Part shown: positions 1 through 64,000 of the stretch, one piece after another
Layout: every line of letters begins with the position of its first letter
Position numbering within the stretch: position 1 is the stretch's first letter
Assembly (NCBI GenBank): GCA_043800255.1
Contig: JAZDNF010000008.1
Coordinates: 32,001 to 96,000 of the forward strand
Source of the DNA: Candidatus Altiarchaeota archaeon
GTDB taxonomy: Archaea; Altiarchaeota; Altiarchaeia; IMC4; SCGC-AAA252-I15
DNA length: 64,000 nucleotides
Reading direction: 5' to 3'
Translations under genes and position numbers: made by a program
Notes under the pieces: model-generated
Database searches by the model: none
Told to the model about the DNA's origin: nothing
The model's input: the letters and a program-made list of their open reading frames with translations, nothing else

Positions 1-7
1 GAAAAAG

Positions 8-98
8 GGTGAGGCTTCAGTCTTATGCGATTCAGCCAGATCAGTGTAAGCAGAGGTGTTTACTGATACATAGATTCATAGGTAATCCGAGCCTCACC
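8..98 (-). ncRNA. Candidate ~91-nt structured small RNA (unassigned)
   Basis: 9-bp terminal stem GGTGAGGCT/AGCCTCACC (8-16/90-98) with inner stems; TTTAAA-like box at ~120-126 about 25 nt upstream on minus strand; U-tract directly after the stem; no sizeable ORF. Confidence 0.35.
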
Positions 99-172
99 AT
101 AATCATATGGTACTAAGGGTTTAAAAGATTGTCGGTTGCTGGTTTTAATACTTTTTCAACAATATGTAACCC

Positions 173-700
173 ATGTTGGGCAATATACTGCATGGCCTGT
201 GGTTCATACTTCCGGCCTATTTTGCCAATTCTATAGCAATAGACGTCACAGTTCTGCCTTTTCTTAAGCGCCTGAGCGCTCCAGTAGACTTCGGGAAAAG
301 CTTGAGGGGGAGGAGGCTATTGGGCGACGGTAAGACTTGGAGAGGCCTGTTCTCGGGCGTCCTCGGCGGGACTTTCGTCGGCTTCCTCATGTCCTACTAT
401 CAGCCGGCTGCCATAGGGTTTGCGCCTATGACTGTGAAGCTCGCGTTTCTGCTCTCTCTGGGGGCGATGTTGGGCGACATGACAGCCAGCGCCATAAAAA
501 GGCAGTCAAGGTTCGAGAGGGGAAGCGCTATCCCATTCCTCGACCAGCTTGATTACATATTCGGCGCTTTTTTCCTGGCGTGGACTGTGGTTCCAGTCGA
601 CATTAGCCTTTTCCTGACAGTCTGCGTAGTCACTCTGCCGCTGCACGTTTTTGCGAACATCGTCGCCTGGGCGTTGAAGATAAAAAGCGTTCCCTGGTAA
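173..700 (+). CDS. carS: CDP-archaeol synthase
   Basis: LPAYFAN, PVDFGK, LGDGKTWRG, GDMTASAIKRQ, PFLDQLDY motifs; hydrophobic. Confidence 0.9.
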   Translation: MLGNILHGLWFILPAYFANSIAIDVTVLPFLKRLSAPVDFGKSLRGRRLLGDGKTWRGLFSGVLGGTFVGFLMSYYQPAAIGFAPMTVKLAFLLSLGAMLGDMTASAIKRQSRFERGSAIPFLDQLDYIFGAFFLAWTVVPVDISLFLTVCVVTLPLHVFANIVAWALKIKSVPW

Positions 701-701
701 C

Positions 702-2039
702 ATGAGCTATGACGCCATAGTTGTCGGAGGCGGGATAAGCGGTCTGCTTTCAGCCCTCGTGTTGACGAAGGAGGAGAAGGATGTCATCCTCCTGGAGAGG
801 GATTCTTTTGTAGGCGGCAATGTGCGCTCCTACGAGCTCGAAGGCTACAGGGTGGACACGGGCCCTCATGCGATAACGTACATAAATGATGGGCCTCTGC
901 GGGAGCTCATGGACAGGTACTTTGTGAGGGTTCCCGAGTTCCTGCCTTATGGGAAGTATTATGTGAGGGATTCCAGGAATTTTCTGCCTTTCCCGTGGAC
1001 TATGCTGGCTTGGGCCAGGTTCGCCATTCTCCCTCTGGAGGACAGGCTGCAGCTTATAAAGGTGATGGGCTCCGCGATGACGGCATCGGCTTTCAGGGGA
1101 GTCGACCTCAACGCCAGCCTTTACGACTATCTCAGAGCGTGCAGGCTGTCTGACAGGACATGGAAGTTCGTCGACGCCCTCTCCTATTTCATGAGCGGGA
1201 AGTCGATGAAAGAGATGCCAGCCTGGAGGATGCTTAAGGGAGCCAGGTACGTGCAGGAGACCGATAGAAGGAGTCTTGGCGAAAGATTTCGTAAAGTGCT
1301 CAAGCTCTTCAGCTATGATGGAGCCTACCACCAGGGCTATCCGCGTGAGGGCTTGGGCGACATACTATCCTGTCTTCTGGATTCCATCCCTGTGGAGAGG
1401 TTCCAGCTGAAGTTGGACTCCAATGTCGAGTCGATTCTCGTGTCAGACGGCAAAGTCAGAGGGGTTTCCACCTCTGATGAGACGTTCGACTCGGATCTTG
1501 TCATATACTCAGGGTGTGCGAGCCAGCTTCCGAATCTTGTGGGAGGCCTTCCAGAGGAGTATGCGAAGAAGCTGTCGTCCCTTGAGCAGTCGACTTCTGT
1601 CAGCATATGGCTGGGCTTCGGGAAGCGGCTGCCGGAGCTGGATTACGTTGGCTCTGAGATATGGTTCGAGAGCGGGAAACCGTACTGGGGGATGCCAACC
1701 TCTAACTATAACAGCAGGTTCGCCCCTGATGGGAAGCAGCTTGCAGTGTTCACATCCTATGTTGAAGGCGACGCCAGAAAGGCCGAATCAGAGCTTCTGG
1801 AGACGGTCTATTCCGCTATACCGTCTGCCGAGGGGAATGCCGAATTCAAGCATGTTCAGGTCACCCACCCTGAGAAGGCTGCGCTGTCTGTCAATTATCA
1901 GTTCCCACAGGCTTCTACTCCTGTCGCCGGATTGTATCTTGTCGGCACCGACACTGACATGAGGAGCATGGGCATCACGCGGGCTGCGTTCTCTGTTCAG
2001 ACTCTTGTGGGCCTGCTAAAACAGAAGAAGACGTTATGA
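702..2039 (+). CDS. FAD-dependent oxidoreductase, phytoene desaturase-like
   Basis: N-terminal GGGISGL dinucleotide motif, GG..RS, DTGPH, C-terminal GLYLVG. Confidence 0.8.
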   Translation: MSYDAIVVGGGISGLLSALVLTKEEKDVILLERDSFVGGNVRSYELEGYRVDTGPHAITYINDGPLRELMDRYFVRVPEFLPYGKYYVRDSRNFLPFPWTMLAWARFAILPLEDRLQLIKVMGSAMTASAFRGVDLNASLYDYLRACRLSDRTWKFVDALSYFMSGKSMKEMPAWRMLKGARYVQETDRRSLGERFRKVLKLFSYDGAYHQGYPREGLGDILSCLLDSIPVERFQLKLDSNVESILVSDGKVRGVSTSDETFDSDLVIYSGCASQLPNLVGGLPEEYAKKLSSLEQSTSVSIWLGFGKRLPELDYVGSEIWFESGKPYWGMPTSNYNSRFAPDGKQLAVFTSYVEGDARKAESELLETVYSAIPSAEGNAEFKHVQVTHPEKAALSVNYQFPQASTPVAGLYLVGTDTDMRSMGITRAAFSVQTLVGLLKQKKTL

Positions 2040-2587
2040 ACCGTAAGGTAAAACATTTTTTCATAGTCTCATCCCTGCTAGGAGTCTTAGATTATATCAC
2101 AACAGCGTTGGCTGCTGCCGCTGTCGGCTTGGAGTATGAGTCTAACAGGCTGGTCGCTTCCCTCATAGGGCAGTCAAATAGTCCTGCATTGTTGTTGGCG
2201 TCTTTTTCCATGGGTTTGGGCTGCGTTCTGTTGTACGAGGGTTTTGGCAGGTTAAGGGCTGGGTCGGGGCATACGATGGCTTTGGCCTTTGTAGGCGCCC
2301 AGCTGACTGTCGTAGTCTCGAACATGGCATCCTTCGCTTTTGGAATGTCTTACATCAACCATCAGTGGATTCTCTACCCTGTTCTGGCTCTTCTAACTTA
2401 TAGTGGAGTATTCTATGCTTCTGACAGGAGGAATCTTCCAACAACAATCGGGTGCGTTTTTTTGAGCGTGCTGTCAGCCTTCTTCCTTTACTTTTTTATC
2501 GGCCTCAGGTTTCAAGCTTATTATATGGCCCCGTTGCTCGGCGTAATGCTCTTCAAGGCCGTTGTTGAGGTGTCAAAAAGGGGTTAG
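2036..2587 (+). CDS. Hypothetical multi-pass membrane protein (DUF5658-like N-terminus)
   Basis: LDYITT...ESN motif, several TM helices, ATGA overlap with upstream gene. Confidence 0.6.
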   Translation: MNRKVKHFFIVSSLLGVLDYITTALAAAAVGLEYESNRLVASLIGQSNSPALLLASFSMGLGCVLLYEGFGRLRAGSGHTMALAFVGAQLTVVVSNMASFAFGMSYINHQWILYPVLALLTYSGVFYASDRRNLPTTIGCVFLSVLSAFFLYFFIGLRFQAYYMAPLLGVMLFKAVVEVSKRG

Positions 2588-2969
2588 ACGTTCTCCTCGA
2601 ATGCCTTTTTTATAAGAGCTAATAGTTCGCTTTTTTGAATGGTTTCTTCAGGTAATAGTTTTTCGCGTGATTTCGTATGAACTCTTCCTTCTCCTCCCTG
2701 CCCAGATCAACAACAGTTAAGTAGATTATGGGTATTTCAGCCCACTCTTTAGCTTCTCGTATAAGCCTTCTGACCTCACGACCGTCCATCCCCGGCATCA
2801 GAACATCCAACAGTATGAGGTCTATCCTCTCTGCAGCCATCAGATTCAGGCATTCCTCGCCTCCGTAGGCTATGAGGACGTCATAGCCTTCCCTCTTGAG
2901 CAGAGTCTCCAGCAACTCCACTATCTCAGCATCGTCGTCGACGACGAGGACTGTCCTGCCCATGATCAT
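2584..2969 (-). CDS. Single-domain response regulator, apparent frameshift in A6 run near C-terminus
   Basis: VLVVDDD, LLDVLMPGMDG, KPF; in-frame stop at 2619, but the shifted frame continues SELLALIKKAFEENV to TAA at 2584. Confidence 0.8.
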
Positions 2970-3023
2970 ATTATTGAAAGGAAAAATTTATATATGAAAC
3001 GAGGGCAGATGTGAGAAGAATTA

Positions 3024-3150
3024 CGCCGAGGTTTGCGCAAGCCTATCCGGCTTGCTAACCTCTGCGTTCACCTTAACTATTGCCATTAAGAGCCACTAAG
3101 CGAACGAAGTGAGCGCATGTGGCTCATTTGATGAACCTTTGGAAAAGGTT
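3024..3150. repeat. Hairpin-module cluster 3' of tRNA-Ser, including 10-nt copy of tRNA 3' end
   Basis: CGCCGAGGTT at 3024-3033 equals 3151-3160; hairpins at 3090-3125 and 3133-3151. Confidence 0.7.
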
Positions 3151-3307
3151 CGCCGAGGTTGGGATTTGAACCCAAGTGGCCACAAGGACCACGGACTAGC
3201 TGCCACCTTGTCTTGTTTTTTCTTTTTCGTGCACGTTTTTCTTTTTTTCTAAAAAAGAAAAAGGTGCTAGCAGGCCCGCGCGTTAGACCATACTCCGCCA
3301 CCTCGGC
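3151..3307 (-). tRNA. tRNA-Ser(GCT) with 70-nt intron at 37/38 (3198-3267)
   Basis: GCCGAGG/CCTCGGC acceptor, long variable arm, GGTTCAAATCC T-arm, perfect BHB (CTGC/GCAG helix). Confidence 0.95.
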
Positions 3308-3339
3308 ATTGTGTTATCGGGTTTTGTTATCCTCTTGGC

Positions 3340-3436
3340 GAGGTGGTGGGTCTGAGCCCTTGCAGGGCGAAGCTGACCGCCACCTCAGCATTTTATGGCG
3401 ATGTTAACGACCCTCAGGTCGCGACCACCTCGGCAT
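3340..3436 (-). repeat. Two partial copies of tRNA-Ser 5' end, each joined to hairpins
   Basis: CCGCCACCTCAGCATT (~3377-3392) and CCACCTCGGCAT (3425-3436) match the gene's 5' end and leader at ~3295-3310. Confidence 0.75.
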
Positions 3437-3442
3437 AAAAAA

Positions 3443-3619
3443 TTATTCTAGCTTCTCTGCCTCGTCGATGAGCATTATGGGTATGTCGTCTTCCACCCTG
3501 TATTTGAGTTTGCAGGCGTGGCATGTGAGGTAGTGCTCTTTCTTGTTGTTCACGTACTCGAGGTCGCCTTTGCATTTGGGGCATGCGAGTATGTCCAGTA
3601 GTTTTTTGTCTAATGCCAT
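3443..3619 (-). CDS. trm112: Trm112 family methyltransferase activator (58 aa, absent from ORF track)
   Basis: Manual translation MALDKKLLDILACPKCKGDL...CHAC...YRVEDDIPIMLIDEA. Confidence 0.9.
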   Translation of the reverse strand: MALDKKLLDILACPKCKGDLEYVNNKKEHYLTCHACKLKYRVEDDIPIMLIDEAEKLE

Positions 3620-3652
3620 TTTTGGTGTAATATTTTAGTTCAAGGGCTTATA

Positions 3653-4621
3653 TTAATCGCTTTTCCACATGCGGGGGTAGACGCCGGTTTCCATGAAAAC
3701 CCTTTTGGATTTGACTATTTCCCCTTTTTTGAGTTCCAGCATCTGTTTCGAGTCGGTAAGGGCTTTTCCGACTGATATGAGCTCCCCTTTGAGGGTGGTT
3801 ATCGCAACATGGTCTCCTGCTTTTATGCCGGATTCCAGCTTCGACACTCCCGGCGCTTTCAGGGTTGCGCCGTGGCATATGGAGTCAACGGCGCCGTCTT
3901 TGACCCAGATTTTTGGCATCCCCTTGAGGGCGTCTTCCACGTGTGTCAGGCGTTCAATAAGTTTGCGGCTGTCTCCCTGCTTGTGGTATTCGAAGGCGTC
4001 TCTCAGATCATGCAGTCTGATGCAGTCGTCCTCGGTTATCCATCCTACCTTAGTCCTCCTGAGTTCGAGCATGTGCGCTCCGACTCCGAGGACTGTGCCG
4101 ATGTCGTGGCAGAGTTTTCTGACGTATGTGCCTGCCTCGCAGTTCACCTTCAGGAGGACTTTTCTCCCGTCTTTTTCGAGGATGACGATTTTGTGGATTG
4201 TCCTGACTCTGAGCTCTCTTTTGACTGCTGACTTCAGGGGCGGGCGCTGGTATATGCCGCCTGTGAATTCTCTTAGCACGCCTTCCAGGTCTTTGTCAGG
4301 CACTTCCTTGTGCAGTTCCAGGATGCCTACGTACTCTTTGTTCAGGTTCAGGAAGGTCAGCACTCTGGTGGCATACTCTAGTCCTATGGGGAGCACTCCA
4401 GTAACGTTCGGGTCCAGTGTTCCTGAGTAGCCTGCCTTTTCGATGCCAAGCATCCTCTTCACCCACACTGTGACCTGGTGGGATGTGGGGCCGCTTGGCT
4501 TGTTGAGGTAGACGAAGCTCTTTTTCAGTCTTTCTTCGACTGTTCTAGAATCTGGCTCGCAGCCGAAATCTGGGTTCGTCTTCTCCTCGTCTTTTACGAG
4601 AATGTCCTTGGCGCCTTCCAT
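3653..4621 (-). CDS. cbf5: H/ACA RNA-guided pseudouridine synthase Cbf5
   Basis: KPSGPTSHQV, GTLDP catalytic Asp, QRPPLKSAVKR, AGTYVRKLC, PUA domain. Confidence 0.95.
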   Translation of the reverse strand: MEGAKDILVKDEEKTNPDFGCEPDSRTVEERLKKSFVYLNKPSGPTSHQVTVWVKRMLGIEKAGYSGTLDPNVTGVLPIGLEYATRVLTFLNLNKEYVGILELHKEVPDKDLEGVLREFTGGIYQRPPLKSAVKRELRVRTIHKIVILEKDGRKVLLKVNCEAGTYVRKLCHDIGTVLGVGAHMLELRRTKVGWITEDDCIRLHDLRDAFEYHKQGDSRKLIERLTHVEDALKGMPKIWVKDGAVDSICHGATLKAPGVSKLESGIKAGDHVAITTLKGELISVGKALTDSKQMLELKKGEIVKSKRVFMETGVYPRMWKSD

Positions 4622-4622
4622 T

Positions 4623-4859
4623 TCAGGGGAGGTCGGCTTTCTTCATCGCGTCTAACACTGTTTTACTGTCCGCGCCTTTCTTGATTTTCACTGTCGCGGG
4701 GAGGGGTTCGATGTGTTTGATGTTTACTTTGCCTCTTTTGACGTTCTCCCCTTCCACTATTACGGTGTTCTTGTCTGCGGTGTCTGCTATCACGCAGTAT
4801 TCGCCAGCGTCGTTTCCGCGCAGTTTGACGCAGACTCTTCCAACTTCTATCAAAGCCAT
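4623..4859 (-). CDS. rpl14e: 50S ribosomal protein L14e
   Basis: IEVGRVCVKLRG...VNIKHIEP; adjacent to cbf5 as in many archaea. Confidence 0.93.
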   Translation of the reverse strand: MALIEVGRVCVKLRGNDAGEYCVIADTADKNTVIVEGENVKRGKVNIKHIEPLPATVKIKKGADSKTVLDAMKKADLP

Positions 4860-4902
4860 TTTGAGATAAATGATAGGGTGTTCAGCCTTAAAAAGTAAAC
4901 GC

Positions 4903-6315
4903 CTATAGTGTGTCGAGGCAGTCGGGGTCTGCGGGCGGGCACACTGGATTCTGGCCTGGGCAGTTCTGGCATGGCAGGCTATTCCAGTCGACGCAGCAGC
5001 AGGTTTCCCCCTGGAACTCGTAGAAGGCGCTTGCGACGCAGCTTGTCTTGCAATTCTGGGTTATCTGCTGCAGCTTCTGTGAGGCCCAGTCCTTGCACTG
5101 CTGTTGCGTGTTTATCACCGGCGCTCCGAAGACTCCGGTGTTTATCCACTGGTATCCGTTCACGCCCTGGTCATCGCAGTACATCTGGCAGTTAGGATAG
5201 CACAGGCAGTCGCTCTCGCATCCCAGATATATGTCGATGTCCTCGCAGTCGAAATCTGATTCGCACTCCTCTCCTGGCTCCACAACATCGTTGCCGCATT
5301 CGTACTCGTAACAGTAATAGCAGTGGCTGCATGTGTCCCACTGTTTGCAGTATCCGACGTCAGGGTCGTTGCAGTATTTTATGCATTCGGTGTAATTCTT
5401 CAGCACCAGCGCGCCTCCCAATGTTGAGCAGTCTTTGTCCTTGCAGTAGTTGCATGGCGTGCTCTGGTACTGGGAGCATTCTTCACACTCCGCATCGCAG
5501 TTTCCGCCGCAGTTCACATCGTTGTAGAGGCTTCCGCCGCAGGTCACGGAAACTGTCGTGGTAGCCTGTACAGATGTCGTTGGCGTTGATGTGGTAGCTC
5601 CTCCCACGGTTGTCGGCGTCGAGGTCGTTGCTCCGGCAGTTGTTGTTGGTTGTGTCGAAGTTGTTGGGGTCGTGCCCGTCTGGCAGTAGGCTGTGCACTT
5701 GCAGGCTGATTCATCCCAGACGCAGTTCAGCACCGTCTGGCCTCTTGAAGTGCACTGGCTGTTGCAGTGGGCTGTGCAGTCGTCTTTGCCCCAGGCGCAC
5801 TTTTTCGTGCTCGAAACTGGGACTCCCTCATCGTCGGTGCACTGCCCGTTGAGGCATCTTTCAGCGCATGTTTCGACTATCTCGGTCTTTATGCTGCCCA
5901 TGCACTTCGAGTCTGCCGTTCCCGGCTTGCTGCAACGGTATGAGGTTACATCCTGGACTACCTTCTCCTGGTAGCATCTTAGCTGGCCCAGATTCGGGCC
6001 GCCGCAGTCAGCATTTATAGTGCATGTGAACTTTGTGCTCGTGGTAGTCTCAACGCTCGTTGTTGGTTCAGCAGTTGTCGTTGATTCTACAGTGCTGGCG
6101 ACGGTCGTCTCCTCTAAAGTGGTTGTCTTCTCGTCGTTGTCGCATATCGAGTTGTTATCACCGTCCAGGCAGCATTCTTTCCCGACCTGGATGTAGGGCA
6201 CGTTGCAGACAATTTCCGCCTGAGCGGGCGCCTTCTGGCTGGGGGAAGTGCAGCCAGCAGCAAGCATTACAGAGACTAGAAACAGGACTGTGATGATCTT
6301 TTCATTCAGCTTCAT
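4903..6315 (-). CDS. Cys-rich, Thr-rich secreted lipoprotein
   Basis: Signal peptide ending AAGC, CCLDxxxNxICD motif, Thr-rich linkers, many Cys. Confidence 0.8.
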   Translation of the reverse strand: MKLNEKIITVLFLVSVMLAAGCTSPSQKAPAQAEIVCNVPYIQVGKECCLDGDNNSICDNDEKTTTLEETTVASTVESTTTAEPTTSVETTTSTKFTCTINADCGGPNLGQLRCYQEKVVQDVTSYRCSKPGTADSKCMGSIKTEIVETCAERCLNGQCTDDEGVPVSSTKKCAWGKDDCTAHCNSQCTSRGQTVLNCVWDESACKCTAYCQTGTTPTTSTQPTTTAGATTSTPTTVGGATTSTPTTSVQATTTVSVTCGGSLYNDVNCGGNCDAECEECSQYQSTPCNYCKDKDCSTLGGALVLKNYTECIKYCNDPDVGYCKQWDTCSHCYYCYEYECGNDVVEPGEECESDFDCEDIDIYLGCESDCLCYPNCQMYCDDQGVNGYQWINTGVFGAPVINTQQQCKDWASQKLQQITQNCKTSCVASAFYEFQGETCCCVDWNSLPCQNCPGQNPVCPPADPDCLDTL

Positions 6316-6362
6316 CCAACTTCCCAGATAATTATCTGATAGAGTCTATAAAAATCCCCAAA

Positions 6363-7067
6363 TCAGTTGTGAACAGTAACCTTGTTCTCGTAAATCTCAT
6401 AAACTGTCTTATCCCCTCTGATTCCCCCCTTGAGAGTGTGATATCTTGTCACGTCGGCTCTGCCGTCGTTTTTCAGCGTGATGTTCGTGACATTGTCTCC
6501 TCGCGGCTCGCCTGCGACCGGCTTCTCGAAATCCTCATACGATACTTTGAATTCCCGCCCGGACAGTTCGTCTTTTGTGAATTTTATCATGTCTGTCGCA
6601 GTGTCCTTCTCGCCGATGCCGTTCCCCTTGACCAGGTAGACAATGGTGTCCTTTGCTTTCGCGAGCTTGAGCCATTCGTCCAGGAAGCCGCCGATGTCTA
6701 CAGTAGTGTGAGTGTGTGCCAAACCTATCAGCTTCTTCTCTTTATTGACAAGGCACACGTACATGCAGCTTGAGGCGAACTCAGACGCCAGGCTTTCGAG
6801 TTCGTTGGTTATGCGCCCGTATCCCTGGATTATGCTGCCTTCTGATGTGGGGCTTCCCTTCGCCTCCTCTAGGAACGCGTCGGTGAGCCTTCCGTCGCCT
6901 GTCCGGTATTTTTCCCTGCGGGCCAGCCTGAACGTCCAAGTCCCGACCGCGTCCTCAGCTAGTTCAGTCCTCGTCTTCCATCGTTCTCCGACCTGGCGGA
7001 TTTGCTCGACCTCGTCATATTCCCTTCTCTCGTGAGGGGGGTGGCCGGCCTCTCTGGTGACGCTCAT
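6363..7067 (-). CDS. Hypothetical protein with CheD-like deamidase motif
   Basis: SSCMYVCLVN...IGLAH resembles CheD GSC..V.L.D....GGLAH. Confidence 0.55.
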   Translation of the reverse strand: MSVTREAGHPPHERREYDEVEQIRQVGERWKTRTELAEDAVGTWTFRLARREKYRTGDGRLTDAFLEEAKGSPTSEGSIIQGYGRITNELESLASEFASSCMYVCLVNKEKKLIGLAHTHTTVDIGGFLDEWLKLAKAKDTIVYLVKGNGIGEKDTATDMIKFTKDELSGREFKVSYEDFEKPVAGEPRGDNVTNITLKNDGRADVTRYHTLKGGIRGDKTVYEIYENKVTVHN

Positions 7068-7102
7068 AGTATATTACAATACGCTGCCGGCAGATTAATA
7101 GC

Positions 7103-7756
7103 TCAGAGGGTTGAGAAATCTTTCCCGTGTTTTTGGAGGAATTTTTTCAGATTTTTTTGGGGGATCTTGTGAGGTTTCCCTATCAGCTTAGCTCCAACGT
7201 AGACTTTCGCCATCTTCTCAACGAGTTCTGCCATCTTCACGGTATGTTCGACGGTGCGACCGCAGACTAGGGCGCCGTGGTTCGCCAGGAGCGTCCCGTT
7301 CCTGTTCCCAAGAGCCTTCACAGCCTTTGCCCCTATTTTTTCGGTGTTGGCTTCTGCGTATTCTGACACGTTGACTTCTCCGCCTAAGAAGATTGCCATC
7401 TCTTCCAGGAGTACGGGTATCTTTTCCCTGGCTGCTGACAGCATCGTGGCGTACGGCGAGTGCGTGTGTATGACACACTTTGCTTTAGGCTTCGCCCTGT
7501 AGACTGCAGCATGCAATCGATACTCTGATGAGGGTTTCCTGCCTTTGCTGACCTGTGTTCCGTCGAATCTTATGCGTACTATGTCTTCTGCAATCAGCTT
7601 TCCATAGTCGTTGAACGTTGGCGTTATGTAGAGTTCCTCCCTGTCAGGGACTCTGACACTCACATTCCCTTCACCGGTCTCAACCAGTCCCCTCTCGTGT
7701 ATCGCCTTAGCAGCCTTGAGAACCTCTCCCCTGAGCTTCTTCTCTTCTGAGTCCAT
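7103..7756 (-). CDS. Class II aldolase/adducin family protein (fuculose-1-P aldolase-like)
   Basis: GNVSVR, PSSEYRLH, HTHSPYAT, LLANHG. Confidence 0.92.
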   Translation of the reverse strand: MDSEEKKLRGEVLKAAKAIHERGLVETGEGNVSVRVPDREELYITPTFNDYGKLIAEDIVRIRFDGTQVSKGRKPSSEYRLHAAVYRAKPKAKCVIHTHSPYATMLSAAREKIPVLLEEMAIFLGGEVNVSEYAEANTEKIGAKAVKALGNRNGTLLANHGALVCGRTVEHTVKMAELVEKMAKVYVGAKLIGKPHKIPQKNLKKFLQKHGKDFSTL

Positions 7757-7892
7757 CTCCTCTGGAATATTATTAACCGAATTCTATTAAAGATTATCTA
7801 GGGACAGGAGAGAAGCCAGCTTATACGCTTACAGTGGCTGATTTCCCGGTTAGTTGGTTTTTAATCGGCAGGCCAGAATCTTATAATAGGAC

Positions 7893-8882
7893 ATGGTCGA
7901 GTACGATACTGCGGAGAGGAGCGTCGTCACGGATGTGCCGTCCATACAGTTGGGTTCTACGTTAAAGGACGCTGAGAGTCTCCTTATGAGGGGGGCGAAA
8001 TATTACAGCACGGTAGACTACGTGTACGTTCTCAACAAATCTGGGGTGCTTGTCGGCGTCATGTCCGTGAGGGAGATTCTCGGCGCCGCGGACAAGAGCG
8101 TGAAAGTGGACGATGTTATGGTCAAGAATCCTGTGGTCGCGCACCTTCACACTCACCAGGAGACTCTCGTGTACAGGGCTCTCAAGCATGGCATAAAGTC
8201 GATGCCCATCGTAGACAGGAGCGGAGTGTTCATCGGCGTCGTGCCTTTCAACACCATTCTGCAGATTTTCAACGAGGAGCTTCACGGCGAGATACTCAAG
8301 TTGGGAGGAGTCTACCATAAGGTCGGGAAGGAGTTCGCAACCATAAACTCTAAGACGGCGACGATGATCAGGCACAGGATGCCGTGGCTTGTTGTGGGAG
8401 TCCTTGGCGGTGCTGTCACCGCTACCATCGTCGGCAGCTTTGAGGATGTGTTGAGCAGGCTTATCACCCTCGCAGCGTTTACCCCGGTTCTCGCCTACCT
8501 CAGCGATGCTGTCGGCACACAGTCTGAGACGCTGGCTGTTAGGAGCATAGCATTAGACCCGAAACTTTCTGTCAGAGCCTATTTTGCGAGGGAGCTTTCT
8601 GTCGCGCTTGTGCTGGCGTTAACCTGCGGGATACTTTTGGCCGCGGTGGCTGAAATCGGCTGGGCTGACCCAGTCCTCAGCGTCATAGTCGGCATCTCAA
8701 TGTTCCTGAGCATCATAGCAGCGGTCATGATCTCAACAACGTTGCCTTTCATCCTGAGGAAATTTAACGTAGACCCAGCATACGCTTCAGGCCCCTTCGC
8801 TACCATGATAAGCGACATCGCAACCGTCACCATATACTTCCTCACCGCCACACAACTCCTAACAACCAACGGCCTGCTCTGA
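7893..8882 (+). CDS. mgtE: MgtE magnesium transporter (CBS pair + TM domain)
   Basis: Two CBS domains, RMPWL, GTQS, DPAYASGPFATMISD. Confidence 0.9.
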   Translation: MVEYDTAERSVVTDVPSIQLGSTLKDAESLLMRGAKYYSTVDYVYVLNKSGVLVGVMSVREILGAADKSVKVDDVMVKNPVVAHLHTHQETLVYRALKHGIKSMPIVDRSGVFIGVVPFNTILQIFNEELHGEILKLGGVYHKVGKEFATINSKTATMIRHRMPWLVVGVLGGAVTATIVGSFEDVLSRLITLAAFTPVLAYLSDAVGTQSETLAVRSIALDPKLSVRAYFARELSVALVLALTCGILLAAVAEIGWADPVLSVIVGISMFLSIIAAVMISTTLPFILRKFNVDPAYASGPFATMISDIATVTIYFLTATQLLTTNGLL

Positions 8883-9139
8883 AAAGAACTAACACGCAGC
8901 TTCTGAGATGATTTAGATTCCATATAGAATCACCTCAGCTTGGCTATATGAACCTAAAACGAAGAAGTGATTTGTTTTTATTCTCGTTCTAATACATAAC
9001 TGAGGGGCTGATATGGCAACTAAAAACAGGGTATGCGGGATACATACAAGAGTGTAATGGAGCTTGTCAGAGACGCTTTAACAAAACCAACTCCTGAGGA
9101 ATAACATCCTAGATATACACTCCAGCCTCTTGTCCGAAA

Positions 9140-9667
9140 ATGAAGGAGAAAACAAAAAACGTGGTAGTGCATCTTGGGGATGTTGGACCCGATGACTCGG
9201 CTAAAGGTAGAGAGTATACTGAGAGGTTCCCAGACATTATGTTCATTGGAATAGACATTGAGGAGCGTCTTGAAAAATTCGAACTCGACAATTATAGGCA
9301 TCTCACTGCCGATTTTATAGGCGGGCTTAAAACCTTAGAGGACAACTCCATAACATTAATCTCCTCTAATCTGGCTTTAGGCTACTATGATGTGGCAGGT
9401 AATATGATCAAAGCCAAAGAAGCGGCAGACTATACTATGCGAGTAGCTCAATTAGCCCACGATAAACTAAAGAGGGGTGGGAAACTGCTGGTAGTAGTGG
9501 CTGAAGATCAGGCTGATATAATAAAGGAAGCCGTCATTAAAGGATCCTTTCATCCTGAAGATGTCAAAACACGCCCCCTAGAACCAAACGAGTATAAACG
9601 AACACACTGGATAAAGGATTACGTCAAAGATAACATTCCCCTCTGTCAGATAACTGCGACAAAATAA
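9140..9667 (+). CDS. Divergent class I SAM-methyltransferase-like protein
   Basis: Degenerate motif I, FIGID, LKRGGKL; AT-rich segment next to tRNA-Ile. Confidence 0.55.
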   Translation: MKEKTKNVVVHLGDVGPDDSAKGREYTERFPDIMFIGIDIEERLEKFELDNYRHLTADFIGGLKTLEDNSITLISSNLALGYYDVAGNMIKAKEAADYTMRVAQLAHDKLKRGGKLLVVVAEDQADIIKEAVIKGSFHPEDVKTRPLEPNEYKRTHWIKDYVKDNIPLCQITATK

Positions 9668-9794
9668 AACGTTTTAAAGTTTGGGGCCAGTGACTTATTG
9701 GAGTCTGAAATCTAGCTATTATTGTGAAACAACCGCGTAAGAAGAAGTTAGGTGTAGGATTTTTACCTTCGTTTTTAATACATAAGAGATGGGA

Positions 9795-9965
9795 TGGGCC
9801 TGCGGAGATTTCTTAACCGCGGGGGCTCCCGCCCCCTCAGTTTCAAGTTCTTCCTGAACCCCCGAAACGAATTGCGAGGTCTCTCGACCTCGCGAATGCA
9901 TTATCACGCTCAAGGGGACTGAGCGAAGCGAAGTCGCCGCCGCATGTAAACTGGGCGTGACAGTT
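9795..9965. repeat. Hairpin cassette bounded by 17-bp direct repeat of tRNA-Ile 3' end
   Basis: TGGGCCTGCGGAGATTT at 9795-9811 and 9966-9982; interior is a series of hairpins. Confidence 0.8.
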
Positions 9966-10128
9966 TGGGCCTGCGGAGATTTGAACTCCGGACCTCTCGA
10001 TTTCAGAAGCGACGCGTAATTCGCGTCCTGCACCTCCCGTCTTTTTTCTTTGGGGGTGAAGCACCTTTCTTTTCTAAAGAAAGGGGCTCTATCAGTCGAG
10101 TGCTCTAACCAGTCTGAGCCACAGGCCC
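9966..10128 (-). tRNA. tRNA-Ile(GAT) with 88-nt intron at 37/38 (10002-10089)
   Basis: GGGCCTG/CAGGCCC acceptor, CTCGA/TCGAG anticodon stem, GTTCAAATC; BHB with one U.U mismatch. Confidence 0.95.
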
Positions 10129-10173
10129 TTGTAAGCAAAAGGTGAGTTAATCTTAGTGATTTAATACTAAAAT

Positions 10174-10436
10174 AAGTTTTTCCTAAAAGAAAAAGGCTTG
10201 TCGAGTGCTCAGCGCGAGAAGCTCTGCTTCTCGGCTCGCCAAAATCGCAGTGGCGATTTTGCGCGTAACCAGTCTGAGCCACAGGCCCTTGTTTATTCTT
10301 TAGTTATTATGGGCCATTAAGCGACCGAAAGGGAGCGCATATGGCTCAACCGAGACATCCGTCTCGGTGAGCACGAAGACGAATGTCTTCGTTGCTCCTT
10401 TGGCCAGCCTTTAAAAAGGCTGTGAGCCACAGGCCC
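10174..10436 (-). repeat. Two truncated tandem copies of tRNA-Ile 5' part with inserted hairpin modules
   Basis: 10200-10210 plus 10266-10292 identical to 10095-10132, split by a 55-nt insert; 10423-10436 is a 14-nt copy. Confidence 0.9.
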
Positions 10437-10482
10437 GTGAAAATTTGAGGTTATTTTTAGTGTTTTTAAGATAAAAAATAGT

Positions 10483-10821
10483 CTACTTAATCCATTTTTG
10501 TCTGGCTTTTTTGATGGTGCCGCTGACTCCTATGATGTGGGGGAGTACGGGCGTCTTGTTTATCTCTGTTATTGTTACTATTGAGGCTCTCACTGGGTCG
10601 ACTGTCTTATGGTTTGTTTTTAGTATTCCAATGTTCTTGTTCTCATCCCATTCTATGAGCCAGAGGCTGGTTGTGGCGGCCTGCACCTCCCCCAGAAGCC
10701 TCTGAGTTGCGTTCAACAGCGCGTGTAGGACGTCCTTCTCATTCAGCCTAACGCTGGATTCTACCTTCAAGACCAGGTACCGGTTCCGTTCCCTCAATGT
10801 TGGGGGGTAGCGTGCTGCCAT
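10483..10821 (-). CDS. rnp2: RNase P protein component 2 (Pop5/Rpp14)
   Basis: PPTLRERNRY ... GVSGTIKKA; start placed at MAARY. Confidence 0.9.
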   Translation of the reverse strand: MAARYPPTLRERNRYLVLKVESSVRLNEKDVLHALLNATQRLLGEVQAATTSLWLIEWDENKNIGILKTNHKTVDPVRASIVTITEINKTPVLPHIIGVSGTIKKARQKWIK

Positions 10822-10823
10822 GG

Positions 10824-12278
10824 TTATTTTTTCTTCCAGTAATCTGCGTGTTTTTTCTCCACCTTTACTCTGCTGAGGAGGTTTATTATCGCATAGGATG
10901 CGAACATTATCTCGAACGGTATAAGCGGCACCTTGTACCTCTGCATGTAGAAGCTGACCATGTAGGTGACCGTGGTTATCGCAAAATATAGGTAAAATAT
11001 GCTGTGCTGCTTCCAGTATCGTTTGCAGGTTAACGCGACCCCGGCCAGAGTTAGAATCCACAGAGGCCACGCGTATGCGAGGTAATTCTCAGGATACCAT
11101 CGTAGTATGCACGTTTCAGTGGGTATGAACCAGAATTCTGTCAAGAAACGGTTTATCTTCTGTATGAAGATGTCCGGGTGCGCGGTTATGTGCTCTAGCG
11201 CGAGTTTTATCGCCAGCCTGTTCTTCGCCGCATCGTAGTTGGGCTGCGCCGGGTCCAAATTCTCGAAGGGGCTATAGTGGACTCCCTCCGGAGGCGAGTG
11301 CTCGTAGCATCCTGAGCTGTAGGGGTTGTTCCCGATCCAGAAGTTGACTCCGCTGTTCGTTGAGACGAACACGATTTCTCCGCCGCTGACGTTGTAGTTC
11401 CTGATGAACCAGGGCAGCTGTATTATGAGCACGGCCGCCAGGAGTATGGCCGAGAGCCGGAGCACATGCTTGCGGTCTTTCAGGTTTATGAGCAGCCAGA
11501 TTATGATCGCAGGTATCAGGAACACGGTCTGGGCTTTCAGGTACAAGGAAAAACCCACGGCAGCGCTAGCAACAATCCACGATTTCAGGTTGTTGTATTT
11601 TCGGAAGATGAACATGCAATAGAATCCAACCAGGAGAACGGATATGAGAAGCATCTCATTGTAGAGGTTTGTGGCATGGAAGAATAGGTCCAAATCGACC
11701 AACGAGATTACGAACGACGCCCACGCGACTCTGTCGTTGAAAAGCAGCTTCGCTATCTTCCACAACAGGAAGGCGTTTATTACGCTAAGGAGCACGAGAC
11801 TGAGCCTCCCGATAACATAGTCTCCGCCGAACAGGTAGTAGACCATGCCCAGGAAGTACGAGAACCCGGGCTCGTAATAGTATCCTGGGAATCCCTTCCC
11901 GCCTGCTATGCTCAGCCCGAACCTGTGATAGCCTTCGTCATCTTGGCCTGGGAGAGGCGCCCTATAGTCTCTGGCGAAGTCGACCTTCATGTAAGTCGAG
12001 CCTATGAGGATGAACAACGTTATGAGGGCGACAAGCGGCCTCTCTTTTATGAAATTGACCACGTCGGAGAGTGTGGAGTTGATGTCCTCCAGCAGGTTGT
12101 ATTCGTTCTCGAACTCGAGGCCACAATTGGGGCAGTAGGGGTAGTCGTCTCTTATAGGTGAGTCGCATTCACCACACCTGAGTTCTGTTTTCAGCTTTTT
12201 CACCACCCTGGTCCTGCATTCGGGGCAGCTGCTGTCGCCTTCAGCAAGCTCTCTCCCGCAATTGTAACAGTAGGCCAT
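10824..12278 (-). CDS. GT-C (GT39/ArnT-like) glycosyltransferase with N-terminal double zinc ribbon
   Basis: Four CxxC, DDEGY, P.FSYFLG, PWFIRNY, NFWIGNNP, RYKVP; many TM helices. Confidence 0.85.
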   Translation of the reverse strand: MAYCYNCGRELAEGDSSCPECRTRVVKKLKTELRCGECDSPIRDDYPYCPNCGLEFENEYNLLEDINSTLSDVVNFIKERPLVALITLFILIGSTYMKVDFARDYRAPLPGQDDEGYHRFGLSIAGGKGFPGYYYEPGFSYFLGMVYYLFGGDYVIGRLSLVLLSVINAFLLWKIAKLLFNDRVAWASFVISLVDLDLFFHATNLYNEMLLISVLLVGFYCMFIFRKYNNLKSWIVASAAVGFSLYLKAQTVFLIPAIIIWLLINLKDRKHVLRLSAILLAAVLIIQLPWFIRNYNVSGGEIVFVSTNSGVNFWIGNNPYSSGCYEHSPPEGVHYSPFENLDPAQPNYDAAKNRLAIKLALEHITAHPDIFIQKINRFLTEFWFIPTETCILRWYPENYLAYAWPLWILTLAGVALTCKRYWKQHSIFYLYFAITTVTYMVSFYMQRYKVPLIPFEIMFASYAIINLLSRVKVEKKHADYWKKK

Positions 12279-12315
12279 CTTCTGGAGTATAAGATTATGT
12301 TTAATTAAAATTTAA

Positions 12316-13341
12316 GTGAGGATGAAATCCGAGGTACTATATTATAGTAATACTGGGAGGATTAGGGAGGGCGTTGACAGGTTCCTCAAGGTTGTCTCCG
12401 ATGACCTTGGAAGGGACGGGGTAGCTTTCAAGATACACTTCGGCGAAAAGGGGAATGATACGCACATAAGGCCCAAATGGGTTAAGGGCATTCCCGAATA
12501 CTTCAACGACCCTGTGTTCGTCGAGTGCAATGTGATGTACAGGGGCTCGAGGACGAGGCGTTCAGACCATCTGAAGATGGCGAAAGAGCATGGCTTCGAT
12601 TTCATCAACATAGACATACTGGACGGCGAGATGGGTGAGGATTCTGTTGACGTGCCAGTCGCGCTGAAAGGCAGGAAGTCCGTGAAGCTTGGGGCTGGCA
12701 TACTAAAGTATGACAGGCTGGTGGCGCTCTCACACTTCAAAGGCCATATGGCGACCGGCTTCGGAGGCGCGCTGAAGAACATTGGCATGGGCTTGGGCTC
12801 GAGGGCTGGGAAGATGGAGATGCATTCTATAATCTCGCCCTACGTTGACAGCGCCAAATGCACTGCCTGCGGCGTCTGCGTGGAAAACTGCGACTTCAAC
12901 GCCATCGAATTGGGCAAGGCTGCCAGCATAGACAAAGAAAAGTGTGCAGGCTGCGCCAGGTGCATCGCAGTATGCCCGAACGGCGCGGTCAGCATACCCT
13001 GGGATATGAGCGACGAGGTTAATAACAGACTAATGGAGAACATCGCAGACTACGCCTTCGGCGCAACATCAGGGAGGAGATGGTGGTACATCAATTTTTT
13101 GACTGACATGACAGTGGACTGCGATTGCATGCCGCACGCCCAGAAGAGAATCGCCGATGACATTGGGATTCTGCTGTCAAAGGACCCGGTAGCGATAGAC
13201 CAGGCCTCCCTGGACTTAATAGTCGAGAAGAACGGCAAAGACCCGTTCAAAGCAGCCAACAAAGTGGACAGCTCCCACATTCTGGAGTATGGCGAAAGCA
13301 TCGGCCTCGGAACCAGGGAGTATACGCTGAATCGTATTTAA
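12316..13341 (+). CDS. DUF362 domain Fe-S protein with 2x[4Fe-4S] ferredoxin domain
   Basis: KIHFGE, SHFKGH, GGALKNIGMG, two CxxCxxCxxxC, DPVAIDQAS. Confidence 0.9.
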   Translation: MRMKSEVLYYSNTGRIREGVDRFLKVVSDDLGRDGVAFKIHFGEKGNDTHIRPKWVKGIPEYFNDPVFVECNVMYRGSRTRRSDHLKMAKEHGFDFINIDILDGEMGEDSVDVPVALKGRKSVKLGAGILKYDRLVALSHFKGHMATGFGGALKNIGMGLGSRAGKMEMHSIISPYVDSAKCTACGVCVENCDFNAIELGKAASIDKEKCAGCARCIAVCPNGAVSIPWDMSDEVNNRLMENIADYAFGATSGRRWWYINFLTDMTVDCDCMPHAQKRIADDIGILLSKDPVAIDQASLDLIVEKNGKDPFKAANKVDSSHILEYGESIGLGTREYTLNRI

Positions 13342-13365
13342 TTGCGGGCTTCCAATAATAATGTT

Positions 13366-15300
13366 ATGCGCACAGCAGAGGCTGGTTTAAAGCAGAAACC
13401 TGAAGGCACTTCTAAGTTTGACGTCCCGCTCAAGCAGGTCACAGGCTCAGACAAGCAATCGGAAGGGCAACTTGTTCTAGTCATCCTGGACGGCTGGGGT
13501 TTGGACAAAAAACTGAACGGTTGGGCTGACCCAGCTAACAGGAAGAAACTGACGGGAAATGCGATAGCGATGGCTAAGACCCCGAATATGGACTGGCTGT
13601 GGGCCAGTTACCCTCATCTCGTGATGAAAGCAAGCGGAGACCACATCGGCCTCAGGCCGGCAGACCCGACCATCGGACGGCAGGATGAGGAGGGGAACAG
13701 CGAAGTAGGCCACATGAACACCGGCTCAGGCCAGAAGCTCACGCTCTCGAAAGGCATAGACGAGAAGCTCGCTGACGGCTCCTTCTTCGAGAATCCTACA
13801 CTGAGAAAGGTCATGCAAAATGCCGTGGACAACGGCAGGCCGTTGCACATCTTTGGGATGGTGTCTGACATGGGCGTCCACAACAGGATAGACCACATGT
13901 TCGGGCTTTTTGAACTTGCGAAACGCGTTGGAGTGAAGGACGTACTGGTTCACGCCTTCACGGATGGCAGAGACACTGTCGAAAAGAACGAGGCAGTTTT
14001 GGGCGACGGGACAGGATACTTCGAGAAAGTGGTTGACGGGATAAAAAAATTCAACGCAGAAGCCGGAGGAAAGACTAGGGTCAAAGTAGCTTCCATCATG
14101 GGCCGCAGCTGGGGAATGGACAGAAACGATGAGAACTGGGACAAGACCGTATTCGCCTACAAGAGCATGCGATTCGGCGTTATTGTGGATGATAATGTGA
14201 CGGTTCGGACAGCTAAGGACCCGATAGAAGCCGTTAAAGCAGCGTATACGACTGAGAAGAAGAGGGGGGAATTCGAATCGGACGAGGACATAGTTCCAAC
14301 ACTGATCGTCGGGGCAGACGGCAAACCGATAGGCATAATACGCGACGGCGACTCAGTAATCGCAGCCAACTTCAGGAAGGACCGGATGATACAAATCACC
14401 AAGTGCTTTGTGGAGGATAACCTCTGGGACAAGAAGCACAACCCTGTTGACCTCAAAAGAGGGCCGGGAGACAAAGACGAGAAACCGGAGGTCGCCTTCA
14501 CAGGCCTGACATACTACTATGACGAGCTCAGAGGCAAGGTTGGGATGGCATTCACGACGGAGCCGCCGAAGAATACACTCTCAGACGTCCTGTATGAGGC
14601 TGGCAGGAAATCCTGGGCATGCGCAGAGTCGAACAAGTACAGTCACGTGACCCAGTATTTCGCAGGAGGCGAGCGCGACAAGCCGCTTCCCAACGAGGTC
14701 TGGGATCTCGTGGAATCTCCAACAGTGGTAGTGAATGGGAAAAAACAGAAAATCCAGACCGTAGACCTGTGGAGGAAGCCTGGCATGAGCGCGGCAGCCG
14801 TCGCAGACCACGCGGTTGATGCCATCAGCTCCGGCAATTACGATTTTGTCAGAATGAACTTCGCGAACCCGGATATGATAGGACACTGCGATCCTGTAAT
14901 AGGAGCAACCGATTTGGAGGGCAACAGGATAACATCAAGCGTAGATTCGGCAAAATTCGCCGTGGAGGCTGTCGACCGCCAGGTTGGCAGAATCGTGGAA
15001 GCCTGCCAGAAAACCAACTCCACCCTCATAATCACAGCAGACCACGGCAACGCTGAGGTGATGATCAACCAGAAGGGGACTACGAGCAAAAAGCACACGA
15101 ACAACGACGTGCCCTTTATCGTCATCCCCGCCAGGGGGACGAAAGTCGAACTCGCTTCTGATGATGCCCGCGGCAGGGCGGCTGAACTGAGGGACATCGC
15201 GCCCACGATACTCACCCTCATGAACTTAAAAGACAGAATCCCTAAGGAGATGACAGGGAAAAACCTTGCGACCAGGATAACCCACGCCAACACCGTCTGA
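13366..15300 (+). CDS. gpmI: 2,3-BPG-independent phosphoglycerate mutase (bacterial GpmI type, with insertions)
   Basis: LVILDGWG, GNSEVGH, DGRD, NFRKDR, NFANPDMIGH, TADHGNAE. Confidence 0.92.
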   Translation: MRTAEAGLKQKPEGTSKFDVPLKQVTGSDKQSEGQLVLVILDGWGLDKKLNGWADPANRKKLTGNAIAMAKTPNMDWLWASYPHLVMKASGDHIGLRPADPTIGRQDEEGNSEVGHMNTGSGQKLTLSKGIDEKLADGSFFENPTLRKVMQNAVDNGRPLHIFGMVSDMGVHNRIDHMFGLFELAKRVGVKDVLVHAFTDGRDTVEKNEAVLGDGTGYFEKVVDGIKKFNAEAGGKTRVKVASIMGRSWGMDRNDENWDKTVFAYKSMRFGVIVDDNVTVRTAKDPIEAVKAAYTTEKKRGEFESDEDIVPTLIVGADGKPIGIIRDGDSVIAANFRKDRMIQITKCFVEDNLWDKKHNPVDLKRGPGDKDEKPEVAFTGLTYYYDELRGKVGMAFTTEPPKNTLSDVLYEAGRKSWACAESNKYSHVTQYFAGGERDKPLPNEVWDLVESPTVVVNGKKQKIQTVDLWRKPGMSAAAVADHAVDAISSGNYDFVRMNFANPDMIGHCDPVIGATDLEGNRITSSVDSAKFAVEAVDRQVGRIVEACQKTNSTLIITADHGNAEVMINQKGTTSKKHTNNDVPFIVIPARGTKVELASDDARGRAAELRDIAPTILTLMNLKDRIPKEMTGKNLATRITHANTV

Positions 15301-15301
15301 G

Positions 15302-15455
15302 CTTTTGTCAAGAACCGCTGGTGTGGCGGAGGCAGATGCCTCCGACACGCGCCCGAGCAAGGCTCGGCCGCGTCAGAGACCGGCGGCATGAAATCAGAGG
15401 GGAAATAGTCTTGACAGAAGATTTCCGCCACCAGTCAATAGACTGGTGGAAATCT
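15302..15455. repeat. MITE-like nested inverted repeat with double-hairpin core
   Basis: 12-bp inverted repeats (11/12) at 15302-15313 and 15409-15420; internal hairpins CGGAGGC/GCCTCCG and CCGAGC/GCTCGG; further hairpin ~15419-15455. Confidence 0.55.
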
Positions 15456-15486
15456 CTGATTTATACCGTGCCATTTCATAGTTATC

Positions 15487-16035
15487 ATGGAGTTCATGAC
15501 AGATGCGTTGCTGGAAGTCGGAAAGGCAGGATTGTTAATTGCATCTGAGGTTGTAATCATCATAGTAGTCGCCCACGTTCTCATAAAAACCGTGGACAAA
15601 CTGCTTGGAAAGATCCTCAAGTTCACTAACTTCGACAGGACGCTTGAGAAGTTCTTCCACAAGAGCGTTATAATGCTGCTATGGATACTGACAGCAGGAG
15701 TCATCCTGCTGGTTCTGGGAGTCGACCTGAACACGCTCCTAGCCAGCTTCGGGGTGATGAGCTTCATAGTCGGTTTCGCGCTGAAGGACACCCTCAGCAA
15801 CTTCGCCTCAGGGATTATGATACTCGTCAACAAACCATTCGTCGTCGGGGATGACATAGAAATCAAAGAGGCGAAGGGCACGGTCAAAACGGTCAGCATG
15901 ACGTACACCAAAATCGTCACAAAAGACGGCGCCAAAATAACCATCCCCAACAATGTAGTCTGGAGCAACCCCATAATAAACCACACAGCATACAGGGCGA
16001 AAGACAGAGTCAGGAGAGAGGGGGAAGCTCAGTAG
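15487..16035 (+). CDS. mscS: Small-conductance mechanosensitive channel family protein
   Basis: GFALKDTLSNFASG, KPFVVGD, IPNN. Confidence 0.9.
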   Translation: MEFMTDALLEVGKAGLLIASEVVIIIVVAHVLIKTVDKLLGKILKFTNFDRTLEKFFHKSVIMLLWILTAGVILLVLGVDLNTLLASFGVMSFIVGFALKDTLSNFASGIMILVNKPFVVGDDIEIKEAKGTVKTVSMTYTKIVTKDGAKITIPNNVVWSNPIINHTAYRAKDRVRREGEAQ

Positions 16036-16126
16036 GTTGTTTATTTTTCTACGGAACCGCGGGGGGAGAGCACAATCTCGTGTAATGCGCTCGGTTTAAT
16101 AACGGAACTGATACATAGGTGATAAT

Positions 16127-16273
16127 ATGGCCTCTAAGAGATTTTTCAGGTGTAATGTCTGCAATGACGTACACTTCGGGCTGGCAGGCCCCGCAGTATG
16201 TCCGACATGCCAGGCTAAGAACGCCTACGTCGAGATTGACGCCCAGGAAGCTAGGAACGTGATGAACTTATGA
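16127..16273 (+). CDS. Small rubredoxin-like protein (48 aa, absent from ORF track)
   Basis: Manual translation MASKRFFRCNVCNDVHFGLAGPAVCPTCQAK...; AGGTGA SD; ATGA overlap with next gene. Confidence 0.8.
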   Translation: MASKRFFRCNVCNDVHFGLAGPAVCPTCQAKNAYVEIDAQEARNVMNL

Positions 16274-16536
16274 ACAAACAGGAGCTTAGGGCGGCTTGGG
16301 AAAAGTTCACGGAAAAAAACGACTTCAAACTGAACCCTGACGACGAACACGTATCTCTCGTCATAGAAGGCGTTCTCGAGAACGAGAGAAAATGCGGCCT
16401 CAAACTGTGCCCCTGCAGGCTGAGGGACGGCAGCAGGGAGATGGATTTGAAGCTCATATGCCCATGCAACTTCAAGGCCCAGGACACATGGAAAACGAAG
16501 GGACAGTGCTGGTGCGGCCTGTTCGTCAGAAAATAG
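16270..16536 (+). CDS. Ferredoxin:thioredoxin reductase catalytic subunit
   Basis: CPCR, CPC, CWCGLF motifs. Confidence 0.92.
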   Translation: MNKQELRAAWEKFTEKNDFKLNPDDEHVSLVIEGVLENERKCGLKLCPCRLRDGSREMDLKLICPCNFKAQDTWKTKGQCWCGLFVRK

Positions 16537-16574
16537 GTTAATATTTTATAATACAATAATATTGGGGTGACAGC

Positions 16575-17426
16575 ATGAGAACAGCAGTTATCGGAATATT
16601 CATCGCATTACTTGTTTTGGCTTCAGGGTGCACTAAGGAACCATCAGTCCCTGCGACAACGACGGTTACGCCCACATCAGCCGAGACGACTGTCGCAGTA
16701 AAGCCTTCGATAAAGGTCTCCACCAACCCAGCTGGCAGCACCGTCAGCGTCGACAGCCTGTACGTGGACGAGGACGGTTTCGTGGTAATACATAAGTTCG
16801 AGAACGGCCAGCTTGGGGAAGCCGTAGGCAACACTTACGTCACAGCAGGCCAGAAATCCGACGTCGAAGTTGGGATTTCCGGCGTCGAGGCTCCAGCGGA
16901 GCTTATTGCGATGCTCCACTATGATGACGGCGACGGAGTCTACGAGTTCCCGGGGCCTGACGGGCCGGTGAAGATTGGCGACATGATAGTGATGACAAAC
17001 TTCAGCCTCGTTGAGGCAACAGGAATCCAGTGCATAGACTGCGCTACAGGCTACACTGGAGGCGGATGCGCGACCGTGGATGATGTAACAGGAGAGATTG
17101 TCTCACCGCCGCCGTGCGTTCTGGAGGAGACTACCACATCCGTCACCGTGAGCGTTAAGGAATTCGACATCACAGCCAAACGGTTCAGCTTCACCCCGTC
17201 AACGATCAGGGTAAAGCAGGGCGACAATGTCAGGATAAGATTGACGAGCGCCGACGTCACGCACGGCTTCGCGATATCAGAATACGAGATAGACGAGAAG
17301 GTTAGCGGAGGCGAGACGAAAACGTTCGAGTTCACTGCTGACAAGGAGGGTATGTTCACCTTCAAGTGCTCCGTCTACTGCGGCACAGGCCACATGAACA
17401 TGAAAGGAACTCTGATAGTGGAGTAG
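16575..17426 (+). CDS. Lipoprotein with C-terminal CuA-type cupredoxin domain
   Basis: LASGC lipobox; HGF ... CSVYCGTGHMNM. Confidence 0.85.
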   Translation: MRTAVIGIFIALLVLASGCTKEPSVPATTTVTPTSAETTVAVKPSIKVSTNPAGSTVSVDSLYVDEDGFVVIHKFENGQLGEAVGNTYVTAGQKSDVEVGISGVEAPAELIAMLHYDDGDGVYEFPGPDGPVKIGDMIVMTNFSLVEATGIQCIDCATGYTGGGCATVDDVTGEIVSPPPCVLEETTTSVTVSVKEFDITAKRFSFTPSTIRVKQGDNVRIRLTSADVTHGFAISEYEIDEKVSGGETKTFEFTADKEGMFTFKCSVYCGTGHMNMKGTLIVE

Positions 17427-17427
17427 G

Positions 17428-17646
17428 ATGGCAATCGACATAGGATACTATGAGGTATGGGGTGTGCCGTTGATAATCTACGGCGGCATCATAACCCTAT
17501 TATCTCTTTTTATAACAGCATCAATAGCTGTATTGAACCGCAAGGGAGTTACAAAAATCCCATTCAAATGGCATCCTAGGATGGCGAAACTTTCGATAAT
17601 CCTTGCAGTCACTCACGCGACTTTGGTTGTGCTCTCAAGGATCTAG
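17428..17646 (+). CDS. Small two-TM membrane protein
   Basis: Two hydrophobic helices with His residues; 1 nt from upstream stop. Confidence 0.65.
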   Translation: MAIDIGYYEVWGVPLIIYGGIITLLSLFITASIAVLNRKGVTKIPFKWHPRMAKLSIILAVTHATLVVLSRI

Positions 17647-18050
17647 CCCTCTTCTCTCATCCTCGAACACAGTTCGCAGTCCATTCTCTTGCAGTCGAAG
17701 GTGCCCTTTCCGCCCCACTTCAGGCCATAAGCCTTGAACCCTTCTATGATGTCGCAGGCGTCCCTGCCTTTTTCAGTCAGGATATAGTCGACTTTCACAG
17801 GCTTGACTTTAGAGTAGACTCTCCTCCTCAAGAGGCCGTCCCCCACCATCTCCTTAAGCCGCTCTGAGAGGACTTTTGTGCTTACGTTCCCCAGTCTGGT
17901 TTTCACTTCCATGAAACCCAGCCTCTTCTTTTTTGAATAGTATACTTCCTTGAGGATGAGCAGAGTCCATCTTTTGCCCAGAAGCCTGAGGGTCTGCCTC
18001 ACGGGGCAGAACTCGTTTATCGGCAGCCTGCTGGTGGATCCCTTTTTCAT
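17643..18050 (-). CDS. HxlR/DUF24 family transcriptional regulator
   Basis: CPV...LGKRWTLLIL, LSERLKEM, V.Y.LTEKG; N-terminal Cys. Confidence 0.92.
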   Translation of the reverse strand: MKKGSTSRLPINEFCPVRQTLRLLGKRWTLLILKEVYYSKKKRLGFMEVKTRLGNVSTKVLSERLKEMVGDGLLRRRVYSKVKPVKVDYILTEKGRDACDIIEGFKAYGLKWGGKGTFDCKRMDCELCSRMREEG

Positions 18051-18055
18051 CTCAA

Positions 18056-18120
18056 GGTAACTTTATGGTTACTGTCAGTTATTAATATTGTCAGATTAAT
18101 ATTAGTTTATAAAAGTAACC
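18056..18120. promoter_or_regulatory. Putative HxlR operators flanking divergent AT-rich promoter boxes
   Basis: Palindrome GGTAAC-N6-GTTACT (18056-18073) and related box at 18104-18120 either side of ATTAATATT repeats. Confidence 0.45.
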
Positions 18121-18204
18121 AACTCATGAGGTGAGCGCAATGGGGCCAGGCTGCTGTTAATCTGAAGGATAATTAGTATAGCACCATCTTCTTTATTTAT
18201 TAAT

Positions 18205-18714
18205 ATGAAACTGACTGAGAATAGGATTTTCGCATTTATACTGTTGGTTGTTATCCTCTTTGTATTCGCAGCCTACGTTGTGAACTACAACAGGGAGGGA
18301 ATTACAAGACCTATAGAGGCGCAATCGTCTACGACAACGACATTGACTGCAACGACAATCCAGACCACGACGATAGAGCCTGTCTCGGACGTTAACTCGC
18401 AACCGACAGAGGTGGAAGAACAGTCTACGACGACCACGCTGCAACCGGCCTCCACGGCGAACTCGTACTTTTCCAGGTTCGAGGGGAGGGGCTACAGGCA
18501 CGCATACGTTGGCGTCATCTATCAGTGCCCGAGCTGCGTGCCGGCGATAGCCTCAGTACTTAATGACGAGCCGGGAGTAATCGCAAAGAGCATGGCATAC
18601 AAGCAGAAAGTCAGCTGGGTTGTCTATGACCCAACGGAGGTCACACCAGAGAGGATGGTCTCGATCTTGGGCAGTAGCGGCGAAGCCAGCCTGATAAACG
18701 ACACAGCCATCTGA
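18205..18714 (+). CDS. Membrane-anchored heavy-metal-associated (HMA) domain protein
   Basis: N-terminal TM, Thr-rich linker, CPSC, VVYDP. Confidence 0.75.
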   Translation: MKLTENRIFAFILLVVILFVFAAYVVNYNREGITRPIEAQSSTTTTLTATTIQTTTIEPVSDVNSQPTEVEEQSTTTTLQPASTANSYFSRFEGRGYRHAYVGVIYQCPSCVPAIASVLNDEPGVIAKSMAYKQKVSWVVYDPTEVTPERMVSILGSSGEASLINDTAI

Positions 18715-18715
18715 C

Positions 18716-19063
18716 ATGGACCTCAGGGGAGTCTACACTGGCGTCAAGGCGAGCATACTGGCATCAAGCTGCTGCACTTTACCCCTCCTGCTGGTCTACG
18801 CATTCAGCCTGCTTGGCGCAGGCAGCGTAACCGCGGCGCTTGCGATACCTAGATACAAGGGCTTTTTTATAGCCGCAGGCATGGTATTCCTGGCATCCTC
18901 GCTTTACATGACCATAAAGAAGCGCTGCAGGGGAACATGCAACTTAGGGGACGTTAATGCGAACAGGAGCCTTGTGCTTGTCAGCGTCACAACATATGTC
19001 ATCCTGACAATAGTCATAATATACTATCTGCTCCCCGTTATAGCAGAACTGGTTTTCAGCTGA
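18716..19063 (+). CDS. MerT-like metal transport membrane protein
   Basis: ASSCC.LP in first TM, CxxxC loop, three TMs. Confidence 0.7.
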   Translation: MDLRGVYTGVKASILASSCCTLPLLLVYAFSLLGAGSVTAALAIPRYKGFFIAAGMVFLASSLYMTIKKRCRGTCNLGDVNANRSLVLVSVTTYVILTIVIIYYLLPVIAELVFS

Positions 19064-19137
19064 GCTCCATCAGGTTACATAGGGGATACTAGCCCATTTT
19101 TATATGCTCTTTCAATCAATAATGTTGAGGTGATATT

Positions 19138-19503
19138 ATGACAGATGATAAATGCGACGGAGACCTGTTCTGCGGCGTTAACAAGGCAAATAGTTCGAGA
19201 GTGGAGGATATGTCCGACCTCGAGAAAAAACACACTCCAGTGATTGACGTGAAAAAGGAGGGTGACGCGCTTACCGTAACCGTCAAGGTCGGCAAGCTCC
19301 TGAAGCACCCGAACGAGCACGGCCACTTCATACAGTGGATAGAACTCTACAGCGGGGAGACATTCCTCGGGCGTGTCGACTTCGCGTCAGAGAGGACCGA
19401 ACCGAGCGCAGCGTTCACCGTCAGATTAAACCACAATCATCCGCTGCGGGCGATAGGGCACTGCAACATGCACGGCACATGGGAGTCGGAAAAAGGAGTA
19501 TGA
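19138..19503 (+). CDS. sor: Superoxide reductase (neelaredoxin, class II)
   Basis: EKKHTP, HPNEHGHFIQWIEL, CNMHG. Confidence 0.92.
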   Translation: MTDDKCDGDLFCGVNKANSSRVEDMSDLEKKHTPVIDVKKEGDALTVTVKVGKLLKHPNEHGHFIQWIELYSGETFLGRVDFASERTEPSAAFTVRLNHNHPLRAIGHCNMHGTWESEKGV

Positions 19504-19513
19504 GGTGAGGACT

Positions 19514-19807
19514 ATGGGAGAGACATTCGAGGAGAAGATGGAGCAGATGGCCGAACTCTCAGACGAGGAGGTGGCCGAGAGGATAGAGGAATTGAAAGAC
19601 GTGTGCAAGAGCTACTGCGGCGAGTGCCCCAGCTACACGGGCACGGACGAGACGGAACTGGGCTTCTGCGCCATAGGCAGGAGCGAGAACATCACCGAGG
19701 AGAAGGGTTGCCTCTGCGGGAGCTGCCCCATTACGGAGAAGATGTCACTACGCTGGAGCTACTACTGCACTAGAGGCGCTGGCAGGGAGCAGGCGGCAAC
19801 AGAATAG
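19514..19807 (+). CDS. DUF2769 family Cys-rich protein
   Basis: CGECPSY, FC, GCLCGSCP, YYC; GAGGTGAGG SD. Confidence 0.8.
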   Translation: MGETFEEKMEQMAELSDEEVAERIEELKDVCKSYCGECPSYTGTDETELGFCAIGRSENITEEKGCLCGSCPITEKMSLRWSYYCTRGAGREQAATE

Positions 19808-19851
19808 CTTATCACGCTATTTAATGGATTTCATACTAATAACCCCAACAG

Positions 19852-20964
19852 GTGGTTAAGATAGCCGCTAAATCGGGGGTTGTTAATTTTCCGTTAAAGT
19901 ATCACAGAAGGCTGAGCAGAAGGTATCCATCCTATGTTATCGGCGCCGACGTTGGCGGGACGAACACATGCATTGGAGTGGCTGGCATCACAGGAGGTAA
20001 GCCGGAGCTGCTGTTCTCCTTCCATTTCAGCAGCAGGGAGCTGGATTCTCTCAGCCCGGCGCTGTCTGTGGTCTTGGATTACGCACACAGAGAGCATGGC
20101 ATACGGCTTCAGAAGGCCTGTATCGCTGCCGCAGGCCCGCCCTCAATCGGAAACGATTACTGCAAACTGACCAACCTGGACTGGAGTGTGAGCGTTAAGG
20201 ACATTCTCAGGAAGACGGGCCTGGAGTCTGCCTTCATAATAAACGATTTCGAGGCTGTGGGATACAGTGTGAATCTCTTAAGTACCGGCAGTAAGACTAT
20301 GTTCAAGGCAGGCGGCGGCCGCTCCAAAAAGTCTAAGGCTGCGAAGGCCGTATTGGGAGCAGGCACAGGCTTCGGGAAGACCATCCTAGCCTACAGTGAG
20401 TGCCACAAGGCTTACATTCCCCTCCCAAGCGAGGGAGGCCATGCCGACTTCCCCGCTCAAGACGGCGACGATATCAAACTGCTGGATTTCATCCGCGATT
20501 ACAGGAACACCAGCCAAGTCACCTGCGAGGATGTTCTGTCAGGGAGAGGCATAGAGGCAATCTGCATGTTCCTCCTTAGAGGCAAGAAGTTCAGAGGTAG
20601 CAAGTACACGGAGGAGATAGAAGACGCTGCTGATAAGGTGCCGCTGATTTCAAAGTATAGGAGGAAGGATGAAACCTGCAGGGAGACTTTCAATATTTAC
20701 TCACGATACTATGGGAGAGTTGCCAGGGACTTTGCGCTGGAGGCGCTCGCCACGGGCGGAGTGTACATTGGAGGGGGTGTCGCGCAGAAGAACAGTGAAA
20801 TATTCAGGAGCAGAGGATTCCTGAACGAATTCAGGAGGTCTGAGGCATACTCTAAACTGCTCGGCAGAATACCAGTATATGTCATAGTAGACTCTCACGC
20901 GGGCATGCTCGGAGCAGCTTACGCTGCCGTTATTAGAGACGATATTATTAAGCGAGTGGGCTGA
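19852..20964 (+). CDS. glk: ATP-dependent glucokinase (bacterial Glk family)
   Basis: DVGGTN, LTNLDW, INDFEA, GAGTGFG, SEGGH, GGVYIGGG. Confidence 0.92.
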   Translation: MVKIAAKSGVVNFPLKYHRRLSRRYPSYVIGADVGGTNTCIGVAGITGGKPELLFSFHFSSRELDSLSPALSVVLDYAHREHGIRLQKACIAAAGPPSIGNDYCKLTNLDWSVSVKDILRKTGLESAFIINDFEAVGYSVNLLSTGSKTMFKAGGGRSKKSKAAKAVLGAGTGFGKTILAYSECHKAYIPLPSEGGHADFPAQDGDDIKLLDFIRDYRNTSQVTCEDVLSGRGIEAICMFLLRGKKFRGSKYTEEIEDAADKVPLISKYRRKDETCRETFNIYSRYYGRVARDFALEALATGGVYIGGGVAQKNSEIFRSRGFLNEFRRSEAYSKLLGRIPVYVIVDSHAGMLGAAYAAVIRDDIIKRVG

Positions 20965-20971
20965 ATAGGAT

Positions 20972-21583
20972 ATGGTGGAATCCATGAGATGCTGGAGGGG
21001 CAGAATATCCGTTTGCATTATCATCCTGTCAGTACTGCTTGCGTCTGGCTGCACCAAATCAAACCCCAAAGGCGTCTCGGATGCTAATATTGCGTCATCG
21101 AACGATACCTTGAATCTGACCTCTAATGGAACGGTCAACGGTCTGAACCTGACCGGCTGGAGGGAAACACAGCTGGAGGATGTGCTGACAGGCGATGCCT
21201 TCAGGGTGAGCGACTTCGAGGGGCAGCCCGTCCTGGTCGAGAGCTTCGCAGTATGGTGTCCGACCTGCAAACAGCAGCAAGACCAGATGAACAGCCTCCT
21301 GAAGCTTGTCGTGGGCGAAGTCGTTGTCATATCATTGGACACTGATCCAAGCGAGGATGCTGGGCAGATAAAACAGCATATCGAAAAAAACGGTTACACT
21401 TGGCTTTTCGCCGTCCCACCGCCTGAGATGACAAGAGAGTTGATTAAGGAGTTCGGCGTGTCGGTTGTGAACGCCCCGGCCGCGCCTGTGATACTTGTCT
21501 GCGAGAACCAGAGCGCCAGGCTCCTGGGCAGAGGCATAAAATCGGATGAGACGCTGTTGGACGAGATCTCAAGAGGCTGCTAG
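20972..21583 (+). CDS. TlpA-like thioredoxin lipoprotein
   Basis: LASGC lipobox, WCPTC. Confidence 0.85.
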   Translation: MVESMRCWRGRISVCIIILSVLLASGCTKSNPKGVSDANIASSNDTLNLTSNGTVNGLNLTGWRETQLEDVLTGDAFRVSDFEGQPVLVESFAVWCPTCKQQQDQMNSLLKLVVGEVVVISLDTDPSEDAGQIKQHIEKNGYTWLFAVPPPEMTRELIKEFGVSVVNAPAAPVILVCENQSARLLGRGIKSDETLLDEISRGC

Positions 21584-21617
21584 TTCTGCTAATTTTATTT
21601 AAAACACAATATATAGC

Positions 21618-21782
21618 ATGGCCAAATGGAAGTGCCAGGCGTGCGAGTTCGTCTACGTCGAGGAGGATGGGCTGCCAGACCAGGGCATACTTCCTGGCAC
21701 CAAATTCAAAGAGCTTCCTGATGACTGGGTGTGCCCGCTGTGCGGCGTCGGCAAGGAGCTCTTCGAGAAGCTTGAGGGGTAG
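21618..21782 (+). CDS. Rubredoxin (54 aa, absent from ORF track)
   Basis: Manual translation [13 protein letters not shown]...[21 protein letters not shown]. Confidence 0.93.
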
Positions 21783-21786
21783 GATT

Positions 21787-22263
21787 ATGGAGAACATGGA
21801 GAAGACCATCCGCGAGTATGTTGAAAGCCACAATGTCTGCACCATCGCCTTGTCAGACGGCAACAGCCCGAACGCCCACACGGTGTACTACGTCAGCCAA
21901 GGCCTCAACCTGTATTTCGAGTCCGACCCAGGCTCGCAGAAGATTCACATCCTGAAGTCCAACCCCAAGATATCCGTAACCATCAACGAGGACTATCGAG
22001 ACTGGAGGAAAATCAAGGGCATTCAACTGTTCGGTAAGGCTTATCTGAGCGATGAGAAGCACGCACCAAGCCTCCAGAAACTCTTCCTCAAGAAGTTCCC
22101 CAACCTTAATGAGATGGGCGGCATCCCGGAACATCATATTTTCGTCGAAGTCGTGCCTGAGAAGATTTATTTCCTCGACTTTGAAAAGAACTTCGGGAAC
22201 AAGAGCGTCTACTACCCTAATGAGAAGGTTTCCAGGGTAAGGTGGAATGACATCGGCAAGTGA
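21787..22263 (+). CDS. Pyridoxamine 5'-phosphate oxidase-like flavin-binding protein
   Basis: SQKIHILKSNPKIS, IKGIQLFG; start placed at MENMEK. Confidence 0.85.
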   Translation: MENMEKTIREYVESHNVCTIALSDGNSPNAHTVYYVSQGLNLYFESDPGSQKIHILKSNPKISVTINEDYRDWRKIKGIQLFGKAYLSDEKHAPSLQKLFLKKFPNLNEMGGIPEHHIFVEVVPEKIYFLDFEKNFGNKSVYYPNEKVSRVRWNDIGK

Positions 22264-22275
22264 GCGCCCGATAAG

Positions 22276-22728
22276 ATGATTCCCGACCTCGAGGTGCCGC
22301 CTGAGCTGGAGGAGAAAGCTACTGAGCGGAAGGGGGCACTCAGAATCAGAAGAATCAGCCTCTTCAAGGTTGGACTGCTCATTCTCTTGTGCACTATCCT
22401 CATCCTGGCATTCATCTACTATAATCTCAGGAACTCCGGGAAGGGCGGACTCATAGTCGAGGTTCCGCTCATATTCTCTGACGCTCTGAAACTTCCAGAA
22501 TCCTATCTGATCGTCATCAACAGCACCAGGATGTCAATCACACGTTCAACCTGCCTTGACGACACCCTGTACCCTTCGTCCGAGCCTCGGGATGCCTGCT
22601 GGCGTAGGATGGCATTAGATTCGAAGCTCCCTAAGTTCTGCGAACATATCTCAGACGCATCTCTTGAGGGAGAATGCAAGGCCGAAGTCAGAGAGCTTAT
22701 TATGGACTCGTTTTCGAACGGCAGGTAG
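22276..22728 (+). CDS. Hypothetical single-TM protein with Cys-containing C-terminus
   Basis: One TM; RDAC...CEHI...C pattern. Confidence 0.6.
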   Translation: MIPDLEVPPELEEKATERKGALRIRRISLFKVGLLILLCTILILAFIYYNLRNSGKGGLIVEVPLIFSDALKLPESYLIVINSTRMSITRSTCLDDTLYPSSEPRDACWRRMALDSKLPKFCEHISDASLEGECKAEVRELIMDSFSNGR

Positions 22729-22771
22729 GATTATGCGTTTTTATTCTGATGTAAGTAATGAATAGATTTTT

Positions 22772-24010
22772 ATGCCACTCTCGATTGTTATCCTCCTTGC
22801 TGTGTTTGTCCTGATAGCGGTGAGGAGAATAGGCAACCTCAGACTGGAGATATGGCAGATCATGCTCTTTGGCGCCTTGGCTGCACTGCTGACCGGACAG
22901 ATATCTGCGGCGGAAGCGCTCATGTCCATAAACTTGGACGTCATGCTCTTCCTGTTTGGGATGTTCGTCGTAGGCCAGGCTCTTGAAGAAAGCGGCTATC
23001 TTGCGCACATCTCATACAAGTATTTTAAGCGGGTGAAATCCGTTGACGGTCTTATACTTGCAATCCTGTTTGGCATGGGCACGGCGTCAGCATTTCTCAT
23101 GAACGACACACTGGCTATTATTGGAACGCCTGTGGTGCTGTTGCTTGCAAGGAAGCACGGCATAAGTCCTAAGGTACTGCTTCTTGCGCTTGCGTTTGCG
23201 GTGACGATAGGCAGCGTTATGAGCCCCATCGGGAACCCCCAGAACCTGTTGATTGCAGTACAGGGCGGGATAGGAAACCCGTTTCTGACGTTCTTCAAGT
23301 TTCTGCTGATACCGACAGTAGTGAACCTGTTCATGGCGTATCTCCTCTTGAAGTTCTTTTATGGGGAACACTTTCATAGCAGCTCATTGAGCCATTCCCA
23401 GGAGCCTATACGAGATCACAAGCTTGCGGTGCTTTCTAAGATTTCCCTCCTCCTGGTCGTAATCATGGTTCTTCTGAAGATGGTCGTATTTTTTGTCGGT
23501 TTGGGCTTTGAATTCGGGCTTACCTATATCGCGCTTGTTGGAATGTTACCTGTCCTGTTGAGCGGCAGGAGGCTTCATATTCTAAAATCGATAGACTGGC
23601 ATACTCTGATCTTCTTCGCCGCTATGTTCATCCTGATGGAAAGCGTGTGGGATTCCGGGTTTTTCCAAACGATTATCGATGATACGGGTTTCAGCATATC
23701 CTCCATTGGCATGATATTCGCCGTTGGCGTCATCCTGAGCCAGCTCATATCGAACGTGCCTTTGGTCACACTCTACCTGCCCCTGCTGGTACATGCAGGC
23801 GCCTCTACGAAGGAGATGTTAGCATTAGCTGCCGCCAGCACGATTGCCGGCAACCTGTCGATTTTGGGCGCAGCGAGCAATGTCATAATAGTGCAGAACG
23901 CTGAGAAGAAGTCGGGGGAGACGCTGACCTTCTGCGAGTTCGTCAGAGTCGGCGTACCGCTCACGGTATTGAATGTTGGAGTATACTGGGTTTTCCTTGT
24001 GCTTGTTTGA
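22772..24010 (+). CDS. ArsB/NhaD (SLC13-like) anion permease
   Basis: AFLMNDT, SPIGNPQN, ISNVP, GAASN. Confidence 0.9.
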   Translation: MPLSIVILLAVFVLIAVRRIGNLRLEIWQIMLFGALAALLTGQISAAEALMSINLDVMLFLFGMFVVGQALEESGYLAHISYKYFKRVKSVDGLILAILFGMGTASAFLMNDTLAIIGTPVVLLLARKHGISPKVLLLALAFAVTIGSVMSPIGNPQNLLIAVQGGIGNPFLTFFKFLLIPTVVNLFMAYLLLKFFYGEHFHSSSLSHSQEPIRDHKLAVLSKISLLLVVIMVLLKMVVFFVGLGFEFGLTYIALVGMLPVLLSGRRLHILKSIDWHTLIFFAAMFILMESVWDSGFFQTIIDDTGFSISSIGMIFAVGVILSQLISNVPLVTLYLPLLVHAGASTKEMLALAAASTIAGNLSILGAASNVIIVQNAEKKSGETLTFCEFVRVGVPLTVLNVGVYWVFLVLV

Positions 24011-24064
24011 CTGCTTTTTTAGTTGGAGGTTCAATCATCTCTTATTAGTTTTTATCTTGAGGGG

Positions 24065-24505
24065 ATGATGCGGGGCGTTAAGTTGAATCAAAGATTGAAG
24101 GACTTTTTTGACAGGACTCTTAGGGCTAAGAGGTCCCCTCATTCCATAGCATTGGGTTTTGCCATCGGCAGTTTCATCGCCATAATGCCGACGCCAGGCT
24201 TCGGGACGCTGTTAGGCCTTCTTGTAGTCTTACTTTATAAGAAGGTTAACAAGCTCTCTGTTTTCCTGGGGCTGGCATTTTGGAATCCGCTGACGCTGGT
24301 GCCGCTCTACATACTGAGTTACAAGATCGGGGACATGCTCTTAGCCCCTGTGCCCGTGGTAGACTATGATATAGGGGTGATGTACGCCGGCTACCATTTA
24401 ACGAGGCGGTTCCTGTTGGGCAACCTTATCCTCTCAACACTGTTGTCAACAGTCAGCTATGCTGCTGTGAGACTGTACGTCGAATCTCAGCAGAAGAAGC
24501 TGTGA
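24065..24505 (+). CDS. DUF2062 family membrane protein
   Basis: SPHSIALGFAIG, NPLT..PLY..SYKIG. Confidence 0.85.
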   Translation: MMRGVKLNQRLKDFFDRTLRAKRSPHSIALGFAIGSFIAIMPTPGFGTLLGLLVVLLYKKVNKLSVFLGLAFWNPLTLVPLYILSYKIGDMLLAPVPVVDYDIGVMYAGYHLTRRFLLGNLILSTLLSTVSYAAVRLYVESQQKKL

Positions 24506-24595
24506 GGAACACACAAATCTAGGATATACTCTAGACTGTCCGCAATATAGATTAAAAAAAAAGGATAATGGGCTTTTTTGCAGCCCCGCTCATCT

Positions 24596-24790
24596 TCAGA
24601 TGACTTTCACGTTTCCGGCTTTTGGCCCGCGGTCTCCTTCTACTATGTCAAATGAAACGCGGTCGTTTTCGTTGAGCGTTTTGCCGCTTTTGAGGGCGCT
24701 CTCGTGGACGAAGTAGTCTTTACCGTCGTCGCCGTTTATGAAGCCGAACCTTTTCATCCTGTTAAAGAATTTGACTGTTCCTTCAACCAT
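24596..24790 (-). CDS. csp: Cold-shock domain protein
   Basis: GTVKFFN, FGFI, DYFVH, GPKAGNV; GGAGGTGA SD. Confidence 0.93.
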   Translation of the reverse strand: MVEGTVKFFNRMKRFGFINGDDGKDYFVHESALKSGKTLNENDRVSFDIVEGDRGPKAGNVKVI

Positions 24791-24956
24791 TGTAGTATCA
24801 CCTCCATGTAATGCTTATTTTCCGCCCGAATTGGACGTTAAATCCTAGTTGGATTCTGTTAGAAACAGAAAGAACATGCGGGAACATAAGTCAACAATAG
24901 GTAAGTGTTTTTCTACCTATTAGGGTTTTATGCTTAAAAATCAAACTATCCTGTCC

Positions 24957-25481
24957 TTACAGGTCGTCCAGGGCATCTCCCAGCAATCCCCGCACCCGTT
25001 TCTTCTCATTCAGGAAGTATTGCCTCACAAGGGCCAGGTGGTATATGGGCTTGGCCATTATCTGAGCGGGGGTGGAATCAGCCAGCAGTTTCATCACCGC
25101 CTCCTGGTCCCACGAGTCCATACCCCTCTCAACTCTTATAGTCTCCGCCTTGCTGTCCAGTCTTCCGCCTTCGGATTCCCACAGCTGCTTTAACGCTGAG
25201 AAAACTTTGGAGTTGAGGTCGTCTTCCAGCTTTTTCATAGAGAGGCCGAAAATCACAGCATCGATTTCTTGTTTGCCTAGCATGTCCCCTAACTGCGGCC
25301 CGAAGGTTGCTGCACCCTCAATCAGCGAGTCTTCTGATAGCTGGGTTCGTGGTTTCCGGCCTAAAGATTTTGGCATAAGCTCTCTCAGCTTCTGGATAGG
25401 GGAGCCCTGCTTTTCCCTGTCGTCTTCTTTTTTCTTAGGCTGCCGGCGCCTGTCCTTTGGGAATTCTATCAGCTCTCCCAT
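24957..25481 (-). CDS. Hypothetical protein
   Basis: 174-aa ORF with charged N-terminus; divergent from next gene. Confidence 0.6.
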   Translation of the reverse strand: MGELIEFPKDRRRQPKKKEDDREKQGSPIQKLRELMPKSLGRKPRTQLSEDSLIEGAATFGPQLGDMLGKQEIDAVIFGLSMKKLEDDLNSKVFSALKQLWESEGGRLDSKAETIRVERGMDSWDQEAVMKLLADSTPAQIMAKPIYHLALVRQYFLNEKKRVRGLLGDALDDL

Positions 25482-25516
25482 GGTTTATTACAATGAACGC
25501 CGGGATAATATATACT

Positions 25517-26665
25517 ATGGACCGGGTTGTCTTGCGCAGGGCATCTGATGGACTCGCGCAAGAGGTCAGGCAGAACCTGGAAGCCATTGAGAGGCTGACT
25601 CCCAAGGAGGCTGGCAAATTGAAGCCTGCTGTCACGGAGGAGCTGAAAGTTGACTTGCACCATCACTTCGTGCCTTCTACGAATCCTGCCAAGCGGGCTA
25701 AACAGGTTAGGGCGTTCTGGAAGGCTGTGCAGGCGAGCGATTTGGATGCTGTCGCCGTAACAACGCACAGTGACATCGAAAGAGGCGACGTCAATCCTGA
25801 GTCCATCTATCGTGAGCTTAGGGAGGCAATGCCTGAGAAGCTCAGGAAAGGCAAGTTCAAGCTTTTGGCTGGGCTTGAAGTCCAGTGCAGACCGAATAAA
25901 ACGGAGATAGGTCTGATATCCCCTGAGCCGGACCTCCTCTATAAGGATCCCTTCTGGTATTCGATGCCCTCTGCAGATGATGTTGGGAGGAAAATAAGAG
26001 ATGACAGCAGGCTGCTTGGTTATTTGCCGCATCCTTTCTCCGGTTCTGGGGGAGCTGCTCATGGATCACACATGGGCGCGGACGAGGCTAGGAGGCTGGT
26101 GGGAGAATACGGCCTCGGCGTTGAATTCACTGGCATGTACAGGGACGGTAAGCTGCTGACGCAGCAGCCTATTTTGAGGCAGCTTTTAGGCCTTTTTGAG
26201 ATGCTGCCTCAGAAGAATAAGGTTCTGACGAAGATTGCGGCCGTGTCCGAGGGCTTCAGGCGGGCGGATGAGGAGGTGCATAGGAGCGGGCTGGCGGGTG
26301 AAGCCAGGTTCGTAACAGTCGGAGGCGACTATCATGATGCGAAAGACCTCGGCAAATCTTACATACTCGTTCCTGTGAAGAAAAAGTCCGATAAGCCGCT
26401 CAGCCAACAGTATGACATTCTGGAGAGCGGGGGCGGCATGATCCTGTTGGAGGCGAGCAAAAGCGCAGTCTCGGATGCTGCTGGCAGGCCTGCCTCAGAG
26501 GAGGAGATCATCGAAAGCATCAAAACGACAAAAGACACTGCGGAACCCCACCTGCAGGGAGAGCAGGGGAAAGACTTCAAGCTGCTCCTGAACCTGACAG
26601 CCGAATTCGCAAGAGAGACGAAAGCCAACCTCAGAGAAAAACGCCTAGTGAAAAAACAAGAATAG
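25517..26665 (+). CDS. Divergent PHP-domain metallo-hydrolase-like protein
   Basis: DLHHH, AVTTH, GLEV, PHPF, GGDYH. Confidence 0.7.
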   Translation: MDRVVLRRASDGLAQEVRQNLEAIERLTPKEAGKLKPAVTEELKVDLHHHFVPSTNPAKRAKQVRAFWKAVQASDLDAVAVTTHSDIERGDVNPESIYRELREAMPEKLRKGKFKLLAGLEVQCRPNKTEIGLISPEPDLLYKDPFWYSMPSADDVGRKIRDDSRLLGYLPHPFSGSGGAAHGSHMGADEARRLVGEYGLGVEFTGMYRDGKLLTQQPILRQLLGLFEMLPQKNKVLTKIAAVSEGFRRADEEVHRSGLAGEARFVTVGGDYHDAKDLGKSYILVPVKKKSDKPLSQQYDILESGGGMILLEASKSAVSDAAGRPASEEEIIESIKTTKDTAEPHLQGEQGKDFKLLLNLTAEFARETKANLREKRLVKKQE

Positions 26666-26846
26666 ACTCTGTCAAATCCGAATCTTGCCGAAGGTGGGAA
26701 CCTAAACATTGGTACAAGAGGAGTTAAAAACGTTAGACTGTGAGGTAACAAAAAAGACGGCATAAAATAGATTTCAGACTGATTCTACTGAAGATATTAT
26801 AGAACAATGATATAAAAAGCGTTATGTTCTTATACATAAACTGAGG

Positions 26847-27221
26847 ATGAAAGCGTTGCATAGTTTTGTTCATCAGAGTAGGGAGGGTAAGATAACTTCT
26901 TTGTCAATGTATTTGGCTGATTCTGGGCAGGCGTTGAACATGTCAGTTAGTGAGAAGATCAACGACACATCGGAGATAATCCGGGTGAAATTCAACTTGA
27001 ACGAGATCGCAGCAATGTCTAAACTAAACACTTGGTCTACCTACCACTCCTTTGAGAAGGAGGGTAAGACGTCAGAGACTCGGATAAACTGGAACACCCC
27101 CTTCTTCAGCGTTGAGAAGGAGGGTAAAAAGATCGCGATAAAATTCACCGACGCTGAAATTTATGGGTTTCAGATGACGCTGGAGACCGCATTCCAAGAG
27201 CTGATCAGAAGAGGAAAATAG
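26847..27221 (+). CDS. Hypothetical protein, possible Whirly/PC4-like fold
   Basis: Two-fold internal repeat (KFNLNEI / KFTDAEI); EKEGK twice with a 16-nt DNA repeat. Confidence 0.55.
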   Translation: MKALHSFVHQSREGKITSLSMYLADSGQALNMSVSEKINDTSEIIRVKFNLNEIAAMSKLNTWSTYHSFEKEGKTSETRINWNTPFFSVEKEGKKIAIKFTDAEIYGFQMTLETAFQELIRRGK

Positions 27222-27228
27222 ATTATTT

Positions 27229-28758
27229 CTAGTTGTTTTTAGATTCGCTGATACCTTCAAAATCGATATACCCTCGCGTGGGATCCACATTGATCAATCT
27301 AACACGAACTTTCTGTCCGACAGCCATTCTTTCCCCTCCATGCATGACCCTGCCTTCTACTGGTGGTGAGATAATCCGTACATAAGTTCCCTTTTCAGAA
27401 GCCCCGGTGACAATCCCATCAAATGAGTCCCCTAATCTATCACCCAATAATACCGCTGCCGCTGCCTTTCGCATGAAACGTTCAACCTTCTGAGCAGCTT
27501 TGTCGCGATCAGTACACCACAATGAAAGTTCAATTAACTCTTTTTGAGTATACGGACTTGATTCTTTTGCCAGAACTGATTTAAAAAGCCGTTGAAGAAT
27601 AACATCCACATAACGTCGGTTAGGGGCTGTAGCATGAGTGTAGTCCATAACGGCAAGGCCAAAATGGCCATATGAAGGCTTACCCGGCTCAAGCATGACA
27701 TATTCGCCTGCCCCCAACAACTTTACGATCGTTAAAGACAGATCAGGGAAATGTTCGGAATCAACCTCTTTTTGCCTAATGAGAAATTGTGAAAGCGCCT
27801 TTGAGTCAGGTTCAGAAGGCAAAGTCTCACCGTGGGCGACAGCGACATCCATTATACCCCTCCAGTTTCGAGGAGTGCGGACGACCCTCTGGATTACCGG
27901 AATTCCTGCTTTTTCTAAAAAATTCATCATCGTCACATTGACGGCTATCATAAGGTTCTCAATCAAGTATCGTGCTCGATTTTTCCTTTGGATTACTAAA
28001 CCTTTTACCCTCTCGTTCTCCACAACCGGTTTAGGTTCGATTGTGTCCAATTCAAGAGCCCCTTTGTCCATACGAAATTTTCTTAAACGTTGCGAGGCCT
28101 CATCCTGCAGGGCAAGTTGTTCTTCTAGCCCGGGAATTTCCCGTACGAGATGGGGAGCAGGGCCCTTCCCCTCAAGCCAGTCACCGATTTCTTCATAAAT
28201 AAGCTTTGCTTTATTGCGCACAATCGCACGGTATATGTCTCCTGAGCGGATGCTCCCGTCTAAAAGGACTGCAAACTCGATGACAACTGCCAAGCGGTCT
28301 TGGCCAGCTCGCAGAGAGGAGAGATCAGTAGACAACCTATTTGGAAGCATTGGGAAAATCTCTATCCCAGTATAAACCGATGTGCCATTTTGAACGGCAT
28401 GCTGGTCAGTTTGGGAGTTTTTTGGGGCAAACAAATCAACATCAGCAATAGCAACCTTAACCAGTATCTCTTGGTTGGAACCATGCTCACAGTATTCTAG
28501 TTGATCAAGGTCCAGAGAATCCTCATTATCGATTGAAGACCATAATAATGAACGAAGGTCTCTGGCATCATTTTGACCGCCTTTCAAAAGCTGTTTTACA
28601 TTGATAGCGTTGACTTCATTTATCACAAGCTTTGGGAATTGGGATTGGAAACCATATTTATTCATCGCCTTTCTGGCTATGGCCTTAAGGTCTAGGTTAC
28701 GGTAATTAGCGATATTTCCTATCCTCTCTCCCCCACTTTTTCGCTTAGGACGTTCCAT
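27229..28758 (-). CDS. RNB-domain exoribonuclease (RNase II/R family)
   Basis: SIDNEDSLDLDQ, VAIADV, LIENLMIA, HFGLA...YTHATAPNRRYVD, C-terminal S1; start uncertain. Confidence 0.92.
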   Translation of the reverse strand: MERPKRKSGGERIGNIANYRNLDLKAIARKAMNKYGFQSQFPKLVINEVNAINVKQLLKGGQNDARDLRSLLWSSIDNEDSLDLDQLEYCEHGSNQEILVKVAIADVDLFAPKNSQTDQHAVQNGTSVYTGIEIFPMLPNRLSTDLSSLRAGQDRLAVVIEFAVLLDGSIRSGDIYRAIVRNKAKLIYEEIGDWLEGKGPAPHLVREIPGLEEQLALQDEASQRLRKFRMDKGALELDTIEPKPVVENERVKGLVIQRKNRARYLIENLMIAVNVTMMNFLEKAGIPVIQRVVRTPRNWRGIMDVAVAHGETLPSEPDSKALSQFLIRQKEVDSEHFPDLSLTIVKLLGAGEYVMLEPGKPSYGHFGLAVMDYTHATAPNRRYVDVILQRLFKSVLAKESSPYTQKELIELSLWCTDRDKAAQKVERFMRKAAAAVLLGDRLGDSFDGIVTGASEKGTYVRIISPPVEGRVMHGGERMAVGQKVRVRLINVDPTRGYIDFEGISESKNN

Positions 28759-30887
28759 CTCTCTTTTTCTTCTTCGTTAAACGAGCTTTTTACCTGCTTT
28801 AATGCCTGCTGGAAGTGTTTCATGGTGACTTTCCTTGAAGTCGGCTTGTCTTTGCTTTGGCCTATTGACTCGCGTATGGCGTTCATCCCAGCTTCCCTAC
28901 ATACTGCGGAGATGTCTGCTCCGTTATAGTTTTCAGTCGCGTTCACCATTTCATCTAGTTTTATGTCTGAGTCAAGATTCATCTTTTTCATGTGCACTTT
29001 AAAAATCTTTTCGCGGCTTATCTTGTCTGGGAAGGGGACGTAGATAATCTTGTCCAATCTTCCGGGGCGCATCAACGCTTCATCCAAAAGATCCGGCCTG
29101 TTTGTAGAGCCTATTATCATGACGTCCTTAAGCTCTGATACTCCATCTATTTCGGTTAATATTTGAGCGACGACTTTTTCGTTCACGTCGCTTCCGAAGC
29201 TTTCACCTCTTTTCGGGATTAGGGCGTCCAGTTCATCGAAGAATATGATTGCTGGAGCAACTTGTCTTGCCCTGCTGAATACCTTCCGTACTCCTCGCTC
29301 AGACTCTCCCACGTACTTGTTCAATAGTTCCGGGCCTTTTATTGATATGAAGTTTACTCCGGATTCTTTTGCAATGGCTTTAGCGAGCATGGTTTTTCCG
29401 CAACCTGGCGGCCCGTATATCAGCACACCTTTAGGCGGCGCTACTCCAGTCTCCTTGAACATGCTGCTGTATTTGATAGGCCATTCAATGCTTTCCTTGA
29501 GTTGTCCTTTGACTTTTTCAAGTCCGCCTATATCGTCCCAGGTTACGTTGGGTATTTCAACTGAGACTTCACGCATGGCTGATGGTTCCACCCTGCTCAT
29601 GCCCTCATGGAAGTCTTCTCCAGTAATCTTTATTTTGTTTAGTATGTCCGTTGAAAGCTTCATATCTTTCGCCTTCTTTATATCCGGCATCAGTTTCCTC
29701 AACGCTTTCATGGCTGCTTCCTTGCAGAGTGCTTCAAGGTCCGCTCCAGTGTAGCCGTAAGTTATGTCTGCAAGGTGGTCAAGATTCACGTCTTTAGCTA
29801 GAGGCATGCCTCTTGTATGAATCTGCAAAACTTCCTTCCTACCGTTCCGGTCTGGAACCCCAATCTCAATCTCTCTGTCGAACCTACCCGGCCTTCTAAG
29901 GGCAGGGTCTATTGAGTCCGGCCTGTTGGTTGCTGCAATCACTACAACTTCTCCTCTCGACTGGAGACCGTCCATAAGCGTTAAGAGCTGGCTTACGATT
30001 CTTTTTTCAACTTCGCCATGGACTTCCTCACGGCTGGGTGCTATAGCGTCAATCTCGTCAATGAATATTATCGCGGGAGTGTGTTCTTGCGCATTCTTGA
30101 ATACTTCCCGCAAGTTTTCCTCACTTTGACCGTAGTATTTGCTCATAATTTCCGGGCCGTTCAGTGATATAAATTGAGCGTCGGTTTCGCTTGCAACCGC
30201 TTTTGCAAGAAGGGTTTTTCCGGTTCCGGGAGGCCCGTATAACATGACTCCTTTCGGCGGTTTTATTCCTAGCTTTTGGAAGACTTCAGGATGTTTTATC
30301 GGAGTTTCAATCATTTCTCTTATCGCGTCTATCTCATCTTTGAGCCCGCCGATGTCCTCATACCTTATTCCAGGAGACAGTTCAGTAGTCTTCACCGGAT
30401 TTTTGGATATCCTGATTTCAGTGTCGGGGGTTACAATGACTATCCCTTTTGGCTTGATGCGGGTAACCATCAACGGGAGTTGAACTCCCATGACATCTAC
30501 AACGACAACATGTCCTTGCATGAAGGGCATATTCATTAACTTCTCCTGCAGGTATATTGGAAGATCATCTCCAAACTCTATGGGCTGAAAGGGACTGAAT
30601 TGTATCTCACTCGCCTTACTGTAGTCGACTTTTTCTACTTTGACCTCTTCGTCAATGCTTGCGCCAGCATTGTGCCTTATTATCCCATCAAGCCGTATAC
30701 TACCCCGCCCCTCATCTTCCATCTGCCCGGGCCAGGCTCTTGCAGAAGCTTTCTTTTTACCTTCTATGACAAGTATATCCCCCGGTGAAAGCTTCATCTT
30801 TCTGAATACTACAGGGTCTATCCTTGCAATACCCCCACCCACTTCGTTTACCCTAGCCTCCTTGACTTTTAAAATCGCGTCTTTCAT
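28719..30887 (-). CDS. cdc48: CDC48/VAT AAA+ ATPase
   Basis: N-domain, two AAA modules ([16 protein letters not shown]), RRPGRFDRE. Confidence 0.95.
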
Positions 30888-31198
30888 TCTACCCTCTCTC
30901 TGGATCTCCATCCACAATGTCTTTCACATAGACGGTCATACCATCAATAAAGGAAATGCAAACTACTTGGGAAGGATATTAGAATACAACAATAAATCCA
31001 CTGTTTTGGCTTAGTCAAGGAAGATAGAACGCAACGCGGCTTAGAGTAGGTAAAAGTAGTGAACATCACAACACAATAAGCAAAGTGAGTGGGCTAAGTG
31101 CTCTGACACATCAACTGGAGGATAAGGTTCGAAGTTACAGTGTTAGAGTTCAAGTCCCTAAGGGCTCTGAAAAAACACGAATCAAAAGGATGCTCAGT

Positions 31199-31231
31199 GC
31201 GGCTAAGCGAGCGTTAGCGAGCGCATGCCGC
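31199..31231 (+). repeat. TAAGCGA...GAGCGCAT hairpin module (also at 3090-3125 and 10311-10347)
   Basis: Invariant core with covarying stems across three tRNA loci. Confidence 0.8.
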
Positions 31232-31259
31232 TCCCTGGCGTAAACGGACAGTGTCGGTT

Positions 31260-31444
31260 TGCCGAAGGCGGGACTCGAACCCGCGACCTCCAGATAACTC
31301 AGCGTTATCGTGAAATCTTCCCTAGCCTTTGGCTACGGTGCCCGGCCCCAAAATTTTTTCTTTGGGGGTGAAGCACCTTTCTTTTCATAAAAGAAAGGGG
31401 CTCGCTTATGAGTCTGGCACTCTGCGCTACTGAGCTACTTCGGC
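31260..31444 (-). tRNA. tRNA-Met(CAT), elongator type, with 111-nt intron at 37/38 (31296-31406)
   Basis: GCCGAAG/CTTCGGC acceptor, CCAGA/TCTGG stem, GGTTCGAGTCC, perfect BHB; D-loop lacks GG. Confidence 0.9.
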
Positions 31445-31470
31445 GTAACTGGAAATCCAGTTAGCAGATT

Positions 31471-31749
31471 GTACTGTCTTCGGCTCCGGCCTCGACAGTA
31501 CTGAATAATATTATCTTGACGTATTATATTTCTTTTCCATCAACGCTTTTCTTTCCTAAAGAAAAGGGTTGCTGGATTCAATATTATGGGCGTTAGAGTA
31601 TATTAATTTTCTTTTTCGCCAACGCAAACGAGACTTTGTCTCGTTGCGCACGAAGACGCTAGTCTTCGTTGCGTTTTTCTTTTCCCTAAGGAGCGAAGCT
31701 CCTTGGGCGCAGGGAACGAAGTTCCCTCGCGTCTAAAAGAAAAAGGTTG
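31471..31749. repeat. Cluster of T-rich/A-rich hairpin elements with nested double hairpins upstream of tRNA-Met
   Basis: Simple copy at 31541-31571; interrupted copy at 31620-31749; hairpin at 31471-31501. Confidence 0.8.
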
Positions 31750-31788
31750 TTAGGGGTTAAATAGGGGTCGGTTGTAATAGTCTCTTGT

Positions 31789-33576
31789 ATGGTGAAGCCC
31801 AATCTCCTGTTTGAGGTCTCCTATGAGGTTTGTAACAAGGTTGGCGGCATTTACGCTCTGCTGAGGTCTAAGGCCCCGTATGTGCTGAGAGAGTACGGAG
31901 ACGATTATGTTATGGTGGGGCCGTACGTTCAGAACAATGCTGCCGTTGAATTTGAGGAGCAGATGACTCCTGAAGAGCTTTCTGATGTTGTTGATGACCT
32001 CCTCAAGCTGGGGATAAAATGCCACTATGGGAGGTGGCAGATGGACGGGAAGCCTAAGGCGATACTGGTAGACCACAGCGGCTACATGCATGAGGCTGAT
32101 GATATTAAGGCCGGCTTGTGGGAGTACGCTCAGGTCGACTCGTTGAATGCTGACAACTGGTTCACTGACCCACTGGTGTGGTCTACTACAGTTGGGATGC
32201 TGTTGGAGAGGATCGTCAAAAAGAGGAAATGCAAATGCAGGTGCATCGCCCACTTCCACGAGTGGCTTACTGGTGGGGCGCTGCTGAAGCTCAAACAGGA
32301 CAAGTCGGAGATTTCAACGGTGTTCACGACGCATGCTACGGTATTGGGGCGGGCGCTGGCTGAAGCAGGGGAGCCGCTGTACAGTATAATAGGGAGGGGA
32401 GAGGACGGCCAGAAGAACATCGACCTAGCAAAGTGGTATAATGTGCTCCCGAAGCATACGATGGAGGTCGCATGCGCAAAACACGCTGACGTTTTCACCA
32501 CCGTGAGCGAGGTGACGGCGAAGGAGGCTGCGTATTTTTTAGACCGGACGCCTGACCATCTGCTGTTGAATGGCATAGACTTGTACAGGTACCCGCCATT
32601 GGACGAGCTGGTCGTACAGAGGAGGTCCAAGAGGAGGCAGATGAGGGACTTTCTCACGTCATACTTCAGCAGATACTATCACATGGATTTCTACAACATC
32701 AGGAGCATGTTCATCTCTGGGAGATATGAATTCAGGAACAAGGGGATAGACCTGTTCATAGACTCCCTCGGCATGCTCAACAGGAGGATGAAGAAGGAAA
32801 AGACAGGGAAGAATGTCGTAGCATTCCTCTGGATTCCGTCCAACGTCAAAGGGGAGGACTTCCAAGTATTGAAGAACAAGTCCCTCTATGAGGAGATGAA
32901 AGACCACATCGAGGAACTGTGGCCTGACATAGAGGACAGGATGACCCATGTGCTGACCGACGGCGACATGCCTAAGAGCGTCTTAGACGACGAGGACAAG
33001 CAGAAGCTGAGAAAGCTGGCTCAACATTTCGTCGAAAAGAGGGGTGAGACGCCGCCGCTGTGCGCCTTCGAGCTAGCCTATCCGAAGGAGCAGGACACTA
33101 TAATGCAGGCCCTCTGGAAGAACGAACTGTTGAACAGGGAGGAGGACAAGGTCAAAGTGATATACTACCCATCCTATCTGTCAACGACCGACAGGCTCAT
33201 ATCGTTGGACTATGGGGACGCAACGCTCACCTGTGATGTCGGAGTCTTCCCATCCTACTATGAGCCTTGGGGTTACACGCCGCTTGAGACCGCGGCGCAG
33301 GGGAGCCTGGCGATAACGACAGACTGCGCAGGCTTCGGCAAGTTCGTCGAAGGCAAGGGGAAGGGCATATACGTTCTGAAGAGGTGTAATAGAACGTGGG
33401 AGAACATGGTCAAAGACCTCTCGGAGAAGCTGTTCGAGATAGTCACTCTCTCGAGGGAGGAGATGGTGGAGAGGCGCGCTAACGCGCGGGAGCTGGCTGC
33501 ACTGGCAGACTGGAAGGAACTGGTTAAAGGATACTTCAAAGCATATGAGACGCTGGCAGGCCAAAAAGTCAGATGA
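31789..33576 (+). CDS. Glycogen synthase, GT3 family
   Basis: FEVSYEVCNKVGGIY, HFHEW, FTTHAT.LGR, GRYEFRNKG, PSYYEPWGYTP.E. Confidence 0.93.
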   Translation: MVKPNLLFEVSYEVCNKVGGIYALLRSKAPYVLREYGDDYVMVGPYVQNNAAVEFEEQMTPEELSDVVDDLLKLGIKCHYGRWQMDGKPKAILVDHSGYMHEADDIKAGLWEYAQVDSLNADNWFTDPLVWSTTVGMLLERIVKKRKCKCRCIAHFHEWLTGGALLKLKQDKSEISTVFTTHATVLGRALAEAGEPLYSIIGRGEDGQKNIDLAKWYNVLPKHTMEVACAKHADVFTTVSEVTAKEAAYFLDRTPDHLLLNGIDLYRYPPLDELVVQRRSKRRQMRDFLTSYFSRYYHMDFYNIRSMFISGRYEFRNKGIDLFIDSLGMLNRRMKKEKTGKNVVAFLWIPSNVKGEDFQVLKNKSLYEEMKDHIEELWPDIEDRMTHVLTDGDMPKSVLDDEDKQKLRKLAQHFVEKRGETPPLCAFELAYPKEQDTIMQALWKNELLNREEDKVKVIYYPSYLSTTDRLISLDYGDATLTCDVGVFPSYYEPWGYTPLETAAQGSLAITTDCAGFGKFVEGKGKGIYVLKRCNRTWENMVKDLSEKLFEIVTLSREEMVERRANARELAALADWKELVKGYFKAYETLAGQKVR

Positions 33577-33577
33577 A

Positions 33578-35452
33578 CTATTTCTCATATGGAGGGCGCC
33601 TGCCAAGGGCATCCTCCAGGTAGGCTCTCAACGGCTCAGCAACACTCCACGCCTGCGATATGCAGCCTCTCGGAAGGTGAGGCGCATCCCCGTCGAATAT
33701 CTCATTGATCGAGCCTAAGGCTCCAACCGATAGGGCACGGTCGAAGAAATCCTCTAAGAGTTTCCGGGCCCTCCTGGAAGCGGCTTTTCCGCCGTACCTG
33801 ACGGATGCTCTCACATAGGGCCCGAGAAGCCAGGGCCAGACTGTCCCATTATGGTATGCCTCTTCCCTCTGCCGGACGCCTCCAGAGTATGAGCCACAAT
33901 AGCTGGAATCATCAGAGGATAGCGTCCTCAACCCGAAAGGAGTCAGGAGTCGTTTCTCAACAGCGGAGAGTATGGATTTAGCTCTCGACTTGTCAACGCA
34001 GGTGTAATCGAGGGACAATGCCATCAGCTGGTTAGGCCTGAACGAGTCAACGCCGATGCAGTCCATAAGATGACTGCCATTCCAGTACTCTCTCAGAAAA
34101 GTTGACTCGAAATCTCCTATAATCTCTGCAGTTGGGAGGGTATTGTCAAGTTGGGCCAGAGTCGAGAATTTCTCAAACGCTTTGAGCGCATTATACCAGA
34201 GAGCCTGGACTTCGACAGCATCATCCCGTCTGAGAGTGTCCATCCAGGTTCCACTGTCATGCATTATGAGGCCGTTTTCGGATATGCTGCTGTAGTATTG
34301 CATGAGGTCAGACAGCCGAGCCCAGTGTTTCCTCAATAGTTCCCTCCCCATATCAGGGCCTGCGTATTTTATGTACTGCATGATGCTGTCAAAAAGCCAC
34401 AAGCTTGAATCATAGTCCCTGTAGACGGGAGTTCCGGACTCGGATTCGGTCATAATCCTGCCGTCATGAACTCTGCCGAGAAAATGCTCTAATATGAGCC
34501 TGGCATCATCTATCCTGCCCCTCACGAGCGTCAGACCAGGCAAGCTTATCATCGCATCCCTTCCCCACTCCCCAAACCAGTGGTAGCCTGCGACCACCGT
34601 CATCCTGCTGCCAGCATCTATGACAAAAGAGTCGGCAGCGGAGCCGAGAACGTCTAACACACTCTCCTTGGTTCTCTTCCCAGGCTGGCCGTATGCCAGC
34701 TTACTCTCCAGACCATCCAAGCCAACAGCAATGACATAGGAGCATGTACTGTCCGGGCTGACATCAGCAGAGTAAGTGAAAGGTATGAGAGACTCGTCGA
34801 CTGCAGGATAGCCTCTCCCCGCCTCCTGCCGGTAGTAGATGTTCCTCATCCAAAGGTTGAGGGAGTTGAAGTCACCCTCAGACGCCCGGAACATGAGCTT
34901 ATGCCCTCCAACCGAGACTGATGCGTTCATCCCATCAGCATTCACTTCAAAATTTTTCTCGCCCTCACGCAAAAGCTCATGGATGCTGCGGAAGCTGATG
35001 TGGGGGGAGACGACATGCCTTATGCGCTCCCCAGACCTGTTACTTAGAGCGTAAGAGACCATGATCTCGTTCTTTCCTGAAGCGATTTTTACCCTCTTAT
35101 CCAGCCTGAAGCCGTCACCCTCATACGTGAAGATGACGTAATCCCTGCCTTTCTCGAATCCGACGAGCTTTTCAAGGCCGGGAGAGACAATACTGCCGCC
35201 GAATTCGACGCAATGGAGTTCGACTCTCTGTGAGCCGACGTATAATGCATCCTCCATCTTCTGCAGGCACACCATCCTCCTCAAGTTCTCAAGCGACGAG
35301 ACCAGCAGCCCATGATACTTCCGCGTGTTCAGCTCCATAACGGTCGAAGAAGAGTAGCCGCCTATGCCGTTGGAAAGAAGCCACTCCAGCTCGGAAGCCG
35401 CTGGAAAACCAAGAGCATTGGGTTTGACCCGCATTCCACAGTCCACGGACAA
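33578..35452 (-). CDS. Amylo-alpha-1,6-glucosidase (glycogen debranching enzyme)
   Basis: EWLLSNGIGGY, TRKYHGLL, AGYHWFGEWGRD, RPNQ, YHNGTVWPWL, QAWSVAE. Confidence 0.93.
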   Translation of the reverse strand: MSVDCGMRVKPNALGFPAASELEWLLSNGIGGYSSSTVMELNTRKYHGLLVSSLENLRRMVCLQKMEDALYVGSQRVELHCVEFGGSIVSPGLEKLVGFEKGRDYVIFTYEGDGFRLDKRVKIASGKNEIMVSYALSNRSGERIRHVVSPHISFRSIHELLREGEKNFEVNADGMNASVSVGGHKLMFRASEGDFNSLNLWMRNIYYRQEAGRGYPAVDESLIPFTYSADVSPDSTCSYVIAVGLDGLESKLAYGQPGKRTKESVLDVLGSAADSFVIDAGSRMTVVAGYHWFGEWGRDAMISLPGLTLVRGRIDDARLILEHFLGRVHDGRIMTESESGTPVYRDYDSSLWLFDSIMQYIKYAGPDMGRELLRKHWARLSDLMQYYSSISENGLIMHDSGTWMDTLRRDDAVEVQALWYNALKAFEKFSTLAQLDNTLPTAEIIGDFESTFLREYWNGSHLMDCIGVDSFRPNQLMALSLDYTCVDKSRAKSILSAVEKRLLTPFGLRTLSSDDSSYCGSYSGGVRQREEAYHNGTVWPWLLGPYVRASVRYGGKAASRRARKLLEDFFDRALSVGALGSINEIFDGDAPHLPRGCISQAWSVAEPLRAYLEDALGRRPPYEK

Positions 35453-35508
35453 ATATTAAACTTTTATACCTATAATGACATAATAGGAAAATAGACCGGC
35501 CTGACAAG

Positions 35509-36657
35509 ATGATACCAAAGGACGATAAGACGCTGAAGCTCCTTCTGATCGGGCTCGCATCCGCTGCCATAGTACTGAGGAAAATGCCGCTGGCCGCTCT
35601 CTCGCTCGCCATGCTCGGCATACTGTTACTTTCAGAGCGGGCATCCCATCCCATCACAGTGAGAAAGGTGAAGTACAACAAAGACACCGGCAGATTCGAA
35701 GTCTTCGTCGAGAACAAGGGATCAAAGCCTCTGACCGTGAACTATGCGATACGCTCAGTCCAGCCGGAGTATGCTGAAAGCGTCGGCCTCACAGATGAGG
35801 ATGGAATCGAGTTCCTGAGAGGCAGCAGCGGAGGCTACAGGGAGAACTTCTCGCTGATTTCCGCGGAATTCCCAGGCAAGACTCTTGGAGCATGCCAGGC
35901 GGAGCTGATCGAAGCTGCTAGGATGGCACCAGAGGACGGCTGGGACCCAGCGCTCCAGAAGACCGTCCGAATCACGGCAGCATACACCGGAGAGGACATG
36001 GACGCTGTTAGGAAGCTTGAACTCACGGTCCCCGTCGAAGTGTCAGAGAACCACCCTTACCTGAGGAAGGTCGGGGCTGAGAGAGAGTTCGTACTATCGG
36101 ATGGATATGGTGTGGCAGGCAGGGCAGCATCATTGGAGGCCCTGGCAGACCACGTCAGAGGGAAGTCCAGCCATGTTTTGGCACACGTCAGGAACGAGGA
36201 CATACAGCGCTGGGTGATGAACGTCGTGGGCGACAGCGAACTGTCAGACAGGATTTCAAAGATTACCAGCCTGCCTGACGAGCAAATATTGGACACGCTC
36301 GAGGAAACCCTCAGGGAGAGGATTCTTGAACTGAGATACGGTCATCTCGTGGAGAAGCACCCGCTCCTGGCTGATGTTGAGCCATGGCATGCCTTTCACA
36401 TGAAATCAGACCACGAGAATATCATAGGAGTCTGCAGGAGCCTGTCCTCCCTTTTGGAGCTTATTAGAGCATCACCAGAAGAGTGCGTCGGATTCCACCT
36501 CAGAGGGGATAATGACTTCTCAAAGTGGGTGGCGAACACAGTAGGCGACCTGAAACTGTCCGATAGGATAGACGTAATAGACGCCTCAGACATGAGGTAT
36601 GCGAAGCTTAAGCTGATAAGCCTGCTAGAGGAGAGGATACGGGAGCTGGAAGGCTGA
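35509..36657 (+). CDS. Membrane-anchored protein with two DUF5752-like repeats
   Basis: N-terminal TM; repeated H....ND(F/I)..WV...VGD..LSDRI units. Confidence 0.65.
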   Translation: MIPKDDKTLKLLLIGLASAAIVLRKMPLAALSLAMLGILLLSERASHPITVRKVKYNKDTGRFEVFVENKGSKPLTVNYAIRSVQPEYAESVGLTDEDGIEFLRGSSGGYRENFSLISAEFPGKTLGACQAELIEAARMAPEDGWDPALQKTVRITAAYTGEDMDAVRKLELTVPVEVSENHPYLRKVGAEREFVLSDGYGVAGRAASLEALADHVRGKSSHVLAHVRNEDIQRWVMNVVGDSELSDRISKITSLPDEQILDTLEETLRERILELRYGHLVEKHPLLADVEPWHAFHMKSDHENIIGVCRSLSSLLELIRASPEECVGFHLRGDNDFSKWVANTVGDLKLSDRIDVIDASDMRYAKLKLISLLEERIRELEG

Positions 36658-36698
36658 CTTCTGATTTTTAAAAGCATTTGAACAAATAGGGTATTCCA

Positions 36699-37952
36699 AT
36701 GACTGCAGTCTGCTTTTACTTTCAGGTGCACCAGCCGTTCAGGACCACCTGGTTCTGGCCTGACAACGGCATAGACTATAAGGGAAAGCTGGAGGACCTG
36801 TACTTTGACACCAAACTCAATGAGTTCACCTTCAGGAAGGTCGCCGGCAAATGCTACCACAGGGCCAACGACATAATACTGTCGCAGATCGACAGGTTCA
36901 AGGGAGGTAAGAGAAAGTTCAAGGTCAGCTTCTCGCTGTCAGGCACGTTCCTCGACCAGTGCGAACGCTGGGATAAGGACCTGATGGAAAAATTCAGGCA
37001 GATGGCAGACTCCGGGTGCGTTGAATTCCTCGGCGAAACCTACTACCACTCGCTTGCAGGCTTGTACGAGGACAAGGAGGAGTTCACAGACCAGGTCGAA
37101 CAGCACAGGCAGGCGATGAAGGACCTCCTAGGCATGAAGCCGGAAGTCTTCAGGAACACGGAATTACTGTACCATGACGGCATCGGCGAAACGATAGAGA
37201 GGATGGGCTTCAAGGCCACCATGACCGAGGGGACGGAGCGCATACTTGAAGGCTGGAAGAGCCCCAACTACGTGTACAGGAGGAGGGGGGGAGACATCAG
37301 GATACTATTAAGGAACTATAAGCTGTCAGACGACGTCGGATACAGGTTCTCGTCCAAGTGGTGGGAGGAGTATCCGCTGACGGCTGACAAATATTCCGCA
37401 TGGCTCTCATCATCGCCGGGCGACACGATAAACATCTTCATGGACTATGAGACCTTCGGAGAGCACCAGTGGGAGGACACCGGCATATTCTGGTTTTTAG
37501 GGGCAATACCGCAGGAAGTACTCAAGTGGGAGAACCTCGAGTTCTCAACACCGTCTGAAGTTGTCAGAAAGCACGCCCCGAGAGGGGAGATAACAGTCCC
37601 CTACTATGAGACGGTCTCCTGGGCTGACATAGAACGCGACCCCAGCGCATGGTTGGGCAACCACATGCAACATCTGAACTTCAGCCAGATGAAGAGGCTC
37701 GGAAAGCTGGTCAAAGAGTCCGGCAACGAGGAGTTCATCAGAATATGGAAGTACCTGCAGACCGGCGACCACTTCTATTACATGTGCACCAAGTGGCTGG
37801 CAGACGGCGACGTGCACAAGTACTTCAGCCACCACGGCAACCCCTACGACGCAGGCATAAACTATCTGGCCATACTCTCAGACCTTAAGGAGAGGGTTCT
37901 GAGATATATGCTCGAAAACGGCGGAAAGGCTAAGCCGAGAAGAAAAAATTAG
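36699..37952 (+). CDS. GH57 alpha-amylase
   Basis: FQVHQP, ETYYHSL, FRNTEL, LSDD.GYRFS, MDYETFGEH, DHFYYM. Confidence 0.93.
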   Translation: MTAVCFYFQVHQPFRTTWFWPDNGIDYKGKLEDLYFDTKLNEFTFRKVAGKCYHRANDIILSQIDRFKGGKRKFKVSFSLSGTFLDQCERWDKDLMEKFRQMADSGCVEFLGETYYHSLAGLYEDKEEFTDQVEQHRQAMKDLLGMKPEVFRNTELLYHDGIGETIERMGFKATMTEGTERILEGWKSPNYVYRRRGGDIRILLRNYKLSDDVGYRFSSKWWEEYPLTADKYSAWLSSSPGDTINIFMDYETFGEHQWEDTGIFWFLGAIPQEVLKWENLEFSTPSEVVRKHAPRGEITVPYYETVSWADIERDPSAWLGNHMQHLNFSQMKRLGKLVKESGNEEFIRIWKYLQTGDHFYYMCTKWLADGDVHKYFSHHGNPYDAGINYLAILSDLKERVLRYMLENGGKAKPRRKN

Positions 37953-39124
37953 GCGCTCATCCCATCATACAGGCTGACGTATTTTTTCGCGATATGAGAC
38001 CATGTGAAGTCCCGGACGCTTCTTTTCGCGTTATCGCCCATCCTCCTTATGCTCCCGCCGGTGGGGTCGCCCAGCAGGTATTTAATGCCCCATGCGATGC
38101 TCGACGGGTGCTGGTTTACTTTTATCCCGTTGTAGAAGTTCTTGACAATCTCCCTCGGGCCTCCGATGTCGGTCGCGACAACAGGCTTGGAGGAAGCCCA
38201 CGCCTCCAATGTTATGATCCCGAAGGGCTCGTTCCTGCTGGGTATGCACACCATATCGCATGATTTGAAGAGTTCGTGCTTCTCCTCCTCGCTGACATAT
38301 CCTAGGGTGTGCACTTTGCCGTCCACTCCCAGCCAGTGGGAGCGACCGTTTATGTGGTTTATCATGCTGTCTCCCCCTCCTGCGAAGACGAACTGGGCAT
38401 CATGTCTGAATGATAGAACATCGGGGACTGCCTCAAGCAGCAGGTCAGGGCCCTTCTGATGGCACATCCTCCCCATGAACAGCACGACAGGATCCAGAGG
38501 CCATATCCCATACCGTTCCTTCACCCTGCCGGGGTCGATTTTGCCCTCGAATTCGGACGCGTTTATGCCGTTGTAGTTGACTTCTATCTTATCCCCCGGT
38601 ATCTGGTATTCGCGCATGAGCTCGTCTTTCATAGAGTATGAGACTGTTGTGACAAGCTTGGACAGGTATCCGCCAAGCCACTCGCGGTGCCTCACCCTAC
38701 CAGAGAACCAGTTATCCTGGTAGCTGTTCCCGTTTCTCCCGAGTTCGGTTGAATGGCAGGTCCACACGAAATCATAGCCTTTGTGGTTTTTCAGGTTGGC
38801 GAGGGCGTTCACAACATGCCAGTCGTGGCCGTGGAGTACGTCGAATTTGCCGTATCCGCTTTCTACGTGATGGAAGCAGGATACCATGCTGTCGCACATG
38901 TGGTCCATGTATTCTATGAAGTCCTCGCAGCCTGGGCTCACGCACCTGTGCTCATAGTAATCGTTTATCATCTCATGCTCAGGCTGCCCGTGCCCCATCC
39001 TCGTGAACACGTGAACCTCATGCCCCTGTTTGGCTAGGGCCTGCGCTAGGTTGGATACCACCTCAGCCACACCCCCCACTGGGACAGAATGCTTAGTCTC
39101 CCAGGAGAAGAAGCCAATCCTCAC
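37949..39124 (-). CDS. GT4 glycosyltransferase (glycogen synthase-like)
   Basis: FSWE...GG, HGHDW, HSTE.GR, QKGPD, EPFGI..LEAW. Confidence 0.9.
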   Translation of the reverse strand: MRIGFFSWETKHSVPVGGVAEVVSNLAQALAKQGHEVHVFTRMGHGQPEHEMINDYYEHRCVSPGCEDFIEYMDHMCDSMVSCFHHVESGYGKFDVLHGHDWHVVNALANLKNHKGYDFVWTCHSTELGRNGNSYQDNWFSGRVRHREWLGGYLSKLVTTVSYSMKDELMREYQIPGDKIEVNYNGINASEFEGKIDPGRVKERYGIWPLDPVVLFMGRMCHQKGPDLLLEAVPDVLSFRHDAQFVFAGGGDSMINHINGRSHWLGVDGKVHTLGYVSEEEKHELFKSCDMVCIPSRNEPFGIITLEAWASSKPVVATDIGGPREIVKNFYNGIKVNQHPSSIAWGIKYLLGDPTGGSIRRMGDNAKRSVRDFTWSHIAKKYVSLYDGMSA

Positions 39125-39136
39125 GTCATCACTTCC

Positions 39137-39340
39137 TTAGTTTGTCTTCCTAACGTATGTCTTCGCCTTGCTCCTGTTGATCTCTATCTTGCCTTCGCGG
39201 GCAAGCCATCCTAACGCCATGTAGAAGATGTCATCATTCTTCTTGATCTTCTTCTTCACAGCGCCCACTTCAACGGGAGTGTCTATGCCGCAAAAATAGA
39301 TTTCGCCAGCGGCAAAGCCGACATCAGGTTTTATGTCCAT
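39137..39340 (-). CDS. Small winged-helix protein (DUF2582-like)
   Basis: VGFAAGEI ... MALGWLAREGKI; GGAGG SD. Confidence 0.85.
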   Translation of the reverse strand: MDIKPDVGFAAGEIYFCGIDTPVEVGAVKKKIKKNDDIFYMALGWLAREGKIEINRSKAKTYVRKTN

Positions 39341-39490
39341 CTACCCAACCTCCTAGAGCATGCCAGAACACGCTGACAGTGCCAATAATTTATCAAACGG
39401 AGGGCTTAAAAACCCTTCGGAATCAGACCCTACCAGGATATTTATACAATCAAACCAATATGGTAAACTCAAAAAAAACCTCAAAAAAAA

Positions 39491-39615
39491 CCCGCCTTAG
39501 CGTAGCCTGGTTTAACGCGGCCGGCTGTAGTTTGGATCAAGAGGTAGAAGCCTCTCAAAGGCCGTAAAAAATAGCAGGCACCGGCAGACCCCCGGTTCAA
39601 ATCCGGGAGGCGGGA
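39491..39615 (+). tRNA. tRNA-Tyr(GTA) with 49-nt intron at 37/38 (39531-39579)
   Basis: C1-G72 acceptor CCCGCCT/AGGCGGG, GCCGG/CCGGC stem, GGTTCAAATCC; relaxed BHB. Confidence 0.95.
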
Positions 39616-39708
39616 AAATTCTTCTTTTTGATGTATTGGCGGGGCTTTATGCCCCGCGATTCGTTATGAGGTTATAGTGCTAACTGCCTTATGCAAGAAA
39701 CCCTATGG

Positions 39709-39912
39709 TTATGTGAGTCCTCCGTTGTTTCCGCCTAGCAGTTCTAGGTACTTGGCGGAGCATTCCACGAGTTTCTGCCTGAGTAGGGGTGCTGACTGCC
39801 AGAAGATAATGCTAACAGTCACCAATGACGCTCCGACTGGACTTAACACGTTCACAAAATCAGAAATAAAAAAGATATAGTCGTCTGCCTGCCTCCGAAG
39901 TGGGTTTTTCAT
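39709..39912 (-). CDS. Small hypothetical membrane protein
   Basis: ATGA overlap with upstream AbrB-like gene; hydrophobic core. Confidence 0.4.
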   Translation of the reverse strand: MKNPLRRQADDYIFFISDFVNVLSPVGASLVTVSIIFWQSAPLLRQKLVECSAKYLELLGGNNGGLT

Positions 39913-40073
39913 TTTCTTTTTTTCCTGGATTCTCCGATTACTGTCAACTCGAGGTTACCTCTCTCGTTGAAATCCCAATCCAGCTCATCCCCCTTCGCAA
40001 GCCCGAGCCGCTTCACCTTCTCCTGCGGAATGCTCACGAAAAATCTTTTTTGGCTTTCCTGAAGCCGCACCAT
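39909..40073 (-). CDS. AbrB/MazE/SpoVT-type DNA-binding protein
   Basis: FFVSIPQEKVKRLGLAKGDELDW; start placed at MVRLQ. Confidence 0.75.
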   Translation of the reverse strand: MVRLQESQKRFFVSIPQEKVKRLGLAKGDELDWDFNERGNLELTVIGESRKKRK

Positions 40074-40278
40074 CGTGCTAACATTATACAAAATATAATA
40101 AAAGATTAATGTTTTCGTATATAAAAGCTTACTTTGGCTCAATCAGACAGCCAGAGCGAGAGGCCGGAGACGTCAAAGCCCAACCCAATCGCATAAAACG
40201 AGGATTTAATGCGGTTCTTGCTTCCGAAGAGCTGACTTTTTACGTTTATAATGGTTACTACCAGATAGGTAAGTTCAC

Positions 40279-41358
40279 ATGGACACAAATGCAGCGGCAC
40301 CCATCGTCTTGAAAGCAGACGCGCCGAGGAGGGCGTTCTGCGTGGCCATGCAGAAGGACAACAAGCCAGTGAGAGTCGAGGGCGAATCCTCTGCCGATTT
40401 CACAACCCTTCTAGAGGAGTCTGATGTAGCGTGGGTCAACTTTGTCGTAGACGACATTAACGCCGATGGAGAGGCTATCGCAACCTCTCTAGGATTCAGC
40501 CAGAATCTGGTTTCCACCCTCCTGACAGGGTTCAGGTCCAACTATGAGGACAGGGACGTCGAGCTGGGGATTATGATACCCGCAGTCGACACCGAGAGAC
40601 TAGAGGTCACCATACACCCTCTGGTAATACTGATCAAAAGAGGCCTTATTCTGACAATCCACGGGAAGAACATAAGCCGGCTGGTTAAGTTCTCAAGATA
40701 CGCGAACACCTTCATGAAGAAGATAAAACAGAACATCCCCTGGCAGGACAAGATGACCATACTCCTGTGGAGGATCATGGACGAGAACAATTCCAAGAAT
40801 TTCGACCACCTCAGGGAAATCGAAGAGCAGGCTGATGAGTTGGCGAAGGACATGATGAACCCGATGACGCCGAGAGACAAGCTCGGTCCGGACATCTACA
40901 GGATGAAACATGCCCTCATAATATACCTCGACTCCCTCTGGGCGACGCTTGACGTAATCCACACCCTAAGATACGGCGACGCTGAAGTCCTGTCAGACAA
41001 CAGTAAGATACTTGAGAGGATATCAGTACTCGCGTCTGACGTTACCAGCCAGATATCAATAAGCGAGCACATGTCAGAGGTGCTGGCATCTGGCCTGGAA
41101 GTCTTACAAACCATATACAACAACCAGCTGCAGATGCTGAACAACAGGCTAGCCTTACTGGCAACATGGCTGGCAATCATCGGCACGGCAGTCCTAGTGC
41201 CCAACACCCTGGCAACGATATTCGGAATCCCAACAATATCAGAACACCTAGACTGGCGCCTCACAATACTGATACTAATCGCCTCAACGCTGCTGTCAGC
41301 TTGGATAGCATACTGGGCCATAAGAGCAAAAGGATTAATACCCAAAAGCGTGGAATAG
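40279..41358 (+). CDS. CorA family divalent cation transporter (divergent signature)
   Basis: Long helical soluble domain, two C-terminal TMs; FGIP instead of GMN. Confidence 0.8.
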   Translation: MDTNAAAPIVLKADAPRRAFCVAMQKDNKPVRVEGESSADFTTLLEESDVAWVNFVVDDINADGEAIATSLGFSQNLVSTLLTGFRSNYEDRDVELGIMIPAVDTERLEVTIHPLVILIKRGLILTIHGKNISRLVKFSRYANTFMKKIKQNIPWQDKMTILLWRIMDENNSKNFDHLREIEEQADELAKDMMNPMTPRDKLGPDIYRMKHALIIYLDSLWATLDVIHTLRYGDAEVLSDNSKILERISVLASDVTSQISISEHMSEVLASGLEVLQTIYNNQLQMLNNRLALLATWLAIIGTAVLVPNTLATIFGIPTISEHLDWRLTILILIASTLLSAWIAYWAIRAKGLIPKSVE

Positions 41359-41426
41359 ATCCTTTCACCAGTAACCGCCCGCCAACCCCCATTTTTATTC
41401 CCCAAAGTTTAATATTAACCTTCGCT

Positions 41427-41470
41427 GCCCCGGTAGTGTCAGCAGCCTTTTAAGAAAAGGCTGGCGAAAA
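41427..41470 (+). repeat. 13-nt copy of tRNA-Asp 5' end fused to CAGCCTTTT..AAAAGGCTG hairpin element
   Basis: GCCCCGGTAGTGT at 41427-41439 equals 41491-41503; element at 41443-41470. Confidence 0.8.
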
Positions 41471-41490
41471 GAGGATAGAACACTAAAATT

Positions 41491-41616
41491 GCCCCGGTAG
41501 TGTAGCGGACTATCATGTAAGCCTGTCGCAACCCTTTTCCGCCTACGGCGCAAAAGCGTTGACGGAAAAAAGATTGCAGTCAGCTTACGACTCGGGTTCG
41601 AATCCCGACCGGGGCG
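41491..41616 (+). tRNA. tRNA-Asp(GTC) with 53-nt intron at 37/38 (41529-41581)
   Basis: GCCCCGG/CCGGGGC acceptor, TAAGC/GCTTA stem, GGTTCGAATCC, BHB (CTGT/GCAG). Confidence 0.95.
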
Positions 41617-41911
41617 TCCAACCCGTAGACCCAATTTAGGGGCCAACAGAGCCCTGCTCTGTATATTTTTCTAGATTCTTCTTATCATAATTGATGGAAT
41701 TACGCGAGTTAGAATATCTATTTAATTCATATGGGAAGAATGAGACCCCAACTATAGCCTATCGGCTGGGGGAGTATTTCTATGACCATCCTGAGCGTTT
41801 TAAATATCTCCAGATAGCAATCGCTGGCCAGATAATGTTTTTGTATCGGATAACCCAGAAACCCGTATATCCGATACATTAGATATAAACCTGTAAGAAC
41901 TAACTAAAGCC

Positions 41912-42325
41912 CTATCTGAACACGTAAAAAATAGCCACTACCAGCAATTCAAGTACGATTACGCTCCATCTCAAAGCTCCTTTTTTACTATACGTTTTGA
42001 GATAATACACATAAATGAGAAGTAAAAACTGCGATATCAATGGAATGAAAAATCGCTTGTACGTAAAGAGAATGTTCTGGATTATTAACTGCAATACATA
42101 ACCAGCAACAAGCATAGCAAATATATTTAAAAGGAAATATTTGAAACCCTTGTTCAGAGTTTCAAAAGTATTTTTGAACCCTTTTACCCAACCTTTTCCT
42201 CCTGAAAAAAGTAGTCCATCGAAATAAAGAACTATTCCCCCGGCCAATAGGATAGACAAATATGGGATTAATGGATCTATGATGTTGTTAGTATAGTCGA
42301 TAATTTCTACTATCATATTTACCAC
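41912..42325 (-). CDS. AT-rich hypothetical membrane protein
   Basis: About four TM helices; within AT-rich segment after tRNA-Asp. Confidence 0.6.
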   Translation of the reverse strand: MVNMIVEIIDYTNNIIDPLIPYLSILLAGGIVLYFDGLLFSGGKGWVKGFKNTFETLNKGFKYFLLNIFAMLVAGYVLQLIIQNILFTYKRFFIPLISQFLLLIYVYYLKTYSKKGALRWSVIVLELLVVAIFYVFR

Positions 42326-42575
42326 TTGATAACACCATGGAATCTATACTTTTAAACATCTTTTGCCCGTATCTGGACGTACCCTCTCTAGATCTACAAG
42401 GTTCTTATTCTCCAACATTTAAAACCTCTTTTTAAGCGGGAAACACATAGATAGCCGTCAGTGGCAAAATGCTACTGGCATGTAAATAACGTTGCGGATT
42501 TGTAAGCGCTTGATCGGGGCGTCTGGCATTTTCAGCATTATGATGGCTTTTTTAGCCTGTTTTAGGCGGGTTCAT

Positions 42576-42596
42576 TGGGCCGGCAGGGATTTGAAC
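42576..42596 (-). pseudogene. Orphan tRNA 3' fragment (att-like)
   Basis: GTTCAAATCCCTGCCGGCCCA = T-loop, 3' T-stem, acceptor strand and discriminator; no 5' half; matches no tRNA in the window. Confidence 0.65.
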
Positions 42597-42612
42597 ACTT
42601 GGTATGGTTTCA

Positions 42613-42963
42613 CTATTCTTGTTTTTCCAGTTCTTTCAGGAGTTGCTTTAGGGGTGTTTTTATCTCCGGTAGTTTTTCTTGGATTGTTTTCCATATGACA
42701 TCGTAGTCGACTCCGAAGTAGCCGTGGATGATTTTGTCCCTCGTCTTGGCCATGTCGCTCCAGGGGATGGCTTTGTTTTTCTGCCTTATGTCGGATGGGA
42801 CGTTCTTCGCCGCCTCGCCGATTATTTCGAGTTTTCTCACGACGGCGCTGGACGTCTTGTCGTCATCTTGGAACTGGGTTAGGCTCATACCGCCTGTGAA
42901 CGTTTGTATCTGAGCTATGGCTTCCAGGATGTCTTTTATCAGCAAGCTGTGTTTACGTTTCAT
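42613..42963 (-). CDS. hepT: HEPN (DUF86) ribonuclease toxin
   Basis: AVVRKLEIIGEA, IPW, RDKIIHGY (RX4HXY). Confidence 0.93.
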   Translation of the reverse strand: MKRKHSLLIKDILEAIAQIQTFTGGMSLTQFQDDDKTSSAVVRKLEIIGEAAKNVPSDIRQKNKAIPWSDMAKTRDKIIHGYFGVDYDVIWKTIQEKLPEIKTPLKQLLKELEKQE

Positions 42964-43253
42964 ATCATCACTGCCTCGGACAGGATGTTCCTTCGAAGCT
43001 CCGGCCTAATGGCCCCCTTTCTCACCACGTCTACTTTCCTGCCCAATGACCTTCGCAGGCTACCTTCAAGTCTTACCAGTTCGAAAAGATCTGGTGTTGA
43101 TGTGAAGTCGACGAGTATGTCGATGTCGCTGCTTTTCTTCTGCTCCCCGCGCACAAACGACCCGAAGACTCCAATCTCGCGAACACCATACTCCGTATGC
43201 AACTTCGCCTTCCTCTTCTGGAGTATCCGTTTAATGTCGCTTAATTTTTTCAT
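42960..43253 (-). CDS. mntA: Minimal nucleotidyltransferase antitoxin
   Basis: FGSFVRGEQ...SDIDILVD (GSX10DXD); ATGA overlap with HEPN gene. Confidence 0.93.
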   Translation of the reverse strand: MKKLSDIKRILQKRKAKLHTEYGVREIGVFGSFVRGEQKKSSDIDILVDFTSTPDLFELVRLEGSLRRSLGRKVDVVRKGAIRPELRRNILSEAVMI

Positions 43254-43408
43254 CTCCTATACCCAAGATAATTCTCATCTGGCATCCCAGTAGGAACGCC
43301 AGAGCGCATGTTGTACAGATAAGAATGGTGTGCTTTTCCCTAAAATACTCCGATAGCCCCGCTCTAATTGGATAAATGTGGGCTGAGCCAACAAGGCCTG
43401 AATCTAGC

Positions 43409-43807
43409 CTACCTGCTGGTTTTCATGCTCAGGAGGACAACCAAGGTAACGACGACGCCGTATCCTATGAGCACGTTGACGTAACCCACCTGCCTGCCGA
43501 GGAACAGTAGAACCCCTACGATTAGGGAAAGCAACCCAGTCGTCAGAAACACCATCTCGATGATCGATCGGATGAGAGACCTCTTGACGGCGTAGGCAGC
43601 CTCGATGGCGTTCTCCTTCAGCTCCTCGGCTCGGGCTTCAGTCTCCTCCCTGAAGTCGTCAATCCTCTTCTCGATCTGGTAGACGTGGTCCAGGTAGGAG
43701 ACGAACAGGCGTGCGATGCCGTCAACCACGCCAGCGCCCCTCTCGATGCCATGCGACAGCAGCCCCTCAACAGGTGACCTGTCCTTTTTCGACTTTCTGA
43801 ATCCCAT
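43409..43807 (-). CDS. Hypothetical membrane protein (coiled coil + 2 TM)
   Basis: ORF 3 nt downstream of Lys-rich gene; two C-terminal TMs. Confidence 0.65.
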   Translation of the reverse strand: MGFRKSKKDRSPVEGLLSHGIERGAGVVDGIARLFVSYLDHVYQIEKRIDDFREETEARAEELKENAIEAAYAVKRSLIRSIIEMVFLTTGLLSLIVGVLLFLGRQVGYVNVLIGYGVVVTLVVLLSMKTSR

Positions 43808-43810
43808 AAT

Positions 43811-44176
43811 CTACTTCCTCAGCTTCCTGACCAGCAACGCGGCTGAGATGGCCGCTATAGTCACCCCAACAGCTGCTGCAGCTGCTGCGGCCGCGGTCTT
43901 GGTCGGATGCTTCCTGACTGTTGTGACAATCCTCTGCTCGGCCTTAGAGATGTCAGCCTTTATCTTCTTCTCGTATTTTTTCTTCTCCCGGTTCCAGTCC
44001 TTGCCGGCTGCACTGACCTTCTTCTTGTACTCTGCCCTCAGCTTATTCTCGAGAACGCTCATATCCTTCCTGACCTTGGACTCGTATTTTTTCAAATCCT
44101 TCTTGGCTATTGCCTGGACCTTTTTGACATTTGCCCTGATCTTCCTCTTCGTAGAACTTTTCACCTTGAAAATCAC
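43811..44176 (-). CDS. Lys-rich tail-anchored protein, ElaB/YqjD-like C-terminus
   Basis: VRKHP followed by Ala-rich TM and basic tail. Confidence 0.6.
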   Translation of the reverse strand: MIFKVKSSTKRKIRANVKKVQAIAKKDLKKYESKVRKDMSVLENKLRAEYKKKVSAAGKDWNREKKKYEKKIKADISKAEQRIVTTVRKHPTKTAAAAAAAAVGVTIAAISAALLVRKLRK

Positions 44177-44227
44177 CTCATTATAGTTAAATGTTACAGT
44201 ATTAAATTATTAAAATAAAAGCAGCTG

Positions 44228-44959
44228 ATGATGATGGAACACTGGAAAGCCTTCAAAAAGCCGTTCGACGACGTCTACAAATTGGCTGTTGGAGTGGCGT
44301 TAAGCAGCATACCGATAGTAAGATGGGTCTCGAAAGGCTACATGCTCGAGAACTCAGGGATCGGGGCAGAAAAGCCTTCAGATGAGATGCCGGGATGGGA
44401 GGACTGGCGGACTCTATGGGTGAAAGGATTCCACGCCGCCCTCATAATGATAGCCTACAATCTGCCTGCGATAATAGTCGGCATCGTGGGAGTGAGCATC
44501 GCATCTGCCGGCCTGATTAGCGCATACTCTGCCATACTGACGCCCGACATCATGGAAGAGATGCGAAGCGGGATGCTGGACTTGAAGACCATAACGGAGC
44601 TGACAGTCTCGAATGCTGAGGCCATTATGCCCCACCTTTACAGGCTGATGCCGGCGGTCGCCATAGCTCTGCTCCTGAAGATAATGGCAAGCATACTGAC
44701 GCCGATAGCAACCCTCCAATACCTTGAGAGGGGGAGGATGTCAGACGCCTTCAAATTCAAGAGAATTCTGAGAGTGGTCGCCAGCCTAGACTATGTCATA
44801 GCATGGTTCACCGTGCAAGCCTATACGATGGTGGCAGGCATCATGTTCGCCATGATCCCGCTGGCAGGATACGGGACAGCATACTTTATAACAGGAATAT
44901 ACGCTTACACAGTATATGGCCAAGTATACCGGAATCAGTCCTCGGATACTGTGATGTAG
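44228..44959 (+). CDS. DUF4013 family membrane protein
   Basis: GY...MPGWEDW..LWVKG, AFKF. Confidence 0.8.
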   Translation: MMMEHWKAFKKPFDDVYKLAVGVALSSIPIVRWVSKGYMLENSGIGAEKPSDEMPGWEDWRTLWVKGFHAALIMIAYNLPAIIVGIVGVSIASAGLISAYSAILTPDIMEEMRSGMLDLKTITELTVSNAEAIMPHLYRLMPAVAIALLLKIMASILTPIATLQYLERGRMSDAFKFKRILRVVASLDYVIAWFTVQAYTMVAGIMFAMIPLAGYGTAYFITGIYAYTVYGQVYRNQSSDTVM

Positions 44960-45399
44960 ACTACGTCCTTAGCGCCTTCGTTGTAATTCTCAGGCTTCGC
45001 TGTCACATCCACACGATACTTGCCTGGAAGAGAGCCTGTCAGAGCGCGGACGTCGAATTTGACCTTCCTCGACTCCTCAGGACCAATCAGGACGTCACTC
45101 TCGAATGCGTATTTTGTCCCGGACTTGACGAAGACGAAGCTCTCATCGTGGGTCTGCGCTTCGATGCTTATTCGCGCATCCTCGTTCTCGTCCAGGTTTT
45201 TGACCTCAATCTCTATGGTGGAGCGTTCACCGATTTTCACCTTCCCAGGGTCGGCGCTGGCGGTTACGCCGATGTTGCCCTGCACAGAGTACCTTGAAGG
45301 CAGATTCAGCAGGATTAGGGCGACTATGATGATAACCACAAGAAGGGCTAGGACAGAGGTCCAGCGCACCTTCGAAAACAGCCTCTTAAGGTCTTCCAT
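44935..45399 (-). CDS. Membrane-anchored Ig-like hypothetical protein
   Basis: N-terminal TM, beta-rich domain with PGKY. Confidence 0.65.
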   Translation of the reverse strand: MEDLKRLFSKVRWTSVLALLVVIIIVALILLNLPSRYSVQGNIGVTASADPGKVKIGERSTIEIEVKNLDENEDARISIEAQTHDESFVFVKSGTKYAFESDVLIGPEESRKVKFDVRALTGSLPGKYRVDVTAKPENYNEGAKDVVYITVSED

Positions 45400-45460
45400 G
45401 TCCTATTAGATTAGTATTTCGCGTATAAAAATTATTAACCAACCAATCACAGTAGATGAC

Positions 45461-46150
45461 ATGATAGGAGTTCTGGGTGGGACTGGACTGGCTGACGGGT
45501 TCCTGAGAGAGTACAGGAAGACGAGGATAAAGACGCCCTACGGGACAGTGACCGTATTGAGAGGCGACGACATACTCCTGGTGCAACGCCATGGCGCGGA
45601 CAGGAAGACGCCGCCTCACATGATAAACCACAAGGCGAACGCATACGCCCTCAAAAAAGCAGGCATCTCGACTGTTGTCGGCGTGAACTCCTCAGGGTCA
45701 TTGAAGAGGAACATCAAACCAGGATACTTCGTAGTGCCCCACGACTACATCAACTTCTACAACGTGCAGACATACTATGACAGGACGATAAAGCACATAA
45801 CGCCCGGCCTGAGCGAAGATATCAGGGAGAGGATAATAAAGGCCGCACGAAAGGAGAAGGTCAAATTGGTAGAGAGGGGAGTCTACTTCCAGACGAGGGG
45901 GCCGAGGCTCGAAACCAAGGCGGAAATCAGAATGATAAAAGATTACGCTGACATAATTGGGATGACCATGGGCACCGAGGCGACGCTGTGCAAGGAGCTG
46001 GGGCTGGAGTATGCGTCACTGTGCACTGTGGATAATTACGCTAACGGGATTGCTGACGAGAGGATAGACTTCGAGGAAATCTTCAAGAAGTCGAGGAAAA
46101 AATCCGAGAAAGTGAAGAGGGTATTGTACACCATCGCAGGGGAGCTTTGA
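45461..46150 (+). CDS. MTAP-family purine nucleoside phosphorylase (probably MTI-specific)
   Basis: GVLGGTG, TPYG, RHG, GPRLETKAE, GMT, VDNYA. Confidence 0.9.
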   Translation: MIGVLGGTGLADGFLREYRKTRIKTPYGTVTVLRGDDILLVQRHGADRKTPPHMINHKANAYALKKAGISTVVGVNSSGSLKRNIKPGYFVVPHDYINFYNVQTYYDRTIKHITPGLSEDIRERIIKAARKEKVKLVERGVYFQTRGPRLETKAEIRMIKDYADIIGMTMGTEATLCKELGLEYASLCTVDNYANGIADERIDFEEIFKKSRKKSEKVKRVLYTIAGEL

Positions 46151-47406
46151 TGAGCATACTGGTAGAGGACGTCCTGGTCGACGGAAAAGAGACCAGCATC
46201 TACGTCGAAGAGAACGTCATAACAGAGGTTGGGAGAAAACACGACGCAGACGTTACCATAGACGGAAAAGGAAAGGCAGCCATACCTGGGCTAATAAACG
46301 CGCACACCCACGCTGCCATGACGTTGATGAGAGGATACGCCGATGACTTGGAACTCCACGACTGGCTTCAGAACCACATATGGCCGCTGGAGGCGAAACT
46401 GAAGGAGGAGGACGTCTACTGGGGCGCGAAACTCGCATGCCTTGAGATGATAAAAACTGGCACAACATGCTTCAACGACATGTACTGGCAGCCGGAGGGA
46501 ACTGCAAAAGCTGCCGAGGAGATGGGCATAAGAGGAGTCATATCAAGCGTGTTCATAGACCTCTTCGACAATAAAAGAGCAGAGGAGCAGATAAGAGAGA
46601 ATGAGAAGCTGATGCCGCGGCTCAGGAAAAGATACTCGGACAGGATTGTCCCGGCCCTGGGGCCGCACGCAGTCTACACGGTCTCGAAGGACAGTCTGGA
46701 TTGGATCAGAGAATACTCGCAGGAGAACAACACGCTCATCCACTTCCACCTCGCTGAAACGAGGAAGGAGAACGAGGACTGCCTGAAGCGGAACGGGAAA
46801 AGGCCGATACCATACCTCGATGGGATAGGCTTCCTAACTGACAAACTGGTAGCCTGCCACAGCGTCTGGCTGACGAAGGACGAGATCAGGACGATGGCTA
46901 AACACAACGTTAAGGTCGCCAACAACCCCACGTCGAATATGAAACTTGCGACTGGGGGGGTCATAGCATACCCTCAGATGAAAGCTGCCGGGATGACTGT
47001 AGCATTGGGAACAGACGGCTGCGCGTCAAACAACAACCTGGACATGTTCGAGGCGATGAAATTCGCATCACTGCTGCAGAAAGCCCACCTGTGGGATCAG
47101 ACGGTGATGCCGGCGAAGGAAGCCTACCAGATGGCAACGACAGAGGGAGCTAAAGCCCTGAACCTCAATGCAGGAGCCATAGAAGAGGGCAAACTGGCTG
47201 ACATAATCCTGATAGACCTGAAGAGGCCGGAGCTGACGCCGCACTATAACATCCACTCTGACCTGGTTTACGCTGCAAACGGATCATGCGTTAACACGAC
47301 AATATGCGATGGAAAAGTGCTCATGGAGGACAGAAGAGTGGAGGGGGAGGAGAAGATAATGGAGAAGGCTTCAGAGGTCGCTAAAAAATTGGTGAAAAAT
47401 GCTTGA
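46147..47406 (+). CDS. mtaD: MTA/SAH/5'-deoxyadenosine deaminase (amidohydrolase)
   Basis: PGLINAHTHAAM, PHAVY, HFHLAET, SNMKLA, GTDGCASNN. Confidence 0.88.
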   Translation: MMSILVEDVLVDGKETSIYVEENVITEVGRKHDADVTIDGKGKAAIPGLINAHTHAAMTLMRGYADDLELHDWLQNHIWPLEAKLKEEDVYWGAKLACLEMIKTGTTCFNDMYWQPEGTAKAAEEMGIRGVISSVFIDLFDNKRAEEQIRENEKLMPRLRKRYSDRIVPALGPHAVYTVSKDSLDWIREYSQENNTLIHFHLAETRKENEDCLKRNGKRPIPYLDGIGFLTDKLVACHSVWLTKDEIRTMAKHNVKVANNPTSNMKLATGGVIAYPQMKAAGMTVALGTDGCASNNNLDMFEAMKFASLLQKAHLWDQTVMPAKEAYQMATTEGAKALNLNAGAIEEGKLADIILIDLKRPELTPHYNIHSDLVYAANGSCVNTTICDGKVLMEDRRVEGEEKIMEKASEVAKKLVKNA

Positions 47407-47962
47407 AATGCTGAAAAAATCATTGGAAGAGGCGCCTGTGATGAAACGCGGAGAATACAGCTACTTCATACACCCTCTCACGGACGCAATACCCAGAATA
47501 CAGCCTGAACTCCTGGACGAGGTCGCGGAGGCAATCATAGAAAACTCTGAGATGGACGTTGACACGATACTGACGATGGAGGCCATGGGAATCCACATCG
47601 CAGCCGCCATCAGCCTGAAGACAGGCCTGCCGTTCAACATCATAAGGAAGAGGGAATACGGCCTGCCGGGAGAGGTCGTGCTGGACCAGAGCACAGGCTA
47701 CAGCAAGGGGAAGATGTACATCAACGACATCCGCAAGGGAGACAAGGTGACCATAGTGGATGCAGTGATAAGCACTGGCGGGACACTCAACGCGGTCATA
47801 AAAGGGCTTGAGAGGATTGGAGCGGAGATAAAAGACATAATATGCGTCATCGAGAGAGGAGACGGCGTGAAAAAAGTAATGAAGGAGACAGGTTACAAGG
47901 TAAAGACTCTAGTCAAGATAGAGGTTGACGGGAACGTCAAAATAGTGAAGTCAATAGGCTAA
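47399..47962 (+). CDS. hpt: Archaeal hypoxanthine/guanine phosphoribosyltransferase
   Basis: YSYFIHPLTD, EAMGI, RKREYGLPGE, VISTGGT. Confidence 0.9.
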   Translation: MLEMLKKSLEEAPVMKRGEYSYFIHPLTDAIPRIQPELLDEVAEAIIENSEMDVDTILTMEAMGIHIAAAISLKTGLPFNIIRKREYGLPGEVVLDQSTGYSKGKMYINDIRKGDKVTIVDAVISTGGTLNAVIKGLERIGAEIKDIICVIERGDGVKKVMKETGYKVKTLVKIEVDGNVKIVKSIG

Positions 47963-48138
47963 GGCAGCCTGTCCAGAAGGTCATCGGGGACGCTGTCAAC
48001 CTTCCTGCCCTGCAGGCACTCCCTGCAGATACCGCCAACAGTGATATCGTTGGGGCAGACCCGCCTGCCGCACAGAGGGCAGGTTAGCAGCTGCTTGGCT
48101 GCGTCACCGCATATGTCGCACAGCCCCGCCGAATTCAT
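47959..48138 (-). CDS. Small zinc-finger protein (59 aa, absent from ORF track)
   Basis: Manual translation MNSAGLCDICG...TCPLCGRRVC...GICREC. Confidence 0.75.
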   Translation of the reverse strand: MNSAGLCDICGDAAKQLLTCPLCGRRVCPNDITVGGICRECLQGRKVDSVPDDLLDRLP

Positions 48139-48139
48139 C

Positions 48140-48562
48140 TTAGCTTGCTTTTTTGAACTTGAGCTGCTCCGGCTTCACCTCAACCTTGGGAAGCTGCATC
48201 GGAGGCGGAAGCTGCAGCTTTCTGGCTATCTCAAGAGACTCCAGGAGGGATTCCCTGACGATTGCAGTCGAAATCTCGGCCACAACGTCCTTCTTCAGCT
48301 CGATACTGTCCTTCGACACCTTGATCATCTTCTCAAGCTCAGAGTTAACGTACCAGAGTCTGCCCTGTACTAGAATGTTCCCGATGTCAGGCTCGTAGTT
48401 GACATCATACTTGAAGGCGACTACAAGATGGTCGCCTATGTTCTTGTCCTTCTCCTTCTTGATGGAGGATATCGTCGACCTCGCGTTAGCCGTAACCCTG
48501 TCCTTGACATCCCCCTTCCGCTCCCCGCTAATCTTCTCAATCTTGATGTTCAGAATTGGCAT
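48140..48562 (-). CDS. Conserved archaeal hypothetical protein
   Basis: F.Y.VNYEP.IG.I...G, LQLPPP.QLPKV; GGTGA SD. Confidence 0.75.
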   Translation of the reverse strand: MPILNIKIEKISGERKGDVKDRVTANARSTISSIKKEKDKNIGDHLVVAFKYDVNYEPDIGNILVQGRLWYVNSELEKMIKVSKDSIELKKDVVAEISTAIVRESLLESLEIARKLQLPPPMQLPKVEVKPEQLKFKKAS

Positions 48563-48610
48563 AGTATCACCGTGTAGCATATATTAGAAGGTCGGATATA
48601 AAAGTCACCC

Positions 48611-49318
48611 TCAGTCGAGGAACGGGTTACTTCTTATGTAGATTTCGCCGAAGAGCTTCTCCTGCCGCAGGTGAACCTGCTCCCTGTTGGAGAGGTGCAG
48701 AAGCGAAAGGAATGTCGAGATTATCTCCCGTTTGGTCTTAGCGAGCTCGGAGAATAGAACAACCTCCTTCTTCGTCAGTAGATCGAGAACCCGGGTGTAC
48801 GTCTCCTCTATTATGGTGTTAAGGTCGAACTCCTCAGACAGCACCAGGACGTTCAACTCCGGCTCATTCGCGGACTCGAAAAGCCTGCTCTTCTTCACAG
48901 AGTACTCTAAGAGGGCCTTCTCTATGGCCCCGATAAGCTCCTCAGCCGTGACCCGCCGCGTTATGACCCTCTTAGGCTTCAGCCCGAACTCCAGCTCGTC
49001 GAGGCCTGCACCGGTGAAGCTCGAATAGTCCGGAATCTCCTCCCCGAAGAAGTACTGGAAGGATGCTGCCAGCTCATTGTAGGGCTCCTTTTCCACTGGG
49101 TTGAGTATGTCAGCCTTCATCCTGAGGAGGACACTAGAAACGAGCACAACATTCGCGGGAATCCTGAAGTTCATCTCCCGCATCTCCTGAACCCGCTTAG
49201 AGTACCGTGTCGCAAGCTCCGAGAGGTCAATATCCCAGGGGTTGCTCTCCTTTATCACTTCGTAGAGTATGTCCCTCCACGTCAGGTCTTCCGATTCGAT
49301 AAGGGTGTCAAAGTCCAT
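48611..49318 (-). CDS. scpA: Segregation/condensation kleisin ScpA
   Basis: NPWDIDL, SVLLRMKA, FLSLLHL, QEKLFGEI. Confidence 0.9.
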   Translation of the reverse strand: MDFDTLIESEDLTWRDILYEVIKESNPWDIDLSELATRYSKRVQEMREMNFRIPANVVLVSSVLLRMKADILNPVEKEPYNELAASFQYFFGEEIPDYSSFTGAGLDELEFGLKPKRVITRRVTAEELIGAIEKALLEYSVKKSRLFESANEPELNVLVLSEEFDLNTIIEETYTRVLDLLTKKEVVLFSELAKTKREIISTFLSLLHLSNREQVHLRQEKLFGEIYIRSNPFLD

Positions 49319-49427
49319 CCTAGAATGATATCACATCAGCCAAAAAACACCCTAGTAGTATATGCACTCCCAGCCTTAAAAACGGAGGGCCTTGTTTTTT
49401 ATCCTCAGTAGTAATAAGTTATGGTGA

Positions 49428-53632
<4,205 letters not shown>

Positions 53633-53828
53633 ATAGTATCACCTGGTTACGTGTTCCAAAAAAAATAAGTAAGAATATCCGATTTTATCCTTATATATGC
53701 GGCGTAAGATTCGACTACGAGAGAATCGGGGCAGGATGGGAGAAGCACATGAAACCCGGGAACGACCTGAAAAAATGCATAAAAGCAGGCTGGCCGTCGG
53801 TTAATAAAAACTGCGGTAAATTACTATT

Positions 53829-55913
53829 GTGACGACCTCCATTTTCGACGCTAAGTCCATTGCAGTCGTAGGCGCATCAAAGGATAAGAGGAAGGTAGGC
53901 CATGCGGTCATCTACAACCTGAAGAGCACATTCAATGGCAGACTCTACCCAGTAAACCCAAAGGAGGACAGGATACTCGGGCTGAAATGCCATCCTACCG
54001 TTAAGTCCATCGGGAAAAAGGTCGACATGGCCGTCATCGCAGTCCCCGCGAAGATTGTGCCCAGCATACTGGAGGACTGCGGGAAATCGAAAATAAAGAA
54101 TGCAGTCATCATATCAGCGGGCTTCAAGGAGGCTGGGAAGGACGGCGGCAAGCTCGAAATCCAGTGCCTCAAGATAGCGAAAAAACATGGCATAAGGATT
54201 CTGGGGCCGAACTGCCTCGGCGTAATAGACACGGAGTCGGGTTTGAACGCGACCTTCGCAAGCCAGAAGGCCCTCAGAGGGAATATAGCGTTCATGTCGC
54301 AGTCAGGCGCCCTCTGCACCGCCATACTCGACTGGGCTGAGAAGGAGAGGATAGGGTTCTCCAAGTTCGTGTCACTGGGCAACAAGGCAGACCTGTCCGA
54401 GAACGACTTCCTGCAGGCCTTCCTCGAAGACAAGAACACGAAGGTGATTCTCACATACCTGGAGGGCTTCGCTAAAGGGGAGGAGTTCATAAGGCTGGCC
54501 AGGCACGTGTCAAAGTCGAAGCCGATAGTACTGCTAAAGGCAGGCCGCACTGCAGCCGGCGCGAGGGCGGTCGCATCCCACACTGGGACCCTCGCAGGCT
54601 CTGACAGTGCATATGACGCTGCCTTCAGGAAGGCCGGCGTGATAAGGGTTGACAACATCGAAGAACTGTTCGACTATGCCATAGCATTCACGACGCAGCC
54701 GATACCGAAGAGCGAGAACGTCGGCATACTAACCAACGCAGGAGGCCCTGGCATAATAGCGACAGACGCGTGCGAGAGGAAAGGCCTGACGCTCTCAACC
54801 TTCAGCCGCTCGACAGTCGCCAAACTGAGCAAGGGGCTGCCGCCGGCAGCGAACATCTACAACCCGGTCGACGTACTGGGTGATGCATTAGAGGACAGGT
54901 ACGAGTACGCGCTTAAGACGATGCTTCAGGACGGAAGCGTCCACTCTATGATAGTCCTGCTCACCCCCCAGCTTATGACAGACTCGAGAAACGTGGCGAA
55001 TGTTATCATAAAGGCTGCGGAAAAAAGCAAGAAGCCGATACTCTGCAGTTTCATCGGAGGCGTCAAAGTGGAGCAAGGCTCCGCACTTTTGAAGAGGGCC
55101 AGCATCCCCAACTACCAATTCCCTGAGAAGGCGGTCAGCAGCCTGAAGTCGCTTGTCACATACAACCAGATAAGGAGGAGGAAGATGTCAAAGCCCCCGA
55201 TGTTCAGATTCAGGGAGGAGCAGATAGGGGACATCATCGGAAGACACGTTAAGGCCGGCAAGGTCAACATCGGCTTAGAGTCGCTGGATATACTTAGACA
55301 CTGCGGGATCAGAACCTGCAGGTCTTTCACTGCGAAAAACGCGGACGAAGCCGTCAGCTTCCAGAAGAAACTCAAGGGACAGGTGGCGATGAAGATCGTG
55401 TCAGATGACATACTGCACAAGACTGACATCGGATGCGTCGCACTCAACGTCAGAGAGCATGATGTGAGGGCAACCTACAACAGGATAGTCTACAACGCCC
55501 TCAGGTACATGCCGCACGCGAGCATCGACGGGGTCCTGGTGCAGGAGATGGTAGGCGACAGCAAGGAGGTCATAGTAGGCGTGAGCAAGGACCCGCAGGT
55601 AGGCCATCTTGTGATGTTCGGTTTGGGCGGGATATACGTTGAAGTCCTGAAAGACGTCTCATTCGGCGTTACCCCCCTGACAGATGATGAGGCGCTCAGC
55701 ATGATAGAGGACGTCAGAGGCTATGGCATACTGAAGGGCGTCAGAGGCGAGGCGCAGTCTGACATCAGCTCCATAAAGGACGTGCTCCTGAGAGTCTCAC
55801 AGCTTTCAAAAAGATTCCCGGAGATTGTCGAACTCGACATTAACCCCTTGAAGGTTTTCGAAACAGGAAAAGGATGCGTCGCAGTTGACGCGCGCATAAT
55901 ACTCAAAAAATGA
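53829..55913 (+). CDS. acdAB: ADP-forming acetate-CoA ligase, fused alpha-beta
   Basis: AVVGAS, GPNCLG, SQSGA, ASHTG, NPVD, LHKTD, ELDINP. Confidence 0.88.
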   Translation: MTTSIFDAKSIAVVGASKDKRKVGHAVIYNLKSTFNGRLYPVNPKEDRILGLKCHPTVKSIGKKVDMAVIAVPAKIVPSILEDCGKSKIKNAVIISAGFKEAGKDGGKLEIQCLKIAKKHGIRILGPNCLGVIDTESGLNATFASQKALRGNIAFMSQSGALCTAILDWAEKERIGFSKFVSLGNKADLSENDFLQAFLEDKNTKVILTYLEGFAKGEEFIRLARHVSKSKPIVLLKAGRTAAGARAVASHTGTLAGSDSAYDAAFRKAGVIRVDNIEELFDYAIAFTTQPIPKSENVGILTNAGGPGIIATDACERKGLTLSTFSRSTVAKLSKGLPPAANIYNPVDVLGDALEDRYEYALKTMLQDGSVHSMIVLLTPQLMTDSRNVANVIIKAAEKSKKPILCSFIGGVKVEQGSALLKRASIPNYQFPEKAVSSLKSLVTYNQIRRRKMSKPPMFRFREEQIGDIIGRHVKAGKVNIGLESLDILRHCGIRTCRSFTAKNADEAVSFQKKLKGQVAMKIVSDDILHKTDIGCVALNVREHDVRATYNRIVYNALRYMPHASIDGVLVQEMVGDSKEVIVGVSKDPQVGHLVMFGLGGIYVEVLKDVSFGVTPLTDDEALSMIEDVRGYGILKGVRGEAQSDISSIKDVLLRVSQLSKRFPEIVELDINPLKVFETGKGCVAVDARIILKK

Positions 55914-56965
55914 CGACCGCTGTAGTATATCATGAGGGCTGCCTCAAGCACAGGCAGCTGCCAGGACATCCTGAGACACCGGAGAGGCTGAAGTCTACGA
56001 TGGAATACTACGCGAAAAAGGGGGTGCTAGACCATGTGAGACTGCTGAAGCCTGAAAATGCCACTCTGGAGGACATACTTAGAGTCCACGACATAAAACT
56101 AGTAGAGCATATAAGGGAGCTGGCAGAAGGAGGAGGCGGGAGCATAAACTCAGACACATACGTGAGTCCTGAAACCTACGACGCCGCCCTATTGACTGCG
56201 GGAGGCGTTAAGCTCGCTGGAGAGGTTGTCATGACAGGCGAATACGATAATGCGTTTGCGCTGGTGCGCCCCCCAGGACACCATGCTTCAAGGTATGAGG
56301 CAACAGGCTTCTGCTACTTCGACAACGTTTCGGTGATGATAAAGTACCTGCAGCAGAGATACGGCCTGAAGAGGGCGCTAGTTTTCGACTGGGACGCCCA
56401 CAACCCCAACGGCACGATGGACACCTTCTACCATGACCCCACAGTGTTGAACGTCTCGATACACCAGGACCCGCACACACTGTACCCCGGGACAGGGTTC
56501 GTTGAGGACATCGGAGAGGGCAGCGGCAGAGGGTACACCATAAACCTTCCCGTGCCGGCTGGCACAGGAGACGCAGACTATATGCACCTCATAGATGAGG
56601 TCATAACGCCTGCCGCAGAAAGGTTCAGACCCGAACTGATAGTGCTTTCGGCAGGCCAGGACTCACATAGGGATGACCTGCTCTCAGGGCTGTCAGTCAC
56701 AGAGGCAGGCTATGCCGCCATGACCATGAGGTTCATGGAACTGGCTGAAGAGCACTGCAACAGGAGGCTTGTGGTCGAACTCGAGGGAGGATACAATTTG
56801 AACGCCCTCAGAGAGTCGAACTATATGATAATCTCAGCCCTTATGGGAATGAAATTCCTCCCCAATATAACCGGGAAGGTGAGGGAATCAACGAAAGAAC
56901 TGGTAAAAGAATACAATGAGGTGATGATGTCTGCCAGAATATGGGCCGACGCTCCAAGAATATGA
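55910..56965 (+). CDS. Zn-dependent histone deacetylase family protein
   Basis: HPETPERL, RPPGHHA, GFC, DWDAH, SAGQD, LEGGY. Confidence 0.93.
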   Translation: MTTAVVYHEGCLKHRQLPGHPETPERLKSTMEYYAKKGVLDHVRLLKPENATLEDILRVHDIKLVEHIRELAEGGGGSINSDTYVSPETYDAALLTAGGVKLAGEVVMTGEYDNAFALVRPPGHHASRYEATGFCYFDNVSVMIKYLQQRYGLKRALVFDWDAHNPNGTMDTFYHDPTVLNVSIHQDPHTLYPGTGFVEDIGEGSGRGYTINLPVPAGTGDADYMHLIDEVITPAAERFRPELIVLSAGQDSHRDDLLSGLSVTEAGYAAMTMRFMELAEEHCNRRLVVELEGGYNLNALRESNYMIISALMGMKFLPNITGKVRESTKELVKEYNEVMMSARIWADAPRI

Positions 56966-58017
56966 AAGGCATACTGATAAGCTCCACGGAGCCCTACTCC
57001 GGGAAAAGCGCAATCGTCGTCGGGCTGACGCTCGCGTTGAGGAAGAGAGGATACGACGTCGGCTTCATGAAGCCTGTCGGCAACCTGATAACAGACGTTG
57101 ACGGCGTATTGTGCGACGAGGACACGCTTAAGATAATAGACGCCTTGAGGATCAGGGAGCCGCACGAGCACGTGTGCCCCATCCTGCTGACCGACAGCCT
57201 GCTTGTTGACGTTCTGAGCGGGCAGAGCAAGAGGATAAAGGAGAAAATCAGGGAAGCCTACGACAGACTGAAGAAGGGCAGAGACGTGATGCTGGTCGAA
57301 GGCCTTGGAGATTTCGGAGGCGGCGCAATGATGGGCCTATCCGACATCGACATGGCGAAACTCCTCGATCTGAGGATACTGCTGATAGTAAAATACGGCT
57401 CAGTGTACGCGGTCGACAGCCTGCTCAAGGACATCAGTTTCATAAAAGACAGGCGGACGCTTGTCGGAGTAATCCTAAACGACGTCAAGCCGGCGCGCAT
57501 GAACGAAGTCAAAACCAAGGTGAAGCCATTCCTGGAGAGGAGAGGCTTAAGAGTATTGGGCATACTGCCGAGGGACGACATACTGCGCTCGATAAAAGTC
57601 TCCGACATAGTGGAGCAGCTGCACGGGAAGGTCCTCGCAGGCGAGGACTACCTTGACAACCTTGTCAGGAACATAGTCGTCGGAGCCATGGAACCGCACA
57701 ACGCACTGCGCTTCTTTAGGAGAGTAGACGACAAGATTGTGGTGTCAGGCGGCGACAGGTCTGTCGTCCTGACCGCGGCACTGGAGACGTCTACAAAATG
57801 CCTGCTGCTCACCGGAAACCTTAAGCCGACCGCCCAGCTGCTCGCGAGAGCGGAGGAGAGGCACGTGCCTGTGATACTAGTGCCTGACGATACCGCATCG
57901 ACTGTCTACAGGCTGGGGGAGATGCACTCCAGGATAAGAGTCTCAGGCAGCAGGAAAGTGAGCAGGATGAAGTCCATGGTGGAGAAGAACGTAGACCTGA
58001 AGGCGATACTGAGATAG
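56962..58017 (+). CDS. Phosphotransacetylase N-terminal family protein (BioD-like P-loop + DRTGG)
   Basis: SGKS, FMKPVG, LVEG, GGDR, LTG; lacks PTA catalytic domain. Confidence 0.88.
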   Translation: MKGILISSTEPYSGKSAIVVGLTLALRKRGYDVGFMKPVGNLITDVDGVLCDEDTLKIIDALRIREPHEHVCPILLTDSLLVDVLSGQSKRIKEKIREAYDRLKKGRDVMLVEGLGDFGGGAMMGLSDIDMAKLLDLRILLIVKYGSVYAVDSLLKDISFIKDRRTLVGVILNDVKPARMNEVKTKVKPFLERRGLRVLGILPRDDILRSIKVSDIVEQLHGKVLAGEDYLDNLVRNIVVGAMEPHNALRFFRRVDDKIVVSGGDRSVVLTAALETSTKCLLLTGNLKPTAQLLARAEERHVPVILVPDDTASTVYRLGEMHSRIRVSGSRKVSRMKSMVEKNVDLKAILR

Positions 58018-58043
58018 CGGCGCGTAGACAACGGAAACCAAGT

Positions 58044-58454
58044 TCACCTATCGTGAAAGATGCAGGATAATGCGTCAGATACGATTTTCCAGTGGTCGAA
58101 AGCCAGTTCCGGGAGCTTTTCCACGTCGAACATCCTGCACTCGGCAGCGTCATCGCCTCCGGCAGGCTCACCCGACAGCCTCTCGCAGAGGAACACTATG
58201 GAAACGCTGTGGCCTCTCGGGTCTCTGCCAGGGTCAGAGTATACGCCCAATAGCTCTCGAACCTTCACCTTAATGGAAGTTTCCTCATAGACTTCTCTGA
58301 CGACGGCATCCTCGACCCGTTCACCATATTCGACGAATCCGCCAGGAAGAGCCCACATGCCCTTAAACGGCTGGTTCCCCCTCCTGATGAGGAGTATCTT
58401 ATCGTCTTCGACGACCACACCGTCAACCATCAGACTCGGCTTCCTATCGTCCAT
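58044..58454 (-). CDS. NUDIX hydrolase (ADP-ribose pyrophosphatase-like)
   Basis: WALPGGFVEYGE...REVYEET, RDPRGH, LAFDH. Confidence 0.92.
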   Translation of the reverse strand: MDDRKPSLMVDGVVVEDDKILLIRRGNQPFKGMWALPGGFVEYGERVEDAVVREVYEETSIKVKVRELLGVYSDPGRDPRGHSVSIVFLCERLSGEPAGGDDAAECRMFDVEKLPELAFDHWKIVSDALSCIFHDR

Positions 58455-58492
58455 CCTACAGAAGTTAGAACAATTTTACTAGGTGCTGTTGA

Positions 58493-58701
58493 GGCGACTT
58501 CGTTGCGCTCAGCCCCATCGCAATACTCCTCTTTAGGGTCGTCGAGAGGGCGAAGCCCACGAAGACGGCCCCTTTTCGCCAGCCTCCCAATCGACCTTTG
58601 GTCGATGTTGGAGAGCTTGAAGCTCTCCGACTTTCGGGAAGCGAAGCTTCCCAAAATGGGCGCAAGTTGCCGAAGGCAACTTCGCGTTTGTTAAAAGGCT
58701 G
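58493..58701. repeat. Nested hairpin-element cluster 3' of tRNA-Val
   Basis: Outer element 58573-58585 + 58687-58701 split by 101-nt multi-hairpin insert; module 58493-58516 matches reverse complement of 9914-9938. Confidence 0.85.
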
Positions 58702-58703
58702 AG

Positions 58704-58777
58704 TGGGCCCAGCCGGATTCGAACCGGCGATCTTCGCCTCGTAAAGGCGACGTCATAACCAGCTAGACTATGGGCCC
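58704..58777 (-). tRNA. tRNA-Val(TAC), intronless
   Basis: GGGCCCA/TGGGCCC acceptor, TCGCC-TTTACGA-GGCGA, GGTTCGAATCC. Confidence 0.96.
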
Positions 58778-58826
58778 TGACGTATAGGAGGTATTATTAT
58801 GGGATATGCGGGTTATAAATCTTGCG

Positions 58827-59363
58827 CTAGATTGTTGTTGTGGTTGTTACTATTGTGGTCGTTGGAGGTGGCGGTGGCGGCCCTCCGATGGTTATGCCAG
58901 TGTCCAATGAGGCGCATGTGCTGTAGTCGACGTCTATGCCGACGACTGCTGCGAATTCCACAATAGCTAATACTATGAGAGCCCCGATTATCGCGTTTTT
59001 TATGTACTCTTTGCCTTCGGATCTCTTTTCCGGGTTGTCGGCGTTTACGGTGGTGATTATCACTCCCAGTATTAGCATTATCACAACAAGTGCGGGCGTG
59101 AGGAGTAGGAGTATGCAGAGTAGTCGGCCGACTGCGACAAAAGAGCGCGGCAGACAGGCTGTGCTCCCCCCCGCAAAGCATTGTTTGTTGCCTTGGATGT
59201 CGGCGAAACCGCAGACCTCTCCGGACGCGCATAGATTTGGACCGCACCTGCAGGAGTAACTGCTCGGTGAGGCGCAGTTGTCAGCGCATCTAATCTCTTG
59301 CGCCCCAGCATATCCTATCGCACTTGAGAGGATCAGGATGAGGATTAGAAAGTTTTTTGTCAT
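58827..59363 (-). CDS. Secreted Cys-rich protein with TrbC/VirB2-like pilin segment
   Basis: Signal peptide; Cys cluster; TM - NPEKRSEGKEYIKNAIIG - TM; Pro/Thr tail. Confidence 0.6.
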   Translation of the reverse strand: MTKNFLILILILSSAIGYAGAQEIRCADNCASPSSYSCRCGPNLCASGEVCGFADIQGNKQCFAGGSTACLPRSFVAVGRLLCILLLLTPALVVIMLILGVIITTVNADNPEKRSEGKEYIKNAIIGALIVLAIVEFAAVVGIDVDYSTCASLDTGITIGGPPPPPPTTTIVTTTTTI

Positions 59364-59365
59364 AT

Positions 59366-60292
59366 TTATTCGAATTCTATCGTAGCCGGGGGCTTGTTTG
59401 TCAGGTCGTATAGTACTCTTGTCACTTTGGGAAGCTCTCTTGGTATTCTGTCAGCTATTTTTCGCAGGATTTTCCAGTCAACTTCTTGCGCGTTCGCTGT
59501 CATAGCATCCAGTGAGTCGACGATCCTGACGCATATCATGTGCCCATAGTCTCTTGAGTCTCCTTTGACGCCTGTCACCTTCCCTTCCAGGAGGACTGCG
59601 AAAGCCTGCCAGGATTTCAGGCGGGCTTTGTCAACCTCATCTTTCACTATCGCATCAGCCTCTCGTACTAGGTCTACCTTCTCAGGAGTTATCTCTCCTA
59701 CGACGCGGACCGCCAGGCCAGGCCCTGGGAAGGGCATTCTCTCGCTTATCTCCTCGGGCAGGCCCAGCTTGCGGGCGACTATCCTAACTTCGTCCTTGTA
59801 CAGCTCCCTGAGGGGTTCGACGATTTTCAGCTTCATCCCATGGGGGAGCGTCACATTGTGGTGGGATTTTATCTTCCCGCCGGTTTCAATCCAATCCGGG
59901 GCTATGGTGCCCTGCACCAGGCATTTGGCTTTCTCCTTCTTCGCGTGCCGTTCGAAGACTTCTATGAACTTGTGTCCTATGATCTTCCGCTTCTCCTCCG
60001 GGTCGGAGACGCCGTTCAATTCTTTCATGAACTCCTTGCCCGCGTCCACAAGCCGGAAGTTCAGGTGGAACTTCCCCTCAAACGTCTTTTTTATCTCATC
60101 AGCCTCGCCCTTCCGCATGAACCCGGTGTCAACGAAAATAGAGACTAAATTGGCTCCGACGGCCTTGTGAGTCAGCACCGCGGCCACAGAGGAGTCCACT
60201 CCCCCGGAAAGGCCGATAATCGCCTTACCACCGCCGATATCCGCCCGGATTTTCTTCACAGCATCATCGATAAAGGCCTTCGCATCGAACAT
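59366..60292 (-). CDS. guaAB: GMP synthase subunit B (ATPPase)
   Basis: LSGGVDSSV, IKSHHNV, LYKDEVR, PFPGPGL, KPPATIEFE. Confidence 0.95.
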   Translation of the reverse strand: MFDAKAFIDDAVKKIRADIGGGKAIIGLSGGVDSSVAAVLTHKAVGANLVSIFVDTGFMRKGEADEIKKTFEGKFHLNFRLVDAGKEFMKELNGVSDPEEKRKIIGHKFIEVFERHAKKEKAKCLVQGTIAPDWIETGGKIKSHHNVTLPHGMKLKIVEPLRELYKDEVRIVARKLGLPEEISERMPFPGPGLAVRVVGEITPEKVDLVREADAIVKDEVDKARLKSWQAFAVLLEGKVTGVKGDSRDYGHMICVRIVDSLDAMTANAQEVDWKILRKIADRIPRELPKVTRVLYDLTNKPPATIEFE

Positions 60293-60336
60293 GTTATCTT
60301 ATGACAGTATGGATTTTAAAGCAGAGCCTGTTGAGA

Positions 60337-62133
60337 CTATTTCGGCAGTATCACTGTTACGGTTGTGCCCGCCCCCTCCTCGCTTTCTATCTTCAGCTCG
60401 CCGCTGTGGGCTTTTACGATACTGCTGACGCTCCAGAGCCCTAACCCAGTGCCGTCTTGGACGCCATGCTGCCCTCTGAAAAATTCTTCTGTCACCTTAG
60501 CCCTATCTGATTCCGGTATCCCGATACCGTTATCTTTGACGTAGATTTCAACGTATTTTTTGCCGTCGCGTTCGACTTCACGCACGCCTGCCGTTACTCT
60601 GCCCTTCTCGCCTTCCGGAAACTTTTTGGCTGCCGTGAATTTTATCGCATTATTGACCATGTTATCAACAGCCTGCATTAGCTTGGACCTGTCTGCGGGA
60701 ACGTCTATCCTGCTTTTTTCGAGTTGCTGGTCAAATTCCAACTGCACACCCCTAACGGCTGCAAGTTGTCTGTGGCCGGAGACGCTGATGCCTACCACCT
60801 CACCCACGTTCACCGACTTTTTTAGGATATCAATCCTCCCCTTTTCTCTAAACCAAGCGTTCAGCTTATAGGCTTCAACTGCATCTTTCATAGTAGTTGC
60901 CCGCGCTAGGATGTCAGTTATCACGTCAATAGCCTCATCGTTGCCAGCAAACATTTCTGCAAGATCCTCTGCGCTTGATATTATTATATTAGTATCGTTT
61001 CCAATATTGTGGATTGCCCCGGCTGCCATCTTTTTGACTGTCTCATGCGTGCGGGCGTTTATTATTGCCGATGCTGTCACGTTCGTGAGTGCTCGGAGTC
61101 TGTCGATGTTGGCGTGTTTCGCCTTTTCGGGGTCCTTGTAGTAGACTCGCATCGCGACAATGTCCTCGCCCTTCAGTTCTATCGGTATGTTGTAGATTAC
61201 GCCGTCCTCCATATCAATGTCGCGCATAAGCTCTGGGTCGACTCTGCTTTCCTTCCCTTTTGCAACCTCATCCTTGACGTTTATCACCTCAACGTCCTTT
61301 TTTTCCAGCAATTCGCGGATTAGAGGCCTGGTTTCGCCTTTTTTTCTCACCTCTGCGATGTAACGGTCCAGACTCTCCTGTTCTTTCCCGCTGAAGCCTT
61401 TCATGTAGATGTCAATATCGTGCAGGGTGTGTACGTTCCTCAATCTTATGTCAACCTTGTCCGCTCCGGATACTTTCAGTGCGGCTTCCATGATGTCCTC
61501 TATCGTATCGTCCAGTTTTAATCTGTTGGCGTGCGCTGTTACCGCGTACAGTAGGTTATCATGGTAGTCTTTGACTTGGGCGCCCCTTATCATGGCACCC
61601 CCAAGCTTGCTTAGGAGGTTCAGCCCGAACAGCTGCTCTCCGGTTATCTCCTTCTTGTCCTCATTGTCCGCCCATATGACTCCGACCAGTTTTTGTTTGT
61701 CATCGAATAGTGGAACGGTGGCGAACTCCTGGAATTCTATGTAACCCCTGGATAATCTTGGATCGCGTCTAGCGTCCTTAAAGTGGTGGGCTTCTGTGTT
61801 CCCCGCCAGCGCCTCGCGGGCCGTATGCGCCATCGCATCACCCTCAGCGTCCAATGGCATGGTGGCTTTCCCAGGGGGAGAGGACAGTCTCTTACCCTTC
61901 AGTTCGAATCTGCTTTCCAGGGTTTTCTCCTCCGGATTGAAAAAGTACAGTCCTGCGCGTTTCAAACCTAAGTCATCCACCACATGTTTCAGGATATCCT
62001 TTGATGCCGTGCTTAACGCAGATGCGCTTGTATACTCTTTGAACGCGTTTTCAACATCCCACACGCCTGGAAGCCCCTTCTGCTGCGTTGGGGATGTATT
62101 ATCCTGAGGAGTTTTGAAAGCCTCATGCACCAT
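60337..62133 (-). CDS. Cytoplasmic GAF-domain sensor histidine kinase
   Basis: GAF-like regions; H box (IHNIGN), NMVNNAIKF, DNGIGI, GTGLGL. Confidence 0.9.
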   Translation of the reverse strand: MVHEAFKTPQDNTSPTQQKGLPGVWDVENAFKEYTSASALSTASKDILKHVVDDLGLKRAGLYFFNPEEKTLESRFELKGKRLSSPPGKATMPLDAEGDAMAHTAREALAGNTEAHHFKDARRDPRLSRGYIEFQEFATVPLFDDKQKLVGVIWADNEDKKEITGEQLFGLNLLSKLGGAMIRGAQVKDYHDNLLYAVTAHANRLKLDDTIEDIMEAALKVSGADKVDIRLRNVHTLHDIDIYMKGFSGKEQESLDRYIAEVRKKGETRPLIRELLEKKDVEVINVKDEVAKGKESRVDPELMRDIDMEDGVIYNIPIELKGEDIVAMRVYYKDPEKAKHANIDRLRALTNVTASAIINARTHETVKKMAAGAIHNIGNDTNIIISSAEDLAEMFAGNDEAIDVITDILARATTMKDAVEAYKLNAWFREKGRIDILKKSVNVGEVVGISVSGHRQLAAVRGVQLEFDQQLEKSRIDVPADRSKLMQAVDNMVNNAIKFTAAKKFPEGEKGRVTAGVREVERDGKKYVEIYVKDNGIGIPESDRAKVTEEFFRGQHGVQDGTGLGLWSVSSIVKAHSGELKIESEEGAGTTVTVILPK

Positions 62134-62215
62134 GAGTTACTATAGGACGGCGGAAACTAAAAGGTGTTCAGATGCCAACAGACGGGTTTTATTGTCCAAA
62201 TCCCCAAGGTAATAC

Positions 62216-63046
62216 ATGAGCACTCCGATAAGGTTAAATAGCAATCGTGCCTTCATTGTCGGAGGGTACAGCCACGTTAATCCCGCTGAATTCTCAGACC
62301 ATATAAACTTTTTCGATTCTGTGTCGATGCTCTTGCAGTACCGTTACAGGATGAACCCATCCTACGCCCTCAGGGATAATGAGGCTAACCTTCTTAATCT
62401 TCCAACGTGGGATGAGCAGCGCCGGGCAACCTACCAGGGAGACATCAGTTACGTAACACACTCCGGGCTGATAGTGGCCGAGCTGACGCACCCTTCAACA
62501 GGGACCGGGCAGGAGCTGCAGTCTGCGGCAGACAACGGCATCCCAGTAATCGCCCTGATGAGAGGCGAAGAGGGCAAGCGCGTTGACATAACGTATGCCG
62601 TGCGAAACAACGACCATGGAGCTGAAGAAGGCTTCAAGCTTACGCGCGGCGTCGGCGGGATATCGAAGATGGCGGATGGCAATCCTGCAATAATTGCCAG
62701 ACTACCTTATGGGACCTACTCTGAGGCGCTGAGGAAACTGGACAAGGTGCTGCAGGAGAAGTTCGGCCTCGTGCCAGAATCTAAGAAATACCTTGAAGCC
62801 GCGAGCATCGAAGAAAAGTCTGGGAACGTTGAAAAGGCTTCGGAACTCAAGAGGAAGGCGCGATTGATAGACAATCTTCTGGAGTTCAAGCCAGAGGAGA
62901 ACAGACCTAAGAAATACGAAAAAGAGTTCCCGCACAATGAGCGGCTTCCGTTGGAAGACGTCGAGTGGGAGCTTAAGAAGAATCCATCTCACAAGAGGGA
63001 GCCACAGTCCGGGGAAGTGACAAAGCACGTTAGAAAGACGACATAA
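62216..63046 (+). CDS. Nucleoside 2-deoxyribosyltransferase/DNPH1-like protein
   Basis: D......IVAELTHPSTGTGQE...GIPVIAL. Confidence 0.7.
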   Translation: MSTPIRLNSNRAFIVGGYSHVNPAEFSDHINFFDSVSMLLQYRYRMNPSYALRDNEANLLNLPTWDEQRRATYQGDISYVTHSGLIVAELTHPSTGTGQELQSAADNGIPVIALMRGEEGKRVDITYAVRNNDHGAEEGFKLTRGVGGISKMADGNPAIIARLPYGTYSEALRKLDKVLQEKFGLVPESKKYLEAASIEEKSGNVEKASELKRKARLIDNLLEFKPEENRPKKYEKEFPHNERLPLEDVEWELKKNPSHKREPQSGEVTKHVRKTT

Positions 63047-63051
63047 GCATA

Positions 63052-63645
63052 ATGTTAGATTATAGCACCATCGTCAAGGGCATTGTGCTGTTATCTTGGG
63101 GTATTGTCATTCTTGTCTCAGTCGCCAACCCCCTGACGTTGATGTTCAGGAGATTCTTGCGCAGGATATTCTCAAAGTTGGGCGAAATCCCGTACCTTAT
63201 CCTGTTAGCTCTGATGTTACTGTCAACACTGCTGCTTGCCTATTCGCTGAGGGAGAGAATCCTCTCCCATCGCCTGAGTCTGCCGCCTGCAGCAGACTAT
63301 GCCGGCGTTCTCATCCTGCTGTCCGGATTTTTCCTGGATTTCTGGGCCACCTCGAGTTTAGGGTGGAAGGCAGTGCTGAATATTCCAACAGCGGTAGGCT
63401 CTGAGGGCATGAGGAGACTGACAAGAGAAGGCGCCTACGCGTTCTCGAGGAACCCCCTCTACGTCGGAGACGCCCTAATCGTGGCAGGCCTTCTGCTGCT
63501 GACAGGTTATGCGAGCCTCATTCTCCTGTTAGTAATCTACTTGGCTCATGTGCTCGTCCAAGTCAGGCTTGAGGAGCATGAGCTGACAGAGACTTTCGGA
63601 AAAGAATATTATGGGTATATGAGGACAGTGCCCAGATTCTTGTGA
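63052..63645 (+). CDS. Isoprenylcysteine carboxylmethyltransferase/PEMT family membrane protein
   Basis: GAYAFSRNPLY, EEHEL..TFG.EY..Y...VPRF. Confidence 0.88.
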   Translation: MLDYSTIVKGIVLLSWGIVILVSVANPLTLMFRRFLRRIFSKLGEIPYLILLALMLLSTLLLAYSLRERILSHRLSLPPAADYAGVLILLSGFFLDFWATSSLGWKAVLNIPTAVGSEGMRRLTREGAYAFSRNPLYVGDALIVAGLLLLTGYASLILLLVIYLAHVLVQVRLEEHELTETFGKEYYGYMRTVPRFL

Positions 63646-63656
63646 AAACAGCTAAA

Positions 63657-64000
63657 CTATTTTCTGCGGGGGACATAGAGCGTCTCAGCCGAGTACATGT
63701 CGACTGTGAGGAACCTGTTCAGGCGCTCCAGCGCGTCGTTGTGTCTTCTTCTCTCCTCAGACGACTTCCACATGTCGTTGGACACTTTCATCATGTGCGA
63801 GTAGAGCGTTTTTATGCTGTCCTTGATCTTTTGGGCGTTGATGCCTGAGAGGCCCGCCCCCCTGCTGCATGAGTAGGCGAATGACTCCCACTCGTCATAG
63901 GAGAATGAGGATTTCGGCTCTAGCGTGTCCTTTATCACCATGTTAGCAACACGCCAATCGTAGCATGCGTTTATTTCGGCTTTGCTCAGGTTGCGTGACC
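63657..64000 (-). CDS. Hypothetical protein, 5'-truncated by window edge
   Basis: Frame of ORF 63657-63941 stays open to the end of the window. Confidence 0.55.
   Translation of the reverse strand, partial: SRNLSKAEINACYDWRVANMVIKDTLEPKSSFSYDEWESFAYSCSRGAGLSGINAQKIKDSIKTLYSHMMKVSNDMWKSSEERRRHNDALERLNRFLTVDMYSAETLYVPRRK

Follow-up and report, generated by a model that had tools for sequence, protein, structure and literature searches.

A phylum-wide family of oriented, triplex-type hairpin repeats concentrated at archaeal tRNA genes

The tRNA genes of a 64,000-nucleotide stretch of archaeal DNA, which we call the window, carry copies of a non-coding hairpin element with a purine tail that mirrors its own purine arm. 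On balance, we favor the explanation that these copies belong to a phylum-wide family of oriented, triplex-type repeats whose fold is under selection and which spreads slowly without a dedicated transposase. The anatomy, covariation, distribution, turnover and duplications of the element are direct observations.

Results

Element copies at tRNA loci of the window

Six tRNA loci lie in the window (Ser, Ile, Met, Tyr, Asp and Val). A sequence-only reading had placed the element at five of them, and our analysis agrees; tRNA-Tyr is the sole locus of the six where no element was found. The placements it described are also borne out: the element opens four introns (Ser, Ile, Met and Asp), follows the 3' ends of tRNA-Ser and tRNA-Val, stands behind truncated 5' copies of tRNA-Ile and tRNA-Asp (short forms at all four of these sites), and occurs free-standing upstream of tRNA-Met, where there is also a nested copy (Table 1). 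A 40-mer quoted in that reading occurs once, at 31532-31571 on the minus strand, and had no match in 100 shuffles. ARAGORN called the gene at 9967-10128 as tRNA-Ser; we replaced this call with tRNA-Ile(GAT) based on a T-arm/acceptor scan and the sequence.

Table 1. Features at the tRNA loci, in window positions
Feature	Position	Strand	Basis
10-nt duplicate of tRNA-Ser 3' end, closing a ~115-nt 3' insertion	3024..3033	-	sequence
GC-rich hairpin module B (..CATGCGC..CGCTTAG..), Ser 3' flank	3086..3126	-	recurs at C8 133233-133269 (92%) and C8 212526-212549
Short element directly 3' of tRNA-Ser (GAACC TTTT cc AAA GGTTC atc AAA)	3127..3151	-	sequence
tRNA-Ser(GCT), ~70-nt intron (about 3198-3267)	3151..3307	-	Rfam RF00005 38.9 bits; ARAGORN with introns; sequence
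Long element opening Ser intron	3213..3267	-	model R1 80.8 bits; mirror score 12/12
17-nt duplicate of tRNA-Ile 3' end (T-loop to discriminator)	9795..9811	-	sequence
tRNA-Ile(GAT) with long intron	9967..10128	-	T-arm/acceptor scan; sequence
Variant-2 element opening Ile intron	10041..10089	-	sequence
Second partial tRNA-Ile 5' copy (pieces 10266-10288 and 10200-10210)	10176..10288	-	sequence
GC hairpin modules upstream of tRNA-Ile	10300..10398	-	91 nt 97.8% identical to stretch upstream of tRNA-Met2 (C11 96780-96870)
14-nt tRNA-Ile 5'-end copy (10423-10436), then directly short element (10399-10422)	10399..10436	-	sequence
tRNA-Met(CAT), 111-nt intron	31260..31444	-	Rfam 52.6 bits; ARAGORN
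Variant-2 element opening Met intron, stem GAGC/GCTT with G·T wobble	31351..31403	-	model R1 27.7 bits; sequence
Hairpin modules (CAGTAC..GTAC, then AATCTGC..CTGGATTTCCAG) between free element and tRNA-Met	31445..31503	-	sequence
Free-standing long element upstream of tRNA-Met, containing the quoted 40-mer	31523..31571	-	model R1 53.7 bits; mirror 9/9
Long element with two nested GC-module insertions, upstream of tRNA-Met	31607..31749	-	sequence; related-strain contig
tRNA-Tyr(GTA), 49-nt intron	39491..39615	+	ARAGORN with introns allowed
14-nt tRNA-Asp 5'-end copy (-1 to +13; 41426-41439), then short element (41443-41470)	41426..41470	+	sequence
tRNA-Asp(GTC), 53-nt intron; first 14 nt (41490-41503) repeat 41426-41439	41490..41620	+	ARAGORN; sequence
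Long element with GC-rich distal hairpin, opening Asp intron	41529..41577	+	model R1 29 bits; orthologous form in G036
Short element (CAGCC TTTT ... GGCTG gcg AAAAG), 2 nt past tRNA-Val 3' end	58572..58701	-	sequence
tRNA-Val(TAC), intronless	58703..58777	-	ARAGORN; Rfam

The Ser-intron element reads GCAC, c, T5CT6, aga, A7GA5, c, GTGC, acg and the mirror tail A5GA6. The Ile intron opens with a second variant, GAGC CCCTTTCTTT aga AAAGAAAGG t GCTT, followed by the linker CACCCCC and the tail AAAGAAAAAAG; this variant is common to the Ile, Met, Glu and Val-GAC introns and an intron at C5 9243. At the second Ile 5' copy, tRNA positions 1-23 are followed by a GC-module insert, positions 24-34 and a truncated T-rich hairpin, while the 17-nt duplicate of the Ile 3' end closes a ~150-nt insertion of GC modules (9812-9966). 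Similar modules recur elsewhere. The composite between the free element and tRNA-Met is also found beside tRNA-Arg on C13, and the short element past tRNA-Val has several GC hairpins nested in its loop, part of which recurs on C7 and C15. The nested copy upstream of tRNA-Met carries one insertion in its loop, by a module that is 100% identical at three loci, and another between the purine arm and the closing stem.

Anatomy of the element

The element is a unit of 45-60 nt. Four base pairs form the closing stem, which is followed by a C·C mismatch and by a pyrimidine (T/C) arm paired with a purine (A/G) arm. A spacer of 8-9 nt (c, the stem strand and ACG) then leads into a purine tail, in which the purine arm of the same copy is mirrored base for base. 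The hairpin and A-rich tail described from sequence only are real, but that description overlooked the defining feature, a tail mirroring the purine arm as in a triplex motif. C·C occupies 59 of the 62 1x1 internal loops of element hairpins. In a model-fitted alignment, 98.1% of hairpin cells were paired and all 16 pairs showed two-sided changes, a result matched by none of 500 shuffles. The wobble count favors folding of the sense strand (8 G·U pairs versus 1 C·A mismatch).

We compared each purine arm with its own tail and with the tails of other copies. Across 61 unique copies (49 distinct arms, 31 sources), the mean mirror run was 11.2 nt, versus 3.2-3.45 nt with other copies' tails, and the highest mean among 2000 permutations was 5.46; the model that collected the copies contains a tail consensus, which biases detection toward tails but not toward arm-tail covariation. 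The mirror block was longer than the direct block, the requirement of shifted Watson-Crick pairing that served as the contrast, in 56 of the 61 copies, equal in 5 and shorter in none. Asymmetric arms are mirrored exactly, including one 15-nt arm and several 14-nt arms. Mirror scores of the 18 canonical copies in the source genome, which have 12 arm patterns, range from 7/7 to 12/12. No mirror could be parsed in 18 of 88 model matches, which are variant or GC-substituted forms.

Neither Watson-Crick pairing nor a protein with two-fold symmetry has any use for a mirror repeat, but a triple helix needs one. By sequence, then, the element qualifies as an H-DNA-like motif for an intrastrand triplex, in which the 4-bp stem and the C·C mismatch are conserved. 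We infer that a triplex would indeed form, with a putative role and in any of several candidate strands or polymers. Four arrangements would fit the same sequence relation: the tail antiparallel on the sense-strand hairpin (A·A-T and G·G-C), T·A-T and C+·G-C on the complementary strand, H-DNA within the duplex, or a transcript whose U-rich arm lies on the tail duplex downstream. A triplex of an A-rich purine motif should be weak. It also counts against a triplex that the tail would need to get past the paired 4-bp stem within the 8-9-nt spacer. In short introns, 4-10 nt separate the end of the tail from the 3' splice site, which would make the bulge-helix-bulge motif and a full triplex mutually exclusive. 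Purine-motif triplexes do not form in RNA according to one study (PMC4666352).

Placement across the genome and the phylum

The tRNA enrichment holds across the whole genome: of the 32 long copies, 26 fall inside tRNA genes or the 120 nt on either side of them, a space that covers 0.66% of the genome (binomial P about 2e-51). Short copies number 15, versus 1 in the reversed-genome control, and 18 of 26 intron-bearing tRNA predictions open with the element. These data support a single oriented, modular, multi-copy family concentrated at tRNA genes, as had been proposed from the window. The orientation was thought to be always that of the tRNA, which is true in the window but not genome-wide, where 24 of the 26 tRNA-associated long copies share the strand of the tRNA, 2 are opposite, and a third antisense copy lies ~300 nt from tRNA-Arg. 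Nor is the element confined to tRNAs, because it also sits behind a C/D box sRNA and where the start of a protein gene is duplicated. In relatives, it starts 1-13 nt past stop codons in the sense orientation. Its placement is in the discarded parts of stable-RNA transcription units: the intron start (37/38), just past 3' ends, and leaders.

The source organism is a groundwater archaeon. We found the element in 55 of 61 genomes and 30 of 31 genera of the host phylum, probably Altiarchaeota, with 1-54 matches per genome, and also in a small clade classed under another phylum. The family is phylum-wide and old, and it appears to be an undescribed triplex-type hairpin repeat family. On whether the sites are fixed and orthologous across distant relatives the outcome is mixed, as the family is old and individual insertions are patchy.

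Turnover, nested modules and duplicated gene ends

Among 30 tRNA-Asp loci that we read, 14 have an intron at 37/38 and 16 are intronless. Twelve of the 14 introns open with a hairpin element, of differing types. Intron presence varies inside genera (G033 versus G034, G029 versus G030), and at least three element types occupy the site inside one family. The Asp intron of the source genome (G000) and that of G036 are clearly orthologous. These data indicate gain, loss and replacement at an orthologous site.

The recurrence of GC-hairpin modules between loci and their nesting inside the element were likewise upheld, and modules have moved or been lost between close strains. In a contig from a ~95%-identical strain, 31 nt replace 130 nt at the nested copy upstream of tRNA-Met, leaving a simple, un-nested element. 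One 49-nt GC-rich module occurs at three loci with 100% identity and lies in either orientation with respect to its host element.

Duplicated gene ends flank about a fifth of element copies, as direct repeats of 12-32 nt or more. Flanking direct repeats of at least 12 nt were found at 4 of 32 copies in the source genome and 14 of 64 in other genomes, versus 2 of 2000 control sites. The duplicated tRNA ends noted earlier are real at Ser, Ile and Asp in the window (for example, 14 nt twice at Asp). Duplicated 5' segments begin 0-4 nt from the mature 5' end and end in or at the D-loop, stopping at positions 13, 14, 18 and 21-23 in the source genome and G019 and at 15, 23, 23 and 29 in other genomes; one ends at the anticodon loop (position 34). 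Other segments extend from the T-arm or T-loop as far as the mature 3' end. Similar end-bounded duplications occur at the 5' and 3' ends of a C/D box sRNA and at a protein-gene start.

Discussion

We think it somewhat probable that this family spreads and is lost slowly through duplication or recombination events. Such events would join the 5' edge of the element to a gene end or tRNA loop and leave duplicated gene ends behind, while GC-hairpin modules would enter the element loops; no dedicated transposase would be involved. Counting against this explanation, the T5-T6 runs in introns should terminate archaeal transcription, and phylum-wide presence at one intron position and genome-specific stems would equally fit a host function with concerted evolution. 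That alternative, which we consider rather unlikely, holds that the hairpin and tail are a cis-acting, non-mobile part of tRNA and sRNA transcription units, such as a terminator or insulator, a structure protecting RNA 3' ends or precursors, or a folding switch that gates splicing. Vertical inheritance would pass it on, and gene conversion, or co-evolution with a binding factor, would keep it uniform in each genome. The presence of the element in 55 of 61 genomes, the strand bias (24 versus 2), the orthologous Asp introns and the sense-oriented starts past stop codons are consistent with this account, as is a fixed start: introns have it 0-2 nt past position 37, and copies behind 3' ends have it at the discriminator base. 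Intronless tRNA-Asp genes are trailed by T-rich tracts like the pyrimidine arm. Moreover, the 5' stem strand has two possible partners, the hairpin-closing strand or the intron 3' end; compensating changes are seen at all three pairing places in one genus (G043/G045 versus G044); and predicted folds of the Gly, Leu-TAG and Thr-TGT precursors contain a three-way junction in which the tail forms a closed loop. However, a host module is at odds with the intronless tRNA-Asp genes (16 of 30) and the at least three element types at that site in one family, with copy numbers from 1 to 54, and with tRNA-Tyr and 8 of 26 introns of the source genome that have no element. A static signal does not predict duplicated gene ends, and the identity of the 49-nt modules at three loci suggests that copying was recent.

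The other routes of spread seem less probable still. Element RNAs (introns, leaders or trailers) might be ligated to RNA ends or tRNA fragments, copied to DNA and recombined, which would explain junctions and duplicated segments bounded by RNA ends and tRNA loops. Intron copies begin at the 5' splice site, segments are bounded by mature tRNA ends, the D-loop, the anticodon loop or the T-arm/T-loop, sRNA ends and a protein-gene start are bounded likewise, and re-insertion of circularised archaeal sRNAs was proposed earlier (PMC6009581). We nevertheless regard this RNA route as improbable: selection alone could account for junctions surviving at gene boundaries, a cloverleaf of single-stranded DNA would expose its loops just as well, no RNA run appeared among the sequencing runs listed as holding this sequence, and the source genome, which is 93% complete, had no match to PF00078 (reverse transcriptase). 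The mechanism first proposed, in which an HUH (Y1) enzyme mobilises REP/REPIN- or IS200/IS605-like elements in trans on single-stranded DNA, without target duplication and with copies in introns tolerated because they are spliced out, was not borne out and now looks very improbable. The family is hairpin-based, oriented, non-coding and multi-copy, its insertion points are loops of the tRNA cloverleaf, modules enter hairpin loops in either orientation, and 21 of 61 phylum genomes have Y1 transposase genes. But PF01797 (Y1) and PF07282 (TnpB) had no match in the source genome despite its 27-32 copies, 36 of 55 element-bearing genomes had no Y1 match, and copy numbers are uncorrelated across the phylum (Spearman 0.045; element/Y1 counts of 54/0 in G046, 31/0 in G048, 43/1 in G005 and 4/17 in G013). 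Direct repeats of gene ends flank many copies, contrary to the supposed lack of target duplication, and no Y1 gene flanked by the element was noticed in an incidental look. The window itself holds no mobiliser, as was first noted. Finally, we reject coincidence among low-complexity sequences and assembly artefact alike. The source is a metagenome assembly and the arms consist of A/G and T/C runs of low complexity, but shuffle and reversed-genome controls were negative, arm-tail covariation is far above permutation, 55 independently assembled genomes carry copies, and the loci are matched, at about 95% identity, by contigs of four DNA runs from a single study.

The favored family of slowly spreading, triplex-type repeats resembles several known systems. 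Like REP/BIME and REPIN (RAYT) sequences, it consists of short, palindromic, oriented, non-coding repeats in many copies just past gene ends. Unlike them, it lacks Y1 in the source genome and any phylum-wide correlation with Y1, has one hairpin and a tail rather than inverted doublets, and has flanking duplications. H-DNA mirror repeats such as (GAA·TTC)n also combine homopurine·homopyrimidine sequence, a short spacer and a sense strand rich in purines, and H-DNA-forming mirror repeats impede transcription and provoke recombination. The archaeal units differ in being short, precisely bounded, equipped with their own complementary arm, and conserved by compensating changes rather than being an expandable microsatellite.

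Thermoproteales reportedly have shared or 'transposed' tRNA introns. Repeated tRNA intron gains are described for Asgard archaea in a preprint (bioRxiv 10.64898/2026.10.13.758758). In these accounts, bulge-helix-bulge introns of different tRNAs in one genome are alike there as here, with repeated gain and loss; the shared part here is a defined structured element with a triplex-type mirror tail, which also occurs outside introns, in 3' flanks, leaders, an sRNA and protein-gene ends. A precedent comes from bacteria: BoxC and TMECO, found in enterobacteria and cyanobacteria, are repeats that form an intrastrand triplex motif of the class II purine type (Holder et al. 2015, PMC4666352). As described in that paper, they share with the archaeal element a multi-copy intergenic occurrence, a pyrimidine stem, loop, purine stem, loop and mirrored purine stem on one strand, a complementary strand that could form the pyrimidine motif, and a link to local rearrangement. 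BoxC/TMECO, as described there, are G/C-rich, whereas the archaeal element is A/T-rich and has, in addition, a closing stem of 4 bp and a C·C mismatch that is conserved. Its second loop of 8-9 nt exceeds the 1-6 nt that the published finder is described as allowing, so that finder would miss it. Further differences from BoxC/TMECO as presented there are the archaeal host of the element, its association with tRNA introns and gene ends, an orientation that follows transcription, and the modules nested inside it.

A covarying hairpin with a mirrored purine tail

We derived the architecture of the element from aligned copies and a strict descriptor scan, in 5'-to-3' order along the tRNA-sense strand. 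The long form opens with one strand of a 4-bp stem (mostly NNAC) and an unpaired C. A T/C arm (7-15 nt) follows and pairs, across a loop of ~3 nt, with an A/G arm. A second unpaired C precedes the partner strand of the stem (GTNN), and a 3-nt linker, which is ACG in 28 copies, GCG in 7 and ATG in 3, leads into an A/G tail. Pairing holds in 98.1% of hairpin cells across 84 distinct sequences in a model-fitted alignment. All 16 pairs have changed on both sides, which was matched by 0 of 500 shuffles, and C·C accounts for 59 of the 62 single-nucleotide internal loops. The element hairpin is real. A short form has a 5-bp GC-containing stem, T3-5, a loop, A3-5, the stem partner, ATC, GCG or GCC, and A3-4. 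It occurs 15 times in the source genome (G000) versus once in the reversed-genome control, mostly directly 3' of tRNA ends. An Rfam scan of the window (E up to 1) returned only tRNA matches and two weak unrelated ones, with no match to the element. A K-turn reading of the ACG-GAAAA segment was ruled out by eye, as the opposing strand is without GA.

The tail is the purine arm in reverse and not merely A-rich. Therefore, the spacing of G residues inverts: arm 2,3,5 becomes tail 5,3,2, and likewise 3,3,5 becomes 5,3,3 and 2,3,4 becomes 4,3,2. Under the strict descriptor, the source genome holds 18 canonical copies with mirror scores of 7/7 to 12/12 and 12 distinct arm patterns. Copies in relatives mirror likewise, including those with strongly asymmetric arms of 14-15 nt. 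Across 61 unique copies (49 distinct arms, 31 sources) the mean mirror run was 11.2 nt, compared with 3.2 nt when tails were taken from copies with a different arm, and the largest of 2000 permutation means was 5.46. The covariance model built from element copies, R1, contains the tail consensus but no tail-to-arm coupling; 18 of 88 R1 matches were variant forms, left unparsed as mirror copies. A looser mirror test with 5-nt arms failed to separate the genome (110) from the control (67), and the rule was tightened.

Copying cannot produce a mirror repeat, and such a repeat has no meaning for duplex pairing; it is the requirement for a triple helix. The tail might instead pair with the pyrimidine arm in a shifted Watson-Crick register, and such pairing does appear in RNAfold folds of the Met2 and Cys precursors. 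However, the mirror was longer than the shifted pairing in 56 of 61 copies, equal in 5 and shorter in none, and we reject the shifted register because asymmetric arms obey the mirror and not the direct relation. For a triple helix, four arrangements would fit the sequence. The sense strand has the order of an intrastrand class II purine motif, namely pyrimidine stem, complementary purine and mirrored purine, and PMC4666352 describes this order on one strand as the class II purine-motif intrastrand triplex of bacterial BoxC/TMECO. The complementary strand reads as a pyrimidine-motif triplex of T·A-T with sparse C+·G-C, and in double-stranded form the purine arm, the 8-nt spacer and the tail make up a textbook H-DNA mirror repeat, a potential triplex. 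Chemistry favors the pyrimidine motif because, according to PMC4666352, purine-motif triplexes do not form in RNA. The U-rich arm of the transcript is also complementary, in parallel orientation, to the tail duplex downstream. The sense strand is favored because G·U pairs exceed C·A mismatches in the hairpins by 8 to 1 and because orientation follows the gene.

We consider this putative triplex motif, which covaries phylum-wide in tRNA introns and at gene ends, to be the most notable finding. Mirror covariation this deep would rank among the clearest comparative signs of a triple helix as a selected structure in a cell and not a by-product of sequence repeats. A literature search, with subscription journals and supplements outside its coverage, found no prior description of the element.

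Element copies lie in tRNA introns and at RNA ends

By default settings, ARAGORN finds only tRNA-Val among the six window tRNAs, and Val and Met are the two that reach the Rfam gathering score. Once long introns are allowed, Ser, Met, Tyr, Asp and Val are all recovered, and tRNA-Ile(GAT) completes the six loci that had been named from the sequence alone. This shows that most tRNA genes of the phylum escape standard tRNA finders. The window covers 32001-96000 of contig C11 in the source assembly (1.75 Mb, 17 contigs, 93% complete), where nearly all tRNAs have a 40-113-nt intron. The inserts qualify as archaeal tRNA introns in that ARAGORN and Rfam recover tRNAs across them and their removal restores the cloverleaf. 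For Asp and Leu, inspection by eye suggests a possible central helix of a bulge-helix-bulge, and minimum-energy folds differ among precursors.

R1 located 32 distinct full-length copies in the source genome. Sixteen begin tRNA introns, 0-2 nt after position 37, and five lie at or adjoining the discriminator base of a tRNA. Upstream positions 40-90 nt from a tRNA, sites after a C/D box sRNA or fragments of it, and antisense positions near a tRNA account for three copies each. One copy separates a protein gene from a diverged duplicate (66 nt) of its start, and one has an unknown context. The tRNA genes with 120 nt on either side make up 0.66% of the genome and hold 26 of the 32 long copies (P about 2e-51), 24 on the same strand as the tRNA and 2 on the opposite strand. 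Of the 26 intron-bearing tRNA predictions, 18 have the element at the intron start. Five long and six short copies start no more than 4 nt from a tRNA 3' end and so put a T-rich run right behind the gene, as in an archaeal oligo-T terminator. The repeated element at tRNA loci noticed in the sequence-only reading is confirmed, and the observation is stronger than was stated; the 40-mer quoted there as an example is present once in the window.

Some further features were seen in and around these loci (see table). The tRNA-Trp intron is without the element and has the box-like motifs TGATG and CTGA, as do those Trp introns of other archaea that carry a C/D sRNA. The window encodes an RNase II/R-type exonuclease, an enzyme that is not universal in archaea and that could bear on the degradation of structured leaders, trailers and introns. 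A weak fluoride-riboswitch-like match is probably due to chance.

Coordinates of features in the window, on contigs of the source genome (C8, C11, C13, C16) and at loci in other MAGs (L022, L032)
Feature	Sequence	Position	Strand	Detail
tRNA-Ile(GAT)	window	9967-10128	-	T-arm/acceptor scan and sequence reading
GC modules upstream of tRNA-Ile	window	10300-10400		91 nt
Counterpart of these modules	C11	96780-96870		97.8% identity; upstream of second tRNA-Met, just beyond window end
RNase II/R-type exonuclease gene	window	27229-28758	-	RNB and S1 domains, E 7.6e-76
40-mer of the sequence-only reading	window	31532-31571	-	single occurrence in window
Nested GC hairpins	window	31623-31754		130 nt
GC double-hairpin module	window	31686-31736		49 nt
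GC double-hairpin module	C13	42678-42726		49 nt, 100% identical
GC double-hairpin module	C16	63574-63622		49 nt, 100% identical
tRNA-Tyr 3' end to tRNA-Asp 5' start	window	39615 to 41488		1872 nt skipped in groundwater contigs
Fluoride-riboswitch-like match	window	56836-56940	+	21.8 bits versus gathering score 34; inside/overlapping coding sequence
tRNA-Trp	C8	117885-118049	-	93-nt intron
C/D box sRNA	C13	11524-11861	+	outside window
Duplicated protein-gene start	C16	37700-37960	-	outside window; ~66 nt, diverged
Protein-gene-start copy, element, full gene	L022	3232-3283		Altiarchaeum-type MAG
Protein-gene-start copy, element, full gene	L032	4753-4804		Altiarchaeum-type MAG of a second species; 31-nt repeat

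Gene ends are duplicated around element copies

Many copies are bracketed by direct repeats of a gene end. The window examples are the 5' end of tRNA-Asp (14 nt, positions -1 to +13), 5' ends of tRNA-Ile (14 nt, and 23+11 nt), the 3' end of tRNA-Ile (17 nt) and the 3' end of tRNA-Ser (10 nt). Elsewhere in the source genome, tRNA-Glu (18 nt), the 3' end of tRNA-Arg (16 nt), a C/D sRNA (28 and 14 nt) and a protein-gene start are duplicated. Direct repeats of at least 12 nt flank 4 of the 32 copies compared with 2 of 2000 control sites. In other genomes, 14 of 64 copies have flanking repeats of 12-32 nt, mostly tRNA 5' ends reaching to the D-loop or anticodon stem, or 3' ends starting from the T-arm. 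The novel joint is always the 5' edge of the element, and on its outer side the repeat stops no more than 4 nt from the RNA end. Duplication lengths vary from 10 to about 66 nt. The duplications fit neither the fixed-length duplication of a transposase nor a site-specific integrase. They could reflect either events at a stalling structure (tandem duplication, template switching) or an RNA-defined intermediate.

Two non-tRNA loci of the source genome also show such copies. The C/D box sRNA on contig C13 has a terminal stem (GGCAG/CTGCC), C, D', C' and D boxes, and an element directly 3'. Upstream lie a truncated 28-nt copy of its 5' end and an element; downstream lie a 14-nt copy of its 3' end and an element. 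Sequence beyond the tail is complementary to the D box/terminal stem, and it also matches the window's tRNA-Asp intron at the 3' end of that intron. On contig C16, the gene-start duplicate is followed by the element and then the real start; as a reading frame, the duplicate would be a short upstream ORF that stops within the hairpin loop. The gene itself (N-terminus MxYKVKDIxLA..) presumably resembles S-adenosylhomocysteine hydrolase. The gene-start copies at L022 and L032 include 8 nt upstream of the ATG.

The element is distributed across the phylum and turns over at orthologous loci

R1 matches were found in 55 of 61 phylum genomes, at 1-54 matches per genome. Every one of the 9 families is represented, as are 30 of the 31 genera. 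When 185,579 species' genomes were searched with a strict DNA pattern, only four MAGs matched. Two are labelled Altiarchaeales or Altarchaeum, and the other two are filed under a different, larger phylum. In that larger phylum, only 3 of 101 sampled genomes (G061, G062 and G074) have many copies (24-34 each). These copies begin tRNA introns (Ala, Asp, Cys, Thr) and also lie 1-13 nt after stop codons. They have a bulged closing stem (CAGC / G-A/T-CTG; loci L017-L021, L023-L031, L033, L034) and a GC hairpin plus T-rich tract after the tail. By a single protein, CDC48, this clade shows 54% identity, compared with 57% for a same-order and 50% for a same-class genome. A viral contig collection gave 0 matches to the strict pattern, which covers two subtypes only.

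The tRNA-Asp 5' exon is present in 43 of 61 phylum genomes. Among 30 loci read, 16 are intronless and 14 have an intron at 37/38, with the hairpin element at its start in 12 of these 14. The element is of the long type in the source genome and G036, whereas seven genomes have a short CAAAC/GGAAAC type, two have a GCGGCC type and one has the variant type. Intron presence differs within genera (G033 versus G034; G029 versus G030). The gene flanking the locus was found in 5 of 20 family relatives, none of which has tRNA-Asp beside it. The element is a sequence-defined candidate for the origin of archaeal tRNA introns, a question that a recent Asgard study treats as still open (bioRxiv 10.64898/2026.10.13.758758).

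GC modules, the GC-rich hairpin units nesting in or near elements, also turn over. A groundwater strain contig of ~95% identity has a plain element where the window has nested GC hairpins; this comparison used contigs of four DNA runs from one study. The 49-nt module sits in the loops of host elements, in both orientations relative to the host hairpin, and another GC module has five copies. Both 91-nt GC-module stretches are preceded by a 5' tRNA fragment and a short element. Contigs of two groundwater runs join the end of tRNA-Tyr to the start of tRNA-Asp, and others skip the Asp intron. Because the matching sides are short (28-36 nt), these joints probably belong to other community members with adjacent intronless genes, and we left them (runs X2-X4) out of the evidence. 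A search of public sequencing runs for this sequence listed DNA runs and no RNA run.

A possible conformational role in the transcript

In several introns, the first 4-6 nt can pair with the hairpin-closing strand or with the intron 3' end, and the latter pairing is the outer helix of the splicing motif. Same-genus genomes show compensating changes in all three pairing places. A CGT-plus-stem copy lies farther downstream in the Gly, Leu-TAG and Thr-TGT introns and pairs there with the closing strand plus ACG; the predicted folds of these introns are three-way junctions in which the tail forms a closed loop. Where introns are short (Met2, Leu-TAA, Ala), 4-10 nt separate the end of the tail from the splice site, which makes the full triplex and the splicing motif mutually exclusive. 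T5-T6 runs inside introns would be expected to stop an archaeal polymerase. An intron acting as terminator plus internal promoter, in the manner of a split tRNA, was ruled out since only ~10 nt lie between tail and 3' exon.

These features could be joined in one reading, in which selection keeps an intramolecular triplex in hundreds of copies phylum-wide, gating stable-RNA genes and spreading in an RNA-end-defined manner. Hairpin and mirror strand would act as a conformational device on stable-RNA genes, with the 5' stem strand toggling between closure of the triplex hairpin and the outer helix of the splicing motif. The joining of tRNA fragments or gene ends to the element would create new copies, in genomes where neither a reverse transcriptase nor a transposase is recognisable. 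We regard this combined reading as unlikely to hold as a whole. If true, most tRNA introns of these organisms would be triplex-gated.

Comparison with known systems

The sequence-only reading proposed a mobile, tRNA-associated, modular family, with elements moved by HUH (Y1) enzymes as the known parallel. Its description as mobile, tRNA-associated and modular is partly right, and the HUH mechanism is not upheld. The source genome has a single tyrosine recombinase and no match to the Y1/HUH transposase (PF01797), reverse transcriptase or TnpB families. Y1 matches occur in 21 of 61 phylum genomes and show no relation to element counts (Spearman 0.045), and 36 of the 55 element-bearing genomes are Y1-free. 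Like REP/REPIN with RAYT, the element is a short palindromic repeat, intergenic and near gene ends; the difference is the missing Y1 match. IS200/IS605-derived elements insert without target duplication, whereas here direct repeats flank copies. In contrast to a MITE, the element has one internal hairpin, no terminal repeats and duplications of variable length. Duplications bounded by RNA ends and tRNA loops suggest an insertion or duplication pathway unlike the usual transposon classes. A further structural likeness is BoxC/TMECO, for which PMC4666352 gives a search rule of 6-15-nt stems and 1-6-nt loops. The element's stems of 7-15 nt fit this rule, whereas its second loop is longer, at 8 nt in 43 and 9 nt in 17 of 66 unique copies (other lengths in 6).

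Follow-up and report, generated by a model that had tools for sequence, protein, structure and literature searches.

The introns of two tRNA genes in a 64,000-nucleotide stretch of a Candidatus Altiarchaeota contig (GCA_043800255.1, JAZDNF010000008.1, positions 32,001 to 96,000, analyzed whole and referred to below as the window), together with a copy upstream of a tRNA-Met gene, are three of at least 33 copies of one archaeal repeat. The best reading of these copies, which we consider probable though far from certain, is that of a recombining, structure-coded DNA repeat that builds the bodies of tRNA introns.

Both tRNA genes are genuine, and the intron coordinates obtained with ARAGORN in intron mode agree with those of a preliminary description of this DNA, whose quoted sequence strings are also present. 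The intron of tRNA-Ser(GCT) measures 70 nt (3198-3267) and that of tRNA-Asp(GTC) 53 nt (41529-41581); both lie at the canonical 37/38 position, and the Rfam tRNA matches run across the inserts of the intron-bearing genes (Table 1). In each case the first intron base is also the start of the element, which by covariance model R1 takes up 51 of the 70 nt in Ser and 45 of the 53 nt in Asp (73-85%), bearing out the suggestion that most of each intron is derived from the element. The model was built from 46 training copies, two of them from the window, with the Asp intron left out; its match to that intron (E=1.6e-5) is independent of training, and the values for the Ser intron (2.4e-12) and the upstream-of-Met copy (2.9e-11), both training rows, are non-independent. 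The Ser element reads as a GCAC foot, a junction C, a pyrimidine arm, a loop, a purine arm, a C, the foot complement, ACG and a mirror purine tail, with a mirror length of 12, and in the Asp element a nested GC-rich mini-hairpin occupies the loop. Hand pairing allows a 3-4-3 bulge-helix-bulge (BHB) motif to be drawn at the junctions of each intron, with central helix CUGU/GCAG and bulges CGC and UCA in Asp, and with CUGC/GCAG, UAG and CUA in Ser; the MFE fold of the Asp intron region picks another pairing under Watson-Crick-only folding. The foot bases of the Ser element can also pair with the intron 3' end to give the inner helix of the BHB, so that element fold and splice fold compete. The small hairpin behind tRNA-Ser belongs to a class also found directly after other tRNA 3' ends, and in the tRNA-Asp leader a duplicate of the tRNA 5' end stands 3 nt before a small hairpin element, a layout with a counterpart in genome G021, which is of another family.

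The preliminary description took the copy upstream of tRNA-Met to be a free intergenic one. It is not free, as it lies 83 nt upstream of tRNA-Met on the same strand, in the leader or promoter region of that gene, and beside a long-form copy. Its arm is CTTTTCTTT, the partner AAAGAAAAG and the mirror tail GAAAAGAAA. Both arms are identical to those of the Asp intron: a pattern of the shared arms with the center left free has two exact matches in the window, 31533-31571(-) and 41529-41569(+), and none in any of 100 dinucleotide-preserving shuffles of the window, a similarity better than that of composition-matched sequence. The centers do differ, as had been said, but the supposed center is the hairpin loop, which in Asp holds the nested mini-hairpin; a copy in a Glu leader (C5:18460-18506) has the same nested layout. 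The C/C stem mismatch shared by the two is a trait of the family: among 98 copies from other archaea, 96 have C as the 5' junction base where a G would pair. The Ser intron was rightly placed in the same family, in which it represents subtype A (junction C followed by T5), the Asp intron and the upstream-of-Met copy being subtype B (junction C followed by CT4). The proposed match between Asp intron and intergenic copy holds at the level of the family, but the two are no donor-recipient pair. The neighboring long-form element shares its foot, arms and tail with the ordinary copies, has pairs of GC-rich hairpins as insertions in its loop and within the foot complement, and lies about 40 nt from the start codon of a divergent glycogen synthase gene.

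Table 1. tRNA genes, repeat copies and associated duplication in the window
Feature	Position	Strand	Basis
tRNA-Ser(GCT) gene	3151..3307	-	Rfam tRNA 38.9 bits; ARAGORN intron mode
Subtype A element in Ser intron	3217..3267	-	R1 68.5 bits (training row)
Short hairpin with ATCAAA tail (small trailer form), directly 3' of tRNA-Ser	3124..3150	-	Sequence reading
Type C (two-hairpin) family member in 88-nt intron of tRNA 9966-10128	10043..10089	-	R1 E=3.4e-4
tRNA-Met(CAT) with ~111-113 nt intron	31260..31444	-	Rfam 52.6 bits
Type C element in tRNA-Met intron	31355-31403	-	R1 E=4.2e-5
Complete subtype B element upstream of tRNA-Met	31527..31571	-	Sequence; R1 (training row)
Long-form element	31611..31749	-	Sequence; R1 partial matches 31606-31646 and 31672-31746
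Duplicate of tRNA-Asp positions -1 to 13	41425..41438	+	14-nt exact direct repeat
Small hairpin with purine tail in tRNA-Asp leader, weak family member	41443..41475	+	Sequence; R1 E=0.35 only
tRNA-Asp(GTC) gene	41491..41616	+	Rfam 46.5 bits; ARAGORN
Subtype B element in Asp intron	41529..41573	+	R1 E=1.6e-5, outside training set

The repeat is a fold-back of 45-60 nt that opens with a foot of 4 nt, an unpaired C and a pyrimidine arm. After the loop come the complementary purine arm, a C, the foot complement, a 2-nt linker plus G and a purine tail that mirrors the purine arm. This last relation, overlooked in the preliminary description, makes three strands covary. A regex scan for mirror runs of at least 5 yielded 20 copies in the genome versus 1 in the reversed genome, and the runs of these 20 copies, 5-14 long, would give T-A-A and C-G-G triads, which the class II definition asks for over 6 or more positions. 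Of 222 additional helix positions not covered by the fixed search pattern, 196 have their mirror base in the tail; after permutation of the tails the number was 99.5 +/- 7.4 (maximum 124 in 2000 permutations), and a direct-repeat reading of the tail matched 122 of the 222. Helix length and tail length vary together. Pairing in the foot helix is complete (100%); four pair types occur at its outer position, three of the foot pairs are G-T, and 56 of its cells are changed on both sides compared with 16.1 +/- 3.1 in shuffles. Since the three arms change together across copies, selection keeps the three-stranded relation on the sense strand. All clear copies follow the class II intrastrand triplex order of pyrimidine, purine and reverse-Hoogsteen purine domain, and from this arrangement of bases we infer that the repeat may physically form a triplex. 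The first loop is mostly 2-6 nt long; the second connector (C, 4-nt foot complement, 2 nt and G, about 7-8 nt) pairs with the 5' foot. Both purine arms are asymmetric, with the long A-run without exception on the side of the linker. GGG and AGG are common loops, and some copies have a tail extension able to form Watson-Crick pairs with the loop. From phylum to phylum the foot, the junction C, the linker and the G show strong conservation, and such near-identity could reflect a conserved function or a protein partner rather than mobility.

At E<=0.05 the model found 33 full-length matches in this Altiarchaeota genome, 27 of them in a tRNA gene or within 150 nt of one (16 intronic and 11 beside), counts that are approximate because ARAGORN, which found 36 tRNAs, misses some in this genome. 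When the introns of the genome were checked against the repeat, 16 tRNA introns, covering at least 11 isotype labels (ARAGORN), were found to hold a family member, in each case in sense. Five further matches begin close to a tRNA 3' end (offsets of -4 to +2 nt) and four precede a tRNA by 43-114 nt, all in sense; two lie downstream of a tRNA in antisense and six elsewhere. Copies are also found at a protein gene 5' end and beside a C/D-box-like sRNA. Within the phylum 51 of 61 genomes have family matches, and the family extends to many further archaeal phyla, with 24 R1 matches in a Micrarchaeota genome and 7 in an ANME-1 genome, and a 26-nt pattern was met at no fewer than 114 loci, all archaeal among the 80 matches listed. 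Viral contigs gave 0 matches to the repeat, and our searches found neither a transposase, integrase or donor for it nor a published description of the family.

Comparison of sister genomes showed that relatives differ in what they hold at the same 37/38 site. An intron is seen directly to be absent from tRNA-Asp in G012 and G021, and contiguous exon matches indicate the same for G022, G026 and G029; G010 has the same element, and G001, G015 and G027 have other family variants. At the Ser(GCT) site, too, relatives have different variants or no intron, and no case was encountered in this comparison of the same introns in relatives devoid of the repeat family. Turnover extends to the long-form copy: in a contig of run X1, positions 31624-31753 are swapped for 31 nt reading as a simple hairpin, and related groundwater contigs have a simple copy, or 26 unrelated bases, in its place. 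Extragenic copies often carry duplicated gene ends. Flanking exact repeats of at least 13 nt accompany 7 of 22 copies in this genome, all 7 outside introns, as against 18 of 2000 random sites, and in other archaea repeats of at least 14 nt accompany 10 of 92 copies versus 27 of 3000 random sites. These duplications range from exact repeats of 14 nt to diverged ones of about 69 nt and accompany only a minority of copies, which does not fit classic transposition. Two identical copies lie 127 nt apart on C13, and G019 has a tandem array of 6.4 copies of a 132-nt unit. The tRNA 5' end is also found copied, in sense and in antisense, in some tRNA leaders that lack the element, so that part of the duplication signal may be a separate feature of leaders.

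The repeat stands immediately 3' of exon ends, after the 5' exon as an intron body and after the tRNA 3' end as a trailer, as well as in leaders; a few flanking bases would supply the BHB splice signal. In the favored reading we infer that it recombines or moves at the DNA level and is tolerated at places from which RNA processing takes it out. It accounts for the greater part of the length of these introns and probably seeds them, and exchange among intron, leader and trailer copies would give rise to the duplicated gene ends and tandem arrays.

A different account is that the repeat is a functional module of the pre-tRNA, a scaffold or protein site at exon 3' edges, selected and mainly vertically inherited, which aids splicing, end processing or the stability of the excised (circular) intron, the likeness of copies stemming from shared function and not from movement. 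Such a module would agree with the sense orientation of 25 of the 27 tRNA-linked copies, with an element that begins no more than 0-2 nt away from the 5' splice site or the tRNA 3' end, with the cross-phylum conservation of foot, junction C, linker and G, with G-T foot pairs that are wobble-compatible on the sense strand only, and with the loop-complementary tail extensions, from which a pseudoknot could form. Strict sense orientation fits a role in RNA as well as one of the non-template DNA strand. The copies antisense to tRNAs, at a protein gene 5' end or beside a C/D-box-like sRNA are out of keeping with a pre-tRNA module. Orthologous tRNAs do without the element, tandem arrays and flanking duplications are DNA-level events, and the mirror rule fits the purine motif, reportedly unfavorable in RNA, where Semerad and Maher are said to have found purine-motif triplexes poor in 1994. 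On balance we regard this account as rather unlikely.

It could also be argued that the repeat is transcription punctuation, a bidirectional T-run hairpin terminator followed by a BRE/TATA-like purine tract, reused as a mark beside every small RNA gene, with the intron copies as by-products. The T4 to T6 runs of the pyrimidine arms do come right after tRNA 3' ends, several extragenic copies have TATA-like AT-rich boxes after the tail, and in the SAHH case the hairpin center lies around positions -34 to -24 relative to the start codon (hand count). A terminator within 16 tRNA genes would be harmful, though; neither termination nor promotion explains a tail that covaries base by base as a mirror, the conserved C/C junction is equally left aside, and many loops are GGG or AGG and not TATA-like, all of which makes punctuation improbable. 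Chance likeness of low-complexity purine and pyrimidine runs, which might be suspected from the simple (GAAA)n-like and partly self-mirroring arms, is refuted by the controls: the shared arms were matched in 0 of 100 shuffles, the 20 copies contrast with 1 in the reversed genome, the A-run asymmetry is constant, and neither the permutation nor the direct-repeat control reproduced the mirror signal. We give it practically no credence.

A bolder proposal, in our view doubtful, is that the repeat may act as a sense-strand triple-helix pseudoknot that marks the 3' edges of RNA-gene segments in many archaeal phyla and serves as a vehicle of gain, swap and loss of BHB introns. Recombination among intron, leader and trailer copies would then move intron bodies between tRNA genes and shed orphan units of 5' fragment plus element, in which case long tRNA introns, fragments of tRNA genes and perhaps also split tRNA genes would share one origin.

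The mechanism by which archaeal tRNA introns arrive was given as unknown in a 2014 review (PMC4090602), and a 2026 preprint on Asgard archaea, in which copying, mobile elements and reverse transcription were tested, states that their arrival "remains open". Most long introns of one genome being built from one defined element, the intron body has a concrete candidate in the repeat. It is also present in leaders, in trailers and at a few other places, differs among close relatives and leaves duplication scars, and it can be traced in population data. It offers a testable lead on the origin and growth of archaeal tRNA introns. That the base-by-base mirror rule persists from Altiarchaeota through DPANN lineages and ANME-1 is comparative evidence of a rare sort for a naturally occurring triplex-type structure, which can be put to a direct test with oligonucleotides.

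MITEs and REP or RPE-type elements are short, structured and dispersed, with copy numbers that vary between relatives, and the same is true of the repeat described here. Unlike MITEs, it has an internal palindrome, with no terminal inverted repeats and no target duplication of fixed length, and its mirror third arm has no counterpart in any of these elements.

Class II intrastrand triplex motifs are known from bacteria as PIT, BoxC and TMECO (Holder et al. 2015, PMC4666352, where the class II motifs of Hoyne et al. 2000 are cited). As described there, these have the same strand order of 5' pyrimidine, purine and reverse-Hoogsteen purine, and are likewise short repeats dispersed in non-coding DNA and tied to local rearrangement. 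The bacterial motifs are G/C-rich, whereas the archaeal repeat is A/T-rich with T-A-A triads, adds a 4-bp foot helix and a conserved C/C-plus-G junction, and has a second loop of about 7-8 nt, longer than the 1-6 nt of the ITxF search of Holder and colleagues. It is also tied to tRNA exon edges and introns, while the word tRNA does not occur in the main text of that paper.

Intron "transposition" has been proposed for the tRNAs of Thermoproteales (Fujishima et al. 2010, as reviewed in PMC4033280 and PMC4090602), where similar introns are likewise found in tRNAs of different isotypes within one genome, by a mechanism that the reviews give as unknown and presumed to operate on DNA. Here the host is an altiarchaeote, and the shared unit, set against what the reviews describe, is one defined element with a structure of its own, present in leaders, in trailers and at non-tRNA sites as well, and shared across phyla. 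In the model of Sugahara et al. (2012, PMC3293823) the disruption of a Caldiarchaeum tRNA gene was attributed to integration of a mobile element, and the likeness lies in a tRNA 5' fragment upstream of an intact, intron-bearing gene and in the link of intron gain to DNA recombination. In that report 1.8 kb encoding a recombinase separates fragment and gene, whereas the archaeal repeat leaves 45-130 nt, consisting of element and spacer and with no gene, between the two.

The preliminary description held that the tRNA-Asp and tRNA-Ser introns of the window are built from the same element, and that the Asp intron matches a free intergenic copy. The strings quoted in its support are present in the window sequence. 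When the two shared arms were searched for as a pattern with a free centre, matches were found in the window only at 31533-31571(-) and 41529-41569(+), and none in 100 shuffles, confirming that the likeness between the Asp intron and the second copy is not due to chance. The element accounts for 45 nt of the Asp intron (53 nt) and 51 nt of the Ser intron (70 nt), as expected if the introns are mostly element. The centre of the Asp intron does differ, as had been reported, and was found to be a small GC hairpin nested in the element loop. The matching copy is 83 nt away from tRNA-Met on its upstream side and has another copy next to it in tandem; thus the match itself stands, but the term "free intergenic" does not.

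The genome that contains the window (C11:32001-96000) comprises 1.75 Mb in 17 contigs and was found to have 36 tRNA genes when introns were allowed in ARAGORN, most of them with introns of 40-113 nt. ARAGORN in default mode returned one tRNA in the window and Rfam at gathering threshold returned two, and a fuller recovery of the window tRNAs took ARAGORN intron mode and local E-value scans. The isotype labels given by ARAGORN to intron-bearing genes of this genome are unreliable. Interrupted tRNAs at window 9966-10128(-) and on another contig (C5:9242-9427) were labelled Ser(gga) and 'Stop(tta)', and the anticodon loop of the former suggests Ile(GAT) instead. When the Asp pre-tRNA was folded by MFE, the pyrimidine arm paired with the tail and no BHB was formed; this fold was not taken as evidence.

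Coordinates of tRNA genes, introns, element copies and duplicated gene ends (window positions unless a contig is named)
Feature	Position	Strand	Details
tRNA-Asp	41491-41616	+	Rfam 46.5 bits
tRNA-Ser(GCT)	3151-3307	-	Rfam 38.9 bits
tRNA-Met	31260-31444	-	Rfam 52.6 bits
Asp intron	41529-41581		53 nt, position 37/38
Ser intron	3198-3267		70 nt, position 37/38
Model match, tRNA-Met intron	31355-31403
Model match, intron of tRNA at 9966-10128
Long-form copy	31606-31749		matched by the model as two halves
Element at SAHH-like gene	G000 C16:37831-37876	-	also at loci L044 and L074
Duplicated end, tRNA-Asp	41425-41438		tRNA positions -1 to 13
Duplicated end, tRNA-Glu			tRNA positions 1-18
Duplicated end, tRNA-Arg		antisense	last 16 nt
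Duplicated end, C/D-like sRNA			28 nt

Eleven copies from the genome were aligned and have one constant layout. From 5' to 3', a foot of 4 nt comes first, then an unpaired C, and then the pyrimidine arm, which a short loop joins to the complementary purine arm; a C, the foot's complement, two linker bases, a G and a purine tail complete the element. Tail and purine arm mirror each other in all 11 seeds, both having a long A-run towards the linker, equal G positions and equal total length. The arms of the copy at 31527-31571 are CTTTTCTTT, AAAGAAAAG and GAAAAGAAA, and those of the Asp intron element are CTTTT, AAAAG and GAAAA. A regex scan requiring a mirror run of at least 5 found 20 copies in the genome against one in the reversed genome, and no Rfam family matched the element at E<=1. 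A TATA box at the hairpin centre was considered and is not a general feature, since GGG or AGG loops are common.

Several forms of the element could be distinguished. In subtype A, to which the Ser intron belongs, the junction C is followed by T5, and in subtype B, which includes the Asp intron and the copy upstream of tRNA-Met, by CT4. In a two-hairpin form, found in the Val-GAC, Glu, Arg-TCG and Met introns among others, the mirror tract sits in the loop of the second hairpin. Copies of a long form, which has a conserved pair of GC-rich hairpins inserted within the foot complement, lie in two introns (Thr-GGT and Gly-GCC), in front of tRNA-Phe and at window 31611-31749. This hairpin module of about 50 nt is conserved and has the same insertion point in four element copies (window 31623-31672(-), C5:16194-16380, C8:278800-278991, and upstream of tRNA-Phe on C13), and looks like a second, nested repeat. 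A glycogen gene cluster (window 31789-39124), coding for a eukaryote-type glycogen synthase (PF05693), a debranching enzyme (GDE_N/GDE_C), a GH57 enzyme and a GT4 glycosyltransferase, lies nearby, with the start codon of the synthase about 40 nt from the long-form element.

A covariance model built from 46 copies gave 33 full-length matches in the genome at E<=0.05, whose placement was counted relative to the ARAGORN tRNAs. Sixteen are in tRNA introns, five at a tRNA 3' end (-4 to +2 nt) and four 43-114 nt upstream of a tRNA, every one in sense, and two are downstream of a tRNA in antisense. A C/D-box-like sRNA on C13 is flanked by three of the remaining six, and a fourth is found on C16 at an S-adenosylhomocysteine-hydrolase-like (SAHH-like) gene, at its 5' end. 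The element is placed at the 3' edge of exons: its foot starts with the very first nucleotide of the Asp and Ser introns, and 0-2 nt from that point in other introns. Both tRNA-Glu and tRNA-Thr(TGT) carry leader, intron and trailer copies together. Among the window matches, the Ser intron and the copy upstream of tRNA-Met were training rows; the Asp intron, which was not, was found by the model at E=1.6e-5.

The relation between the three strands was studied in 113 distinct copies, collected with a pattern that fixed only nine core bases per purine arm and left the pyrimidine arm, the foot and the positions outside the core unconstrained. An exact complementary pyrimidine core was present in 98 of the 113 copies, in 90 of which the foot, too, was complementary throughout. 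At the 5' junction 96 of the 98 had C, and just one had G, which would pair. At the 222 helix positions outside the core the tail mirrored the purine-arm base 196 times, compared with 99.5 +/- 7.4 (maximum 124) in 2000 permutations of the tails and 122 when read as a direct repeat. In 46 rows the pairing of the foot helix was complete (100%); its outer position showed four types of pair, and foot cells were changed on both sides in 56 instances against 16.1 +/- 3.1 in shuffles. The mirror relation is meaningless for duplex-binding proteins or for copying by a polymerase, and it is the requirement of a purine third strand running antiparallel to the purine strand, with A on A-T and G on G-C. 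In its strand order the element agrees with the class II intrastrand triplex motifs defined by Holder et al. 2015 (PMC4666352). The unpaired C/C junction and the conserved third-strand G would fit a base triple at that point. In copies with a cgt...acg loop, this loop and the bases that follow the tail are Watson-Crick complements, and such pairing would close a pseudoknot.

The family extends well beyond this genome. At least 114 loci matched a degenerate 26-nt pattern spanning purine arm, linker and tail in a collection of mostly bacterial genomes, one per species, and among the matches listed 80 of 80 record titles were archaeal. These include ANME-1/Methanophagales, Syntrophoarchaeum, Methanomicrobiales, Methanosarcinales and Thermoplasmatales, as well as Altiarchaeota, Micrarchaeota, Aenigmatarchaeota, Iainarchaeum/Diapherotrites and Nanoarchaeia; the same pattern had no match in viral contigs. 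In the phylum of this genome, Altiarchaeota, 51 of 61 genomes had model matches at E<=1e-4, with 1-30 copies each, and outside it 24 matches were found in a Micrarchaeota genome and seven in an ANME-1 genome. From 120 pattern matches in other archaea, 51 were within or no more than 200 nt from an ARAGORN tRNA, a share that is a lower bound because ARAGORN overlooks many interrupted genes; 19 were at most 60 nt downstream of a tRNA in sense, 15 were within a tRNA in sense, and 69 had no called tRNA nearby.

Introns and their elements turn over among relatives. The tRNA-Asp gene was seen without an intron in the related genomes G012 and G021, and contiguous exon matches indicate the same for G022, G026 and G029. 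G010 has the same element at this site as the genome studied here, and G001, G015 and G027 have other hairpin variants; in G003 tRNA-Ser(GCT) carries the two-hairpin form as opposed to subtype A. In related groundwater contigs from one study, with about 95% identity in the flanks, window 31624-31753 was replaced in one contig by 31 bases readable as a simple hairpin, and window 31596-31748 in another by 26 unrelated bases. Contigs from two groundwater sequencing runs (X2 and X3) that skip exactly 41529-41581 were rejected as an allele and taken as the intron-less tRNA-Asp of another organism, because the fit extends over just 35-36 nt to either side and a tRNA-Tyr abuts the tRNA-Asp start with its end. 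In that groundwater relative the tRNA-Tyr end lies 1-3 nt from the tRNA-Asp and a CorA-like gene is missing, which in this genome (window 39615-41490) stands between the two tRNAs.

Local duplications accompany a part of the copies. An exact flanking direct repeat of at least 13 nt was found at seven of 22 copies of this genome against 18 of 2000 random sites, all seven being outside introns. In other archaea a repeat of at least 14 nt flanked 10 of 92 copies against 27 of 3000 random sites, and its upstream copy ended 0-4 nt from the foot in eight of the 10. The layout of the duplications is constant: a copy of the gene end, the element, a spacer and the intact gene. At the SAHH-like gene the first 24-69 nt are duplicated, with the element between fragment and full gene, in this genome, G001 and G017. 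The copies differ mostly at synonymous sites, which suggests that two alleles were joined by recombination rather than that the gene was duplicated in place; the upstream fragment retains a start codon and a TATA-like box. On C13 two identical element copies lie 127 nt apart, and a C/D-box-like small RNA (C13:11520-11860(+); C, D', C' and D boxes and terminal stem recognized by eye) has elements on both sides, its 5' 28 nt and 3' 14 nt each being duplicated past an element. At one locus of G019 (L137, C185:2050-3050) a 132-nt unit is repeated 6.4 times in tandem; each unit has an AT-rich spacer, about 35 nt from the 5' end of a tRNA, and the element. ARAGORN called no complete tRNA within this kilobase, which could be an array of orphan tRNA 5' halves. 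A repeat of another kind, with no triplex element involved, was observed in the tRNA-Ser leader (window 3309-3440(-)), where two extra sense copies of the first 10-13 nt of the tRNA and one antisense copy make a long leader hairpin possible; in relatives (loci L133, L134 and L135) the unit ends in GATAACACAAT directly before the tRNA, and it is in tandem in G012.

We favour the reading that the element is a DNA-level repeat, spreading or exchanged by recombination between copies. The sense strand would fold as a hairpin with a third strand, and the folding strand may be either the RNA or, in these heavily transcribed genes, the non-template DNA strand when displaced. In 1994, Semerad and Maher reportedly found that purine-motif triplexes form in DNA with Mg2+ and poorly in RNA. 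The complementary strand could give a triplex of the U-A-U type, yet it is seldom the transcript. The element would be kept at sites where the product is freed of it by the splicing endonuclease, by RNase P and by 3' processing. If an intron-borne copy crossed over with one in the leader or trailer of another allele, the outcome would be exactly the scars that are seen, of fragment, element, spacer and whole gene; intron bodies would be moved in the same way.

That the element is instead a module for RNA processing or stability seems rather unlikely to us, and a mark for termination or promotion is less probable still, although either role is compatible with the DNA repeat that we prefer. A classic transposon with target-site duplication was rejected, as the length of the flanking repeat varies and a minority of copies carry one. 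That the copies are what remains of large elements integrated at att sites is also unlikely, given that in all seven flanking-repeat cases just the element and a short spacer separate the two repeat copies and that viral contigs gave no match. The element may resemble integron attC-like or IS200-type single-stranded DNA hairpins.

Among the papers listed in literature searches on archaeal tRNA introns and triplexes, intrastrand-triplex repeats and Altiarchaeota tRNA introns, none was found to describe the family, and none of those listed on intrastrand-triplex repeats dealt with tRNA; the supplementary files of Holder 2015 (ITxF tables, archaeal genomes included) and of an Asgard preprint may already list such motifs. 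Parts of the picture are known from earlier studies. In Thermoproteales, intron sequences common to different tRNA isotypes are described in reviews with the mechanism stated as unknown (PMC4033280, PMC4090602), and in Caldiarchaeum intron gain and an orphan tRNA 5' fragment were tied to a 1.8-kb integrating element (PMC3293823). Bacteria, too, have class II triplex repeats, and Holder 2015 (PMC4666352) links bacterial triplex motifs to genomic instability; the DNA-recombination reading of the element agrees with that link. The novelty lies in the combination of features: an A/T-rich repeat of the triplex type with a foot, common to archaeal phyla, which sits at tRNA exon edges and makes up the bulk of introns.

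Follow-up and report, generated by a model that had tools for sequence, protein, structure and literature searches.

Two intron-bearing tRNA genes, both on the minus strand, were analysed in the window, i.e. the whole 64-kb stretch of archaeal DNA under study. The tRNA-Ile(GAT) gene occupies positions 9966–10128, with a 5′ exon at 10090–10128, an 88-nt intron at 10002–10089 and a 3′ exon at 9966–10001. The tRNA-Met(CAT) gene occupies positions 31260–31444, with a 5′ exon at 31407–31444, a 111-nt intron at 31296–31406 and a 3′ exon at 31260–31295. Default ARAGORN found neither gene and Rfam found only the Met gene (RF00005, 31260–31444, 52.6 bits); ARAGORN allowing introns detected both, but labelled the Ile gene 'Ser(gga)'. 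Following in silico removal of the introns, ARAGORN called a tRNA-Ile(GAT) of 75 nt and a tRNA-Met(CAT) of 74 nt, and the tRNA identities and the placement at the intron 5′ end given in the first-pass annotation were thus correct. Both introns are at the canonical position (37/38), one nucleotide 3′ of the anticodon. The exon-intron junctions of the Val, Gln, Glu, Ile and Met genes were read by eye for a BHB, which was clean in Val and would need a U-U mismatch in Ile; the unconstrained MFE fold did not reproduce the BHB. A splicing endonuclease (PF01974, 109.7 bits) is encoded in the genome by a 179-aa open frame (G000:C8:119565-119825).

A script check confirmed that window positions 10042–10074 and 31354–31386 are identical over 33 nt, followed by TAAA versus ATAAAA and then by 11 identical nt. 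The shared stretches, 10042–10089 and 31354–31403, are both on the minus strand, their common orientation being as had been claimed, and start at intron nt 1 in Ile and intron nt 4 in Met; the remaining parts of the two introns are unrelated. Each stretch was identified by blastn and arm parsing as an element of what is here called the B subfamily, and MFE folding of the Ile and Met copies was also carried out, the MFE fold of the Ile copy showing the arm 1/arm 2 hairpin. The Ile element consists of GAG (10087–10089), a pyrimidine arm (10076–10086), a loop (10074–10075), a purine arm (10064–10073), a spacer (10052–10063) and a mirror purine arm (10042–10051). The corresponding parts of the Met element are located at 31401–31403, 31389–31400, 31387–31388, 31376–31386, 31364–31375 and 31354–31363, respectively.

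Searching the 1.75-Mb genome by blastn with 50- to 52-mers revealed five loci with E values from 1e-12 to 1e-24; elsewhere, only fragments of 12–25 nt were matched. Chance likeness of the copies is excluded. The near-identity reported for the Ile and Met loci held, and with the further copies found there were five near-identical loci in total; the shared stretch is not a two-locus event. The B subfamily here comprises these five copies, in the introns of the Ile, Met, Gln, Glu and Val genes (94–100% identity over 47–50 nt), and a diverged copy in Arg. All six occupy one place, the 5′ end of a tRNA intron, bearing out the earlier proposal of one element subfamily located no more than 3 nt from the 5′ splice site in different tRNAs. 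Only the first 48 nt or so of the intron are common to different tRNAs, and the remainders differ between tRNAs.

The wider family has at least 31 copies in the genome, 29 of them in or within 160 nt of stable-RNA genes: 16 lie in tRNA introns, 4 immediately follow a tRNA 3′ end, 3 follow box-C/D-like genes and 6 more are within 160 nt of a tRNA. The other 2 are elsewhere. Among 26 credible intron-bearing tRNAs, 16 carried the element as detected by regex and 2 more by eye. Across the family, tRNA, 5S rRNA and box-C/D-like genes were seen to have copies immediately behind their 3′ ends, some tRNAs had one approximately 80–110 nt upstream, and in a relative copies lay inside insertions that interrupt the 16S and 23S rRNA genes. 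When orientation was scored against the tRNA T-loop motif, 90 parsed copies from several genomes gave 51 sense, 3 antisense and 36 neither; the last were not near a tRNA by this crude test and included copies inside Rfam-confirmed SSU/LSU rRNA genes and approximately 10 nt after a 5S rRNA. The element occupies the discarded parts of stable-RNA genes, nearly always in sense orientation.

Of the 61 genomes in the phylum set, 56 contained the family pattern. It gave 624 matches in all, versus 15 for the reversed pattern, and the number per genome among relatives ranged from 0 to 52. Scanning of public genome contigs for exact matches to a B-type 23-mer gave 16 stretches, labelled Altiarchaeales/Altiarchaeota (n = 7), uncultured Thermoplasmatales (n = 4), uncultured archaeon (n = 2), DHVE2 (n = 1), Promethearchaeota (n = 1) and Euryarchaeota SCGC AAA252-I15 (n = 1), the last having been placed in Altiarchaeales (Bird et al. 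2016). Exact-match scans of 2.9 million viral contigs (viral_contigs) with the 23-mer core and with an A-type gapped pattern gave no matches.

The elements have a three-armed anatomy. A pyrimidine arm is followed 0–5 nt later by a Watson-Crick complementary purine arm, then by a spacer and a second purine arm, which is the mirror image of the first and so the parallel complement of the pyrimidine arm. The first loop is 0–5 nt in most copies, and the spacer is mostly 7–12 nt but reaches about 60 nt where copies are expanded; hairpin insertions of 50–60 nt are tolerated in loops and spacers with the arms still matched. For comparison of run lengths, 108 copies were collected, of which 12 were unparsed and 8 more were without a matching first run in arms 1 and 2, leaving 88. 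The A-run of arm 3 beside the spacer equalled the matching run of arms 2 and 1 in 86 of these, with run lengths of 3, 4, 5 and 6, and 47 of 49 classes defined by spacer type and run length were consistent. The alternative of a direct repeat, with arm 3 as a copy of arm 2, fitted 15/88. A hold-out set from three further genomes (58 copies, 1 unparsed, 5 dropped) gave 50 matches in 52, with the second run matching in 28/28, so that the three arms co-varied in 136 of 140 copies overall. The maximum number of matches was 49 in 100,000 permutations of the first set (86 observed, n = 88) and 33 in those of the hold-out set, figures that overstate independence since the copies are related.

At the level of single positions, 854 of the 878 in register were T-A·A (734) or C-G·G (120), and the arm 1/arm 2 hairpin was Watson-Crick at 879 of 890 positions, the exceptions (4 T·G and 7 C·A) all lying near the loop. 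A MAFFT alignment placed the purine arm one column out of register between rows and was excluded from these pair counts. The register is that of an intramolecular purine-motif triplex; read on the opposite strand, it is T·A-T/C+·G-C. The layout corresponds to that of the class II purine motif, i.e. a Y stem, an R stem and an antiparallel third R stem with T-A·A and C-G·G triplets. The second loop, mostly 7–12 nt, lies outside the 1–6 nt that the ITxF search rule allows for loops (PMC4666352). Because the three arms change together, base for base, we infer that a folded-back three-stranded helix is maintained by selection. Several spacers contain mini-hairpins with G·T wobbles on the sense strand, as seen by eye.

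Further elements were observed in the window. On the minus strand, an A-type element (T5-C-T6/A7-G-A5/A5-G-A6) lies in the tRNA-Ser(GCT) intron at 3216–3264, and another, in sense orientation and with a TATA-like run directly after it, lies at 31529–31568, approximately 85 nt upstream of tRNA-Met. An expanded element at 31607–31746 (minus strand, read from sequence) retains the arms T5-C-T4/A4-G-A5/A5-G-A4, while insertions of GC-rich hairpin pairs enlarge both its first loop and its spacer. The plus-strand intron of tRNA-Asp(GTC) contains at 41532–41573 a variant with short arms and a GC hairpin in the first loop, which was recognised by eye and not caught by the family regex. A partial second copy of the tRNA-Ile 5′ part, together with a degenerate hairpin, lies at 10177–10288 on the minus strand and gave a 23-nt exact match. 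The tRNA part (10200–10288) carries a 54-nt insertion in its D-loop, the degenerate arm 1/arm 2 hairpin is at 10177–10196, and the copy sits 48 nt upstream of the real tRNA-Ile gene. Partial tRNA duplications adjoin some copies of the element.

One of the two earlier readings of the likeness of the Ile and Met introns was recent transfer, which would here mean intron-to-intron transfer or gene conversion between these two copies within the genome. The only difference between the two copies is in the hairpin loop, and with five copies present in a single genome, mutual homogenisation is conceivable. However, orthologous introns (Met, Ile, Glu, Gln and Val) in other genomes, including other genera and families, also carried the B subfamily. 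The tRNA-Ile intron of G022, a genome of another family, has the element and the 3′ hairpin as in the window's intron, and a 45-nt stretch is 100% identical in G036, again of another family. In the orthologs compared by segment (Met in two relatives, Glu and Gln), identity was 48/53, 49/53, 48/50 and 48/53 for the element (91–96%) and 48/72, 47/67, 26/47 and 28/61 for the rest of the intron (46–70%); the element is approximately as conserved as the exons. Orthologous copies also have peculiarities in common, for instance how long the distal A-run is (Ile, Val and Glu; by eye, unscored). Since orthologous copies are alike across genera and families while the intron remainder drifts, the near-identity reflects conservation rather than recency, and on these comparisons recent transfer, which is also at odds with the unrelated remainders of the Ile and Met introns, is not needed and appears improbable: the two introns are alike because each has retained its own copy. 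The genome is a MAG of 17 contigs, and a repeat collapsed or chimerically joined between the two loci would be an assembly artefact. Both loci, however, contain complete, spliceable tRNA genes, and the same tRNA-plus-element arrangements recur both in other genomes and in named public records that derive from other assemblies, making chimerism extremely unlikely. The proposed check for relatives with short introns lacking the element gave a mixed result: among 18 tRNA-Ile(GAT) orthologs, 2 had such introns (approximately 19 and 26 nt), 9 were intronless, 4 had the element, 1 had the hairpin only, and 2 had long introns without the element. No single copy is essential, since tRNA-Ile is intronless in 9 relatives.

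This patchy presence would also suit a selfish, MITE-like repeat that is spread by transposition or recombination and tolerated only in harmless sites (spliced introns, RNA-gene trailers and spacers), its triplex register serving its own mobility, e.g. through a folded single-stranded DNA intermediate, and doing nothing for the host. Such a repeat would be in keeping with the many copies per genome, their strongly varying number between relatives, the adjoining partial tRNA duplications and the nested hairpin insertions. Ca. Altiarchaeum is described as having the highest density of conserved MITEs among archaea (PMC11602168), and bacterial triplex repeats are described as without known function and as going with genome instability (PMC4666352). 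Against it are the conservation of orthologous copies relative to the surrounding intron, the 45-mer identical across families, the restriction of 29 of 31 copies to stable-RNA genes and their vicinity, which account for very little of the non-coding DNA, and the sense bias. Neither reverse transcriptase (PF00078) nor IS200/IS605 Y1 transposase (PF01797) was found in the 93%-complete genome, and the viral contigs gave no exact match. As to terminal inverted repeats of the MITE type, arms 1 and 2 are inverted but usually only 0–5 nt apart, and only expanded copies are TIR-like around the insert. We consider a purely selfish repeat unlikely, though a more serious contender than the other alternatives. 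An RNA-level module without a triple helix, in which a hairpin and an exposed A-rich segment would bind a protein or switch pairings (arm 1 can pair partly with arm 3) and so aid folding, cutting or degradation of the intron or trailer, could account for the element always beginning just 3′ of a processing site. In MFE folds, the hairpin is accompanied by another helix that encloses arm 3. Judging from the sequence, arm 3 of the B subfamily can pair with arm 1 no less well than arm 2 can, and a helix of at least 6 bp between spacer and downstream sequence occurred in 23 of 32 intron-like copies versus 6 of 14 trailers and 15 of 44 others. The second-helix signal is nevertheless weak (mean 6.5 bp versus 5.7 bp in shuffles), and on neither protein binding nor alternative pairing would arm 3 be expected to be a mirror (86/88) rather than a copy (15/88) of arm 2; this explanation is rated slightly below even recent transfer.

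The strand antisense to the tRNA reads U-rich, U-rich, A-rich and has the right polarity for a helix of 8–14 triples of the ENE/MALAT1 type. That strand, however, is not the tRNA transcript, the copies being sense by 51 to 3, and no antisense RNA is known. General classes of U·A-U/C+·G-C RNA triple helices are treated in a review (PMC13541005). In the 'large-scale tRNA intron transposition' of Thermoproteales, related introns occur in different tRNA genes (Fujishima et al. 2010, as described in PMC4090602), and the requirement for a BHB is thought to limit the sites of persistence (PMC4090602). A very similar intron sequence in tRNAs of different identity is common to both systems; here, however, similarity does not extend over the whole intron but only over the first 48 nt or so, with a tRNA-specific 3′ part, the element also occurs outside introns (trailers, upstream regions and rRNA insertions), and there is a three-arm architecture with phylum-wide conservation rather than recent spread.

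Also close in layout is the bacterial PIT/BoxC/TMECO repeat, like the present element a multi-copy repeat with conserved stems, linked with rearrangements, which has the same one-strand order of pyrimidine stem, loop, purine stem, loop and mirrored purine stem; for E. coli TMECO/BoxC, a class II intrastrand purine motif, folding of the DNA was shown in vitro (Holder et al. 2015, PMC4666352). The bacterial repeat differs in being G/C-rich, in having a second loop of 3 nt (7–12 nt or longer in the archaeal, A/T-rich element) and in having one near-invariant sequence instead of many co-varying variants. TMECO lies between genes and shows neither a strand bias nor a link to any gene class (PMC4666352), whereas the present element is tied to stable-RNA genes and to one orientation. 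The conserved MITEs reported at record archaeal density in Ca. Altiarchaeum hamiconexum (PMC11602168) are likewise short, abundant, structured non-coding repeats of the same lineage, and the expanded copies of the element look like short TIRs around an insert; unlike MITEs, the element has a third, mirrored arm and is linked here to no target-site duplication or transposase.

The shared 48 nt probably represent the B subfamily of a lineage-wide, conserved three-armed repeat of triplex type, as suggested by the co-variation and the orthologous copies. If so, DNA rather than RNA would fold: heavy transcription would open the non-template strand, and the fold formed on it would resemble the bacterial class II intrastrand triplex motifs. 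Where mature-RNA segments begin and end, the fold would serve as a cis-acting, orientation-dependent signal for pausing, termination or insulation, and the repeat copies would also drive the adjoining partial tRNA duplications. Even with a triplex-type repeat granted, this combination of DNA fold, cis signal and repeat-driven duplication is a tentative guess, somewhat short of an even chance. The fold may form at the RNA level instead. Purine-motif triplexes that are rich in A are weak. The strand closing the intron helix comes immediately after arm 3 in at least two introns, and MFE folds place arm 3 in a hairpin loop, which conflicts with an RNA triplex in the pre-tRNA; the purine motif is reported not to form in RNA (PMC4666352). 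According to the same source, E. coli PIT elements showed no terminator activity, which was counted against a pause or terminator role. The most far-reaching form of the proposal is doubtful: a natural intramolecular triplex of 8–14 triplets under phylum-wide selection that would serve as a cis signal marking every start of a discarded segment (intron, trailer or spacer) and would seed both the gain of BHB introns and the rearrangement of tRNA genes.

No published description of the element was found, although it may be included in the cMITE tables (PMC11602168) and in the ITxF tables (PMC4666352). Among the titles listed in the literature search, none concerned tRNA introns of Altiarchaeota, papers on tRNA introns and triplexes were unrelated to the element, and the word intron does not occur in Bird et al. 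(2016). For the tRNA introns of Asgard archaea, a 2026 preprint concludes that "how they arrive remains open" (10.64898/2026.10.13.758758). The present findings bear on the arrival and persistence of archaeal tRNA introns, as most introns of one genome begin with one module. Because the same module is also found behind tRNA, 5S rRNA and box-C/D-like 3′ ends, intron 5′ ends are linked to gene trailers, and the module is a concrete object that can be traced through a phylum. The three-way co-variation is rare evidence, drawn from sequence only, for an extended triple helix in nature. Were the most far-reaching proposal true, a fold in RNA would make this the first extended purine-motif triplex of RNA, whereas a fold in DNA would make it the first intrastrand triplex repeat to have a defined role at the gene level.

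An intron box C/D guide of the tRNA-Trp type was considered and rejected, the shared 48 nt holding neither a C box (consensus RUGAUGA) nor a D box (CUGA). The Gln, Glu and Val introns have UGAUGA-like words close to their 3′ ends, but these were not kept in orthologs, as judged by eye. At least six tRNA genes are present in the window, of which default ARAGORN found 1 and Rfam 2; as a practical point, standard tRNA finders overlook most tRNA genes of this lineage.

The first-pass annotation had pointed to nearly the same sequence in the introns of two tRNA genes in the window, Ile and Met, and this was confirmed: positions 10042–10074 and 31354–31386 are identical over 33 nt, followed by TAAA in the former and ATAAAA in the latter and then by 11 more identical nt. 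Both stretches lie inside tRNA genes on the minus strand. In-silico excision of 10002–10089 (88 nt) and 31296–31406 (111 nt) yielded tRNA-Ile(GAT) and tRNA-Met(CAT), respectively, in agreement with the identities assigned earlier, and the shared stretch was located, as annotated, at the 5′ end of the intron, its first base being intron nt 1 in Ile and nt 4 in Met. Judged by eye at the junctions, GAGCC, with which the element starts, can base-pair to the intron's 3′ end and so supply the outer helix in a bulge-helix-bulge motif; one splicing endonuclease is encoded in the genome. Both genes were missed by ARAGORN at default settings, and Rfam detected Met alone; with introns allowed, ARAGORN detected both and mislabelled the Ile gene. 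At least six credible tRNA genes were observed in the window, default ARAGORN detecting one and Rfam two. Counts of 18–24 tRNAs are tabulated for some Altiarchaeales genomes (PMC4975002), and these low counts may have the same cause as the genes missed here.

BLASTN of the stretch against the whole genome (1.75 Mb, 17 contigs) showed that the sharing is real, but that it involves five near-identical copies and not the two loci noted previously. These copies occupy the same place in the introns of tRNA Ile, Met, Gln(TTG), Glu(TTC) and Val(GAC), and a diverged copy was found in tRNA-Arg(TCG). ARAGORN gave 28 intron-bearing calls among 34 in this genome; two were judged spurious, leaving 26 credible ones. 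A regular-expression (regex) search placed a member of the wider family in 16 of these 26 genes, and Asp and Ser-GGA were added by eye. The 31 regex copies in the genome were distributed as follows: 16 in tRNA introns, 4 directly 3′ of tRNA genes, 3 located 3′ of three tandem box-C/D-like genes (motifs by eye), 6 at 58–160 nt from a tRNA (4 upstream in sense and 2 downstream in antisense orientation), and 2 elsewhere. A tandem array on contig C13 at 11480–11860 (plus strand) consists of units of about 130 nt in the order unit, element, TATA-like run, next unit; at least one unit shows clear boxes C, D′, C′ and D together with a terminal stem.

On the tRNA-sense strand, the element consists of 2–4 C, a pyrimidine arm (e.g., T4-C-T3-C-T2), a loop of 0–5 nt, a purine arm, a spacer and a second purine arm. 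The first purine arm is the Watson-Crick complement of the pyrimidine arm. The second is a mirror image of the first, not a copy, so that it complements the pyrimidine arm in parallel orientation. Two main types of spacer were observed, the A-type being an 8-nt near-palindrome, such as CGTTCACG, with variants including CGCTGGCG and CCCTCGGG, and the B-type being TGCTTCACCCCC.

Co-variation of the three arms was scored in a set of 108 distinct copies parsed from this genome and from loci of other genomes, of which 96 were run-length coded and 88, those with matching first runs in arms 1 and 2, were scored. In 86 of the 88, the arm-3 run beside the spacer had the same length, with lengths of 3, 4, 5 and 6 represented; the maximum among 100,000 permutations was 49, although such co-variation statistics overstate independence because the copies are kin. 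A direct copy as the alternative for arm 3 fitted only 15 of 88. Classes defined by spacer type and run length were consistent in 47 of 49 cases, indicating that the arms changed together repeatedly within spacer types. Positions in register comprised 734 T-A·A, 120 C-G·G and 24 others. In three further genomes held out, the run matched in 50 of 52 copies and the second run in 28 of 28. Two copies carried a rare C-T-C in arm 1 together with G-A-G in both purine arms, and the arms were still matched in copies with GC-rich hairpin pairs of 50–60 nt inserted in the loop or spacer. Since mirror repeats would be made by no polymerase-based copying process, the simplest physical reading of these sequences is a folded-back triple helix, with a putative purine motif on the tRNA-sense strand; the opposite strand would then provide a pyrimidine motif (T·A-T, C+·G-C).

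Such a structure may be formed by DNA or by RNA. According to PMC4666352, a repeat of this Y-R-R design (TMECO/BoxC) adopts its fold in vitro as DNA, and RNA reportedly does not form the purine motif; in addition, arm 3 adjoins the closing helix in some introns and lies within a hairpin loop in MFE folds, which also argues for DNA. The strict sense orientation of the copies, their position directly after processing sites and a second, weak helix argue for RNA. Our favoured guess is that the non-template strand would fold, driven by transcription, and that the folded element would act as a pause, terminator or insulator; against the terminator role, the E. coli repeats are described in PMC4666352 as having no terminator activity.

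Orientation was assessed with a T-loop motif test on 90 parsed copies. The motif was present downstream on the same strand for 37 copies, 14 lay directly after a tRNA 3′ end, 3 were antisense, and 36 belonged to neither class. In G023, the genome of a relative, Rfam placed copies within the SSU rRNA gene (model 1–1478 over 1646 nt), within the LSU rRNA gene and about 10 nt past the 3′ end of 5S rRNA (loci L066 and L072 on its contig C5 and L078 on its C12). The element-containing insertions in the 16S and 23S rRNA genes of G023 are roughly 130–170 nt long. What these contexts have in common is that a segment to be cut out of a stable-RNA precursor begins there.

The gapped three-arm pattern was present in 56 of the 61 genomes of the phylum set, with 624 matches vs 15 for a backwards control. 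In a collection of 185,579 species, the B-type 23-mer was found in 16 stretches, 7 labelled Altiarchaeales or Altiarchaeota and the rest bearing other or vague archaeal names. Elsewhere, B-type copies lie in the corresponding tRNAs: Met in G005 and G012, Ile in G020 and G019, Glu at locus L014, Gln at L027 and Val at L021. Genome G022, from a different family, has a B element in tRNA-Ile with two hairpin pairs inserted and a 3′ hairpin as in the window's intron, and in the G023 version T4/A4 replaces T3/A3 in all three arms. Among orthologs of three tRNAs, identity was 91–96% in the element, 81–100% in the exons and 46–70% in the rest of the intron. tRNA-Ile lacks an intron in 9 relatives, three of them of the same family. 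Short introns without the element, which the first-pass annotation had suggested seeking in relatives, were seen in two, and long ones without it in two others. Ortholog conservation and the presence or absence of introns together indicate an element that is old and conserved where present, in introns that come and go.

The literature covered, supplements aside, yielded no paper dealing with the tRNA introns of this lineage or with elements of triplex type in tRNA introns. The closest reports concern intron families of the Thermoproteales (via PMC4090602), intrastrand triplex repeats of bacteria (PMC4666352) and the high density of MITEs in Ca. Altiarchaeum (PMC11602168).

Neither a reverse transcriptase nor a Y1 transposase was found in the genome, and exact-match scans of viral contigs gave no match to the element. 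Partial 5′ tRNA copies, followed in each case by the element or by a degenerate form of its hairpin, were observed 40–90 nt upstream of complete genes: for Ile at window 10177–10288 (minus strand; 54-nt insertion in the D-loop), for Glu on C5 at about 18440–18500, and in relatives at L011, L016 and L064. An inverted element is flanked by a partial 3′ copy of tRNA-Arg. This is exactly the layout that would be expected if an upstream copy crossed over unequally with one in an intron, and the fragments resemble products of unequal recombination among the repeats, or else half-genes.

A second repeat, built of GC-rich hairpins in pairs, is inserted into the element at either its first loop or its spacer. 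It was located at window 31607–31746 and 10340–10400, in the introns of tRNA-Thr(GGT) (C5:16194–16380) and tRNA-Gly(GCC) (C8:278800–278991), and in tRNA-Ile introns of G022 (L123) and G019 (L125). Because it is present in the latter two and absent from the window's tRNA-Ile intron, it resembles a mobile insert that is nested in the element and targets the loops. Three other tRNA genes (C4:4471–4602, C8:129048–129175 and C12:11512–11648) have in common a different intron, about 55 nt long, which contains two GC-rich hairpins and which ARAGORN puts at an odd position; it is a second intron family of this genome.

Similar small hairpins with GTTTAC at the end lie directly 3′ of tRNA-Ile (window 9940–9965) and tRNA-Met (31235–31259), both on the minus strand; a nearly identical one is in the tRNA-Ile trailer at L109 of G035, from a different family. 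The tRNA-Met leader (31445–31505, minus strand) is about 60 nt with two hairpins and was seen again, inverted, behind tRNA-Arg(TCT) (C13:42535–42660), where an inverted element and a duplicated 16 nt from the 3′ end of tRNA-Arg lie beside it. Just beyond the window, a second CAT-anticodon tRNA with an A-type element (C11:96624–96757) has exons 87% like tRNA-Ile(GAT) and may be an AUA-reading tRNA-Ile2 rather than tRNA-Met.

What the first reader, a model, noticed from the sequence alone, without database searches (positions are those of the whole stretch)
10174..10292. Duplicated tRNA-Ile 5' part with a clean 55-nt double-hairpin insertion at the D-loop
Seen: 38 nt (4-nt leader through the first anticodon-loop base) are copied perfectly but split between GGTTA and GAGC by 10211-10265 (two hairpins) with no target duplication. 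The copy stops before the anticodon at a T/A-rich element (10174-10199). The intact gene provides the empty site. I see no BHB around the insert. Inference: precise, TSD-free insertion consistent with HUH-type ssDNA transposition.
Basis: partly seen in the sequence, partly recalled or inferred. Interest (0 to 1): 0.76.

Follow-up and report, generated by a model that had tools for sequence, protein, structure and literature searches.

The report
Hairpin-pair insert in dead tRNA copy
The 55-base insert is one copy of a conserved two-hairpin DNA element that, across a group of uncultured archaea, lodges in spare, broken copies of the ends of tRNA genes next to the working gene, which bears on how archaeal tRNA genes come to be interrupted.

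Summary
On the minus strand, 38 nt of tRNA-Ile(GAU) (4-nt leader through canonical position 32) are repeated exactly. The repeat is split 27+11 by a 55-nt insert (10211-10265). The intact, intron-bearing gene lies 67 nt downstream.

The insert is not a one-off. A covariance model finds the same two-hairpin module in 29 of 61 related genomes. Its stem feet covary: 98.2% paired, 10 of 12 pairs compensated, 0 of 500 shuffles as good.

In 58 copies it never interrupts an exon of a sole complete tRNA. It sits in partial tRNA or 16S end copies, or in tRNA introns. T-loop copies lie antisense to the tRNA and D-loop copies lie sense, so it acts at the DNA level and is not an intron.

A related groundwater strain carries the empty site. 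The indel is 160 nt (module + 11 + 67 + 27), bounded by the 27-nt repeat.

No HUH transposase, TnpB, Cas1 or reverse transcriptase is found in this genome. Y1 transposases do not co-occur with the module. The precise, duplication-free insertion is supported. The HUH mechanism is not, and the enzyme remains unknown.

The parts
10266..10292 (-). Dead 5' copy, part A: 4-nt leader ACAA plus the first 23 nt of tRNA-Ile (acceptor 5' strand, D-stem 5' strand, D-loop). Also the upstream copy of the 27-nt direct repeat.
   Evidence: Exact 27-nt repeat of 10106-10132. The spacer upstream of it is homologous to the spacer before tRNA(CAT) at the second segA locus, so this copy sits at the original gene position.
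10211..10265 (-). 55-nt double-hairpin module. Hairpin I is about 10237-10265 (3-bp foot, one bulged base, A4/T4 stem). Hairpin II is about 10211-10236 (3-bp foot, one bulged base on the 3' side).
   Evidence: Fold; R1 model match at E 2.9e-8; framework covariation over 56 copies; present in a contig of run X2; absent from the allele of run X3.
10200..10210 (-). Dead 5' copy, part B: D-stem 3' strand, position 26, anticodon-stem 5' strand and position 32 (11 nt).
   Evidence: Identical to 10095-10105 of the intact gene and contiguous with part A there.
10133..10199 (-). 67-nt spacer. It has a T-rich hairpin/T-run like a tRNA trailer (about 10176-10199), then an A/T-rich stretch that must carry the promoter of the live gene.
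   Evidence: Sequence. Similar trailers follow other tRNA genes. The promoter role is inferred, not tested.
9966..10132 (-). Live tRNA-Ile(GAU) gene with its ACAA leader. Exons are about 10090-10128 and 9966-10001. An 88-nt intron lies at the canonical 37/38 place (about 10002-10089) and carries a sequence shared with four other tRNA introns of this genome.
   Evidence: ARAGORN calls tRNA-Ile(gat) once 88 nt are removed. Intron homology.
10106..10265 (-). The 160 nt missing from the empty-site allele: downstream 27-nt repeat + 67-nt spacer + 11 nt + module.
   Evidence: A contig of run X3 joins 10105 to 10266, with 27 letters fitting either side.
10290..10437 (-). A second small insertion ('segA'). 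It has a 14-nt copy of the tRNA 5' end (10423-10436), a structured body with a second kind of double hairpin (10346-10396), and an A/T-rich spacer.
   Evidence: 14-nt repeat. A contig of run X2 joins 10289 to 10438, i.e. lacks it. A contig of run X3 lacks 10346-10396. A 97.7% identical copy lies at C11:96780-96908 beside tRNA(CAT).
9795..9965 (-). A third small insertion ('segD') downstream of the live gene. It ends in a 17-nt copy of the tRNA 3' end (9795-9811).
   Evidence: 17-nt repeat. Parts of it recur in relatives.

Best explanation
The insert is one copy of a conserved, structure-constrained DNA module about 50-57 nt long. The module is two abutting imperfect palindromes, each with a 3-bp G+C foot and one extrahelical base.

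The module behaves as a small non-autonomous insertion element of one uncultured archaeal order. It enters DNA precisely, with no duplication at its own borders and in a fixed orientation relative to the target sequence. Its usual targets are the DNA that encodes the T-loop (59/60, antisense strand) or the D-loop (21/22, sense strand) of tRNAs.

Because a hit in a live single-copy tRNA exon would be lethal, surviving copies are found only in redundant places: dead terminal copies of tRNA or rRNA genes, and tRNA introns.

Here the redundant place is a promoter-proximal dead copy of the first 34 nt of tRNA-Ile. That copy is one of many short terminal duplications that flank small insertions at tRNA ends in this genome. 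The live gene, 67 nt downstream, is untouched.

Shown: the family, its structure, its contexts, its orientation rule, the empty site, and the absence of known transposases.

Inferred: that the module moves on its own, probably as folded single-stranded DNA handled by an unidentified enzyme acting in trans; and that the dead copy came first and the module second.
For: Family and structure:
- The exact motif occurs in 11 of 49 genomes of the order. The covariance model matches in 29 of 61 genomes of the class, all of them within the order.
- Hairpin stems differ almost everywhere yet pair.
- Framework pairs are 98.2% paired, 10 of 12 pairs show compensatory change, and 0 of 500 shuffles reach this. 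Sliding the partners drops pairing to 27-61%.

Context:
- Of 58 copies, 0 interrupt an exon of a sole complete tRNA.
- Three lie in tRNA introns with no duplication, and one lies in a second full-length tRNA-Ser beside an intact one.
- A further 29 have an ARAGORN tRNA within 250 nt.
- One metagenome copy splits a 34-nt duplicate of the 16S rRNA 3' end, 29 nt behind the real end.

Precision: in 20 of 20 cases with an uninterrupted site in reach, the flanks abut exactly.

Orientation: T-loop copies are antisense in 17 of 17 cases with an ARAGORN-called neighbour, and D-loop copies are sense in 5 of 5. An RNA intron could not do this.

Mobility:
- The empty-site allele in run X3.
- A 51-nt double hairpin of the second kind is present or absent between strains.
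- Modules with identical stems sit at different tRNAs in different genera (G011 and G002). The same site in two species of one genus holds modules with unrelated stems.
- One nested or tandem module (L309).

Dead copies are common without the module: at least 13 loci in this genome repeat 14-27 nt of a tRNA or 5S end at a distance of 64-250 nt.

Not a described RNA family: there is no Rfam match at E up to 10 over 9500-10700.
Against: - No enzyme is identified.
- This genome has only one strong copy and one weak copy (C16:63801-63854, E 1e-3), which is few for an active element.
- No allele with the dead copy but without the module was seen, so the two-step order is not shown. The 160-nt indel is equally what a one-step event would leave.
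- Dead copies that hold the module are longer (31-38 nt) than those without it in this genome (14-22 nt). The gap to the live gene can be as short as 3-11 nt. Both facts sit uneasily with a chance hit on a pre-existing dead copy.
- The copies used for the covariation count were chosen with a model built on the same structure, which leans towards it. The alignment itself was MAFFT's.
- The relatives are draft metagenome bins, so absences are weak evidence.
- No RNA data exist.
Confidence: 0.55

Rival explanations
1. One-step integration of a miniature integrative unit. The mobile thing is not the 55-nt module alone. It is a unit of about 75-185 nt, made of a tRNA-like arm, the module, a second tRNA-like arm and a spacer. 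The unit recombines with the tRNA gene inside the outer arm (here the 27-nt repeat), catalysed in trans by a tyrosine recombinase. The module is the centre of the unit's attachment site. Only crossovers in the outer arm leave a live gene.
For: - The natural indel is exactly such a unit, 160 nt bounded by the 27-nt repeat.
- The module is flanked on both sides by local tRNA sequence in most copies: A 12-27 nt, B 10-22 nt, with spacers down to 3 nt.
- Two metagenome copies at different tRNAs share the same sequence after the module, so that tail belongs to the element.
- Some arms come from a different tRNA than the neighbour (G027 L306, G022 L307, G027 L282).
- Units occur in tandem (G018, G020).
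- A mobile tyrosine recombinase, 89-91% identical across genera, is in this genome and lies beside tRNA genes elsewhere.
- In print, an integrase-borne exchange of a tRNA 5' part that changed intron content and left a 5' fragment is described for Caldiarchaeum (PMC3293823; abstract and sections 5 and 7 read).
Against: - There is no integrase near this locus; the neighbours are housekeeping genes.
- That recombinase is found in only 16 of 49 genomes and is missing from many module-positive ones.
- Three intron-borne copies and several copies outside tRNA context have no tRNA arms or duplication.
- A double-stranded circle of 75-185 bp is physically implausible, so a single-stranded form would be needed.
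- The arms match the local tRNA, so they would have to be re-acquired at each new site.
Confidence: 0.27
2. A non-canonical intron, or the 5' half of a split tRNA. The piece would be transcribed, the 55 nt removed by the splicing endonuclease, and the half joined to a 3' half encoded elsewhere.
For: - The piece keeps the original promoter-side spacer and is followed by a terminator-like T-run.
- This lineage has many tRNA introns, including long ones.
- The D-loop and T-loop are known places of non-canonical archaeal introns (recalled).
Against: - There is no BHB at the borders (hand reading).
- The T-loop class lies antisense to its tRNA in 17 of 17 cases.
- The pieces end at varied points with no common trailer.
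- BLAST finds no free 3' half of tRNA-Ile in the genome. The only other hits are tRNA(CAT) and the 17-nt copy.
- An intact tRNA-Ile(GAU) lies 67 nt away.
- A 16S 3'-end fragment carries the same module.
Confidence: 0.04
3. HUH (Y1) single-strand transposition. The module would be a minimal IS200/IS605-type or REP/REPIN-type hairpin element moved by a TnpA or RAYT encoded elsewhere.
For: - It has two hairpins with extrahelical bases.
- Its insertion is precise, strand-specific and free of target duplication.
- The base before the insert is A in 44 of 54 copies, and the base after it is T in 34 of 54 (hand tally).
- Bacterial REP dimers with partners 1-5 bp apart are a close formal analogue (PMC3733652, passages read).
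Against: - No Y1 transposase is found in this genome.
- Y1 is present in 10 of 29 module-positive and 7 of 20 module-negative genomes of the order. One genome with 17 Y1 matches has no module.
- There is no conserved 4-5-nt target word.
- The hairpins reach the element's ends.
- No TnpB is found.
Confidence: 0.08
4. A functional small RNA or DNA site kept by selection, rather than a selfish insert. Examples would be a decoy of a tRNA end that soaks up integrases or nucleases, or a processing signal in the leader or trailer.
For: - Structure is conserved over an order while the sequence turns over.
- The flanking arms stay identical to the live gene even where orthologous tRNAs differ between genera (G010 versus G002).
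Against: - The location changes between tRNAs, and presence is patchy even within a genus.
- The element is present or absent between close strains.
- It has either polarity relative to transcription.
Confidence: 0.06

Closest known systems
Bacterial REP dimers / BIMEs / REPINs (moved by RAYT, a Y1 HUH transposase)
   Same: Both are short imperfect palindromes paired head to head, sometimes only 1-5 bp apart (PMC3733652, passages read). Both are non-coding, structure-conserved and variable in stem sequence, and both are sometimes inserted within other palindromes.
   Different: The module occurs in archaea at only 1 to about 10 copies per genome, not hundreds. It has no GTAG or CGTC tag. It is not extragenic at random but lodged in tRNA/rRNA-derived sequence. 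No RAYT/Y1 gene is found in this genome, and Y1 does not co-occur with it.
Integrase-mediated exchange of tRNA gene ends that leaves tRNA fragments (Caldiarchaeum tRNA-Thr model, PMC3293823; SSV/pNOB8-type integration as described there)
   Same: A direct repeat of a tRNA terminus bounds inserted DNA. A dead 5' fragment lies upstream of the reconstituted gene. The fragment and the live gene differ by an inserted sequence. The arrangement is a polymorphism within a natural population.
   Different: The inserted DNA here is 133-160 nt with no gene, against 1.8 kb with a recombinase there. The extra sequence is in the dead fragment, not in the live gene. It is not a spliceable intron.
Non-canonical archaeal tRNA introns and 'intron transposition' in Thermoproteales (known to me from titles and recall; seen only in reference lists and search listings)
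   Same: Related short sequences are found at several positions (D-loop, T-loop, anticodon loop) of different tRNA genes.
   Different: There is no BHB. The module lies antisense in the T-loop class, and it is never found in a live exon.
Integron attC sites / folded single-strand recombination sites (recalled)
   Same: Both are imperfect palindromes of about 55-60 nt with extrahelical bases whose structure, not sequence, is conserved. Insertion is next to a TT-rich core in many copies.
   Different: There are no cassette arrays. No integron integrase passes its cut-off: the only tyrosine recombinase scores 94 bits against a cut-off of 220 for the XerA/integron model. The module is two hairpins, not one.

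Membership tests
IS200/IS605-type or REP/REPIN-type HUH element | A Y1 (HUH) transposase or RAYT in the same genome | tested here: not met
   PF01797 gives 0 matches in G000 (93% complete), while the controls ring. Across the order, Y1 is in 10 of 29 module-positive and 7 of 20 module-negative genomes.
IS200/IS605-type or REP/REPIN-type HUH element | Insertion 3' of a fixed 4-5-nt target word, without target duplication | tested here: inconclusive
   There is no duplication in 20 of 20 testable sites. The base before the insert is A in 44 of 54 copies, but the preceding bases vary (GGGA, GAGA, GTGA, GGTA, GATA, GCGT and others; hand tally).
IS200/IS605-type or REP/REPIN-type HUH element | Subterminal hairpins with guide bases between the hairpin foot and the element end (recalled feature) | tested here: not met
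   Both hairpin feet are the first and last 3 bases of the insert.
Archaeal BHB tRNA intron | Bulge-helix-bulge (or a relaxed form) spanning both exon-intron borders | tested here: not met
   By hand reading, the 4 exon bases before the border cannot pair with the 4 intron bases required. The fold of the piece shows the two hairpins instead. No dedicated BHB program was available.
Archaeal BHB tRNA intron | Lies in the sense strand of a gene that yields a complete tRNA | tested here: not met
   It lies antisense in the T-loop class, 17 of 17. After in-silico removal, 0 of 58 copies sit in an exon of a sole complete tRNA.
Archaeal BHB tRNA intron | Removed from RNA | not testable with these tools
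   No RNA run holds the stretch.
Split tRNA (5' half) | A matching 3' half elsewhere, with a leader complementary to the trailer of the 5' half | tested here: not met
   BLAST of the intact gene against the whole assembly finds no free 3' half. It finds only tRNA(CAT) at 89% identity and the 17-nt end copy. Only 5 nt lie between position 32 and the T-run.
Integrative element with a tRNA attachment site | [quoted passage not shown] | tested here: met
   A 27-nt exact repeat bounds the 160-nt indel.
Integrative element with a tRNA attachment site | An integrase gene within or beside the inserted DNA | tested here: not met
   The inserted DNA is 133 nt between the repeats and holds no gene. The neighbours are Pop5, a glycosyltransferase, MgtE and an aldolase. 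The only tyrosine recombinase is on another contig.
MITE | Terminal inverted repeats plus a short target-site duplication, with many copies | tested here: not met
   The ends are inverted (5 nt or more). However, there is no duplication at the module's borders, and this genome has only 1 strong and 1 weak copy.

The most novel reading that the evidence does not exclude
The module may be a new kind of protein-less mobile DNA, a 'staple' of two hairpins flanked by short arms.

As a single strand it would anneal to the loop-coding DNA of a stable-RNA gene. The two arm duplexes plus the two hairpins would form a four-way junction, which host junction-resolving and repair enzymes would then turn into an insertion together with a local duplication.

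This would explain three things: why both flanks are local tRNA sequence, why no transposase is found, and why dead terminal copies pile up beside tRNA, 5S and 16S genes. It would also offer a concrete route by which archaeal tRNA genes acquire insertions and fragments.
Probability: 0.1. Interest if true: 0.85.

Novelty: new variant of a known kind. Interest (0 to 1): 0.62.

Why it matters
How archaeal tRNA genes became interrupted, split and surrounded by fragments is an old open question. The usual story invokes large integrating plasmids and viruses.

This locus shows a much smaller player: a structure-defined element of about 55 nt with a strict orientation rule for the D-loop and T-loop DNA. 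It is seen only where a hit is harmless. It sits in a genome with no recognisable transposase, and filled and empty alleles both occur in nature.

That gives a testable system for several questions:
- Which enzyme moves hairpin DNA in these archaea?
- Do such inserts seed non-canonical introns?
- Why do stable-RNA gene ends accumulate short duplications?

There is also a practical point. The live tRNA-Ile and several neighbouring tRNAs are missed by standard tRNA finders, and the dead copies can be mistaken for split-tRNA halves.

Tried and rejected
- **Closing stem for the module.** I tested a three-way fold in which the first 5 bases pair with the last 5. It is no better than shuffles (75.6% paired; 108 of 500 shuffles as good), so I rejected it in favour of two separate hairpins.
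- **Other copies in this genome.** BLAST found none for the 55-nt insert. The model found one weak copy beside the 5S gene.
- **Rfam.** Nothing matched at the finding.
- **Viral contigs.** The strict pattern gave 0 hits. A looser pattern gave 4 hits, of which 0 pass the model.
- **Named genomes.** The organism's name was therefore not established.
- **Metagenome contigs.** I accepted six loci by eye as true copies after a stricter filter: L159 and L243 (same sequence), L175, L210, L241 and L255. I discarded L201, L232 and L249 as not hairpin-forming.
- **Shared protein genes around 12 module loci.** None is common to them; only one pair of loci is syntenic.
- **Other enzymes in this genome.** Cas1, TnpB and reverse transcriptase were not found.
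- **Protein atlas.** I used it for taxonomy and it was uninformative.
- **Sequencing runs.** No RNA holder is listed. The three DNA runs are from one study, are contigs only, and may include the sample of origin.
- **Literature.** Six searches found no description of such a module. This covers only the held open-access library. Supplementary files were not consulted and may hold relevant tRNA tables.

Full report
**What is there**

Everything lies on the minus strand. An intact tRNA-Ile(GAU) gene occupies window 10128-9966. Default ARAGORN and Rfam miss it. With an 88-nt intron removed at the canonical place, ARAGORN calls a 75-nt tRNA-Ile(gat).

Sixty-seven nt upstream of the gene's ACAA leader lies a second copy of that leader plus the first 34 nt of the gene (through canonical position 32). 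This copy is perfect but split 27 + 11 by exactly 55 nt, 10265-10211.

The copy ends in a T-rich hairpin and T-run of the kind that follows other tRNA genes here. The 55 nt fold into two abutting hairpins (-22.3 kcal/mol as DNA, z = -5.2).

**The insert is a family member**

BLAST finds no second copy of the insert in this genome. A relative, G020, however, has two tandem partial copies of tRNA-Asn with a homologous insert at the same D-loop position, followed by the intact gene.

A motif taken from these occurs in 11 of 49 genomes of the order and in no further genome of the class (11 of 61). One of the 14 places I judged to be chance. A covariance model built from 18 copies matches in 29 of 61 genomes. 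All 29 are in the order: family f1 16 of 20 plus this genome, f3 2 of 2, f4, f6 and f7 1 of 1 each, and f5 7 of 22. Six metagenome loci also hold true copies.

The stems differ almost everywhere yet always pair. On a MAFFT alignment of 56 copies, the 12 framework pairs of a two-hairpin fold are 98.2% paired. Ten of them show changes on both sides, and no shuffle in 500 reaches this. A rival closing stem does no better than shuffles.

Each hairpin has a 3-bp foot and one bulged base, on the 5' side in the first hairpin and on the 3' side in the second.

**Where the copies sit**

I looked at 58 copies. After removing the module in silico, ARAGORN predicts a tRNA across the junction in only 4.
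- Three of these are copies inside tRNA introns, within a sequence shared by many introns of this order.
- One is a second full-length tRNA-Ser next to an uninterrupted one.
- Another 29 have a tRNA within 250 nt.

By hand tally of 54 copies:
- 25 or 26 sit at the T-loop (between 59 and 60);
- 6 sit at the end of the D-loop;
- 3 to 5 sit in the conserved intron;
- one sits at 38/39;
- the rest are in other or unknown contexts.

The tRNA-borne copies lie in fragments. Typically 12-27 nt of the gene's outer end lie on one side and 10-22 nt on the other, and the live gene is 3-94 nt away. One metagenome copy splits a 34-nt duplicate of the 16S rRNA 3' end.

Where an uninterrupted copy of the site was in reach, the flanks abut exactly (20 of 20).

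T-loop copies lie antisense to the tRNA (17 of 17 with an ARAGORN-called neighbour). D-loop copies lie sense (5 of 5). The side of the module that faces the gene is not fixed.

An element that keeps one orientation relative to the target sequence but either polarity relative to the transcript acts on DNA, not on RNA.

**Natural filled and empty alleles**

I laid contigs of three groundwater metagenome runs, all from one study, on the locus.
- A contig of run X2 carries the dead copy with the module (one base differs) but joins 10289 to 10438. It therefore lacks the 148-nt 'segA' insertion.
- A contig of run X3, about 95% identical, joins 10105 to 10266 with 27 letters fitting either side. It has an uninterrupted tRNA-Ile at the place of the dead copy.
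- The same X3 contig also lacks 10346-10396, a 51-nt double hairpin of a second kind inside segA.

So the event at the finding is a 160-nt gain or loss (module + 11 + 67 + 27) bounded by a 27-nt repeat. Double hairpins as such also come and go.

**The wider habit of this genome**

At least 13 loci repeat 14-27 nt of a tRNA or 5S end at a distance of 64-250 nt. The repeats begin at -4 to +2, or end at 73 to +7, of the RNA gene. The DNA between them often holds a trailer-like hairpin, the second kind of double hairpin, and an A/T-rich stretch.

The tRNA-Ile locus alone has three such insertions, with repeats of 14, 27 and 17 nt.

A second copy of segA, 97.7% identical, lies beside tRNA(CAT) just outside the window. 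Its 14-nt head matches that tRNA and not tRNA-Ile. The duplication is therefore made locally.

**Mechanism**

This genome (93% complete) has no Y1/HUH transposase, TnpB, Cas1 or reverse transcriptase. Across the order, Y1 genes are as frequent without the module (7 of 20) as with it (10 of 29).

The one tyrosine recombinase of this genome scores below the cut-off for XerA/integron integrase. It is 89-91% identical in other genera and lies beside tRNA genes there, so it is a mobile integrase. But it is found in only 16 of 49 genomes.

My best reading (0.55) is a small non-autonomous hairpin element that inserts precisely into loop-coding DNA and survives only in redundant copies. The enzyme is unknown.

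The main rival (0.27) is that arm-module-arm-spacer moves as one unit by recombination within the outer arm. It explains the two local arms and the very short spacers better. It explains the intron-borne and arm-less copies worse.

The intron or split-tRNA reading (0.04) and the HUH reading (0.08) are disfavoured for the reasons given in their entries.

**Comparison with what is known**

The nearest formal analogues are bacterial REP dimers/REPINs (PMC3733652, passages read) and the integrase model of tRNA fragment formation in Caldiarchaeum (PMC3293823; abstract and sections 5 and 7 read).

The module fails the tests for membership of either family. It also fails those for BHB introns, split tRNAs and MITEs (see Membership tests).

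Six literature searches found no description of it. This covers only the held library.

**Limits**

- There is no RNA evidence.
- The relatives are unnamed draft bins.
- The taxon name was not established.
- The BHB check was done by hand.
- The copies in the covariation count were found with a model of the same structure.

Noticed in passing
window 10290-10437 (-); second copy at G000:C11:96780-96908, just beyond the window's end: This is a structured 'segA' element of about 130 nt whose first 14 nt equal the 5' end of the tRNA downstream of it. The G9/A9 difference tracks the neighbouring tRNA at the two loci. A metagenome contig lacks the whole element, and another lacks only its 51-nt double hairpin (10346-10396).
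   Followed up: partly
window 10002-10089 (-), also window about 31354-31403 (-); G000 C5:18328-18375, C5:9339-9387, C2:12604-12650: A sequence of about 48 nt is shared by the canonical introns of five different tRNA genes of this genome. It matches many tRNA introns across the order, and it is itself a target of the double-hairpin module in relatives. Its function is unknown.
   Followed up: partly
G000: C5:18400/18511, C8:132918/133092, C8:133190/133327, C8:212263/212369, C11:73426/73490, C12:11632/11757, C13:14637/14797, C13:42518/42646, C16:32908/33090, C16:63637/63886: Ten further loci repeat 14-22 nt of a tRNA or 5S rRNA terminus at a distance of 64-250 nt. Small structured insertions lie between the repeats. 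Several carry a conserved second kind of double hairpin.
   Followed up: partly
G000:C7:191024-192073 (-) (locus L270): This is the only tyrosine recombinase of the genome. It is 89-91% identical at protein level to genes in other genera (G015, G002, G012) and 75% identical in another family (G027). In two of those genomes it lies beside tRNA genes. It is probably the integrase of a horizontally moving element.
   Followed up: partly
metagenome locus L241:631-775: The same module splits a 34-nt duplicate of the 16S rRNA 3' end (including the anti-Shine-Dalgarno region). The duplicate lies 29 nt downstream of the real 3' end, in an A/T-rich archaeon.
   Followed up: partly
window 9966-10128 and 31260-31444: The tRNA-Ile gene with its 88-nt intron is invisible to default ARAGORN and to Rfam, even at E up to 10. 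Automatic annotation of this lineage will under-count tRNAs and may list dead copies as halves.
   Followed up: yes
G000:C16:63600-64050 (-): A weak module match (E 1e-3) sits just behind the 5S rRNA gene. A 15-nt copy of the 5S 3' end lies 249 nt further on.
   Followed up: no
window 9795-9965 (-): The 'segD' element lies behind tRNA-Ile and ends with a 17-nt copy of the tRNA 3' end. Its inner part recurs in several relatives and contains strings resembling C- and D-boxes. I did not test whether it is a C/D box sRNA.
   Followed up: no
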